DNA of 48,422 nt, counting the filler, from Hydrolagus affinis (Eukaryota): assembly GCA_012026655.1 (NCBI GenBank). It is 3 parts of 3 records of this genome, joined end to end, with 100 filler letters (N's around TTAATTAATTAA, not from the genome) between each part and the next. Parts side by side here need not be neighbours in the genome. Positions count along the whole stretch, not along the records: positions 37,995 to 48,422 come from JAAILG010025352.1; 2 more parts are not named here. The stretch is one strand, 5' to 3'. The position numbers and the translations under genes are program-made. Shown piece by piece: positions 1-48,422 of this stretch (position 1 is the first letter of the stretch; each line of letters begins with the position of its first letter). Under the pieces are notes generated by a model that saw only the letters and a list, made by a program, of their open reading frames with translations, was not told the origin of the DNA and did not search any database.

Positions 1-151
1 TTTGAAGACTAAATATTTGTGTAGCTCCGCTAATGATTATTAAATATTAAGGATGTTCAGAATTTGTATTCATTCTAGTCCACATGCTATTTTAAATTCC
101 TATTGTAGTAATGTAATACATATTTCAATAATTTAATTTCATTTATTTTAG

Positions 152-195
152 GCTCCCATAAAAAAATGAATGGATCGCACGGTTCTGGAGAACAG
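152..195 (+). CDS. Gene A (inhibitory Ig-like receptor, 5' part outside the window): first visible cytoplasmic exon, SHKKMNGSHGSGEQ
   Basis: ttttag acceptor and CAG|gtaac donor; 44 nt, phase 1 to phase 0, in frame with the downstream exons. Confidence 0.65.
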
Positions 196-484
196 GTAAC
201 TTTATATAATTTATCTTTGTGACTTTGCAAGCAGAGATTGATGGAATATACAGCGATTGTTACTCATAAATGTTATAACATTTCAAATCATTTTCCTATG
301 ATGATTTATCAATCCTCTTCGTAACTTGCGCAAAAATATTAAGCACCACACATAATATATTGCAGTTGGTTAGCAGTGTATATGATGAACTATAAGTATT
401 GTAAAATGTTTCAAATATTTTAGAACAGACAGCTGAAATTCGCTTGTTCATCACAGCATTACATTTAGGCAGTAATATGGATTC

Positions 485-775
485 CTGTAGTTCTATGGAT
501 AGAGCACTTGCCCTGCAAGTGAGAGACCTGGGTTCAATTCCTGGCTGAGCAAAATGTTGGGCAAGTATTTTTTATTCTGCATGTCCCAGTTTACCTAGCA
601 CTACGGAGGAAAGTTAGTCGATTGTCAGATCGCTTTTCTATCGATACAAATCCTTAAAAAAAAATTCAATAATTTGATCTTCAACACAGTCAGTTCACAG
701 TATATTCTGTGAAGCCCTTTGAGATGTCTAGAAAACGATAAACGTACAATATCAATTACAAGGATTTTTATTTTG
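485..775 (+). mobile_element. tRNA-derived SINE copy
   Basis: tRNA-like head (TAG..CTATGGATAGAGC...GGTTCAATTCC) followed by the body/tail shared with many other copies in the window. Confidence 0.7.
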
Positions 776-825
776 TGTATTAAACATAATGAACCAATCA
801 TGGAATTACGAGTTGTATTTTACAG

Positions 826-909
826 TTTGTGCGGGGAGCAGTCGATGCATTGGATTTGACAAGTGCCCAGCAAAGGACTAATTATCACGAAAGGACAGCA
901 TACACCCAG
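826..909 (+). CDS. Gene A cytoplasmic exon, FVRGAVDALDLTSAQQRTNYHERTAYTQ
   Basis: ttttacag acceptor and CAG|gtaaga donor; 84 nt, phase 0-0, open frame. Confidence 0.75.
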
Positions 910-1445
910 GTAAGAAACATTGAATTTAGATATTATTCCTTTACATCCTAAATCATATTTGGAGTGGAAAATAGAATGAAACTCCAGTTACTTTAATATT
1001 ATTTCTGTACTTCACCCTCCTCAAACTGTCTAATTCTAGTTGGCTGACTGAATGGTAGACCATGTAATTGGTAGAGTTACACAGATCCTTCACTACTTAA
1101 TCATTCTTAATGTTAATCTTAGAGTGTAAGTACAGCAAATCATTCAACTGTACAACCATTACCAATGAGCGATATATTTTCTCAGAAGCATAGCTTTGGA
1201 AATTTAGCAATTGCCTACTAAATGAGTTCCCTCTTCTCTACAAGCCTGGTGGAAATTTATAATAGCTCCTCTTAATCGTATCGCTATATGAAAAGGAATT
1301 ACTAACCTGTAGTTTTTTAAAAAAAATAAACAACCAAGATACAGGAAACGCAATGTTGGAAATTCTGATTGCACTTATTTGAGAAATTTATGAAGTCTGA
1401 CAACATAATTAAATTATTTACATTTCCAAACATTTCTTTTTCCAG

Positions 1446-1553
1446 CCAAAGGGAGCAAACGATAACAAGCCGACATATGCTTCTTTGAATTTCTCTGGCT
1501 CAAAGAAAACAGGAAAGGCTAAACGTACCCATGAGAATGCAGAATATGCTGAG
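1446..1553 (+). CDS. Gene A cytoplasmic exon with PTYASL (ITIM-like) and AEYAE(V) motifs; read-through stop at 1574
   Basis: Polypyrimidine tract plus ccag acceptor, GAG|gtaaga donor; 108 nt; PKGANDNKPTYASLNFSGSKKTGKAKRTHENAEYAE. Confidence 0.8.
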
Positions 1554-2211
1554 GTAAGAGTGATGTGGACCTAAGTGTCAAGAAATGCTACAATACTAGG
1601 TGCCAAAGTTGATCAGAATGTCCTCCCAAAGTGAAAGGTGCTCTAGAAATGTGATTTTGTTATTGTTGTTGTTGTTGATGATGTTGTTGTTGTTGTTGAT
1701 TATTGCTTGATATTGAACATGCTCCCTGCCATATATATTGAGTTTATGTATGGGTACGTCAGTTATGTTGGAGTCTCGCCATCATCTACAGTTATTTGCA
1801 ACAATTTATTAACTGCTGATTTTTCATTCAACTGAAACAATTGCATGGTTTATTTGTCTAAGCCACTTAATATTTGAAAACTGTTTTAATTAACAAACTT
1901 AGTTGCTATCAACATCTCCATTATAGCAGCATGCAACCTCCAGAATGGTAAAAGACAACGTAGATGGACATTGGTCATTTTTCCTCTACCATTTCCTATG
2001 TTCCCATGTTAAATGTAGTATATTGTACCAATGTAATAACTTGTCTTTACCCGAATGATACATTAATCACACGTTTCATAAAAAATATAGCTGACATATA
2101 GCTAGAACAAAGACTGCTAATGTCAACTTGTAAGTAGTATAAATATTTGGCAGAGTTGAATAAGTGATTATAACAAACACCTAACAGTATTCAAAATCAT
2201 TGTCTTTACAG

Positions 2212-2340
2212 GTTAAACAAGGGGCAAACAAGCTGACTTATGCTGCTCTGGATTTGGGGGGCTCAACAAAAATGGGAAAGCCTAAATTCAACAAGAATAC
2301 AGAATATGCCACGGTACAGATGAAAACTACAAAGGCGTAG
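2212..2340 (+). CDS. Gene A terminal coding exon with ITIM LTYAAL and ITSM TEYATV
   Basis: tctttacag acceptor; VKQGANKLTYAALDLGGSTKMGKPKFNKNTEYATVQMKTTKA then TAG. Confidence 0.85.
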   Translation, partial: VKQGANKLTYAALDLGGSTKMGKPKFNKNTEYATVQMKTTKA

Positions 2341-3869
2341 CACAGGTCACCAACAGGGAATCGGGAAACATATACTATAGAGGCATCTGTGTCCTTTGTT
2401 GCTACCCTGTTAGTATTTCTCAAGCACAACTGTGGCAATTTATGATTTTATTTAATTTAGCGATTTGTTGCAAGAAACAAGATGGTTAAATCTATAACTG
2501 TAATTGCTTTCTTAATTTTTTTTTATACTTTAGCAGTGGTTTTGCCCTCTACACATTCCACCTAATATGACACTGCCTCCTTGCTACTGACTCCTCTCAG
2601 TAAATACTAGCCTCCATCGTGTAGACCAGCTACGTAAAAATTAAGAGAGCACTGAGTCATTGTGTCTCACTCTCAACCTTCAAAACCTACCTTAACATTT
2701 AATGTTTTACCACTCAATAGGAACCTTCACTTTGTTCCTCATTTATGAATTAAAAAAACCCAAATTATGAAGTTTTGAATAGTGGTGTAAATAGTTTTTA
2801 TATCATTCTAATTAAGAACAGTTATGAAACATAAATTGCATTGATCCTGATTTGATTTGATTACAAAAATGTAATTTTGTTGTTGTTGATCCTCATTTAC
2901 TGATTCTGTCTCTTTGGTATTAATGAAGTAACACTTGATGTGCGTTGTCATACAGTGATTAAGAATACGTGGTACCCTTCATCTACCGCTGTAAGAAGAT
3001 TAGCTTGTGGATGTTCAAACTGATCAAGTATTTTCATCAAAATCTACCTAGTGGGAAGCAGCAAAATTTTTGACTGCATTGATATTTTTGTATTATAAAG
3101 TAATTTTTAGATTGTTATATCAAAAGTGTTCAGCTCTCAAAATCAACAGTGTATCCCGTATATGAATTATTATGAACTATTATTTAACAGTAAAATGGTT
3201 GTGGACATTGTATGGTGAGTGGGTGTAGATAGCTATTATCTATACTAACATAACAACTGATATGCTCTACAAGACCAATCTCTTTCTGTAAATTTTTAAT
3301 AATAATAACGATAATTAATCCTTGCATTTGATATAGCGCTTTTCACATCTTATCAACATCTCAAAGTGCTTCACAGAATGTACTGTAAAGTGAATTGACT
3401 GTATATTTGTGAATGTGTCTTACTCCACTATTACTAATCCTGGAATTATGGTGGGTTCAATTTGAATTTGCAATGTCTGTTAATTTGTCCTCTATTCCTT
3501 CATAATCAAAATACAGATCTAAATTCTAATTACAATTTCTGGATTTCTTTTTTGAAATGGGATACGCACATCTTATTTCTTCATCAGTTACACATAGTAG
3601 CGTTATTTATTTAGGCTCTTATCCACATTCAGTGTCAAAATAAAATCATTAACATGAAAACATATTGAACAGTATTGTATGCTTAGAGACAGGTACATGG
3701 GACTACCTCACAAATAGCATTCATTGTTCCAAGATCAAGGATTTGAGGAAGAAAGCATGAGAGATAGTAATAAAAGGCTTGACATACAACAGCAACCTTC
3801 CTTTACATAGTGTCCTTCTGCAAACTTTAAGAGTGCTTCAGACAGCAATACGATGCGGAGGAAGGGAAC

Positions 3870-5300
3870 AGGTGACCTTAAGCATGGTTTAAGGTGAGAC
3901 TTAACCATGAAACGAAGGGTCGATGGGGCTTGGGAAGGGATAGGCTGGGATAATTACAGGAGATAGGTGCATAATGACTGAAGGCAAGACAACCGGTAAT
4001 GGTTCAGAGTTTGCAGGATCACATGTCTGAGTAATCCAATGGAAATGGCTATCAAAGTTACCGAGTGTCATCGGTGTTTGGGACAGATAATTGTTTAATG
4101 TGGGGTTTGGTGTATTAGTCAGCATGTGGGTGGTGGAGTTTGGATCAGATGCATTCTGTGATTATGAAATCTGGGAAGCCAGCAAAGAACACATTGGAAA
4201 ATTTAAAACAATACAACACAGATTTACCATTATACAGTCCATTTCATGTTGGGAAGATGACCTGAAGTGCTCGAAAGATTTGTTTGGTACCCGAGTTGTG
4301 AGTGGAAGTGAGGCAGAGGGAAAGGTGAAAGAAGGTAATTAACATGTCTTGAGAAGGATCTTGAAAGAGGTGAGGGAAGGAGTGAGTCAGAGCGACTTCA
4401 TGATTGAGTTCCACAGAGTGGACACAGATAGGCTGAAAATCAGATTGCTAGTCTTTGCTTGGTAGAGAGGTCATGAAGCGGGACAGAGCCTACTGAGCAA
4501 AGGGAATGGCAAGGATGGTAAAGTTGGAGATGTGGCAAAATGAATGTGATTAGCATTAGGTATGGTGGGAACTATAGTAAAAGTGTGGGAAATGCTTTCA
4601 GCAACATTTCATATGAGATAGGAGCAGGGGCAGGCAAAGCGACTGCGGTAACAAAGGACAGTTTTGGCCAAGGAACTAATTTATAGAATGGAGGGAAGCT
4701 GAGACTTGAACCAGCATGTTATTGGTTTCATGAGCTTCAGCGTGAGGAGGTTTAAGGAGATCATAACTGAAACTCAAGTGTCTTTGGTCATAAATGGCTT
4801 CCATAAATACCTTCAGGAAGATGATGCTTCAAACCAGCCTACAAGTCACAGTGGATTCTGGTATCTAGAAAAGTAGATTATGATATCATCCATATGCATG
4901 AAGAAGTTATTTATATGTCTGTGGATTACTTCGCTAAGAAGAAGCATGCAAATGAGAAAAAGAAGCGGGCCAAGGATGGAGATCTGAGGTGCTCTGCAGG
5001 TGTCAATGCAACAGTTGAAAGAAAAACAATTGGATAAAGTCACTTAGAAACCTTAAGACTGCGGGTTCATAGAGTTTGTTGAGGAGGAAAGGCAATCAAG
5101 AAGTGGACTAGTCCACTGTGTCAAAAGGTAGAGAAGGACGTTGGCAGACTTTGTCATAGAGAGAGAAACAACATCAACAAAATTACATTTATACAGCACC
5201 TTTCACATTGGCAAAGTGGTTGATTGGTGACTACGTGGACATTATCTTAGTGTGGTGGTCAGGGTAAAAACTGAGTTGGAGTGGTCCATCTGTTGTGGGC
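3870..5300 (-). mobile_element. Degenerate L2-type LINE fragment (endonuclease/RT remnants)
   Basis: Minus-strand ORF pieces LGNFDSHF (endonuclease-like) and LGPLLFLICM...MDDIIIYF (decayed RT core); boundaries approximate. Confidence 0.6.
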
Positions 5301-7269
5301 ACTGTGTGATTACAAACCAGATATTCAGTTGACATTAGCTCTTTCATGCTCCAAAACTCATTTATTGACATTCTTTTCCACAAGCTCCTAAAAATCTGCT
5401 CTCAAAACATGCTATATACAGTCAAAGACAGTGATCCAGGACAAATAACAACAAAATCAGCAACAAAATTACATTGATAGATCGCCTTTCACGTCAGGAT
5501 CAGAAAAGTAATTGAAAATGTACTGGCATACAGTGCTGGATTAAACTCCATGGTGGTTCAGGGCAATGATAGTTTGGGGGCCTACTTACATGTTGAATTT
5601 TTTTCTTCTATTATTTTACCACCACAGTGATGCCAAACACTCTATTGTTAATTTACCTTTGTTATTCCAGTTCTGTCTTTTCAAATATGATATACAAAGC
5701 TCAATCAAAGTTTCAACAATCAAAACCATATCAAGTTCAGCGCAAACTGGCAGTACTAGTTCTAACATCATAACTTAGTGATGTTAAGGGTAAAATTACG
5801 ATTTCACATTAGAATAGCTGTTAAATCAGTTTCTTCCAACTCTTCTTAGCCAAAAAGTCTTCATTTATATCATTGATAATAACAATAATCCCTTCAAATA
5901 ACATTTATAATAATTTGGTCACTGAATCCATGAGTGTTATCATGGAGGCATATCAACAACAACAACAGCTAAAATTACTAATGTAGATGTTGGGAGGACA
6001 TGCTAAGGCTTATATCAAATACAAGGTTTATTATTATTGTTATTGAAATCCAGCTGCAAAGCTAGTCAAACTCAAATGATATTAATATCATAGCAGATCA
6101 CCAGGGCCAATAGACAATTGTAGAAATGTTTGCCAAACATTTGGTGGAAATTTAACATTTTTTACGGAAAGACGGTGAGACAGTCGCAGAGACAGAGACA
6201 CTAACATACAGAGAGAAACACATCCACATGCTGAGATAGATACATATAGACAGAGGAGAGAGAGATACTAGCCCAGAGCAATCTCAATGGGGTCAAAGAA
6301 GGGTCTCTGCATGGGGCTGCGGAAAATCATCAGCGAGCGAGGCCATTCCAATACCCACTGTGCTGCGCATGCCCAGGGACTTTTCTATTGGCCCTGCCAT
6401 CACTCATTTGGGGGGACGGGGGACGTCAACATCAGTGCCCTGGGCAGCAACCCCTAAAGCCCCCGTGATAATCTGTGCAAAAAGATATTAGATAGACAAT
6501 ATTTTGGGATATAATAATAATATAATAAATGTACATATAGTAATATTTTGAGACATGTCATATAGTAAATGTAGTATGCTTGGAAGAACAAGGCAACTTT
6601 AAATCTCAAGATCCCAAAGCATTCCACTATGTTGTAGACTCATCTATAGAATTAATTGCGATCAACATAAATACGTAAGAAATGTTAGATGTTAAAAGAA
6701 CAAGGTCACCTTCAACCTTCTAGATGGTCACATTCACATATGCCCCAAACTGCATATGTACTATATCCTATAGTGGGATATAAGAAAACTATGTCATTTG
6801 TGTTTGAAAGATCAACACTTCCTGCTTTCACTGTCTTCCTAGGGAGCCTGTTTTACAGGTTCATATTCACTCACTGAAATAGTGTTTGCATAGATTCATT
6901 CTAAATTTACTCCCCTTCAATCACAAGCCACGTCCTCTGGTTTTACTATTCTGGACAACTTTTAACAGCTTATCATGACCTATATTGTCTAGCCCCTTTA
7001 TAATCTGAAAGACAGCAATCGTATTGCCTCTCAATCTTTCTTTTCCGGTGTGAACATGACCAAATATCAAATTAGCCCTGATTCATATTGACATGGAATA
7101 CAACTAATAGAGCTTGGATTGAGAGCAGTTCCCCTGGATAACTACAGGAACAATCTCATCATGTTACATTCAGATACAATTTCAACTTTGCTGCCAAGTT
7201 AAGATAAGTGACAGTAATCAACTTTGATGTGGACAACTATTTTCACAAATCCCCACGATACACTGGGAA

Positions 7270-7306
7270 CCAATCATCTGACCTGACAGAGGCTGGAAGT
7301 CAGTCA
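7270..7306 (+). promoter_or_regulatory. Candidate promoter of gene B (CCAAT box plus ETS-type GGAAGT)
   Basis: CCAAT at 7270 and GGAAGTCAGTC at 7295; the same arrangement is conserved upstream of gene C. Confidence 0.45.
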
Positions 7307-7380
7307 CCACGCCTTACATGTAAAATCTTAAACAACTATAACTACTTACTATAGCCAACGATTATTAGTCTCGATACCTA

Positions 7381-7441
7381 ATGAGAATGTCAGCGAGTTT
7401 TGTGTTTCAGCATGCATGTCTGTTAGGATTGGTTTCCACAG
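7381..7441 (+). CDS. Gene B leader exon, MRMSASFVFQHACLLGLVST
   Basis: ATG to ACAG|gtgtgt, phase 1, 61 nt; a homologous 61-nt exon is present in gene C. Confidence 0.8.
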
Positions 7442-7603
7442 GTGTGTATTCTTTTTTTAATCTAATTTGACAAAAATGGACATAGATTATATCATTTTAT
7501 ATAATTTTCTATTGATAGAGCAAGTCTGTATATTGCTCTGTGCATTATTTTGTCTTTTGCTGTAATTCTCTTTCTAATTTACGTTTGAATTTATTTCTGA
7601 TAG

Positions 7604-7924
7604 TTGTTGACGGTACAATGATCAGAGTGACCCAAATCCCAGATCATATGGAGGCAATTAGAGGCACTAACGTTACTTTCCACTGCATGTTTCCTGACGC
7701 TCAATCCAACTCACGTGTAAAAGTTTACTGGTTGAAAGAGGGAGAGAATAACTACCTGCATACAAGGGAGGATACAAGACAAGTGTTTGAGTTTGAAAGT
7801 GAACAAAAAAGCTTCTTTAAACTCCAAAATGTGAATCTCCAGGACTCTGGTGTGTATCATTGTGTTCTCGTGCTTCAGGGGAAAATAGCGGCCAGTGGAC
7901 CTGGATCACGTCTGGATGTATGGG
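7604..7924 (+). CDS. Gene B V-set (VJ-type) Ig exon, NKp30/SIRP-like
   Basis: VTQ..G.NVTFHC, VYW, DSGVYHC and J-like GPGSRLDV; phase 1-1, 321 nt; no RSS seen. Confidence 0.9.
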
Positions 7925-9132
7925 GTAGGTATAGTTTCAGTGAAGAACGGCAATATTCCAAATTAGATTTTGAGCCAAAAACTCTGACCATGTGTGAAGG
8001 ACATTTTCATTATTTTTAGAATATGAAACAGGTGTTTCAAAATGTTATCCTTTAAAACGAATCTTCCTGGGGCCAGGTGGGGTCTGCTTGGAGATGACTC
8101 CCGAATTATTCACTTGGCAATGGAATGTCTGAATCATATCAACCTTCTGCAATGGCCTCAGTGGGCCAGGTCTTGACCCAGGCAGGGCTGCAGTATTCTG
8201 GGGGCACTTCTATACAGCCCAGCCAGCCTGACTCATCATTTGGATGAGCAGAGAAAGCCTGGTATAATGGGCAGGCTGATAACATTGAACCGCTGTTAAC
8301 TCTGCAGGCAATGTAGCCTTCTTGGGTACGGTTATGTCACATAGCTCATGCACTCATGTGCAATAGCAAATCTTAATTTTATTATTCTTATCGTATTCTT
8401 ACATGTTTGAAAAGTACATGCTACAGTGTTGGCCGGGAAGGTTGCATTACCAGCAGTGCCTTTATTCGGATAAGATCAACAGCCATCCCGCCATTTGAGA
8501 TTAACAATAAAAAAAATTACACGTTTGAAAAGAGAAGTGTTTCTTGGTGTGCTGATGAACACATCCCTGATTGTATCCCCAGAAAAAAAATGCAAATGCA
8601 AACAATTTTATGATTTGACGGATTTCAACAAAACAAGGACCTATATCGGATGCAATGGTGTTCAAAAATAATTTAATTAAGGTTTTGACAATTTCAAACC
8701 ACAAATTTTTATTAAATAAACTAAATACATTTAGTCAAATACATTTTCAGTAATGAACTATTTCTTCATTTTACTGAGTAGGAATACAACAGAGTATATC
8801 AGTGTTGGCTATATTGCTGTTGTGACTATGTATATGGCTCGAACATTATTTTTCCCTCCAGAATTTCTATCGATAACTATAAAAAACTTTTCCGTATTGC
8901 TCCATTCCAGGTAAGAGAACAGAATTAGAAGATCAAATTTGTATTAACGGGGAGATACATCGGAAGTATGAAAAATGATGTTTTTAGTGGAGATTGAGAA
9001 ATTCTATGACAATTGTGCTAGCTTTACATGGTGTATTTGTTTACTTTTTGGAGAAACTGTAGTGACCATAAAGTTTAATCTCCACCAACTGAGTGTAACT
9101 TCTGTAATTCTGCTGTACTGTTCGTTCTACAG

Positions 9133-9444
9133 TTCCTCCAACTCCACTGAAAATCTTCTCCAACGTTACTAAAGCAGGATCGCCAGTGCCTCTGACTCTT
9201 GTGTGTGAAACCACTGCATTTTATCCAGAGAATCTTAACCTCACTTGGTATAAAAATGGCACCAAAATTACATCTCGAATAGATATCTCTAAACAGCAGA
9301 ATGCAGAGGGATTGTATGAAGCTTCAAGCTTTGTGGAAGAGAACAAGCCTGTCCAAAGTGGGATTGTTTATATCTGTCAGGTTTCTCACATCAGCCTTCA
9401 GATTCCAGAAATTGTCAACTACACAGTTCAGTTCTCCAACACAG
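9133..9444 (+). CDS. Gene B C1-set Ig exon
   Basis: VPPTP...LVCETTAFYPENLNLTWYKNG...YICQVSH; tctacag acceptor and ACAG|gtagga donor; 312 nt. Confidence 0.92.
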
Positions 9445-9659
9445 GTAGGATGCCCACAATCTTACTGTCAATTAATTTTTTCACGTTTTTTTAGTACCTG
9501 ATTATATTTCCTGCATGTTTATGAGTTGAAGCAAATCCCATATTTTCTTTCTGTTGTATTGGTGAGTTTGGATTTGACTGCTCATTTTCACTGATATCAG
9601 AATGACATCTAGAGATCACTCCGTGGATGCACCCAGCCGTACGTTTATAGTAATGATAA

Positions 9660-10148
9660 TAATTAATTTTAATACCACTTTAACATTTCCCTCTTTGACA
9701 GAAGTTATGATCAAGCCCCAGCTTCCAAGCCCCCAACTGTGGTATGTCCCATAGACTACTCTGCATAAAGAGTGCAATATATAGTTTATATGCATATCTG
9801 TGAAAATTGTAATTGTGTGTCCTTGGTTTTGATATAACACTTGGTAATGTTATTGATGCATCTCAAAATGCTTCACATAATGTATATGAAATTGTATTGA
9901 TTGTGTATATTGACATTAATTTCACCTAAATTGAACATTGCGACCCATGCTCATAGTTTTTCCGGTAGAAAGATAGTACGAGAAGTCAGCTACAATTACA
10001 ATTTTCACAGATATGCATATCAACTATATATTGCACTCTTTATGCAGAGTAGTCTACGGGACATACCACAGTTGGGGGCTTGGAAGCTGGGGCTTGATCA
10101 TAACTTCTGTCAAAGAGGGAAATGTTAAAGTGGTATTCAAATTAATTA
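9660..10148. repeat. Long inverted repeat (157-bp arms at 9660-9816 and 9992-10148, 175-bp spacer) in the gene B intron
   Basis: The two arms are near-perfect reverse complements read directly from the sequence. Confidence 0.9.
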
Positions 10149-11051
10149 AGAAGGGGGCCAGGTAGAGGGATTTCCAAAGATTAGGACGGGAAACTCGACC
10201 AAGGATTACAGTTGTTGGACTTCCCCAGGCTTGCTTGTGACATCTGAGTAATGGGGACGACAGAGGAACGAGGTTAGAGAGGTTGGGAGCTGTTCGAGTG
10301 TGAACGTGAGACTGAGGGACCTGAAATCTATTCCTTCGAAGCCATGAAGAGAGTCCACGATCATCAGCGTGCTGATTTTAACAATGTGATTTTAACCAGT
10401 GATCCAGATTTGGATGAATTGGACCTTGTGAATGGTGGAACTGGGTGAGCCAGTAAGGAGTCTGTTTGCAGTCAATGGTGAGATGCAAAAGATGTGAAAA
10501 AGTTTATTAGTGGCATCTGGTGTAAGTAAAATACAAGTCGTCTTTCTCTCTTCCAAATAATTAACATTCAGCAAACTTCCCTACTCCCCACACCTCTGTT
10601 TACCTAGCAATAGGTAGGAACCCAGTTGTTATTCGATTGGTGGTTTGCTTTTCCTGAAGTAATAAAGCCTAAAAAAAATCATATGTTATTCACTCAATGC
10701 ACGATTGTTTGTGGGAGACTGCTGTGCGCAATTGGCTGTTGCCGGTTGCTCCCAAAATATACAGTCAATTCACTTTACGGTGCATTCTGTGAGATGTCTC
10801 AAACTGTGATAACAACAAAATTAGATTTTGCTCCCACCTTGCTCATTGGGAGAACGTCCAGGTGCAAGTGCAAGGATGACATTGACAATTATTATTATTA
10901 TTAATAAAAACCTACCTGATATTTAATCTCCATTAGAGTTCAGTGATATTTGCCTTGCTATGTCGTGACTTGTGTCACCCCTCAGTCTAAACCAATTTCA
11001 AATGAACCCTACATATGCACACTGCCTCATGGTTCTGTCTTTACTTCATAG

Positions 11052-11167
11052 TTTCTAACAGAGAACGCAATATTATAATTTTCCGGTATGTATGGAGTGT
11101 GTTGGTAATACTTCTCTTGACCATCATCGTTGTGGACCATTTCAGAATTCATCCCATTCAAAGGTAA
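11052..11167 (+). CDS. Gene B TM exon with intramembrane Arg (IIIFRYVWSVLVILLLTIIVVDHF); read-through stop, or AG|gt donor after 11163
   Basis: cttcatag acceptor, phase 1, hydrophobic stretch; homologue in gene C. Confidence 0.88.
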
Positions 11168-12162
11168 AATATGTATTGCTATTCGAGACTGCTGTTGCTT
11201 TAATATTAAATTGTTTGAGATGCGGTACAAGAAAACAGAAATATACTTGTATATCATTGTTTAAATATAATAACAATTTTTGCATTTGATATAGAATTGT
11301 ATCATGTCATTGAAACATCTCAAAGTGTTTCACTAATATATTGTATAGTAAATTGACTGTATATTTTGTGGTCAAAATGTGGCAGTGAATTGAACTCAGC
11401 AGTGCACTACAAGCATTTGTGCATTGAGTCACCACTTTTTAAGTAATATTACCCACTACAAGGGATCTGCCAATTGACTTACAACCAGGTTCCAACTTGC
11501 TGTGAGGCAAATAGAAGCATGTGGAGTAACAACATTTGTATAGTGCCTTTCACATCTGAAGAACGTCCTAAGGCACTGAACAGTCAGTGTTTCAGACCCG
11601 AGCTGGGATCAGGATCAGGATTGGTGAGGGTGGAGTGTGGAACTTAAAGGAGGCTAGGGAGGGAGAGATGCAGAGAGATTGTGGAATGGAATTCCATAGG
11701 TTAGGGGACATGAGCTAAGGCTGGTGGGATTGGTGTATCGGGGGACATGGAGCAGGCTGGAGCCTGCTCAGTGGAGGGAGTGGACAGATTGGAAGGGGAT
11801 GAGGAGGTCGCGGAAGTAAGGTGCAAAGCCATGGAGGGGTTTAAAGGTGACTTTAAAACTTTAAAGGAAACTTGCCCAAGGTTACTCTCCACCAAAAGTA
11901 AAATATGCAGATGTGGTGGTGGAATAAATCTTTCTGTCCTACAATTTGAGGAAATTTGAAAATGAATTTCTTTATAATTGATTTTAAATAACATTAATAT
12001 GATGGTGCAACAAATTGATACTTTTAGATTTGGTTGAAGAACTTGTGGCAAATTATGCAAAAACCTACATTGCAAACATATTTTGCAAACAGACTTCACA
12101 TAAAAGACCACTTTTATGTAAACAAAATACATGGTGTTTCATGAGATTTTGCATTTGTAAAG

Positions 12163-12208
12163 TCATGAATGTAGTTTTGAAAAAAAATTCCAACATTTCA
12201 AGAGTTAA
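12163..12208 (+). CDS. Probable gene B terminal exon (SHECSFEKKFQHFKS*), with 3' UTR running to AATAAA at 13067
   Basis: Acceptor position conserved with gene C (24635); phase 2 matches the TM-exon donor; polyA signal conserved in both paralogues. Confidence 0.5.
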
Positions 12209-12299
12209 ACTTAATTTGCGTCAAATCTCAAAACCGTGTATTTCTGCTTAAATACTGTGGAATAATTTCTGACAATGAGAAAAACATGTGATATTACTA

Positions 12300-13024
12300 C
12301 AGTAGAAGCCCTTTATCCGTGACTCGATGCACCAATACTTCCATATAACCGGCACGCCCCCCAAAAAGTCCTCATTCGATAAACCAGAACTTATCTGGAA
12401 TAATAACAGTGAAGCATTTGTGATTGCATAAATAATAACATAACAGCAGAATACTGCATTGGCACTCACCGTCAAAACCACTATCCCGCGCCCCCCAACC
12501 CCGCTGGTAGATACTGCGCTTGTATCCATGATGCTGCGGTTGAGGTTTACAGTCCAGCAACCCCCCACAAAATGGAGCATGCCAAGCGAGCAAAAAAAAT
12601 TTAGTGTATATGACTTTAAAGTCATACTAGCGGCAAGACAATAATGCTAGACGATAACCCACATTGTCGCGCAGGTGCAGTATTTCGGTTTGCCACTAGT
12701 AGAGTCTAGGGCTTCAGCTTGCAGGTAGTAAAGTGGCGCTGCCGTTTTTTTCACCCGCCTGGCGCCCCCCATTCAAAAAAGAATCGCGGGACTGCAAACC
12801 CCAACCAGCAAAGGTGAGAAGCGCAGGAGAGCAGCCCCAACAACAAGCACCAACACAACATTCTGTCACTATCTGCCATTACTTAGTCTGGTGTGTATGG
12901 TGTGTTAAAAGAACTTTAATTTTCTTAGGGTAGGTTTTCGGCTGCGGGCCGCCCGAATATACGGCAGGCGCTTTAATTGGCATTGGCCAGGTCCCGCGGG
13001 TGCCGGATACACGGGCTTCTACTG
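12300..13024. mobile_element. Non-autonomous Tc1/mariner-superfamily (Tigger/pogo-like) DNA transposon, 725 bp
   Basis: TA|CAGTAGAAGCCC...GGGCTTCTACTG|TA with ~20-bp TIRs and a TA duplication; empty TA site in the paralogue at 24776. Confidence 0.9.
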
Positions 13025-13783
13025 TATATTGAAAAGTTTTTATATCAAGTACAGTATCTCGCATTCAATAAAATATTAGCTGAATGTAGGTTTGTTTCTT
13101 GGCCAATCGTTCGCACATATGTCTCTGCCTCATGGGAGCTGTACGCAACGTGTTACAAAAATATCAACCAATCATCTTTCATGTTGTCTTATTTGTATTT
13201 TACAGGTTGGAGAGGCAGGGAGGTGCCCGGGCATGAAGACTATATAATTATAAATCTAAACACCCTTATTGTTCATGGGTGTTTTTAATCAAGTTATCTT
13301 AAGTGGGTTAATCTTTATTTCCTCTGGTGGTGCCGGAAGCCTCCAAAAGATTTTGGTTTCTTTGTATCATGTTTTTATAAAAGGCAATCACCTCATCGGT
13401 TCTTTTCTGGTGAACTGCAATACTGACACTATATGTCAAAGTTTTGGGTAACTGTCACATTCTTCATTCTTAAGGGTAAGATTTTATGTGTTTTGATTGA
13501 TCCGTATGGCTTGCCATAACTTGCCATTGATATTGCTATCCTGCTGCCTGTCCAGATAGGATCATTCTGTCCATTAGTGCTTTGGCTTGCTGGCGTAACA
13601 GGAGGTAAGAGGAACTCACCAAGTGACGTGTTGGAATAATAGAGACAGAGTAACTTGCAGCAGTAACTTGCAGAGTAACTGGTGGATGCCGGCTACCATA
13701 TAGAGCACTGTGTTTATTAAACCCATGTTATTACTCTGTTATTATCTCTCAAACACAACTTATAGTGTGTATATATTATATAT

Positions 13784-14584
13784 CAACATCCAAGGCTGTA
13801 CTCTCCACCTCACAAAGCCAGTCAGGAACCTCGGCATCACATTCGACCATAAACTCTCCTTCCTCCCCCACATCCGTGCCTTATCCGGCACCGCTTATTT
13901 CCACCTGCGCAACATTGCCAGGCTCCACAACTATCTCACCCCCCACGCTGCCGAAACACTTGTGCATGCGTACATCACCTCACGGCTGGACTACGGAAAC
14001 TCTCTCCTCGTCAGCCTCGCCAGCTCCTCCATTCACAGGCTGCAGGTCATCCAAAACTCTGCAGCCCGTGTACTATCCCGCACCCGTCTCCGTGACCACA
14101 TAACCCCCACCCTCGCCTGTCTCCACTGGCTCCCCATCCCCCAGAGGATCAAGTTCAAGATCCTTGTCCTCATTTTCAAAGCCTTACATGGCCTTGCCCC
14201 GCCCTATCTATCCGATCTACTCTCCCCCTATAAGCCCACCCGGACCCTCCGTTCAGCAGAACTTTGTTTGCTCCTAGCCCCCCACCCGAACCGCCCCACC
14301 ATCGGAGGCCGGGCCTTCAGCTTCTCCGCTCCCACCCTATGGAATTCCATCCCCCAATCCCTCCGCCTTGTTTCTTCCCTTTCCTCTTTCAAGGCCAATT
14401 TGAAGACTTTCCTTTTCGACCGTGCCTTTTGTTCCCCCCCTAAATTTTCGACCTCCCCTACGTGTTTCACCCCTTCCCGAACACTCCCCTCCCAGCTCGG
14501 GTCACACGCCTCCTGTGCAGCGCCTTGGGACGTCCTCCCGACGTGAAAGGCGCCCTATAAGTCTAATTTGTTGTTGTTGTTGTT
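13784..14584 (+). mobile_element. Young 5'-truncated L2 LINE (RT C-terminus plus 3' UTR ending in (TTG)n)
   Basis: Stop-free ORF containing VRNLGITFD..LSF..HI, SRLDYGNSLL and LHWLPI..RIKFK; absent at the paralogous site (~25670). Confidence 0.92.
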
Positions 14585-15835
14585 ATATGTATATTGGTCA
14601 TACAAACAAATGAATCAAATATATAATCAGTCTAAAATGCTGCAAAGTTCAATTGTGATATGTAAATCATATTTTCTGTCTTATTCATCCTGCCTCTTCA
14701 ATAAAATTGCAGAAGGAACACAAGTGTTAGCTTGAAATTATTTGAATAAAATTCTGCACAATTCATCTACTCCAGTGAAAAAGATAAACCATGGACGGTC
14801 TATCGGTCACGTACCTGCTAAAATGGACGCAACAGGATATAACTAATCGCTCCTTTGTGTTATTTATAACAGCGACAATAAAAAAAGTTACAACGTCTCG
14901 CTCCTCACATTAAATATAGAGTGTGTGGTGAGCATCTGTTGCTACTACACAACTATTATTGCAACCAACACATTTGCTCAAACTTCAACTGCTAGCTCAT
15001 TATGGCCATGTTCAAGTGTCCTGGTTCTTTCACAGAAGCCTGGACTGTCCAATTAATACATAGCAACCAGTAAATTTCCCTACCCTGTTCATTCACCCAT
15101 GCTGTTTTCTAAGTATATTTTTCTTGAGAGTGGGTTACTGATATGTCCGATACTGTCGTGAAATGTTTTCTAAATAGATTACAATGGCAAGTCATTTCCT
15201 CTTGACTATGCACAAACAATCTTTTGACAGATTCCTGTCTAACATTAATGCTGGTGCAAAATTGGTGATATATAATCATGTGATTTGTTCCAAAATGTTT
15301 CTGGTTTATCGTTTCTATCATTTAGCAGTGTAAATTGCATGAGATTAAACTCTATCCTGTTGTCAGCTTTGATGATTCACATCAAAACTGCTTATGAATT
15401 ATTTCAGGCAGGAAAAAATATGTTGTATAAATGGTTATTTTGTAGTGAACCGATATGTTTTGACCAAAGATTGAATATTAGAAGGATATAGCTCTCGTGA
15501 AATTATCCTTGGCGGCTGCTGTCAGTTAAAACAACCCTGACTCCCAAACAATTCAATTGTGGTTCAGTAAATAAAACTTTGAGTGTTGCTTACAAATACA
15601 ATTTACCTTTCACCTTTGTTGCCAGCAACACATGCGGTTCTGGTCACTCCTTAAGTAGGTCGGGATGTTGGGACATCCTCCTGATGTGAAAGATGTTCTT
15701 TAAATGTAATTGTGTTGTTGTTGTAAGTTGACAACTGCCTTTGCAACCCACTCTCAAAATAAAAAAAAAGGCCAATCTAGATCTTTAATAATAATCCTTG
15801 CATTTGATGCAGCGCTTTTCACATCTTCTAGATGT

Positions 15836-16355
15836 TGTTAATATGGGGACCGGTGTTGAAATAGTTAACTCGCTTATGCTCGCCTGTGTGCTGAGTTTGC
15901 GAAACAAGATACGCTTTTGTCACAAGATACTCTTTTGTACATATGTAAATTAAGGTTGGACCACTGTCTCTCCTGCTTGGTGCGATTCAAACCTGACCCT
16001 ATAACTGGCGGGAAATGTATATCCATTTTTACTGGCTCCTTAGAATACCATGTGACTAACATGCTGAGTGTCATTGGTTAAACTACTAACAAAGAAGGAC
16101 TATACAAGCACAAGCACGTGGTGGAAACAGGGCCACAACCGGGGAATTAACATCAGCCAATCCACTGCCGGAGCCGGGACCAGGACTGAACAAGAACCGC
16201 TGGGGCGCCGTCCAATGGAGCATTGATTAACCAGTAGTATACGTTGAATATACGTTGTGTGCTACTGCTGTGTAAAGTACCACATCAATCGAGGATACCC
16301 GAATAAACAACCTGCTTATATCTAACCATTCTGATTTCGAGTCTGGTTATTAACA
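15836..16355 (+). mobile_element. LTR (~520 bp) of an LTR retrotransposon followed by a PBS remnant
   Basis: TGTTAATA...TATTAACA termini, AATAAA at 16302, then AAT-TGGCGTAGT (matches the complement of a tRNA-Ser 3' end); it truncates a SINE tail at 15835. Confidence 0.7.
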
Positions 16356-16485
16356 AATTGGCGTAGTTGTTAATAACCAGACTCGAAATCAGAATGGTTT
16401 GATATAAGCAGGTTGTTTATTCGGGTATCCTCGATTGAGGTGGTACTTTACACAGCAGTGGCAAACCACGTATATTCAATGTATA
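16238..16485. repeat. Hairpin with 118-bp arms (16238-16355 and 16368-16485) and a 12-nt loop
   Basis: Direct reverse-complement match between the arms. Confidence 0.92.
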
Positions 16486-16569
16486 TTCATCCAGGCCTTG
16501 ATAATCTTGATATAGCATCTTATCACATCATTGAGACGTCTCAAATCCTTCACAGGCTGTTCTAAAAAC

Positions 16570-17020
16570 AACAAAAATGTTATAGTTGGGGGATGTCCCA
16601 ACGTGCTTAACAGTCAGTATTTGAGATCCAAGCTGGGGTCGGGACCGGGGAGTGTGGAGGGAAAGGAGGGGAGTGGGGGATGACCAATGGGTCCGTCAAA
16701 GAGGATGGTCTTGAGGCAGGACTTGAAGGAGGCTAGGGAGGGGACAACGTGGAGGAATTGCGCGATAGAATTCCAGAGGTTGGGGGCAGAGTAGATCAAT
16801 GCTCGCTCGCCGATGGTAAGGAGGGGATGAGTCTACTGCGAAATTCAAAAGATGCAGGCAGGATGATGTCGCATTTCTGCCGGTTGCTGATTGGCTGAGA
16901 CCTCGGCGAGTTGGAGATGATGGCGATTGCGTGGAGGGTTGAGGATGACTCTCACGTGCTCTCCAATTATGAGATGCACGTGATCTCCCAGATAACATCC
17001 TGTAACTGGAACATCTAATT
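16570..17020 (-). mobile_element. L2 LINE 3' fragment
   Basis: Homologous in reverse to the 13784-14584 copy (LWNSI and SFKS.LKT.LFD motifs). Confidence 0.75.
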
Positions 17021-18128
17021 GGAGTGTGATCACACTAGCAGAACTCCTATGTCAACAGCTGCAGGAAAGTTTCACTCATCTAGGTCTTGATGTCCATCAA
17101 ACAACCTAGAGTACAAAACTACACTGCAAAATTATATTTGTACAGTAGCATTCACATTGGAGGGACATTCCTAGTTGCTGGACATCTAGATTTGGCGTCC
17201 GCATACATATGGAAGTTGAGACCATGGGTATTTACATCAATTAATGTATTGCAAATAAAGTTTTATACAGATAAATGTCAAGCTGCTACATTTTGGAAGA
17301 AAAGGAAATATATGCACCACAAATATACTCAAGCAATAATGTGCTCTGGTCAGACATCAACCAGAGACTGCATACATTTCTGGTCATTATAACACCAGGA
17401 GGTTCCCAAGCAGGAGAGATTGCGCTGAGGAGAGCAATGAGGATAATCTTCAGTGTTAGAACAATGAGGTATGGGATGGGCCAATAGAAAAATGTAGACA
17501 TACATTTCCTGCATTTTCTGCTGCAACTGCCCCATTTCCGCTACAAACCCGCAACAAACAGCCCTTTGGGACTAACCTTTATACAAAGTAAACTAGGCGC
17601 CAGGCCTCTCACGCTGTATACTAAGACCGCAGCGACTCCAATCTCGCATGCACGGCTGAGTTTCAGATTGTGTGTGGGAAATCAACTTTGTAATGTTATG
17701 GAGAAAACAGCTGGATGTTATGATGGGAGGATTGCAAGTTCAAGGCAGTCAAACCTTTGTTTGCTGCAGTTTGTTGTTGCTGTTGTGGTTGTTGATGTTC
17801 GGAAAGAAGATATCAGACAGACTGAATGGCCTTCTTTAACAGAATTAATTTTGTGATCTTGTAAAGTAATACAAATAATTTTACAACAGTAACAACAAAA
17901 TTACGTTTGTATAGTGCCTTTCACATTGGGAGGACGCCCCAAGGCACAGGAGAGTCAGTGTTTAGGACCTGAGCTGGGTTCATGATCTAGGATGGTGGAG
18001 GGAAGGTGGGGGAAGGGGATTAACTGATGGCATGGTCAAAGAGGAGGGTCTTGGAAGAAACATTAAATTTGCCCAGAAATAACTGAATGTATTCAACCTT
18101 TAATGTAAATCCCATGAAACACTCAGAG

Positions 18129-18165
18129 CCAATCGTCTGAATTTATAGAGACAGGAAGTCAGTCG
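18129..18165 (+). promoter_or_regulatory. Candidate promoter of gene C (CCAAT box plus CAGGAAGT ETS site)
   Basis: Conserved with the region upstream of gene B. Confidence 0.45.
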
Positions 18166-18241
18166 TCATTGCCTTGTATAAAGACTCTTAAACAACTAAA
18201 ATTGCTTACAGTAATAGGTTCATCCTTTGTCTTGACACACA

Positions 18242-18302
18242 ATGAAAATGTTGACAAATTATGTGTTTCAGTGTGTATATTGGATCGGGATTATTTCCAC
18301 AG
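18242..18302 (+). CDS. Gene C leader exon, MKMLTNYVFQCVYWIGIIST
   Basis: ATG to ACAG|gtgcgt, phase 1, 61 nt. Confidence 0.8.
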
Positions 18303-18448
18303 GTGCGTGTTTCTTCTACACTCCAATTTGCCAGAAATGGAAGTAAATTACTTAATTTTATTCTTTTCTTGATAGCATAAGTCTCCCAGCATTACTTTGC
18401 TTCTTGCTGTAATTTTTTCTAATTAGCTTTTCAATTTATTTATGATAG

Positions 18449-18778
18449 CTGTTGACAGTACAATACGGTACAGTACCAGAGTGATCCAACTCCCCGACCG
18501 TGTGGAGGCAATCAGAGGCACTAGCGTTACCTTCCACTGCATTTTCCCTGATGCTGAACACAACTCGCGTTCAGAAGTGTACTGGATGAAGCAGGAAGAC
18601 AATGAATACCAGCATACGAGGCCGGATAAAAGAAAAGTGTTTGGGTTCGACAGTAAACAAACAAGCTTCTTTAAGCTTCTAAATGTGAATCTCCAGGATG
18701 CTGGTGTGTATCAGTGTTCCCTCGTGATTCAGGGAAAATTAGTGGCCACTGGACCTGGATCACATCTGGAAGTATGGG
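18449..18778 (+). CDS. Gene C V-set (VJ-type) Ig exon
   Basis: TFHC, VYW, DAGVYQC and GPGSHLEV; 330 nt, phase 1-1; about two-thirds identical to the gene B V domain by eye. Confidence 0.9.
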
Positions 18779-20522
18779 GTAGGTATGGAATATTCCAAAT
18801 TAGATATTGTGCCAAAATTTCTGGAAAAGCATTAAAAATGTTTTTGTGATTTTAAGAATATGAAACGAGTGTTTTCACAATGTTATGCTTTAAAATGTAT
18901 CCTCTTGGGGGAGAGGTGGTGGGTGGTGAGGTGGCATCTGCTTGGAGCTGAACCAACACCGAGGTGACATGCTTGCAATACAATGTTGGGAACAAATCAA
19001 CCCTCCGCAATGGTCTGGGTGGGTAATGTTGTTCCTGAGCAAGGCAGGTCTGCAATACTCCAAGTTACTGCCAACGACAGCCCAGCCAGCCTGACTCATC
19101 ATCAGTAGGACTTGCAGAGGCAGAGGAGTCTCTCGGGTAGGGATTCTTCCCACTCAGCTTCTGTTATCCCTGCAAGTCAAACCACTAATGGTTATGGTTG
19201 TCCTCGAAGGACAAACAGGTTGAAAGCTTGTGAGACAGTGCTGAGCTATGGGTTTCCAGCTGTTTAGATTCCAACAGTACCCCCAACAAACACTTTGTGA
19301 TTCCCAAGCCTTGGCCTTGCCAGCATGTGTGCAATACGCTGTGGAATTACACAAAGCAAGATGGGTCCGTTCAGTAAGTATTTCATTTCAATACATGGAG
19401 ACTTCCATGTGTGGGTGGAATCCATGGTTTGATTCGGATACTCTTGAGCATGGTGAGTAATCCATGCATATGTGATCAAAAAGTCTCTGTTTAAAAAAAA
19501 ACTTGACTAAATAACTGAATGTTGTATTCTGATTATGTTTGAAAAGGACATGCTAGAGTTTGGGCCAGGAATGTCAGGAGCGTTGCGTTTCCAGAAGGAT
19601 CTTTATTTGGATATGATCAAGATCTAGTCTGCTGAATGAGATGGACATTAAAAAGATTACACCTTTCGAAAAGATTTAAACAATTTCAAACTCACGTTTT
19701 TATTAAATACAATTTTAGTTATGAATTAAATACTCTTAGTTAAGTACAATATCAGTAATGAACAATTTTTGCATCTTAATGAGGAAGGAAAGAATAGGGC
19801 ATATCAACATTTGGCTAGGTTGTGACTGTCTATCTGGCTCAATAGTTATTTCTTCTCCGAAACTTCAATCTGTAACTATACAGTAATTATGTTTGTTTTT
19901 ATTGTTCCATTTCCATGTCTCTTCCTTGTCCCCCGAATCTCCGCTCCACCATCGGCGGCCATGCTTTCAGCCACTACTGCCCGAAGCTCTGGAACTCCCT
20001 TCCTCACTGCCTTCGTCTCGCCCTCTCTTCTTAGTTTCAGGTCTCAGCTGGAGACTTTTCTTTTCGACCGCGTCTTCAGTCACCATTTTCCCCCTCCCAC
20101 TGGCTTGGGCCCCATTATTGTGAAGCACTCTGAAATGCCATCTGGCATGGAGGGCATGATATAAATCAAAGTTGTTGTTGTTGAATGGAAAAAAGTTCAT
20201 TTTTGTATTATGTGGAGATGCAACCAGAATTGTGGAAAATCATACTTTCTTTTGGTGGCAATTGAGATATTCGATGGCAATGTGTGATAGTTTTTAATGG
20301 GCTATTTATTTACTTTTTGGGAGAACTTTCCCATGACAACTTTTATAGTTGTTATCAATAGCGAACACATCAAAGTTGGAACTAAAGATTTGTTTAAATC
20401 TGAAGCAATAAACCAGAATTAAAATTCTGTAGTAAAACGAATAGTATACAAATCATAAAAAAGTGGAAGCCCACAAACTGAATGTAAGTGTTTGTAATTC
20501 TGCTGTACTGTTTGTTCTACAG

Positions 20523-20834
20523 TTCCTCCAACTCCACTGAAGATTTTCTCCAACGTTCCTAAAATAGGTTCACCAGAGCCTCTGACTCTTGTGTGTGAAA
20601 CCACTGCATTTTATCCAGAGAATCTTAACCTCACTTGGTATAAAAATGGCATCAAAATTACATCTGGAATAAATATCACTGAACAGCAGAATGCAGAGGG
20701 ATTGAATGAAATTTCAAGTTTTGTGGAAGAGAACAAGCCTGTCCAAAGTGGGGTTGTTTATACCTGTAAGGTTTCTCACATTAGCCTTCAGATTCCAGAA
20801 GTTGCCAACTACACAGTTCAGATTTCTGAAGCAG
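20523..20834 (+). CDS. Gene C first C1-set exon
   Basis: 312 nt, open frame, splice sites identical to gene B C1. Confidence 0.9.
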
Positions 20835-22193
20835 GTAGGATGCCAACAATCTTACTCTCAATTAATGTTAATTGTTTCTCATGCAAATATTTTCTTATTT
20901 ACAAATAATATTTCCTGCGTGTTTATGAAGTAATATAAATCGCATATTTTACAAGTACAGCTAATATTTCCAAACCCATTATAAACTCTATGCTCATGTC
21001 TATCTATTAAACATTGTATAATACAGTCCCATATATTTATAATGTCCTCATATTACAAAAATATAGGATAATATTATACAATGTTTATAGATAGATTCAA
21101 TCCCTCCATGGCCTTGTCCTGACTATCTCTGCTACCTCCTAACCCCCGAGCAACCTATCCGTTCCCTCCGCTCAGTGGGCTCTGACCTGCTCCATATCCC
21201 TCGACCCACCCACCCCACCATTGGTCGTCGATGCTTCAGCCAGTCTGCCATCAACCTCTGGAATTCCATCCCACAATTGCTCCACCTTGCCCCTCCCTTA
21301 GCTTCCTCCAAGTCCCAACTTAAAACCCTCCCCTTCCACGGTGTGATCGTTCCACCTCAACTTCTCATTGTGTTTGAAAAGCAAGTGCTGGAGAATTGGC
21401 CAGGAATGTCAGTGAGTGCTGCATTACCAAATATGCCTTCAGATACGATCAAGATCCAGTCTGCTGGATGAGATTGACTTTTAAAAAATGACACTTTTCA
21501 ATAAGAGAAGAGTTTCTCAGAGTGTATACTCTAAGAAATAAACATATTTGTGGTTCCACTGGTTCAAAAAAACAGTGATGTGCATTTGAGAATTTTGAAA
21601 TAAAAAGCTCCAATATCATATACAATTTTATTAAGATTTAGACAATATTAAAATTTTATGAAATACAATTTCAGTAAAATTAGATACACTTAGTTAAATA
21701 CAATGTCAATGATTAACTTTTTTAAACCTTACTGATGAGGAAAACAATAGAGCATGTCACCATTGGTTACTTTTCCATTGTAACCAAGTTTAAACTTCAC
21801 ACTGTAACTATAAAGCAATCACGCTTTTTTTTATTGCTCCAGTTCCATGTAACTGGAAACAAAATGAAAAGCTCATATATGTATAAATGGAGATGCAATC
21901 GGAATTGTGGAACACATCTACAATTTTGATGACAATTTGTGCCAGCTTTTCATGCTCTATTTATTTACTTTTTGGGAGAAATGTAGTAATAAAGAATCTT
22001 TCACATGACAACTTTTATAATTCTTAACAACGGCAAACAAATCAAAGTTGGAACTAAAGATTTGTTTAAATCTGAAGCAATAAACCAGAATCAAAATAGT
22101 ATAGTGAAATGAATAGTATATAAACCATAATAAAGTTTAATCTCCACCAATTGAATGTAAGTGTGTAATTCTGCTGTACTATTTATTCTACAG

Positions 22194-22505
22194 TTCCTCC
22201 AACTCCACTGAAGATTTTCTCCAACGTTCCTAAAATAGGATCCCCAGTGCCCCGGACTCTCGTGTGTGAAATCACTGCATTTTATCCAGAGAATCTTAAC
22301 CTCACTTGGTATAAAAATGGCATCAAAATTACATCTGGAATAAATATCACTAAACAGCGGAATGCAGAGGGATTATATGAAGCTTCAAGCTTTGTGGAAG
22401 AGAACAAGACTGTCCAAAGTGGGGTTGTTTATACCTGTAAGGTTTCTCACATCAGCCTTCAGATTCCAGAAATTGCCAACTACACAGTTCAGTTTTTTGT
22501 TGCAG
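22194..22505 (+). CDS. Gene C second C1-set exon (internal duplicate)
   Basis: 312 nt, open frame, about 12 aa differences from the first C1. Confidence 0.9.
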
Positions 22506-22774
22506 GTAGGATGCCAACAATCTGACTGCAAATTAATATTAGTTGTTTCTCATGGGGTGGGATCAGAGGTTCGGTAAAAGAGGGAAATGCAAGAATGCAA
22601 ATGCAAGGATTATTGTTATTATTAATAACCGGCCTGACATTCAATCTCCATTAGAGTTCAATGATGTTCTCCATGGCACGTTCTGACTTTTGCCACCCCA
22701 CAGTCTAAACCAATTAATTTCAGCTGAATGCCACCATGTTCACACAGCCTCATGTTTCTGTCTTTACTTCACAG

Positions 22775-22890
22775 TTTCTAATGGAATACCCTACATTGTA
22801 ATTTTCCGATTTACATGGAGCGTTTTGGTAATAATACTCCTCACCGTCATTGTTGTGGACCATTTCAGAATTAATCCCATTCAAAGGTAA
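22775..22890 (+). CDS. Gene C TM exon with Arg (YIVIFRFTWSVLVIILLTVIVVDHF); read-through stop, or donor after 22886
   Basis: cttcacag acceptor, hydrophobic stretch, homologous to gene B. Confidence 0.88.
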
Positions 22891-23053
22891 AGTATTTTAA
22901 TACTAAAATTTTTGTGGTGCGAACAGGAAAACTGAAATATACTTATACGTCATTGTTTAAATATAATAATAACTATCTTTGCATTTGATATAGCTTTGCA
23001 TCATATTGTTGAGATATCTTAAAGTGCTTCACATAATATATAAAGCAAACTGA

Positions 23054-23840
23054 CTGTATTTTATTTTGTGGTCGAAATGTGGCAGTCAATTGAACACAGT
23101 AGTGCACTACAAGCAGTCGTGCGTTGAGTGACCATTGTTTAGGTAATATTATCCACTAAAAGGGATCTGCTAATTGACTAAAATCTGGGTTGCAACTTGC
23201 TGTGAAGCAAATAGGTGTGTGGAGAAACAACAACAAAATTATCTTCGTATATGTAGCGCCTTTCGTATTGAGAGGATGACTCACGGTGCTGGACAGTCAG
23301 TTTTTCAAACCCGAGCTGGGGGTCAGGAATGGGGAGGTGGAGGGAAGGGAGGGGAAGCAGAGTGAATGGCACTGTCAAAGAGGAGGATGTTGATGTGCGG
23401 CTTGGAGGAGGCTAGGGAGGAATGAGGCAGAGGGATTGCGGGATGGAATTCCAATGGCTGGGGCAGAGTGGCTGAAGGATCGCCCGCTGATGGTGCGACG
23501 AGTGAGTCAATATGTTGATGTGGTGGTGGAATAAATCCTTCTGTCATACAACTTGACCAAATTTGACAAATGAAATTCTTTATAATTCATTTTAAATAAC
23601 ATGAATAAGGTGGTGCAACAAATTGATGCTTTCACATTCGGTTGAAGAACTTGTGGCAAATTATGCAAAAACCTACATTGCAAATGTATTTTGCAAACAT
23701 TCAACTCAGATTTTAGTCAATTAGCGGATCCCTTTTAGTAGGTAATGCTACCTAAACAATGGTCACTGAACGCACGACTGCTTGTAGTGCACTACTGTGT
23801 TCAATTGACTGCCACATTTCGACCACAAAATAAAATACAG
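23054..23840. repeat. Inverted duplication (~139 bp at 23054-23192 copied in reverse at 23702-23840)
   Basis: Reverse-complement match; gene B has only the forward copy (~11350-11490). Confidence 0.85.
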
Positions 23841-24634
23841 ACATAAGAGACCACTTTTATGTAACAAAAAATCATAATTTGTGGCATCAATAATCTAATT
23901 AATTATTCAGCAAAATTCATAATTATATTCTGTTACTATAGATCGTGTAAGAAAAAATGTGAATAGAATGGTGTAACAAATTGATGCTTTCAGATTTGGG
24001 TGAAAGATGGGTGGCACATTATATACAAGAAGCTCCATTGCAAACAGAAATTTCAAACAGACGTCATATAAAAGACCACTTTTATGTCAATAGTCATAAT
24101 TTGTAAAAACAATAAGGTAATTAATAAGTCAGCAAAATTCATGATTTTATTCCATTGTTATAGATCAAGAAAGCAAAAAGTGGCGAGAAATCTCTGACTG
24201 CAGTACAACTGAAGAATCGAGGGAATGTACATCACAGAAGCAAACAATATATGAAAAGAAAGATACAAAACTCAAATTCACCAGTATATTATTGTATTGT
24301 TACAGTTATTGCTGTAGCCATATTTAATAATTTCCTTGAATTTGTTACACTGTAATAACAATCCTTGCATTTGTTATAGCACTTTTCATGTCCTCTAGAT
24401 GTCTGAAAGCGCTTCACAGAATATACTGTCAAGTGAATTGACTGTATATTTGTAGGCAAAACGCAGTGCCAATTGCACACAATAATACATTATTATATTG
24501 AAGTGTTTCAAAGGAAATTACTGAGAAATGCACTGACTGTATAGTAGGCAAACACTGGCATCAATTTCTGCAAAGTAGAATTTTACCAACAGCCATGAAA
24601 TTGTGGTAATTGTTGCGATTTTGCATTTTTACAG

Positions 24635-24644
24635 TCGTGAATAG
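24635..24644 (+). CDS. Probable gene C terminal exon (SRE*), with 3' UTR running to AATAAA at 24821
   Basis: tttttacag acceptor, phase 2 match, homologous to 12163. Confidence 0.5.
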
Positions 24645-25257
24645 AAATGTAGCTTTACAAAAAAAAATCCCATGTTTGAAGTGATAAACTCAAATTATGT
24701 GAAATCTCTGTACTGTGTATTTCTGCCTAAATACTGAGGAATAATTTTTAACATGAGAAAAATTTGTGATATTACTATTTTGAAAATTAGTTTTTATACC
24801 AAGTATCTTGAATTGCATTCAATAAAATATTAGCTGAATATATGTCGGTTTATTTCATGACCAAATAGGCATGCAGAGATATGTGCCTCATACCAGGAGC
24901 TGTTACAAAAATACCAATTAATCCTGTTTCACATTTTTCTGTTTGTATTTTATATGATTATCTTACACTCGTCTGTCCAACAACATCCACAACTTACTGT
25001 TCAAAGTGCGGCCATTCATGTTGCAATGGAGGGTATGAGGGACATGTAGGAACCAAAGCCACTCAATTAGAGGCAGCAATAGTTAGTTGGGGATTAAACA
25101 GGTTGGAGAGGTAGTGAGGTGCTAGGGCATGAAGACAATATAATTATAAACCTGCCTAGCAGCTAAACACCTTTAGTGTTCATTGTCATTTTTAATCCAA
25201 TGTGTTAGTTTAAGCGGGTTAAGCTTTTTGGTCAATTCAATCCACGATTGTTTAATA

Positions 25258-25553
25258 ATATAATAATAATAATCCTTGCATTTTGATATAGAGCTTTTCA
25301 CATCGTCTAGATGTCTGACGGCGCTTCACAGAATATACTGTAAATTGAATTGACTGCATATTTGTGGGTGAAATGTGGTAGCCAATTGCACACAGCAGTG
25401 TCCCACAAACAGTCGTGGATTGAAATGACTAATTTATTATTGCTTTTTTGAGGGATTATTATTAGGTGTTTGGAGTAAGGAAAAGTAAGGTTTCGCCTTG
25501 CCTGGTCTCACGCTTGTAAGGCGAGTGCTCTAACCACTGAGCTACAGGACTCC
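25258..25553 (-). mobile_element. Near full-length tRNA-derived SINE; related copies at ~41890-42140 (+), ~43600-43890 (-) and ~46220-46410 (+), with many tail-only copies
   Basis: Head GTCCTGTAGCTCAGTGGTTAGAGCACTCGCCTTAC...; shared body and (ATT)n tail. Confidence 0.8.
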
Positions 25554-26443
25554 ACGTTGAATGTGTTAATTACCCAAAACTAAAGTAGAGTGCTGTGTAT
25601 ATAAAACCCATGTTATTACTCTATTAATATCTCTCAAATAGACTTAGTTCTTAGTGTATATATATTATATATTGTTCATACAAACAAATAAATCAAAATA
25701 TAATCAGTCTAAAATGCTGCAAAGTTCAATTATGATATGTAAATCATTATTTTCTGTCTGATTCATCCTGTATTTTCAATAAAGTAACAGAAAGTCCCTG
25801 AGTCTTATCTTAGCTTGAAACCTTTTTTAAACACACACATAATTCATAACCTTCCATAAAATAGTTAAAGTGCGGACTGTCTATCGGTCACGTAACTGCT
25901 AAAATGGATGTAACCGGATGTAACTAATTGCTCCTTTGTGTTATTTATGACAGCAACAATAAAAAGAGTTACAACATCTCGCTCTTCACATTAAATATAG
26001 AGCGTGTGGTTAGCGATTGTAGCTATTATACAAATATTATTGCAACCAACGCATTCGCTCACATTTCAACTGCAAGCTCATTGTGGCCATGTTCGAGTGT
26101 TCTCTCTTAGAAGGCTGGACTGTACAATTAATACGTAACAACTGGTAAAATAACCTACGCTGTTCATTCACACATGTTGTTCAAGGCCCCTTTTTCTAAA
26201 TATATTTTCTTGGTGCATGTACTAATATGTCCGATGTTGCGAAATGGTCATTTGCTCTTGACTATCACAAATAAATTGCTTATGAATTTGCTCCATGTGG
26301 AAAAAGTATATTGTATAAATGGTTATTTAGTAGTGACTCGATATGTTTGACCAAAGATTCTATATGTTAGAAGGAGATAGCTCTCATGAAATTATCCTTT
26401 CTTTGTTGCTATCAGTTAAAACAACCCTGAATGCCAAACAATT

Positions 26444-26589
26444 CATAGAATCATAGAATCATAGAATCATAGAATTTTATGGCACAAAAGGAGGCCATTC
26501 GGCCCATCTAGTCTGTGCCGGCTCTTTGAAAAGAGCGATTCAATCCCACTGCCCTGCCCGCTCCCCATAGCCTAATAGACCTGTTCTCC
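26444..26589 (-). mobile_element. CR1 LINE 3' end with an (ATTCTATG)n tail, running into the gap
   Basis: Four CATAGAAT units followed by GGAGGCCATTCGGCCCATC. Confidence 0.8.
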
Positions 26590-26689
26590 NNNNNNNNNNN
26601 NNNNNNNNNNNNNNNNNNNNNNNNNNNNNNNNNTTAATTAATTAANNNNNNNNNNNNNNNNNNNNNNNNNNNNNNNNNNNNNNNNNNNN
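26590..26689. other. Assembly gap with artificial linker (44 N + TTAATTAATTAA + 44 N)
   Basis: Exactly 100 nt with a palindromic six-frame stop sequence at the centre. Confidence 0.97.
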
Positions 26690-27194
26690 ATGGGGGCGGG
26701 GGGGGTGGGAGGAGTGGGAATCTGTGCTTTCCCACCGAGCTTGAGCTGAGAGTTTGTGACGGGAAGTAACTATCGAATAATAACAATAATAATAATTATA
26801 ATAATGATAATTAAGATAGTGACTTAGTGTCTTTCCGTTGTCTCAAATAATCAAAGCGTGAATGCAGAATAACAAACACAGTTACATTGATAGAGCGCCT
26901 TTCACGTCTGGATTATAATAGTAATAATGATTACATTTGATAATAAAGATAAATAAATCTCTCTGAGATCTGGCTTTCGCTCCTCTCTATCTGTCTCTGT
27001 CTCTGAGCAGGAGGCTAAAGGTAATTAGTTTGCAAATCGTGCCTGCGCAGTGACGTCACTGGGCGCCATACTCCATACGTTTTTGCCACTCGTCGCCAGC
27101 GCGGTAACGTCTGTGTCTACCTGGTCACGTGGCTTTCACGTGGGATATCTCGTGAGTGATGTGCCTTTGTTGCTGAGGATGGCTCTGTGTGTAC

Positions 27195-27731
27195 TAGAGA
27201 GAGAGCCTGTAGTGTGCCGCAGTAATGCTGGTGGAGCTGAAGTTACATGAATGGCTGTCATGTTCCTCCATTTCTCAGATTGGCGCTTGTTGCGTTTGGA
27301 AATCTCTCCCTTTTCACTTTGCTTCCCCCTCCTTTCCCATCTTCAGTTCGCACGAGAAGATATTTCTCTTCTATCACACTTACGGTCACCTCCCCACAAC
27401 CCTTGGCTCGTCTTCAGGCTCTGACAATGTGAGTCACTCTAAAATGCGCGTGGAGGTCGTGATGTACATTTGAGTTGCTGTTGTTGTTTGTGGAAGCGAA
27501 GCACTCTGAGACGCCTTCCGGCGTGGAGGACGCTATACAAATCGAAGTTGTTGCTGTTGTTGTGTGAGAGAGCCTGTAATGTTTCCGTAATGCTGAGGGT
27601 AGCGCTATCTGTGCGTCTATATTTGCTTGTGTGACACAGACCCTGCAATCCTCCTGCATTCCTGATGGTGGAGCTGAGTGTGAACGAGAGAGAGGGAGCG
27701 TCTAGTGTTCCCGCAGTGTTGAGGGTGGCTC

Positions 27732-27769
<38 letters not shown>

Positions 27770-27970
27770 CGTATACTATTCCCGCAGTGTTGAGGGTGGC
27801 TCTGTGTGCGTGTGAGAGAAAACGAGAGGGTGGGCGTGTAGTGTTCCCGCAGTGCTGAGGGTGGCGCTGTGTACGCGTGTGACAGAGAGAGTCTGTAATG
27901 TTCCGGCAGTGCTAAGAGAGAGAGAGAAAGAGAGCGTGTAACGTTCCAACAGTGCTGAGGGTGGCGCTGT

Positions 27971-28025
<55 letters not shown>

Positions 28026-28115
28026 ATCATAACATTATATTTATTTCTTTTGTTTTATTGTGAGAAACGGAGAGAGTGAGAGGCTGTAACGTGTCTCCAG
28101 TGCTGAGGGTGGCGT
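27195..28115. repeat. Degenerate minisatellite (core ~GAGAGCxTGTAxTGTTCCxGCAGTGCTGAGGGTGGCGCT) interleaved with (GT)n/(GA)n
   Basis: About 8 recognisable copies. Confidence 0.75.
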
Positions 28116-31100
28116 TTTCAAACTATAACTAGCATCTAATTGTGTATGCAACAGAGAAGTGTGTGGAGAACCTGGATTTATGTATGTACAATTTATGATT
28201 GTACCGATGAAGATGATTGACATGTTTCAAACCATGTTATTCAAGAGTTGCCACCATTGCTGTGCTACAGAGAGAAACAGTGGCAGTGGAGCGGGTAATG
28301 CACTCTGGGATAGTGCCCTTCATGAAGCTGTCGCTGCTGTTGCGCATATTCTTGGCTTTAGGGATCAGAAGTTGCCATTAGCATACAGTGACGTTTTCAG
28401 AGAGAATTAGAGTTCGGGTGAGGCCAACCCTATTCCATCCTTCGTCACCTCTCGGCTGGAATAATCCAACACCCTTCTCTTTAGTATTTCCACCTTCAAT
28501 ATTCACAAAATTCGTCCTACAATAGAATGAATTCGTCTCTGTTACAGGCAGCAGCTCTCGCACAAACGGTTTGCTCAAGAGCGTAAAAAAGAGTTGCATT
28601 TAACGGAAAGTGGGGAACGCTCATTTGAGCCATTTTACCGAAAGATCCTGTGTGAGTTTTTAAAGGAAAGCCAGAGATTTACGTAAAAATGAAACAACCT
28701 TAGGGCAACTAAATGGGATGAAAAGCATTGCACTTAAAGGAGCCGACAGACAAACTAAAATGTCTTAACATGTAACTCATAGATGTGGCTGATACTGCAA
28801 CAGTCCTGGGGCTGTGCTGCATTGTGATGCGTGCAATCCTTCAGGTAGGAGTTTAAACCCATGTTTACCCGCCGTGGATGTTAAACATCCCAATGTTTTA
28901 ATCGAGAAGGGAATTTCTCCTGGTATCCTGGCCAACAATCCTCCCTTCAGATCCCGTGATAACAGGAACAAAAACTTTTACTGACACAGCGTCTTCCAGT
29001 GTTGCGCCTCTTAGTGCTTAGATAAGACATTGTATAGATTTGAATCTATCATACAAGTTTTTAAAAAATAAACAAATTAGTCACTTGAATCCACGACTGT
29101 TTGCGGTAATCTCCTGTGTACAATTCGCAGCTAAGTTTTGCCCTCAACATATACGTTCAATTCACTATACAGTGGTGTGCCGTGAAACACATTGAGACGT
29201 CATGAACACTTGATAAATCTGCATATAAACTGTAATATCTATCTGATTATAAATGTATAAGACCAGGTTGGTTTGCGAAATTCACTTAATTTTCAGAACA
29301 GGTGTATGGGATATTTAAATTCAGCAAATACTGAAAGACCATATCTCCTACAACACAGTTCATCCATGCACTGCATTACAATGTCAACCATGATGTCCAC
29401 TTGCAGACATGTAGCATGAACTTACAACCTTCTGGCTGACAGCGCAATTCAGCCAATTTCATGCGCATAGTTGGTAGTGAACTCTGGGTTCAAAAAATCA
29501 ATGTGAGGATTAATCCCACGACTTTATTCCCCAGAAGCGAGAGTTGTGCCGAATGTAGTGGCCATAGTTGAGACTAAATTCAGCATTCATACAGACTAAA
29601 TCAATACAATTTACTTATTTCCAAACATTGTATACAAACAACCGGATACATGCAAGTTAGAATTGTTCATGAACAGTTTTAGCTTAATCGTTATAGCCTC
29701 TAAAATACTTTTCTGAACATCGTTTTTAAATTTATTCAATCAAAATAGATCCTGTTCTGCCATCACATTGGTTCACCATGTAGCTGCAAAGTTGCAATAA
29801 AGCTGCCATAATAACAACTGTAAGTTGTTTATCTCCTGTTGCTAATTCACTTGCAATACTGCAAATAATTTATTGCTTTGGTGTGAAGTATTCTCAAATA
29901 TTTACAAATAGCGAGCAACAGGTTTTATATTCTCTGCAGAAAAAGAATTGACCGTTTTGAAAATTATCTTATTTCCACAGATATAAGGCAGGTGTGGAGA
30001 ATACCCTGTGTTGTTAATTCTAATATTTGGAACCAGTTTCTAGCAGATGGTTTAAAGTCAGATTTATATTAGGAGGAAGTCGATCTAAATTAGTGTTAGA
30101 AAATGCAGGTGTTTCATGTAGATAAGAAACTGACTCACTTTTGGATAATCGCATGACCAGTGGCAATGATTTCTTGTAAATGGTGTTTGAACCACAGTGA
30201 CCCGGGGCAGCAGGATTCAGTGCAGTGTTCATCAAAGCTAAGTTATGTTTCCAAGTCACTAATTTAGATGCATAAAGCTGGCTATGTTTGTGTCTTAGTT
30301 TGGTTATCGGTAAGGCTTATAGCGTGGTGGGCTGGGCTGATTGTTGTGGGTATCTCAGTGGAGGTGAATTTACCTAGTTTAAGTTTCCAGGTTGAATGAT
30401 TGGAATCGACACTTGAAACTTAATCAAGACTATGCGTCAGCCTAAATAATCCAAGTGGATAATTTTGCTTTCCAAGCATTGTCACGGACACACCAGTCAG
30501 GCTGCCTGCCTCAATGGCAGGACTGGAGGGGCAAACTGATTACAGAGGCCAGTGGAGTTCATGCATTTCTGGTCTTAGTATCTCTACAGGCCAAAGCACT
30601 TATATACACTATAGTCTAACTTGTCAAGTAACAGGAAATTACCATCAGTGCCAGCAATGGCAACATGACAAGGTTAAATTAATTAACTCCAGCTGCTCCA
30701 CACGCAAATCATTACTGACTATATGGACGGATACCTATTCCAAGACAAAATGAGTTTCCACTGCTGATGGTTTACTGCAGAACAGCTTTAGTTGGACTGT
30801 TACCGAAATAGAGTGTTGTCTCCTGGATCACTGTTTAGTGCAAATTCTTCTTCAAACAGCTTTTATATATATGTGGTTAACACGCACACATATATACACA
30901 TACACACATACACACACATACGCAAAGATACACACCAGAAACACACATGTGAAAACACATATCATAATATGCAATAACTTCCTGTATATAATCCCATTTT
31001 ATTTTTGGTTTCTGATAAGATATCACTCTCCTGAGTGAAGGAGCGTCGCTCTTCTCTGTACATTCTCTTCTTCAGGACCAGTATTCTGGATACTCACTGG

Positions 31101-33289
31101 TGCAGCCCTAGCAATATCTAATGACCCCCATGATGGTTTCTGAGCATTTCAGCGATAATTGTTTCTGTATGTTGTTAGTTTTCTCAGGGGCCATATCATC
31201 GAATTGTCTGTGCTGCTTTGGGATTATAGAAATTAACATCCTTCTAATATTACAGAGTTCGTAACTTCCTAAATTGCCCTAAACGCTGCAAGTGTGCTCG
31301 GATTTCTACACAGAAGACCTGAATGCAAAACTCGGTAAATTTGTTCACCAGAATAATGTGTTTAGAAACAGTACATAATTGGGGAGATAACGTATGTATG
31401 TGACTGTGAAGATGATGGAAGTCTTATCGACTAGGCCCTGGTCATTGTTGACTCTCAATGCTTTAATTCTGATCGAGCTGTTATAATGGACTCCTGATAC
31501 ACGTGATGCGACATGAAGTGTTATTAATAACATTATTACATGGGAAAAACGGTTCTGTCTACAAGGTGCTTAATATTTAGCGCTCTTCCTATTACTCAAT
31601 ATATACCTATTATGTGATGGGAACTGGGCTGAAGTTATCTATTGTGCAGAAGTCACTGGACATTATGGAAGCTGGAGAGATACTAACATTCAAAGCAACC
31701 TGGAGGAGATAGCTCCCTGAGAAAGTCAATGACCACTGAGCACATACAAAATGTTGACACAAGACACAATATAAAATCACGATAGTAATCTTTAGAAGGG
31801 GACGTTCTATATCACTATTTATGCAAGTTGGGCTAAGGGGGTCAGATCAATTTTACGTGGAGGGAATTTAAGACCACATTTCTGTTTTTGTTTCAGTCTG
31901 GGCGTTTCATGGTATTAATAACAATGATAATTATAATTACTTTTGGTTGAAGGTATATCAAGTCAGCAGTATTTCCCATCGTTTCACTCCTTAAAGTAGG
32001 AATAGGAGTCTGGGACCCTGCAGGAAATAGGCTTGTGGTGCTGCCAAGCAGTTTGTGCAACTCAGCACAGGCAGGATAAGAAGTTGTGAATGTGTACAAC
32101 AAATGACACTCTCACATTATTCCGTAAATACTGTAACACAGAGCTGCGTATTATTCTATCAGAAGAGCCGTGCATCTGAAGCAGTAACTGGGTGTGGAGC
32201 TGATAACTGGGGGAATGGACGCAGCTGCCGGTTAAAGAAGTGAAGAAGCTACAGAAGCGGAAATATTGCCGCCCATTAGTGATCTCAGCAAAACCCGAGG
32301 TGTAGGTGTAGCTTTTGAATAGCGCTCATTTTTGAGCGAATCTGAATAATTTGGTGAGCAGGAGAAAAGTCACAATTGACACAAAAATGGAAAGAAACGT
32401 TTGATACTTTGCACCGCGTTTATTATTTCGTATTGATGCAATGGACAGGATCTTCAGACGTTATGAAATAGGAGCAGATTAAAAAAAACACAAAGCTTCT
32501 GATTGAAATCAAAGAAAAATCCACAACAGCCAACTTATTTCTTCAACATTATACCACCCAAATGTTGAACAGTAAATACAAAATATCAAAAAATGTGCGA
32601 CGTTACCCATATAGTTTTATTACTGCCACGAGTCACATTATAATGTAAACGTTATAAAAACAAGAAGAGTCACTATAATTGTTGTATTTGCACAATACAA
32701 AGGTTAATTCCAGCGAAGATAGACATCATATTTTCGGTCGCCAAATATTGCTTCTCAACATCCATAGTTGAGGCACCTGGTGCAGCTGATGTTCCGAAAT
32801 TTATTTTACATGTAAAATATGAGTAGATATATAATTTAAAGGTTCTGCTTGGGTCAGCAGTTATTTTTTACGGTTGTGGTTATTGACATATTTTTTACAA
32901 TATACACACAGATATATATATACACATATGCATACAAACACATACACCACACACACATGCAGACAGAAATACAAAACACACATTTTAAAGCCAGGCTAAA
33001 GCTTCCATTAAATATCCAGAGAACTACAGATTGTGCAAATTACCGTTGGTTTCTGCCCCTATCGATAACCGGTGGGACTATATCAGTAGTGATTATTGGT
33101 ATGTAAGGTTAATAGGATATTTTCATTACCAACACAGAGTCTGGACACAATGGTTCAGCCTTGTACAAACAAGGGGATTAACCCAGCAGATTGGCTGCAA
33201 TGAGCATCACTATCAGTGCTCCCATGGAACAAGTATTGATCAGCACTTGTTAGATCACATCATGGCGACAATGAATTTAATATCCTCAC

Positions 33290-33420
33290 CTTAATTAGAG
33301 TGACGGTGGCGCTGTAGAACATACTCAGGAAAAAGAGGATGATGAATGTGGAAGCACCAGGCCAGAGATTCTCACTTTCATCTTGTTGAAAACTTTCCAC
33401 TATCAACTCGGTTGGGAAAT
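33290..33420 (-). CDS. IGHM: IgM heavy chain transmembrane exon TM1
   Basis: DFPTELIVESFQQDESENLWPGASTFIILFFLSMFYSATVTLIK, a CART-type motif; cccag acceptor and AAG|gtgagg donor. Confidence 0.88.
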
Positions 33421-34529
33421 CTGGGAGGTTAATATAGAAGAAAACATTCAGAGGGAACACAAACCATTCAAGCACATGGGCCCACAGACACTCGCACACT
33501 TACCGAGTTACACAGCACCATTTGTGTGCATCCTGCCAATTAACATAAGCGTTAACATTTAAGAGAAATTAAGGAGAAATGGTTGATAATGTTTGTTCAT
33601 ATCAATTATATAAGCCATGAAATATATTTGGGGACACATTGGGAAAATTTAATTTGTAGAATTACAGAAGGATAGATATCCTCCCACTGAGAATTTGCTG
33701 GTAGAAAAGGGGAGAGCTATAACAATCCTCCAATTTCACATTTCCAACTCTTTACTTGTCACTATTCAAATACCATTTCAGATTGCGTCACTTTGTTATT
33801 GAGTTGAATAATCATATATTCTAAAAAAAAATCTCTATTTATAACTACCTTTATACATTGCACTGGTTTCGTGGCTGTCAGAGTTGCAAAATCTATCCTG
33901 CATTTTAAAAGAATTTATTTGGTACTCTCCTCCTGTTTTCTTTTACCTTCACTTTTCACGAGAACAAATACAATGTTTGAAGCTGTTCTTCATTGCTATA
34001 ATGCCAATCGCAGGCATTTCATGCTCTTTGTGAAAGAGCCCTGAAACTATACTGTAGGAGTTTGGAGAAGCCTGTGTTTAGTGACTATCTTGCTGTACCC
34101 TCTTTGTATAATAAGTTTCTGGAACCCCACACAGTACTCCAAACACATCCATACTAGCGTTATATATAACTGACAGTCGATTATCTGTGCGAAAAGCGCG
34201 ATATCTTTTTAATTCTCCAATTCGTCCCCATTCCACTGAAAACAATATGAATCCTTTCGAGAACATATTTCTAAAATATACTTGAAATAAACAGGAGTTT
34301 CAATATTCAACTGCATTTCCCAATTTCTACAAACAAAGATACCGGTGTGATATTAGGAAATGTCCCCACATCATTCCTCATTGTGTCCCTTACCCCTGTT
34401 ACTTCCAGAGCAATATGTTTACAAATGGTGCCATGGTTAGTTAACAATCGTTAATATTGTTTCAATGTTATTACCGTGTGTGAGTTTGATTGTGTATCTA
34501 TTTTGCAGATATGTCTGGATGGGTGTGGG

Positions 34530-35000
34530 CCTGGGACTATGTGTTTGTGAACATTTTGTGGGTGGGCTGTGTGAATGTGTGCTTATGCTGATGTATATGT
34601 GACTGTGTGTGTCTTTGCGCCCAGAATGATGCAATGGTTGCGTGGGTCCGCTTGAGTGTAAAATTGTGTGGGCCTGCGTGTGTTATTGTGTATGAGCATT
34701 TGTGCTTGGGTTTGTGAAAATAGGGGTCAGGTGTGTGCCTCAGGTGGGTGTGATTATGTGTGAGTGCGTGTACACCTAATGTGTGTGAGTGGGTTTGATT
34801 CGGTAAGTATGTGCTTGAGTGTGTGGGAGCGAATAGGCCTCGATTGACGTGAATGTGTGAGAGTGTGTGGTTCCAGTTCGATTTGAGCGTGTTAGGCTAT
34901 GTGTAAACCTGGGTGGGTGAAAGTTTGAGTGAATGTGCTTATATAAGTGTCTGGGTGGCAGAGAGTTTGTGTCGGTGTGTGGAGTGGATGTGCATGGTCC
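34530..35000. repeat. Degenerate TG-rich low-complexity tract
   Basis: Visible (TG)n-like composition. Confidence 0.7.
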
Positions 35001-35599
35001 TCACTGCATTTGAGTTTGGATGATTCTCTTTGTTTACGAAGTAAACGTCTGGGGAAGTCTATGTTGAAGTGAATAACTTCCTGTACCCAGATCTGCTTGT
35101 GTGGAAGCATCTGTAATTTTACATGAATTCAAGCAATATAGCCCATAAATATTGTTATGTATGGAACAGTCATTGTGAATGATAAAGAAAATATCATGGA
35201 AGGGACGCGCGCAGAGGTACCACCCAATTCCAAAACAAGCTGCAAATCAACCCATTCTGAGATTGCATTGTCGCAAGTGATGCGGAATAATTTGTGTGTT
35301 TTGTATTAACTTTTTGGAGGTTAATTGATACGTGTCAAATCCCATCCTCATGCTTAAGAATATTCATACCAAACTGACATTGCTACCAGCTTCATAATAA
35401 CATTGCATCAAAGAAAATATGTATTAATCCTCACTCTGGAAGTCACCTGTATCATTAATTTTAAATCATCCCCTCTGTACGTGACTCAGTAATGCAACAA
35501 TGATCTTTATTTAAGTTACCTTTCATGAAACCAAACTGACAATGAAATGGTGTGGAGACAGGTGCACACAGCAATATGCATAATTGTATTGGTAGATGC

Positions 35600-35991
35600 T
35601 TATTGACATGCATTCACAGTGTCCATCAGGACAAGGGAAATGTTTACAAAACTTGGTTTACCGCTGGATTTGTTAACGGTTCTGGTCAGGGTCTTCATTG
35701 GGAAGGTTTCATGTCCGACAACACAGGAGTAGGAGGAGCCTCTATCCCACTCTCCAGCTGAGATGGTCAACATGCTGTACATGGAGTATTTGCGATCTGC
35801 GCTATCTGCCATCACCTCAGTATTATTGTAGTTGCTGACATTTATCTCCTTGTCATCAACAGTCCATTGCACAAAGATCTCTTTGGGAGCGAAGTCCTTC
35901 ACCAGGCAGGTGAGTGTGACAGACTGCTGTGCAGTCAATTCTGCTGCCGATGGGAGGAGGATGTACACTGATGGTTGTTTTGTGTGGTCAA
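35600..35991 (-). CDS. IGHM: IgM Cmu4 exon plus secretory tailpiece ([23 protein letters not shown]); internal donor for the TM form at 35662; AATAAA at 35506-35511
   Basis: Intact C1 domain, shark-type tailpiece with NIS glycosylation site and penultimate Cys. Confidence 0.93.
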
Positions 35992-36421
35992 CTGTGGGAC
36001 AAATACAATCAAATCAACACAGTAGCACAATCAATCAAAGAAAACGTTCATGATCAACATGCAGCTGAACAAATTGAGAATGTCTGTGTTCAGTGGTGTA
36101 TTCTGAAATCTCCTTATATCACTTGATTAGGTCCACCCAGTGAAAACTGGTTTAGGTGTATCCAACTAAACTCATCGAGAACATTTCTACCATCCTCCAA
36201 GAAAAATATTTTTTTATTTTGGATATTATTCATTGAATAATAAGGTAATAAACTACTTATCAACTCATATCAAGATACGTTTTCTGGCCTCTGTGATAGG
36301 GAACGAATCCACAGATAGATGCAAAGACAATACAGTCCAGAGACAGTTACTAATTATTTTCACGATTATTTCCATTGTCTACATTCTAAAATCACGTATT
36401 TCGCAAAATCTAGTTGCATAC

Positions 36422-36730
36422 CTGTCCTCTTAAATATCTTTTCTCTGACAGGAGTTGGCATATCTGCGTGGCTGGCAACGCAGAAGAACTCCTTCCCACT
36501 CTTCCAGTCTTCTATAGAAACGTTTAATTCACTGATCACTTCCTGACGCTCAGTGACAGATGTTTTCCCATATCCAGACAGTTGTTTCTCTCCTTGTGTC
36601 CAAGACACGTTGACATCAGGTGGTGCATTATCCACTACAAAGGTCATTGTTACAGAGGATTCCATCAAAACCTGTTTCTGTGAAAGTGGCAGGAAATAGG
36701 CCTTGACATTCCCAGTGGGATCCTCACAGT
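36422..36730 (-). CDS. IGHM: IgM Cmu3 exon, open frame but the first canonical Cys is replaced by Phe (VTMTFVV)
   Basis: 309 nt, phase 1-1; VSW and FFCVASH retained. Confidence 0.85.
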
Positions 36731-37447
36731 CTAGAAAAGGAAAAGAAAGTTGATTCACAAATATCAGCCAATATTATTAGTTCGGTTTGATCAATAATGT
36801 ACACGCACATTATCAGCTTCTGGGTGAGATAAATACAGACTGTTGTTTACCAATGTAATGATCGTTTGGTGTTGGAATAATGTACTGGAAAAGACATGGT
36901 TATGGTTAGCCCTAACCCTAGCACTAACCCTAGCGAATCCCAGCAGCCCTGCTTATTATTTGGCCAATTGATATCGCATATCCATCGTCTGATAATAAAC
37001 AATTATTAAGCAAATACGTTGGATGAGCAGTACCTCTGCAGTGTGTGTTATCTGCATATCTTCTTGGATTACACAAGTAGTCTGTTTTCAGAAAGTTTAG
37101 TGAAACTGGAGGTTGGGGAAGTGTGTGGAATGTGAGAATTACATCCTCCGTCACATGCACCTTTGAGAGGTGTGAGATGTGCCCTTGAGAAGCAGATCAG
37201 AAAATGAGCGACTCTTTGTGTCTGCCTGGCCATATGCTGATAAATGGAAGCGGGTCAGGGCCTGATTTCCTCATGTTGTACAGGTCAACAAAACACTGGA
37301 TCAATGCTCACATGTGCAATGTCCTCAGTGAAATATCAAAAGGGGGTGAAATGAAATGAGCCATTTGATCTCATGGGAGTGGACATTGGAAAGGATTATA
37401 AGAACCGCATTGTTGCCATGTGTATCAACTGATTCTTTGCTTCATAC

Positions 37448-37757
37448 CTGAGGACTTGGTGATGTTCTTGACAATGTTTGTCTGTGTTGGGCTATGGGAA
37501 ACCTTGCAAGTGGAAACCGAGCCACTCCGCCACTCTCTGGCGAGGACAGAATGACCCATTGTCTTCTTTAACGGAGGGAGAGGTCTCAACCCCCGAGGTG
37601 ATGGGCTCCCAGTCCTTCCACCACTTAACATTCAGTTCATCTGGACGGAAGCCAGATATCAAACAGACAGCAGTGGCTGGTTTGTGGATTGCAATATCTT
37701 CGGGAGATGGCTGAGTGAGGATGACAACTGGGGGCGATGGTTTCTGAATTTCATCAA
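37448..37757 (-). pseudogene. IGHM: IgM Cmu2-like exon with a frameshifting deletion near 37548
   Basis: 310 nt; the first frame (PPVVILTQPS..VCLISGFRP..KWWKD..DNGSF) hits a TAG, and the domain continues in a shifted frame (VLAREWRSG..TCKVSH); the usual E-strand residues are missing. Confidence 0.85.
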
Positions 37758-37894
37758 CTGCAAAGCATTAAATAATAGGTTATGTTTTGTGCAGTTCTTA
37801 TTAATATTGAAGCAAACATTGATTTCAGCCCGAGTGTGGACACCTCTCTGTTAGAGATTTACATATTTGTTTCTTCCCAGTAAAGATAATCTTA

Positions 37895-37994
37895 NNNNNN
37901 NNNNNNNNNNNNNNNNNNNNNNNNNNNNNNNNNNNNNNTTAATTAATTAANNNNNNNNNNNNNNNNNNNNNNNNNNNNNNNNNNNNNNNNNNNN
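37895..37994. other. Assembly gap with artificial linker (44 N + TTAATTAATTAA + 44 N)
   Basis: Same structure as 26590-26689. Confidence 0.97.
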
Positions 37995-38153
37995 TCTGTG
38001 CTGATGCTCTCTCTACCCCACACTCCCACTGTAGCTCTCTAATCTATCTCTATGCCCTGCGAAAAATATATATTTTAAAATGAAAGCGGTTCAGTTGCGA
38101 TGATCTCTCTCTCGTTCGACGTTCCTTGTCCAAAAATCTTCGCTGTTTCAGAA

Positions 38154-38180
38154 TTAGTCAAATCGCTTCCCGGAAAGAGA
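38154..38180 (-). CDS. TRBC: TCR beta constant gene, cytoplasmic exon SLSGKRFD*
   Basis: Polypyrimidine tract plus ttag acceptor, phase 0, shark-type KRFD end. Confidence 0.85.
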   Translation of the reverse strand, partial: SLSGKRFD

Positions 38181-38313
38181 CTAAGGGGGAGGAAAAAAAA
38201 CCAGTGAAAATCTAATTTAGTTTTAAATTCACACAATGACTTGCGCTCACACCACACATACGTCTCAGAGCTTCACAACAACACACACTCAAGTCAAAAT
38301 ATGTTGTTCCTAC

Positions 38314-38420
38314 CTTGGTTTTCCATGCAATGAACGATATGATAACCCCATAGAGGACACTTTTACACAGCAGGATTAGATATGTTAATTTTCCAACCAC
38401 CATGCTCTCCTGTATCTCAT
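38314..38420 (-). CDS. TRBC: TCR beta constant gene, TM exon
   Basis: DEIQESMVVGKLTYLILLCKSVLYGVIISFIAWKTK with the TCR CART motif (Y...K..LY) and intramembrane Lys. Confidence 0.93.
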
Positions 38421-38457
38421 CTAAAAACAACAGAAACAAGTTAATGAATCTATCCCT

Positions 38458-38903
38458 GTCTCTGCAAGTCTCTATCCATCTCCCTCTCACACCTCAATCC
38501 ATCTTGACTCCCCCAAGTCTCTAACCATCTCCCTCTCATGCCTTGATGCATCCCCTGACTCCTTCGAGTCTCCACCCATCTCCCTTTCAATCCATCCATT
38601 GATTCCCCCAAGTCTATCCATCTCGCTGTCGCATCTCAATCCATCCCCTGACTTCCCTCAAGTCTCTATCCATTTCCCTCTCGTACCTCAATCCATCCCT
38701 TGACTCCCCCAAATCTCCATCTATTTCCCTTTCACACCTCAATCCTTTCCCTGACTCCCCTCAAGTTTCTATGCATCTCCTTCTCGCACCTCAATCCTTC
38801 CCCTGACTCTCCAAAGTCTCTATCTGTCTCCCTCTCACACCTCAACCCGCCCACTACTCCTCAAGCTTCACCTATCGCCCTCTCTTAACTCAATCCATCC
38901 CCT
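38458..38903. repeat. ~50-bp minisatellite, about 9 copies, in the C-beta intron
   Basis: Unit ~GTCTCTATCCATCTCCCTCTCACACCTCAATCCATCCCCTGACTCCCCCAA. Confidence 0.85.
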
Positions 38904-38942
38904 TATGTATCTAGGACACTGTATTTGGTCTGTCCCACTCAC

Positions 38943-38966
38943 CTTTTGTCATGGAGTAACAGATTT
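38943..38966 (-). CDS. TRBC: TCR beta constant gene, connecting-peptide mini-exon EICYSMTK (interchain Cys)
   Basis: 24 nt, strong acceptor ccccctctag and AAAG|gtgagt donor, phase 1-1. Confidence 0.88.
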
Positions 38967-39429
38967 CTAGAGGGGGAACAAATGAAAAAAATCATTACAT
39001 TTTACTGTATAATAATATAATAATAATATTAATCCTTGCATTTGATATAGTGTTTTTCACATCTTCTAGACGTCTCAAAGTGCTTCACAGAATATACTGT
39101 AAGGTGAAGTGACTGTATATTTGTGAGCGAAATGCAGCAGCCAATTGTGCACAGCAGTGTCTCCACGTGGATTGAAATAACCAATTTATTATTTTTCTTG
39201 AGGGATTATTATTGGACGTGTGGGTAAGGAAACTTTCCCAAGGTTTCGTCCTGCCTGGAGCAATGTTCAGTGAATGAGCATCCACAGCTTTCTGGGGGGT
39301 AGAGAATTCCATAAATTCACTGGGTGAAGAAACGTTTTCTCAACGCAGTTCGAAAAGGCTGAGCTTTCATCCAGACACTATGACCCTAAGTTTTAGATTC
39401 TCCAACCGAGGGAAAGAGTCTCACAACAT

Positions 39430-39640
39430 GTACCCTGTCAAGGCCGGTTTGAAGACTTTCCTCTTCGACCGTGCCTTTTGTTCCCCCCCCACCCCGAATT
39501 CTTCGACCTCCCCTTCGTGTTTCACCCCCTCCCAAACACTCCCCTCCCAGCTCGGGTCACGCGCCTCCTGTACAGCGCCTTGGGACGTCCTCCCGACGTG
39601 AAAGGCGCTCTATAAGTGTAATTTGTTGTTGTTGTTGTTG
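39430..39640 (+). mobile_element. L2 LINE 3' end
   Basis: Near-identical to 14390-14584, with a (TTG)n tail. Confidence 0.85.
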
Positions 39641-39797
39641 TCAAGCTCCTTGAGGATCTTATAGGTTACCAAAATATACACTTGGCTAAATAGTGATGTA
39701 GGATTTTGTGTGAATCAGATGCCTGACTGATCATGTTGTTGGTTTTCGATGTGGGTCAGACAATGATACATACACACACATATATACATATATTTAC

Positions 39798-40002
39798 CTC
39801 CAGTTACTTTCAAATTTTTCGAAAACGTCTCTATAATTTCTCCAATCTGGACATGGTTGACATGGCAGGCTACAGTTTTGGCCAATGACCAGTGATGTAC
39901 AGAGAGACGAAGGCGGCTGGTCACAGAATACAAACGATCCTTTTCTTTCTCCACAGATTTTGAGTCTGTCTGGATTATTCTGTCGCTCTCCTGTGGATTA
40001 AC
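39798..40002 (-). CDS. TRBC: TCR beta C domain, second half-exon (VNPQ...YSVTSRLRL...VACHVNH...KVTG)
   Basis: tttcacag acceptor, phase 0; GGAG|gtaaat donor, phase 1; 205 nt. Confidence 0.9.
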
Positions 40003-40059
40003 CTGTGAAAACGAGGCACATTCGGAAATGTCTCGGACCATTTCAGGGGGCAGTCAGTA

Positions 40060-40495
40060 AAAATGCACAGGCAGACTGGTAAAACGGGCAGACATGTGGC
40101 AGATGAAGTTCAACGTGGATTGAAATGTGCAGTGATGCACTTTGGAAGGAAGCATAAGGAGGGGCAGTGTAAGATAAATGGAAGAATCTTAAAAGGAGGT
40201 GAAGGAACAGAGGGACCTCGGGAGTTCATGTAACTAAATCTTTGAAGGTGGCAGGACAGGTAGACAAAGCTGTTACAAAAGCTTATGGCTTGTTAGGCTT
40301 CATGAATTGGGTCCCGGAATGCAAAAGCCAGGAAGTTTGGATGAACCTCGATAAAACACCGCTTACTCTTATTCATTTCTGGGCCCCGTACCATAGTCAA
40401 GGCATTGGAGAGCGTGCAAGGGAGATTGACTAGTATGGTCAATAAATGAGGGACTTTAGTTATCAGGAGAGGCAAGAGAGGTTTTCATCCTTGGA
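40060..40495 (+). mobile_element. CR1 LINE fragment inside the intron that splits the C-beta domain
   Basis: TGGCAGATGAAGTTCAACGTGG...GACAAAGCTGTTAC motifs shared with the CR1 copy at 47000-47290. Confidence 0.75.
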
Positions 40496-40680
40496 GCAGA
40501 TTGAAGTGACCAAATTACTGGTGTTTTTTCTTTTGAGGGATTATTATTAGGCACTATTATTAGTGTGCATTTGTGTGTGTGTGTGTATCTCGCTTGCAAG
40601 TTGAGTGCTCCAATCAATGAGCTGATGTCCTCCAAATGTGCTGATCTATTGAATTGTTTAACACTCTGCGAGAGACTTAC

Positions 40681-40832
40681 CAGCTTATCATTAATTTTCC
40701 ACTCTATCTCAACTGTGTCTGGGAAAAACTCAGAGACAAGACACACATAGGTTCCCCATTTCTCATTCCTCAGCTCCTCCTCCGATGCGTGGTAGAGGAA
40801 GATTTGGGGATCTTTTGGGACTTCATCTTTCT
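40681..40832 (-). CDS. TRBC: TCR beta C domain, first half-exon (KDEVPKDPQIFLY...YVCLVSEFFPDTVEIEWKINDKL)
   Basis: ctctcag acceptor (phase 1, matching the J donors); CTG|gtaagt donor, phase 0; 152 nt. Confidence 0.9.
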
Positions 40833-40839
40833 CTGAGAG

Positions 40840-41390
40840 AGCAACGGGAGAGAAAGAATGAGAGGGGATGACAGGGAGAGTGAGAGAGAGAGAGAGAATG
40901 AAGTAGGGAGAGAATGAGAAAGAATGAAAATGAAAGACAGAAAGAGAATGAGAGAGAAATAGAAAAGTGGGGGGCAAGAAGGAGAGAGAATAAGAGAGAC
41001 TGAAGGAGGGAAGTGAGAATGGAATCTCTGTCAGTCCATCTCTGTGTTTCTTTTGATCTCTCTATCTCTTACTCTCTGCCACTCTGTATCTCTCTCCGTC
41101 AATATCTTTCTTTCTCTGTCTCTCTGTCTAATCCACCCTGACCCTCCCTATCTCTCTCTCTCTCTGTCTCTCTTACTGTCTCTTTCTCTCTCTCTATCTC
41201 GCTGTCTCTCTCTGACCTTCTCTGTCTCTGCCCTTGCATCTATCTCCCTACCATTTTCTCTCACAATATATCTGTCTTTCTCTGTCTCTCTGTTTTGCTC
41301 TGTATTTCCGTCTATCTATTTATCTACCGGTATCTTCTTTCTCTCTCTTTTTCTCTCTATATCTCTGTCTATCTATTTGTCTCTGTCTAG
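40840..41390. repeat. GA/CT low-complexity tracts (also at 44390-45150)
   Basis: Composition. Confidence 0.8.
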
Positions 41391-44300
41391 TACGCCAGCT
41401 CCCCCCAACCCCTCACCACCCATTGCCCAATTTCGCAGCAGATAGTCAATGTGAAGGTAATAATACTGAAGAAAATCAGACTTAGAATAGAAAGTATAGA
41501 CATAAAAGCAACAACCCTGGAGGCTTAAGAGACCAAGAAGGGATGTGAGAAATGGTTGACAGGCAACATAGGAAAACATCAATAGATTAGAACCACGTAT
41601 TGAAAACAAAAGAGTAGTTAATGTAAGGTAGAAGTGGAAAGGGAAATCTAGTCATAGAAAATAAGTGTCTGGAAGAGATTTCCAATGAGCGTTTTAGCTC
41701 AGGTTCCCAACAGAAAGCAGTCATTACATTTATATCCCGCGAGAGACAGAGAGATGGACAGACAGAGAGAGGGAGAAGGAGGGATATTGGGCACCAGACT
41801 TTAACGGAGAATATTTAAAAGACTGATACCACAAGAGGAACAACTACAATATGTGCAGAGACTAGAGAGATTGGATGGTTCTACTAACTAGTCTTGTAGC
41901 TCAGTGGTTAGACCTGGGTTCGATTCCAGGCAAGGCAAAACCTTGAGCAAGTTTCCTGACCCCCTAATAAGTATCCCTCAGACCACATTAATAATTTGAT
42001 CACTCAATCTATGACTGTTTGAGTGTATGCTGCTGTGTGCAATGTGTCACCCCCAAAATATGCAGTGAATTCACTCTACAGTATATTCTGTGAAGCATGT
42101 TGAGACATCTAGAAGACTTGAAAAGTTGCTATATCAAATACTCTGACTATTCTGGATTATTATTATCAAAATCCTTCACAATTTTGAACAGCTCTATTAA
42201 ATCTCCCCTCAACCTTTCTCCGCTCTAAAGGAGAAGATTCACAGTCTCTCTTGTCTCCCATAACTGAAGTCCATCAACTCTCAATTTAAGATACTTAGTA
42301 AAAAAGAGCAAGTTGGGTAGTTTAGGAGAATTTTGTGTACACAGCATGGTTAGGATATGGAATATCCTGGCAGGAGAAGTGCTGGTGACAGAATTCATAT
42401 CGTCGTTTGAGAGAGAACTAGACATGACAAAGGTGCGGGGAAAGGGTAGGTGAGTGGGACTGAAAGGATTGTTCTTGAGGGACTCAGGGAGAGCAGACAC
42501 AATGGACCAATGATTTCCTTCTAGGAACATAGGAGAATAGGAACAGATGGAGGCCATTCAGCCCTTAGAGCCTCTTCTGCCATTTCATTAGATCATGGCT
42601 AATCCTACTAATCCTTTCAATTCCAATTTCCCGCTTTCTTTCCCAGTATCACCCTGATCCACCAAACACCCATCAACCTCACTCTTTGAAGGTGTGGATG
42701 GATCCAGCATGCAAAATGACCTTTTGGGGGAGAGAATTCCAGATTTCTACCAAACCTTTGAGTGAAAAAAATGCTCACACTTAAATGGCCTGGTTCCAAT
42801 GTTAAGACTGGGCCCCCTTGTTGTGGATTCTCCCACCAGAGAAAGTAGCTTCTCTGTATCTTCCCTATCAAATCCCTTTGTCATCTTAAATATCCCAATC
42901 AAACCACACCTCAACTTCTCAATCTCTCGGTCACATTCTGGTGAACCTGGGCTGCCCTCCCTCCAGGGCCAATATATCTTGGGCAAGTCTCCTTGCTCCA
43001 CAATCCTGATAATAATCCATCCAAAAAAACAAAACACAATAATAAAAATTGCTCACTTCAATCCACGCCTGTTTGTAGGAAACTGCCTTGTGCAATTGGC
43101 TGCCACATTTCGCCCACAAATATACAATCAATTCACGTTACAGTATATTCCATGAAGCGCTTTGAGACATTGATAAGATGTGAAAAGCATCTATATCAAC
43201 TGCAAGGATTATCATTATTAGTAGTAACTTTCCCAACTGAATGCAGTCTCCAGATGGGGTCTGACTAACACTCTACACAGCTGAAACACCATTTCTTCCC
43301 CTTCGGAGACATAACATTTCTATTCTACGACTCGGTTTCTAACTCAAGGTTCATAGTTTTAATTCAGAAATTGGACACCTGGATACTAACCCTCACCAAA
43401 CTCCGTACCTCCATCACACTGGACCTTGCCAGGCCAAACTGGCTCCCAATTTCCAAACAGATCGACTTCAAGATCCTCTCATCTGTTTTCAAGTCGCTTC
43501 AGGCTCCCTGTCTCCCCAGTTTACTTTCCCCCTCACTCCACCACCCCCTGCCCCTAGAGACACGTCTCAAAGCGCTTCACAGAATATACTGAAAACAACA
43601 ACAAGATTATACTTGTATAGCGGCTTTCACCTTGGGAGGACTTCCCAAGGCGCTGGACAGTCTGTGTTTCGCTCAGTGTAAAGTGAATTCACGGTATATT
43701 TGTGGGCGAAACACGGCAGCCAATTGCACACAGTATTTGTCCCACAAACAGTCATGGATTGAAATGACCAATTTATTATTGTTTCTTTTTTTTTTGAGGG
43801 ATTATTATTGGACGTGTGGAATAAGGGAACTTGCTCTCCCTTGCTTCTCGCTTGTAAGGCGAGTGCTCTAATCACTGAGCTGCAGGACTCAAATTCCTCT
43901 CTGTGTTTCAACCTCTGAAGCCAGGACCAAATTTATTTCAGATTATCCCTCCATCTTGCCAACTCGCTGCTCTGTTCGTTCCGTATCTCCATTTCTAACA
44001 CTGGGACCAATTTTGTCAGCTGCAGTCCCACTATAAGTCTGTCTGTAAATCTGGGTCCAGTTCAAAACCATCTCAAACGAACGAGAATAAATTGGTCATT
44101 TTCGATCCACGACTGTTTGTGGGGACATTGGCTGCCATGTTTCACCCACAAATAAACAGTCAATTCGCTTTACGAAGCACTATATCAAACACAAAGATTT
44201 TTATTCTTATTTTTATTATTATTATCTCACCAAACCCCTCAGCTGTTCCTTCCACGTTTCTGACCCCCAAAGCAAGGACCAATTTCAGAGCAGGAATAGA

Positions 44301-45181
44301 CCTCTCTCTCACCCATTTCCCTGTACTCTTTCTTATGTATCTGCATTTTTTTTTATCATTGCTGTATCTCATACTCACAGTCTGCCTTACAGAGAGAGAG
44401 GAAAATTGAGAGACAAATAAAGAGGGCGAGAAACTCAGAGGTAGAGACTGAAATGGGGGCAGAAAGAGATTAGGAGAGAGAAACGGAGGGAGGGAGACTT
44501 AGAGAATTAGACAAAGGGACTGAGAGAAAGACTGAGACAGAGAGAGAGATAAAGAAAGAAACTGAGACAAAGTGAGGAAATAGACAGAGAGATACTGACA
44601 GACAGGGCAGAGTGGCTGAGAGGATTAGAAATGGAGATGGAGAGAGACTGCGAGACTTTGTGAAGCAGAGAGACAGACAGACAGAGAGAGAGACTGAGAG
44701 ACTGAACGAGAGATTGAGAACGGCAGAGACACGGCAGAGACATGGAAACTGAGACACAGAGAGAGTAGATTCTCAATTTTTAAATTATAATTGGGTCATT
44801 CAATGTACGGCTGTTTGTGAAACTCTGCTGTGCGCAATGGGGTGCCACATTTTGTCCACAGTATACACAAGCAATTCATTTTACTGTATATTCTTTGAAC
44901 CGTGTTGAAGACGTGATAAGGCGTGATATGAAAAGCAAGGATTATTATTATGTCTAGACTTTCTGAGACTGAGAGGGACAGAGAGAGACCGAGACAAAGC
45001 AAGACAAGCAAAATAAGAAGAGATGTGGATAGACTGAGAGACATGGAGACTCAGACAATGAAAAACTAGACACTGAGAGTTACACACAAACAGACAGTGA
45101 GAGGCTGACAGAGAGACAATTAGAGATATGGACTGAGACATTAATGCTCAGTTTGAATCAGATAAATAAACTCAACCTTAA

Positions 45182-45227
45182 CAATAACAATTAATTTTGT
45201 TCCATTTCAAAAGTAGTTTACATCAGA
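45182..45227 (-). pseudogene. TRBJ: Pseudo J-beta (SDVNYF*NGTKLIVI)
   Basis: TGA in place of the first Gly of FGxG, donor mutated to G|ttaag, no recognisable nonamer. Confidence 0.7.
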
Positions 45228-45287
45228 GGAGCGCAGAGACAGACAACTGCAGCAGGGAAAGAGGTAGACAGAGAGGAGTGCGGAGAG

Positions 45288-45453
45288 NNNNNNNNNNNNN
45301 NNNNNNNNNNNNNNNNNNNNNNNNNNNNNNNNNNNNNNNNNNNNNNNNNNNNNNNNNNNNNNNNNNNNNNNNNNNNNNNNNNNNNNNNNNNNNNNNNNNN
45401 NNNNNNNNNNNNNNNNNNNNNNNNNNNNNNNNNNNNNNNNNNNNNNNNNNNNN
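45288..45453. other. Assembly gap, 166 N, no linker
   Basis: N run. Confidence 0.98.
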
Positions 45454-45819
45454 GTGGGTTACAATTACAGTAGAGAAAGAGGGGGTGAGGGAGACCCGGA
45501 GAAAGAGAAACTTGGGAGAAAGAGACACAGACAGACGGATGGATGGACAGACAGACAGACAGACAAAAGGACAGACGGACAGACGGACGGACGGACAGAT
45601 TGACAGGCAGCCGGAGAAAGAGGGAGACTGAGACAGAGAGAGAGAGACTGGGTTTGGGGGTGGAGGAGCAAGCGAGAGAGAGAGGGAGAGAAGAGTAATG
45701 GGATTAGAACGGAGAGCTCTAGTGTGGGAGAGAGCGAGCAGACACGAAGGCAGGACAGCAGGGGTTGGGATTTAGAGGAGAAAACCTTATCAAAGATTGA
45801 AAAATGTATTTTAACTCAC

Positions 45820-45865
45820 TGTAAACGGTCAGTTTTGTGCCTCCACCGAAGTACGCAGGATTGTA
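45820..45865 (-). CDS. TRBJ: TCR beta J segment, YNPAYFGGGTKLTVY
   Basis: FGGGT motif, A|gtgagt phase-1 donor, heptamer TGCTGTG at 45866-45872; nonamer weak. Confidence 0.88.
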
Positions 45866-46012
45866 CACAGCAAGCAATATCTGACACATATCTCACAGCT
45901 GAGAGAGAGTGGAACATAGAGAGAGGGGGTGACAGGGACAGAGAGGGGGTGAAATACAGACAAGGACGCAGAGAGAGAAAGAGACAGACCCTGACATCTA
46001 ATCAATACTTAC

Positions 46013-46060
46013 TCAGGACTCTCAGTTTGGTTCCACCTCCGAAGTAGGCAATGGAGTTTG
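46013..46060 (-). CDS. TRBJ: TCR beta J segment, NSIAYFGGGTKLRVL
   Basis: FGGGT motif, A|gtaagt donor; 12-RSS TGTTTTCGT-12-TGGTGTG at 46061-46088. Confidence 0.92.
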
Positions 46061-46674
46061 CACACCATGTCAACGACTGACGAAAACACTCCCCGTCTCT
46101 TCTCTCCCCCATCGCTCGCTCGCTCGCTCGCTCTCCCTCCTCTTTCCCTCTGGCTCTCCTTCTATCTCACTCCTTTTCTCTGCCTCTCTCACTCCAGGTC
46201 TTCACACAACTGTTGAGGAGTCGCGTAGCTTAAATGGTTTAGACCGCTTGCCTTGAAAGCCAGAGGACCTGGATTCGATTCCCATCCAGTGCAAGTGCGT
46301 CACGCACAAAATATACATTTAATTCACATTACAGTAGATTCTGTAAAGTACTTTGAGACTCTAGAAGATGTGATAAGACCCTATATCAAATCCAAGGATT
46401 ATTTTCACTGTTGTTTCCATCCTCGCTCTCCTTTCCCCATTTTCCCTATGCCTCCTATTCACCGAATCTCTGTCATTGTGTCTCCTGCTGTCTCCTCTGT
46501 TGATTTTTCTCCTCATTCCCTGTATTGTTCTCTTCCAAAACGTCCCTACCTCTTACTCCGACCATCTCTCCTCTCTCTCTCTCTCTCTCTCGTGCTCTAC
46601 AACTAATTCTAACGAGAAGTTTACCTGTAAATGCCACCTGTGTTCGACCTAACTCAGACTCCCCTCCCACCCCT

Positions 46675-46713
46675 AGTTTTTGTACAGCTGTCAGTGAGAG
46701 ATGTATCACAGTG
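46675..46713 (-). promoter_or_regulatory. 3' D-beta 23-RSS (CACTGTG-23-ACAAAAACT)
   Basis: Exact 23-nt spacer and near-consensus nonamer. Confidence 0.95.
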
Positions 46714-46728
46714 GCTCCCTGTTGTCCC
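46714..46728 (-). CDS. TRBD: TCR beta D segment GGGACAACAGGGAGC (open in all three frames)
   Basis: Flanked by a 12-RSS and a 23-RSS; begins GGGACA like other vertebrate D-beta segments. Confidence 0.95.
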
Positions 46729-46756
46729 CACAATGTGAAACACTCGTTCAAAAACA
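46729..46756 (-). promoter_or_regulatory. 5' D-beta 12-RSS (TGTTTTTGA-12-CATTGTG)
   Basis: Exact 12-nt spacer. Confidence 0.95.
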
Positions 46757-46860
46757 CCCAGCGACAAAAGAGAGGGAGGGTGACAGAAAGTCCACAAAAC
46801 ACCCCTCCCCAACCCACACTCCCCCCATTCACATGGCAACAATAGATATAAACCGATAGG

Positions 46861-46990
46861 TGTCAGTGTTGTACAGAGGAGTCAGTGTAAATACCAGACT
46901 ACATAGAGGTACCAGTGTTAGCATCAGTACATATAGCGATGTCTGTGTTAATATCAGACTATATAGAGGTGTCACTCTTAATATCAGACT
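46861..46990. repeat. 30-bp tandem repeat (~GTCAGTGTTAATATCAGACTATATAGAGGT), resuming at ~48215-48270
   Basis: Exact 30-nt period over about 4 copies. Confidence 0.85.
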
Positions 46991-46994
46991 AATA

Positions 46995-48200
46995 TCAGAT
47001 GTAGACAGAATGGTAAAATGGGCAGACACATGGCAGATGAAATTTAATGTGGAGAAATGTGAGGTGATGCATTTTGGGAGGAGAAATTAGGGGAGGCAAT
47101 ATAGGCTAGGTAGTACTTAGTAATTTAAATAATTAGTAATTTTAAGGGGTGCGAAGGAACAGAGAGATCCGGGGGTTTGTGCAAGTGGTTCTTTGAAGGT
47201 GGCAGGACAGGTAGACAAGGCTGTTAAAAAAGCATACGGGACACTAGCCTTTATAAATAGAGGAATAGAGTACAAAAGGCAAGAAGTCAACAACAAAATT
47301 ACATTTCTAGAGCGCCTTTCACATCGGGAGGACGTCACAAGTTGCTGAACAGTTAGGTAGGGACCCAAGCAGGGGGGCAGGGGTCGGGGTGGGGGGAAGG
47401 AGAGTAGGAGAGGGGGGAGAGTTAGGAGGGGTTAGGGTTAGGGTTAGAGGTAAGGAGAGTAGGAGAGGGGGGAGAGTTAGAAAGGGAGCAGAAGGCACAG
47501 TCGACAAGGAAAGTCTTGAGACCGGCCTTAAAGGAGGAAAGGGAGGAAGTGAGGCAAAGGGATTGCGGGATGGAGTTCCTGAGTGTAGGAGCAGAGAGGC
47601 TGAAAGCCCGGCCGCTGATGGTAGGGTGGTTTGGGTGGGGGACATGGAGCAGAGCCCGCTGAATGGAGGGGATGGGGAGACAGCGGGTTGGAGAGATAGG
47701 CGGGGCAAGGCCGTGAATGGGCTTGAAAGTGAGGATGAGGATCTTGAATTCGATCCTCTGGGGAGATGGGGAGCCAGTGGAGATGGGCGAGGGTGGGAGT
47801 GATGGTTACCACACTTTAGGAAGGATGTTAAGGAATTGGAAAGGGTGCAGAGGAGATTTACCAGGATGGCACCATGAAGGACTTCTGCTATGAGGAAAGG
47901 CTAGAGAGGCTAGGCTTATTCTCATTGGAGCAGAGAAGGTTACGAGGAGACCTGATAGAGGTTTCTAAGATCATGAGGGGATTCAATAGGGTAAACAGGG
48001 AAAAACTGTTTCCACTGGTGGGTGCATCAGTGATTCGTGGTCACAGATTTAAAATAGTTTAAAAAAAAGTAGCGGGGAGGTCGACATTTATTTGGGAAGG
48101 ATGGTATGGGGAGAGAACTGGGGAGTGGGATTGAATTTTGCAAAAAGTCGGCACAGACTCGATGGCCCAAATGGCCTCCTTTTGTGCCGTAAGATTCTAT
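46995..48200 (+). mobile_element. CR1 LINE fragments interrupted by a minus-strand L2 3' fragment (~47290-47790)
   Basis: WADTWQMKFNVEKCEVMHFG and ERLERLGLFSLEQRRLRGDLIEV (CR1 RT C-terminus) flank an L2 LHWLPI-type segment. Confidence 0.85.
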
Positions 48201-48422
48201 GATTTTATGACCTAGAGCTGTGTGTGTTAATATCAGACTATATAGAGGTTTCACTGTTAATATAGGACATGTTAAGAAGAAGGTACAGTACTGGGAGCTG
48301 TTGAGATGGATGTCCTTCTGCTTGCTCAGTGGCACCGCCTGGTGGCCGCAGTAGAAACAGCCAGATGCAAAGTCGCCGCCAGATTCTGAGATGGAAACAC
48401 AGAGGGCACACTAATCACAACC

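Follow-up and report, generated by a model that had tools for sequence, protein, structure and literature searches.

The locus raises the question of whether a chimaera possesses a paired activating/inhibitory receptor system built from non-rearranging VJ-C1 chains. We analyzed a 48,422-nucleotide stretch of DNA from Hydrolagus affinis (GCA_012026655.1; three parts joined with filler and referred to here as the window), for which such a system had been proposed from the sequence alone. The proposal stood: two tail types on one kind of ectodomain, lack of a recombination signal, and coding constraint all speak for it. We consider it probable that the window covers part of a gene cluster belonging to a family of non-rearranging V(J)-C1 cell-surface receptors in cartilaginous fish, paired into inhibitory and activating members in the manner of SIRP-alpha and SIRP-beta.

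As predicted, three genes lie on the same strand: the tail of gene A, and genes B and C, for which complete gene models were obtained (Table 1). Gene B consists of leader, V, C1, and transmembrane (TM) exons in an open frame of 269 aa, while gene C has the order leader-V-C1-C1-TM and an open frame of 376 aa; in gene C, the second C1 exon arose from the first by tandem duplication, and the two share 88% aa and 93% nt identity. All exon junctions of B and C are canonical AG/GT and in phase 1. The features that the original prediction had ascribed to these two genes were all recovered, namely, a V domain whose G strand is J-like and reads GPGS.L.V, C1-set domains (one in B and two in C, by Pfam and the structure model), and a TM Arg near the N-terminal end followed by almost no tail. 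The TM segments are IIIFRYVWSVLVILLLTIIVVDH in B and IVIFRFTWSVLVIILLTVIVVDH in C, each with 8 further residues before a TAA stop codon. In both, the Arg stands in the outer third of the membrane segment, 17 residues ahead of an inner D-H pair (R-x16-DH), and the cytoplasmic tail is ~10 residues long. The stalks in the gene models contain no cysteine. The predicted locus had extended to 24826; between 22890 and that position, nothing relevant was found.

Table 1. Positions of the exons and of the duplication unit in the window
Feature	Position	Strand	Evidence and remarks
Gene A cytoplasmic mini-exon (..SHKKMNGSHGSGEQ)	152..195	+	Phase 1 in, phase 0 out; AG/GT sites, sole open frame
Gene A cytoplasmic exon, 28 aa, end ..ERTAYTQ	826..909	+	AG/GT sites, phase 0/0; aligned to C. 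milii homologue
Gene A cytoplasmic exon, motifs PTYASL and AEYAE(V)	1446..1553	+	Splice sites, frame
Gene A last coding exon, LTYAAL (ITIM) and TEYATV (ITSM), stop TAG 2338-2340	2212..2340	+	Splice sites, frame
Duplication unit with gene B, collinear with 18107-26445 (gene C)	7247..15555	+	Self-BLAST
Gene B leader exon (MRMSASFVFQHACLLGLVST), phase-1 donor	7381..7441	+	Conserved in gene C; like leader of C. milii P0002
Gene B V exon, in-exon J-like G strand SGPGSRLDV	7604..7924	+	Pfam V-set E 6.7e-10; splice sites; AlphaFold pLDDT 91.6
Gene B C1-set exon	9133..9444	+	Pfam C1-set E 2.8e-12; splice sites; structure model and Foldseek
Gene B stalk/TM/short-tail exon	11052..11167	+	Arg in outer TM part, Asp-His at inner end, stop TAA
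Gene C leader exon	18242..18302	+	Found with gene model; conserved with gene B
Gene C V exon, G strand TGPGSHLEV	18449..18778	+	Pfam V-set E 8.2e-11; splice sites
Gene C first C1-set exon	20523..20834	+	Pfam C1-set E 5.6e-12; splice sites
Gene C second C1-set exon	22194..22505	+	Pfam C1-set E 1.4e-14
Gene C stalk/TM/short-tail exon, R-x16-DH module as in gene B	22775..22890	+	TM sequence, splice sites

Pfam assigned both V exons to the V-set and the three C1 exons to the C1-set (PF07654). The Foldseek neighbors of the V model (pLDDT 91.6) were TCR V-beta at the top, CD79b, IgNAR V, NKp30, and SIRP-alpha V; the match to SIRP-alpha V (E ~5e-8) was not better than those to TCR, CD79b, NKp30, or IgNAR V. 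The C1 model (pLDDT 86.8) lay closest to the membrane-proximal alpha2/beta2 domains of MHC class II (TM score ~0.83, rmsd ~1.5 A). Together, the Pfam profile and the structure model support the conclusion that these are genuine C1-set domains with the seven-strand topology of that class. V and the J-like strand, with its G-x-G bulge (GPG), share one exon, and a search at the B and C V exons found no heptamer-spacer-nonamer; the V exons are germline joined and non-rearranging. Rearranging TCR or Ig chains were ruled out by the lack of a V/J split and of recombination signals. TCR chains do share with B and C the V(J)-C1-TM order, a basic TM residue, a tail of only a few residues, and the V fold noted above, but the window genes lack the connecting-peptide cysteine and have sister genes with ITIM tails.

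Self-BLAST aligned the regions around B and C at 70 to 80% identity in noncoding sequence and 82 to 91% in exons, and the two genes are old tandem duplicates. The possibility that they are decaying, unexpressed pseudogene copies of a functional family member was considered. Neither has an exact match among annotated proteins, the region is repeat rich, and dN/dS values of 0.41 to 0.76 across the V, C1, and TM exons (the leader, with its 20 codons, gave 0.94) indicate moderate constraint only, not strong purifying selection. On the other hand, nine of nine exons are open, with all splice sites and both start codons intact. Divergence is 15.6% in the exons, where 810 nt contain a single in-frame indel, compared to 23.9% in the flanking sequence, where 1,359 nt contain 26 indels, which argues that both genes have been constrained since the duplication; the probability that B and C would be free of stop codons under neutrality is 0.0012. 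We therefore regard decay as very unlikely.

Gene A is represented in the window by its cytoplasmic exons only. One of the four, 826 to 909, had been overlooked in the original prediction; it is five codons shorter than its counterpart in the Callorhinchus milii homologue, and the tyrosine of the first ITIM is among the missing codons. The expectation that gene A ends in ITIM/ITSM motifs was confirmed, with a qualification. The tail has six tyrosines, in PTYASL, AEYAEV, LTYAAL, TEYATV, and two further contexts, and two of the six match the strict consensus: LTYAAL is a canonical ITIM, and TEYATV is an ITSM, while PTYASL and AEYAEV fall outside it. Whether gene A belongs with B and C had been left open, since its ectodomain lies beyond the window. 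The C. milii protein XP_007902823.1 has a V-C1-TM structure and a tail that aligns with the four gene A exons one by one, the mini-exon corresponding to SHKEINGSHRSGEQ, and its locus is collinear with the window at 74 to 79%. Because a gene with a gene A-type tail carries the same V-C1 ectodomain there, homology and collinearity support the assignment of gene A to the same family. A search with the gene A-type tail found no match beyond its own cluster.

Sequence comparisons place B and C in a large multigene family of chimaeras, sharks, and rays. There were 782 C1 relatives at E<=0.001, and V-C1-TM members with 45 to 65% identity were found in Callorhinchus, Heterodontus, Scyliorhinus, Carcharodon, Heptranchias, Chiloscyllium, Amblyraja, Hemitrygon, and Hypanus. 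The 10-kb flanks at three C. milii loci contained family members only. One C1 domain is usual in the family; where a skate member has a second, it arose, like that of gene C, through recent exon duplication. Two TM/tail types occur on one ectodomain type in the chimaera and in six shark species: an uncharged TM followed by a long multi-tyrosine tail, and an R-x16-[D/E]-H TM followed by a short tail. As in paired receptors generally, closely related ectodomains thus come in two forms, one with an ITIM tail and one with a charged TM and short tail, and the genes are clustered. In the ectodomain tree, B and C grouped with C. milii inhibitory members, apart from the labeled shark activating member (P0086, Scyliorhinus); this clustering by lineage with inhibitory members is typical of paired receptors. 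The family is already present in public annotation under inconsistent automatic names (SIRP-alpha-like, SIRP-beta-1-like, tapasin-related-like, NCR3LG1-like, and MHC class II beta-like), many members being SIRP-alpha-like or SIRP-beta-1-like; such names are best-hit labels, not tests.

In the paired system that we favor, gene A would be the inhibitory arm, with its V-C1-TM exons expected just left of the window; once phosphorylated, its tyrosine-rich tail could recruit SH2-domain phosphatases. B and C, with the same kind of ectodomain and almost no tail, would be the activating arm, and their conserved TM Arg may bind an ITAM adaptor through an aspartate in that adaptor's own TM. The Arg lies in the outer third of the membrane segment, and this position alone favors an adaptor of the FcR-gamma or CD3-zeta type over DAP12. 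Among KIR, the Arg-bearing activating forms are reported to couple to FCER1G rather than to DAP12 (PMC8102735). The explanation further supposes a ligand, expression, and shared ancestry with tetrapod SIRPs.

B and C could instead be short-tailed non-signaling molecules, acting as decoys or in adhesion, in the manner of SIRP-gamma, or else resembling ligands or chaperones. The breadth of the automatic names, among them tapasin-related-like, NCR3 ligand 1-like, and MHC class II beta-like, would fit this, as would the proximity of the C1 model to MHC class II and a language-model feature search in which Ig kappa-like, CD80, and tapasin-related clusters ranked at the top for an activating-type member. 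However, the spacing of R-x16-[D/E]-H is invariant across B, C, and seven proteins of six shark species, although the ectodomains have diverged, and such conservation of a TM module would be difficult to account for if it had no partner in the membrane. In the great white shark, the module occupies its own phase-1 exon. Sister genes, moreover, join the same ectodomain type to ITIM-type tails, and we consider a non-signaling role for B and C unlikely.

The relation to SIRP requires separate consideration. In both families, a non-rearranging V whose G strand is J-like precedes C1-set domain(s) and a TM, and paired members either have an inhibitory multi-tyrosine tail or combine a charged TM with hardly any tail. 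The inhibitory SIRP has four tyrosines in ITIM-type motifs that bind SHP-1/SHP-2, compared to six, two of them strict, in gene A. The charged TM residue of SIRP-beta is a mid-membrane Lys, which pairs with DAP12, whereas B and C use an outer-membrane Arg; SIRPs are V-C1-C1, whereas the family usually has one C1; and there is no specific V-domain similarity. The family may be unrelated to SIRP by descent, having branched off separately in cartilaginous fish from the antigen-receptor/MHC C1 lineage (near IgL, UrIg, or MHC class II) and converged on the same design. Consistent with this notion, C1 profile and fold searches point to Ig heavy chains, UrIg2, and MHC class II instead, the nearest non-shark sequence matches include Ig light-chain constant domains from pig and teleosts, gene C and the skate member each owe their second C1 to recent exon duplication, and the activating TM is unlike that of SIRP-beta. 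In searches of PDB with family profiles, SIRP was absent among the best 60 matches, and the V and C1 profiles gave generic Ig matches (titin and Robo; Ig heavy chains and UrIg2). Against it, a single-sequence C1 search of PDB placed SIRP-gamma and SIRP-alpha directly after shark UrIg2, as the best non-shark structures, and the feature searches favored SIRP clusters, a gene A-type protein lying nearest to those of SIRP-alpha (0.97/0.96). The alternation of TYAxL and EYAxV in the gene A-type tail, with a basic K-P-K stretch between, presumably resembles the SIRP-alpha tail as well. Independent origin is a reading to be taken seriously, if a somewhat doubtful one; the likeness to SIRP is one of architecture and signaling logic, and specific sequence or structural closeness is weak.

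Other known systems resemble the family in part. NKp30 (NCR3) has a VJ-type V domain, among the top structural matches of the V model, and, in common with the B/C type, a TM Arg that it uses for an ITAM adaptor. Its V is followed directly by stalk and TM, however, whereas B and C carry C1 exons, which sets them apart from NKp30, and NKp30 is encoded by one gene only, to which no inhibitory partner sharing its ectodomain corresponds. KIR, LILR/PIR, CHIR, and NITR families likewise place long-tailed inhibitory genes beside short-tailed TM-Arg activating genes in clusters expanded in tandem, but with C2/I-type domains instead of C1-set; NITRs are reported from bony fish. The UrIg and UrIg2 proteins of sharks are non-rearranging VJ plus C1-set. 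Nurse shark UrIg2 carries a VJ together with nine C1-type domains and assembles into disulfide-linked dimers (PMC12227049); B and C were ruled out as members by their one or two C1 domains, stalks without Cys, and predicted paired signaling tails. PRARP, of VJ type, has been classed like NKp30 as a "VJ gene" in contrast to VJ-C1 (PMC10751288), and the C1 domains of the window genes argue against membership.

SIRP, UrIg, and a few others have been discussed as non-rearranging VJ-C1 genes in a pre-RAG context (PMC2785349, PMC12227049, PMC10751288), such genes being the closest living models of the state that preceded the splitting of a V exon by the RAG transposon. The family described here is clustered and fast evolving in chimaeras, sharks, and rays, and since it has both ITIM-type and Arg-TM forms, the predicted SIRP-style paired signaling on VJ-C1 chains would have been present by the base of the jawed vertebrates. 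Among the papers searched, none was found that describes the family; given this and the existing annotation, the value of the present analysis lies in naming and characterizing it, not in a new principle. The short-tailed chains might even be more than SIRP-like innate receptors: they may be relatives, still extant, of the non-rearranging chain from which T-cell-receptor-type chains arose, and would assemble through R-x16-[D/E]-H with CD3-zeta/FcR-gamma-type modules. We think this improbable; if true, germline-joined VJ-C1 chains of the oldest jawed vertebrates would follow the principle by which antigen receptors assemble with adaptors. R-x16-[D/E]-H offers a concrete, testable TM module for adaptor pairing. 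The stop codon of the TM exon coincides with a strong donor site (AAG/GTAAA), and a downstream exon could therefore add a few C-terminal residues.

Stop-to-stop frames combined with Pfam located two V-set and three C1-set exons, all on the plus strand, in agreement with the original prediction of V domains with a J-like G strand and C1-set domains encoded on one strand; no further V or C1 exons were found elsewhere in the window. Every Ig exon is preceded by a polypyrimidine-AG, is followed by GTAGG(T/A), and is in phase 1, the common phase in Ig-superfamily genes. When the regions upstream of the tandem genes B and C were compared, a conserved leader exon came to light in each (ATG, hydrophobic core, and phase-1 donor), and a separate phase-1 exon in each encodes the stalk, transmembrane (TM) segment, and short tail. 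When joined, the exons give open frames of 269 aa for gene B (L-V-C1-TM) and 376 aa for gene C (L-V-C1-C1-TM). The V-to-C1 junction matches the one in P0002, an annotated Callorhinchus milii protein in which it reads ...RLTVRAPPTPLKIF. The G strands (SGPGSRLDV and TGPGSHLEV) lie within the V exons, and no recombination signal sequence (RSS; heptamer-spacer-nonamer) was found in the window; the V domains of B and C are germline-joined, upholding the view that these are nonrearranging VJ chains. A J-like string, FGQGTNL, was treated as a chance occurrence, since it had neither a Pfam match nor an RSS.

The TM segments of both genes carry an Arg in the outer part and an Asp-His at the end, followed by eight residues and TAA, matching the outer Arg and near-absent tail noted earlier. 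This TAA overlaps a strong donor-like sequence, AAG/GTAAA, kept in both genes. Since the equivalent donor is used in a great white shark homologue, in which nine further residues are supplied from downstream, the products of B and C might gain a few C-terminal residues by splicing. No ITIM-type exons or their remnants were found downstream of either gene.

Positions 1-26589 are AT-rich vertebrate genomic DNA (G+C, 31-48%) with abundant interspersed repeats, placed in the cartilaginous fish by protein searches. The gene B V exon is 64% identical to a C. milii protein, and the likeness continues past the exon into the intron. Among C. milii loci, the closest is L001 (GCA_018977255.1, MU249845.1:15,718,019-15,740,974), which is collinear with two segments of the window. 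Gene A, of which only tail exons lie within the window, encodes a 120-residue tail end that contains six tyrosines. Two of the motifs are canonical, LTYAAL as an ITIM and TEYATV as an ITSM, and PTYASL and AEYAEV come close to consensus. The ITIM/ITSM tail had been noted earlier, with its second exon overlooked. Each exon of this tail aligns with its counterpart in P0154 (XP_007902823.1), a C. milii protein of 392 aa in which leader, V, and C1 precede an uncharged TM and a multityrosine tail. Relative to P0154, five codons have been lost from gene A, among them that of the tyrosine of the first ITIM. The V, C1, and TM exons of P0154 lie in L001 just upstream of the point corresponding to window position 1, and farther downstream comes a gene whose V is B-like, the same order as in the window. 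Homology to P0154 and collinearity with L001 make it very probable that gene A belongs to the family and shares its ectodomain type with B and C, which answers the earlier caveat that its ectodomain falls outside the window. The C1 exon of LOC103185890 (L001 9801-10123, MU249845.1), as mapped on the newer C. milii assembly, is split into two frames with a 1-base overlap, and the current RefSeq version, XP_007902823.2, has 201 aa and begins within C1 (version.1 has 392 aa); the cause is a 1-bp error in the assembly or else a frameshift that is polymorphic or real.

Coordinates of genes, duplicated segments, and repeats in the window
Feature	Position(s)	Strand	Remarks
Gene A tail exons	152-195, 826-909, 1446-1553, 2212-2340	+	four phase-compatible exons
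(TTG)14 microsatellite	1657-1698		intron separating gene A's last two exons
Segments collinear with L001	1-5874, 7062-8211		identity 74-79%
J-like string FGQGTNL	4522-4683		
Tandem units of B and C	about 7247-15555, about 18107-26445		
190-bp AT-rich block	11902-12091, 23509-23699		AATAAA at 11923/23530
190-bp block, weaker third copy	23962-24059		
157-bp inverted repeat	9660-9816, 9992-10148		98% identity; gene B C1-to-TM intron
142-bp inverted repeat	23051-23192, 23702-23843		94% identity; downstream of gene C TM exon
280-codon open frame	13704-14543	+	
Fragments related to this frame	14179-14370, 16591-16817, 19889-20164, 21099-21289, 23274-23494		
tRNA-bearing repeat copies	3295-3411, 10660-10792, 11257-11398, 22952-23127, 24353-24481, 25247-25555		
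Rfam tRNA match	25493-25551	-	32.9 bits; within repeat

Genes B and C are old tandem duplicates. Their exons differ at 15.6% of 810 aligned bases with a single gap opening (9 nt, in frame), whereas the flanking noncoding DNA differs at 23.9% of 1359 aligned bases with 26 gap openings. At the flank rate, with substitutions alone, a 269-codon frame stayed open in 0.12% of simulations. The dN/dS values (TM, 0.41; V, 0.64; C1, 0.52-0.76) lie within the range usual for immune receptors with mixed constraint. Selection has kept both genes open. A 190-bp AT-rich block 600-750 bp 3' of the TM exons shows 90% identity between the two genes, against about 75% in the flanks, and both copies contain an AATAAA; candidate explanations are the end of a 3'UTR, a regulatory element, and a conversion-homogenized repeat.

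An exhaustive HMMER search with the gene B C1 domain returned 782 matches at E<=0.001. Those at 45-65% identity are proteins of 200-420 aa with the C1 placed after a leader and a V, and the members looked up came from a chimaera, six sharks, one skate, and two rays. Their automatic names include [quoted passage not shown] (SIRP-alpha-like), "SIRP beta-1-like," "tapasin-related-like," "NCR3 ligand 1-like," "MHC class II beta-like," and "uncharacterized." C. milii has at least six family genes, in both orientations, at 15.60-15.74 Mb of one scaffold, MU249845.1. The skate protein P0009 (Amblyraja radiata XP_032892405.1) has two nearly identical C1 domains, so exon duplication has produced the V-C1-C1 layout more than once in the family.

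Family members fall into two TM/tail classes. Class 1 has an uncharged Gly-rich TM, a K/R-rich stretch, and then 80-150 residues in which xTYAxLxL and xxEYAxV/RTVYAQ motifs recur. Class 2, represented by B and C and by proteins of Heterodontus, Scyliorhinus, two Chiloscyllium species, Carcharodon, and Heptranchias, has a TM of the form R-x16-[D/E]-H, with invariant spacing, and a short tail without the Class 1 tyrosine motifs; in one additional Heptranchias protein, Gln replaces the Arg. A tree of V+C1 ectodomains joined B and C with 100% SH-aLRT and grouped them with C. milii inhibitory members (nearest, P0154 and P0029), while P0086, the labelled activating member from Scyliorhinus, stood beside shark inhibitory members, apart from B/C. 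A TM module for activation that is old and conserved, carried by ectodomains that follow their local inhibitory partners, is the classic mark of paired-receptor families. The two tail classes on one ectodomain type, and the tree pattern, support the proposed paired innate receptor system.

A-type receptors, once tyrosine phosphorylated, would recruit SH2 phosphatases and thereby damp activation, while B/C-type receptors would share ligands with them, or bind related ones, and their signaling would pass through an ITAM adaptor held by the TM Arg. FcR-gamma and CD3-zeta carry a TM Asp close to the outer face. On the strength of this shared outer Asp, and because activating KIR with Arg are described as pairing with FCER1G and not DAP12 (PMC8102735), we favor an adaptor of the FcR-gamma/CD3-zeta type, with odds that are roughly even; DAP12 is the alternative.

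The system works like SIRP-alpha/SIRP-beta, with which it shares the V(J)-C1 architecture, and the family may belong to SIRP by descent. SIRP is an established nonrearranging VJ-C1 relative of antigen receptors (PMC2785349) and is counted among the joined-VJ genes (PMC11599192). The automatic names point toward SIRP, and a single C1 sequence of these genes searched against PDB found SIRP-gamma (E 1.3e-14) and SIRP-alpha (8.4e-14) as the best nonshark matches, after shark UrIg2. Language-model feature searches, which serve as leads only, placed a gene-A-type protein with SIRP clusters (0.97/0.96) and returned the SIRP set most commonly in the top 100 for an activating-type member. On the other side, the family V profile against PDB was dominated by multidomain Ig proteins (titin and Robo) without discriminating SIRP, the C1 profile returned Ig heavy chains and UrIg2 without singling SIRP out, and the P0154 tail (residues 256-392) had no match outside its own cluster. 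The C1 model was nearest to MHC class II domains, and the V model matched TCR V-beta, CD79b, IgNAR V, NKp30, and SIRP-alpha about equally. "SIRP"-named matches in lungfish, frog, and turtle were rejected as multi-C1 proteins without the classical SIRP tail, and pig and teleost matches as Ig light-chain constant regions. The family also differs from SIRP in having, as a rule, one C1, the second in gene C being a recent exon duplicate, and from SIRP-beta in using an outer Arg, in place of Lys, as the activating residue. Other identities were ruled out: NKp30 lacks a C1, UrIg/UrIg2 are antibody-like dimers of VJ and many C1 (PMC12227049), and a rearranging receptor would have an RSS.

Public protein sets already include the shark family under automatic names, and our search, whose coverage of subscription journals was incomplete, found no paper describing a shark SIRP-like family. 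The finding is real and well supported, and is of use to the debate on antigen-receptor origins rather than a new principle. We think it quite unlikely that the short-tailed VJ-C1-TM(Arg) chains are relatives of a pre-RAG TCR-type chain with an adaptor-assembly module.

Several repeats were also observed. Pfam gave no match for the 280-codon open frame or for the long repeat-derived ORFs; the C-terminal part of this frame (..GGRAFSFSAPTLWNSIP..) recurs as degraded copies on both strands, and the frame probably represents a retrotransposon ORF tail. The tRNA-bearing repeat, with at least six copies in the window and present in C. milii loci too, is probably a tRNA-derived SINE. The 157-bp inverted repeat, with arms about 175 bp apart, is much better kept than the duplicated DNA around it and has no counterpart at the corresponding position in gene C; it may be a recent MITE-like insertion able to form a hairpin.

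What the first reader, a model, noticed from the sequence alone, without database searches (positions are those of the whole stretch)
39798..40832. TCR-beta constant Ig domain split into two exons by a phase-0 intron
Seen: the domain is encoded by 152-nt and 205-nt exons separated by a 678-nt GT-AG intron just after the C-strand Trp (…EWKINDKL|VNPQ…). The intron is largely SINE and CR1 sequence, and the spliced frame is open through hinge, TM and tail. Known: in mammals the TCR C domain is a single exon (four-exon C-beta gene); here there are five. Inference: a lineage-specific intron gain in an antigen-receptor C domain, or a retained ancestral half-domain structure.
Basis: partly seen in the sequence, partly recalled or inferred. 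Interest (0 to 1): 0.7.

Follow-up and report, generated by a model that had tools for sequence, protein, structure and literature searches.

The report
Split TCR-beta constant-domain exon, chimaera lineage
The T-cell receptor beta constant gene here has its immunoglobulin domain cut into two exons by an intron also found in the elephant shark, but absent from four sharks and skates and a bony fish, so it is most likely a rare, old intron gain in the chimaera lineage.

Summary
On the minus strand a C1-set Ig domain is encoded by exons 40832-40681 (152 nt) and 40002-39798 (205 nt). They are separated by a 678-nt GT-AG phase-0 intron, of which 82% is a LINE fragment plus a SINE fragment. The frame continues through a 24-nt hinge exon, a 107-nt transmembrane exon and a tail ending KRFD-stop. 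A canonical D segment and two J segments lie upstream, so this is a complete TCR-beta D-J-C cluster.

The intron is not a recent transposon hit. The elephant shark (Callorhinchus milii) TCR-beta gene is split at the same codon boundary, and both intron ends align with the window, but its repeats are different. A rearranged VDJ-C protein record in UniParc that matches the elephant-shark gene reads straight across the junction.

The domain is one uninterrupted exon in Heptranchias, Rhincodon, Chiloscyllium, Leucoraja and a goby, and in tetrapods and salmonids according to the literature. The holocephalan proteins carry 1-2 extra residues exactly at the intron site.

Best reading: a functional gene with an intron gained on the holocephalan stem. 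No RNA data exist for the window species, so splicing there is inferred. The split is implicit in public elephant-shark gene models, but I found no paper describing it. Moderate interest.

The parts
46675..46756 (-). D-beta segment. The core GGGACAACAGGGAGC lies at 46728-46714. Its 5' RSS is a T-rich nonamer, a 12-bp spacer and CATTGTG. Its 3' RSS is CACTGTG, a 23-bp spacer and ACAAAAACT.
   Evidence: Regex scan and flanks.
46013..46090 (-). J-beta 1. The RSS is AGTGTTTTC, a 12-bp spacer and CATGGTG. The coding part 46062-46013 reads ..NSIAYFGGGTKLRVL. It ends one base into a codon, before GTAAGT (phase 1).
45820..45893 (-). J-beta 2. The coding part 45865-45820 reads YNPAYFGGGTKLTVY plus 1 nt, then GTGAGT. 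The RSS limits are approximate. It is orthologous to the C. milii J (NPAFFGSGSKLAVI).
40681..40832 (-). C-beta exon 1a, 152 nt. It encodes strands A-B-C of the C1-set domain, including Cys23 (YVCLV) and Trp41 (EIEWK).
   Evidence: It is 68.6% identical in protein to the C. milii exon 1a. dN/dS against C. milii is 0.39.
40003..40680 (-). Phase-0 GT-AG intron, 678 nt. The donor is CTG|GTAAGT and the acceptor is TTTTCACAG|GTT. The unique ends are 40625-40680 and 40003-40068. Of these, about 31 nt at the donor side and about 46 nt at the acceptor side align with the C. milii intron.
   Evidence: DNA contigs across both junctions.
40069..40500 (+). CR1-like LINE 3' fragment inside the intron, antisense to the gene. 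It is not present at the orthologous place in C. milii.
   Evidence: depth.
40499..40624 (-). SINE fragment inside the intron. It belongs to the same family as 43757-43882, which carries a tRNA-like Rfam match.
   Evidence: joints.
39798..40002 (-). C-beta exon 1b, 205 nt. It encodes strands C' to G, including YSVTSRLRLS and Cys104 (VACHV), and ends in phase 1.
   Evidence: It is 43-45% identical in protein to C. milii. dN/dS is 0.73.
38943..38966 (-). Connecting-peptide (hinge) exon, 24 nt, reading (E)ICYSMTK with the interchain Cys. Phase 1 on both sides.
38314..38420 (-). Transmembrane exon, 107 nt, reading DEIQESMVVGKLTYLILLCKSVLYGVIISFIAWKTK with the conserved Lys and Tyr. It ends in phase 0.
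38154..38180 (-). Coding part of the tail exon, SLSGKRFD followed by TAA. The 3' UTR runs on towards the edge of the piece.

Best explanation
This is an intact TCR-beta D-J-J-C cluster of a holocephalan (chimaera-lineage) fish. Its constant Ig domain is encoded by two exons because a spliceosomal phase-0 intron lies at the C-C' turn.

The intron is old. It predates the split between this species and Callorhinchus milii. It was most likely gained on the holocephalan stem, after the divergence from elasmobranchs, by an insertion that left 1-2 extra codons at the site. It was later inflated independently in each lineage by LINE and SINE insertions.

In T cells, V-D-J rearrangement is followed by splicing in the order J, 1a, 1b, hinge, TM, tail. 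This gives a normal TCR-beta chain.

Shown:
- the anatomy of the gene;
- conservation of the intron position, phase and ends in C. milii;
- absence of the intron in four elasmobranchs and a teleost;
- a contiguous junction in a rearranged VDJ-C protein record that matches the C. milii gene.

Inferred:
- splicing in this species;
- the direction of change (gain rather than loss);
- an insertional origin.
For: 1. **Complementary C1-set halves and canonical splice sites**.
2. **A full open frame of 170 codons** with Cys23, Trp41, Cys104, the hinge Cys, the TM Lys and Tyr, and the KRFD end.
3. **A D segment with 12/23 RSS and two J segments** with FGGG motifs and phase-1 donors.
4. **Same split in C. 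milii (locus L002):** exon 1a ends ...GAL|GTGAGT at 14644, the intron is 14645-15813 (1169 nt), and exon 1b starts at 15814 with VKNEDS. The intron termini align with the window.
5. **Orthology with C. milii:** the window aligns to the C. milii locus over 7797 of 10428 bases, including all exon bases. Elasmobranch loci align only through repeats.
6. **Different repeats in the two species:** the repeats in the window's intron are not at the orthologous place in the C. milii intron.
7. **Protein record across the junction:** P0063, a clean rearranged VDJ-C chain, reads ...EWEINDAL-VKNEDS....
8. **Single uninterrupted C-domain exon elsewhere:** Heptranchias perlo, Leucoraja erinacea, Rhincodon typus, Chiloscyllium punctatum and Eucyclogobius newberryi. 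The same holds in axolotl and salmonids (PMC12529555, PMC10464911).
9. **Extra residues at the site:** holocephalan proteins have 1-2 extra residues exactly at the intron site.
10. **Selection:** dN/dS is below 1 in both halves.
11. **Independent DNA contigs** carry the intron.
Against: - **No RNA data for this species:** every run found looks like low-coverage DNA. Use of the 40681->40002 junction here is therefore inferred from the orthologue.
- **Weaker constraint on exon 1b:** it evolves fast (about 44% protein identity, dN/dS 0.73).
- **Thin sampling:** only two holocephalan genomes were compared. The window's species is not identified; it is placed only by its similarity to C. milii.
- **Provenance of P0063:** it is only a UniParc record without a species name.
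- **Source of the intron:** its origin is unknown, so the 'insertion' rests only on the extra codons.
- **Polarity:** it rests on parsimony with a limited set of species.
Confidence: 0.72

Rival explanations
1. Retained ancestral half-domain structure. The primordial C1-set or TCR-beta C exon was split, and the intron was lost independently in elasmobranchs and in bony vertebrates.
For: Some IgSF genes do encode an Ig domain in two exons (general knowledge; not tested here). The intron is old enough to be shared by two divergent holocephalans.
Against: - It needs at least two losses against one gain (PMC12529555; PMC10464911).
- By general knowledge, other C1-set domains of antigen receptors are single exons.
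- The intron is phase 0, whereas the conserved TRBC introns are phase 1, 1, 1 and 0 at domain borders (PMC10464911).
- Extra residues sit exactly at the site in holocephalans only.
Confidence: 0.1
2. Pseudogene: a once single exon was broken by transposon insertion, and the GT-AG borders are fortuitous.
For: 82% of the intron is LINE or SINE. No RNA evidence exists for this species. Exon 1b has dN/dS 0.73.
Against: - The break is at the same codon boundary in C. milii, with homologous non-repeat intron ends but different repeats.
- All five exons are open, all splice sites are canonical, and all key residues are kept at dS of about 0.4-0.7 from C. milii.
- A rearranged VDJ-C protein record matching the C. 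milii gene uses the orthologous junction.
- The D and J segments have good RSS.
Confidence: 0.05
3. The intron serves exon-level diversification. Alternative exon-1a half-domains, each behind its own D-J set, are spliced to a shared set of exon 1b, hinge, TM and tail. Alternatively, the intron marks a boundary for gene conversion between C-beta copies.
For: In C. milii, P0063 and P0037 differ strongly in the exon-1a half (67% identity). They are 98.5-100% identical from exon 1b to the end.
Against: - P0063 differs by one residue in exon 1b, which suggests a separate gene copy or an allele.
- No second exon 1a lies within the 34 kb around the C. milii gene.
- The window holds only one exon 1a.
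- Homogenisation of parts of duplicated TRBC genes by gene conversion is already known in mammals (PMC2188480).
Confidence: 0.05

Closest known systems
Canonical vertebrate TRBC gene (four exons: C domain, connecting peptide, transmembrane, cytoplasmic tail)
   Same: - A C1-set domain with Cys23, Trp41 and Cys104.
- A small hinge exon with the interchain Cys.
- A 107-nt TM exon with the conserved Lys and Tyr, and a short tail exon.
- Splice phases 1, 1, 1 and 0, as described for salmonid and human TRBC (PMC10464911).
- A D-J-C cluster layout.
   Different: The C-domain exon is divided by an extra phase-0 intron, giving five coding exons. The hinge exon is 24 nt.
Callorhinchus milii TCR-beta constant gene (XP_042201712.1; UniProt A0A4W3HFG8; scaffold MU249900.1)
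   Same: - The intron position and phase are the same, and the intron ends align.
- The whole locus is colinear, with 70-80% nucleotide identity in non-coding DNA.
- The C regions are 58% identical in protein.
   Different: - The intron is 1169 nt against 678 nt, with other repeats inside.
- There is one residue fewer at the junction.
- Exon 1b is only about 44% identical.
Salmonid TRBV6, a V-exon interrupted by two extra introns (PMC10464911)
   Same: A lineage-specific extra intron inside an antigen-receptor Ig-domain exon. It is conserved across related species, and the gene is still expressed.
   Different: That case concerns a V domain of one V gene in teleosts. This one concerns the constant domain, through which every beta chain made from this cluster must be spliced.
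Elasmobranch TCR-beta C genes (Heptranchias, Rhincodon, Chiloscyllium, Leucoraja; horn shark and nurse shark cDNAs)
   Same: The domain order and the TM and tail motifs (…LTYLIL.CKS.LY…KRFD) are the same. The proteins are 35-42% identical.
   Different: The C domain is one uninterrupted exon, and the protein is 1-2 residues shorter at the site.

Membership tests
TCR-beta constant gene (TRBC) | C1-set Ig domain with the conserved Cys23, Trp41 and Cys104 | tested here: met
   Both halves match Pfam C1-set. YVCLV, EIEWK and VACHV align with shark and teleost TCR-beta.
TCR-beta constant gene (TRBC) | Lies downstream of a D segment with asymmetric 12/23 RSS and of J segments with FGXG and a phase-1 donor | tested here: met
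   D at 46728-46714 with a 12-bp and a 23-bp spacer. Two J segments with YFGGGTKL and one base before GT.
TCR-beta constant gene (TRBC) | Connecting peptide with the interchain Cys, a TM segment with a conserved Lys and Tyr, and a short cytoplasmic tail | tested here: met
   EICYSMTK; KLTYLILLCKSVLYGV; SLSGKRFD-stop.
TCR-beta constant gene (TRBC) | Closest relatives are TCR-beta chains known from cDNA | tested here: met
   The nearest database proteins are C. milii and H. perlo TCR-beta models. The H. perlo chain in turn retrieves the horn shark and nurse shark TCR-beta cDNA products. The window's C region aligns with them at 37-38% identity.
TCR-beta constant gene (TRBC) | Canonical exon layout: the whole C domain in one exon (four coding exons) | tested here: not met
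   The domain is split at 40681|40002. This is the variant feature. The remaining exons and phases are canonical (PMC10464911).
TCR-beta constant gene (TRBC) | Expressed in T cells as a rearranged VDJ-C mRNA and paired with TCR-alpha | not testable with these tools
   No RNA runs exist for this species. The only indirect support is the rearranged VDJ-C protein record P0063, which matches the C. milii gene.
Lineage-specific spliceosomal intron gain | The intron is present at the same position and phase in orthologues within a clade | tested here: met
   The window and C. milii share the position and phase, and the intron ends align.
Lineage-specific spliceosomal intron gain | The intron is absent from orthologues in the sister clade and in outgroups | tested here: met
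   A single exon in four elasmobranchs and a goby, and in axolotl and salmonids (PMC12529555, PMC10464911).
Lineage-specific spliceosomal intron gain | The source or mechanism of the inserted sequence is identified | tested here: inconclusive
   The shared intron ends are low-copy. The repeats inside are later and lineage-specific. The only trace of an insertion is 1-2 extra codons at the site.
Transposon-disrupted pseudogene | A broken frame or lost splice and RSS signals, with no conservation of the interruption in relatives | tested here: not met
   The frame is open, the signals are canonical, and the interruption is conserved in C. milii.

The most novel reading that the evidence does not exclude
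The intron is a synapomorphy of living holocephalans. It would be a datable intron gain in a lineage reported to have the fewest intron changes of any jawed vertebrate. It sits inside a domain that every beta chain made from this cluster must splice through. It may also act as a boundary that lets the two halves of C-beta evolve or be homogenised separately. This is hinted at by the C. milii chains, which differ in the 1a half but are nearly identical from 1b onward.
Probability: 0.5. Interest if true: 0.5.

Novelty: new variant of a known kind. Interest (0 to 1): 0.4.

Why it matters
Antigen-receptor constant domains are a textbook case of 'one Ig domain, one exon', and intron gains in vertebrates are rare. 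The elephant-shark genome paper reports fewer intron gains or losses in C. milii than in any bony vertebrate (PMC3964593). A conserved, apparently functional intron inside the TCR-beta C domain of chimaeras is therefore useful in three ways.

- **As a marker:** it is a clean phylogenetic character for Holocephali.
- **As a warning:** programs that expect a four-exon TRBC will mis-call the gene.
- **As a study case:** it shows how a new intron becomes fixed in an essential immune gene and then swells with transposons.

It does not change how the receptor works.

Tried and rejected
- **Word-indexed protein search:** a search with exon 1a found nothing, although C. milii relatives exist. This is a limit of the tool, not evidence of absence.
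- **RNA evidence:** the RNA-run search listed one run of unknown kind. The second search listed only DNA-like runs. Laying four runs gave genomic contigs only, with no spliced joint.
- **PDB searches:** searches with the exon pieces returned mostly antibody C domains. They confirmed the fold but not the chain type.
- **Missing genomic DNA:** none could be fetched for Scyliorhinus, Heterodontus, Hemiscyllium or Carcharodon because the files are too large.
- **Elephant-shark genome paper:** its supplement is not held.
- **Literature:** five searches found no description of a split C-beta exon in cartilaginous fish. One broader search for split TCR constant domains found none either.
- **Second C-beta cluster in C. 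milii:** I looked for one next to the gene, to explain the second exon-1a variant. There is none within 34 kb.
- **Assembly artefact:** rejected, because independent contigs carry the intron.
- **Ig light-chain gene:** rejected because of the hinge Cys, the TM Lys, the D segment and the TRBC-type exon sizes. The J motif FGGGTKLTV does resemble a lambda J.

Full report
**1. What is there**

The gene lies on the minus strand.

- **Exon 1a:** after the acceptor ...TCTCTCAG the exon runs 40832-40681 (152 nt). Its first two bases complete the codon begun by a J segment. The next 50 codons read KDEVPKDPQIFLYHASEEELRNEKWGTYVCLVSEFFPDTVEIEWKINDKL and are followed by GTAAGT.
- **Intron:** 678 nt later, after ...TTTTCACAG, exon 1b begins.
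- **Exon 1b:** it runs 40002-39798 (205 nt), reads VNPQESD...KNLKVTG plus one base, and is followed by GTAAAT.
- **Domain halves:** each piece alone passes the Pfam C1-set gathering score, and together they cover complementary halves of the profile. Exon 1a covers positions 2-39 and exon 1b covers 45-84 of 86. PDB searches confirm an Ig constant fold for both.
- **Downstream exons:** a 24-nt hinge exon (38966-38943, EICYSMTK), a 107-nt TM exon (38420-38314...KLTYLILLCKSVLYGVIISFIAWKTK) and a tail (38180-38154, SLSGKRFD, TAA). Together they give one open frame of 170 codons.
- **Splice phases:** 1 (J-C), 0 (the new intron), 1, 1 and 0. Without the new intron, this is exactly the pattern described for human and salmonid TRBC (PMC10464911).

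**2. Surroundings**

Upstream lie two J segments, both ending one base before a GT donor:
- J1, ...NSIAYFGGGTKLRVL, coding 46062-46013;
- J2, YNPAYFGGGTKLTVY, coding 45865-45820.

There is also a textbook D segment. Its core is GGGACAACAGGGAGC at 46728-46714. It has a 12-bp-spacer RSS on the 5' side and CACTGTG, 23 bp and ACAAAAACT on the 3' side. The piece is therefore a complete D-J-J-C TCR-beta cluster.

**3. The intron's content**

- **LINE fragment:** 40069-40500 is the 3' part of a CR1-like LINE on the + strand, antisense to the gene. It has a sister copy at 47003-47287 and many copies in the elephant-shark locus.
- **SINE fragment:** 40499-40624 matches 43757-43882, which carries a tRNA-like Rfam hit.
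- **Depth:** word depth of genomic contigs is 10^3-10^5 over 40020-40625, against tens on the exons.
- **Unique sequence:** about 82% of the intron is repeat. Only 40003-40068 and 40625-40680 are unique.

**4. Is it real DNA?**

All runs that hold the region behave as low-coverage genomic DNA. Contigs cross the acceptor side in X1 (39650-40264), X3 (39859-40264) and X7 (39940-40101). X2 holds 40036-40259, which reaches into the intron from the acceptor side. X1 also crosses the donor (40599-40866).

One X1 copy is about 96% identical. It has an in-frame 3-nt deletion at 39993 and keeps the intron.

No RNA run was available.

**5. Relatives**

A full HMMER scan with exon 1b found only two TCR-beta-type representatives:
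- Callorhinchus milii (A0A4W3HFG8, and its cluster mate XP_042201712.1);
- Heptranchias perlo (XP_067835378.1).

In the C. milii scaffold the domain is split at the homologous codon boundary. Exon 1a ends ...EWKIDGAL|GTGAGT at L002 14644. The intron is 1169 nt. Exon 1b starts with VKNEDS at 15814.

The intron ends are visibly homologous between the two species:
- donor side: gtaagtctctcgcagagtgttaaacaat against gtgagtatctctcagagtgttaaagaat;
- acceptor side: ggtccgagacatttccgaatgtg against ggttccgagacatttcctaatgtg.

The window aligns with the C. milii locus over 7797 of its 10428 bases, including all 515 exon bases. Non-coding identity is 70-80%. Four elasmobranch loci align only through repeats. 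The C region is 58% identical to C. milii and 35-42% identical to elasmobranchs.

The window therefore comes from a holocephalan relative of C. milii, and the cluster is orthologous. The LINE and SINE of the window's intron are not at the orthologous place in the C. milii intron. The transposons therefore entered an intron that already existed.

**6. Is the junction used?**

P0063 (UniParc UPI0003D87E08) is a clean rearranged chain...[34 protein letters not shown].... From exon 1b onward it is 98.5-100% identical to the C. milii gene. It reads ...EWEINDAL-VKNEDSRP... straight across the junction.

A contiguous V-D-J junction can only come from a T-cell transcript, so the orthologous junction is spliced in vivo. 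The RefSeq and Ensembl models of C. milii use it too.

For the window species itself, splicing is inferred from the following:
- canonical sites and an intact frame;
- all key residues conserved;
- dN/dS of 0.39 (exon 1a), 0.73 (exon 1b) and 0.34 (TM), at dS of about 0.4-0.7.

**7. Distribution**

The C domain is one uninterrupted block in these species:

| Species | Locus | Coordinates |
|---|---|---|
| Heptranchias perlo | L001 | 31905-32252 |
| Leucoraja erinacea | L003 | 45097-45459 |
| Rhincodon typus | L004 | 44480-44824 |
| Chiloscyllium punctatum | L007 | 21719-22087 |
| Eucyclogobius newberryi (goby) | L005 | 9721-10179 |

The axolotl paper describes a single C-beta exon as typical (PMC12529555). 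Salmonid TRBC genes have four exons (PMC10464911).

One gain on the holocephalan stem explains this. An ancestral split would need at least two losses.

Two further points fit a gain. The holocephalan proteins have 1-2 extra residues exactly at the site: DKL-VN and GAL-V, against GK-K in elasmobranchs. The intron is also phase 0, unlike the phase-1 introns that bound Ig-domain exons. The mechanism of the gain remains unknown, because the shared intron ends are low-copy.

**8. Position in the fold**

A single-sequence AlphaFold model of the C. milii domain has modest confidence (mean pLDDT 65, but 85 around the site). It places the junction, L50|V51, in a short C' strand just after the C-C' turn. 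Exon 1a therefore encodes strands A-B-C and exon 1b encodes C' to G.

**9. Known or new?**

The split is implicit in public C. milii gene models. Five searches on shark, cartilaginous-fish or holocephalan TCR genes, one broader search on split TCR constant domains, and the main text of the elephant-shark genome paper gave no description of it. That paper's supplement is not held.

The nearest published analogue is salmonid TRBV6, a V exon with two inserted introns conserved across salmonids (PMC10464911). [quoted passage not shown]

**10. Verdict**

The 'lineage-specific intron gain' interpretation is supported, and the lineage is Holocephali rather than this species alone. The pseudogene and artefact readings are rejected. 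The function of the protein is ordinary. Interest is moderate.

Noticed in passing
window 46675-46756, 46013-46090, 45820-45893 (minus strand): A canonical D-beta segment with 12/23 RSS and two J-beta segments lie upstream of the C gene. The piece is therefore a whole D-J-J-C cluster.
   Followed up: yes
P0063 against L002/L006 (C. milii): A rearranged VDJ-C chain matching the C. milii gene has an exon-1a half only 67% identical to the sequenced gene. From exon 1b to the end it is 98.5-100% identical. Its exon 1a is not within 34 kb of the gene. Either gene conversion is bounded by the new intron, or there is a second C-beta copy elsewhere.
   Followed up: partly
window 39443-39649, 39993, 40645 (run X1 contigs): DNA contigs of one run carry a copy about 96% identical. 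It has an in-frame 3-nt deletion in exon 1b and a 13-nt insertion in the intron, and it lacks the 39443-39649 repeat segment. This is an allele, a paralogue or a sister species.
   Followed up: no
window 39017-39615: Very high-copy SINE sequence, with word depth of 10^6-10^7 in all four runs, fills the intron between exon 1b and the hinge exon. Related copies lie at 42050-42150, 43080-43190 and 43606-43733.
   Followed up: partly
window 38510-38840: About three tandem copies of a unit of roughly 103 nt (73-81% alike) lie in the hinge-TM intron. Each copy aligns to the same short stretch of the C. milii intron.
   Followed up: no
window 40840-41400, 44370-45140, 45540-45700: Long purine/pyrimidine-rich (GA)n-like low-complexity tracts lie in the J-C intron. 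The tract next to exon 1a is colinear with C. milii. An assembly gap of N lies within about 45290-45460.
   Followed up: no
L002 1411-1734, 3226-3549, 4452-4751 (C. milii): V-beta segments lie only 3-6 kb upstream of the J segment in the C. milii scaffold. This suggests a very compact V-D-J-C arrangement.
   Followed up: no
database names: Several shark TCR-beta chains are named 'immunoglobulin lambda-1 light chain-like' or 'kappa light chain-like' in RefSeq (Scyliorhinus, Mustelus, Rhincodon, Carcharodon). These are annotation mislabels.
   Followed up: no
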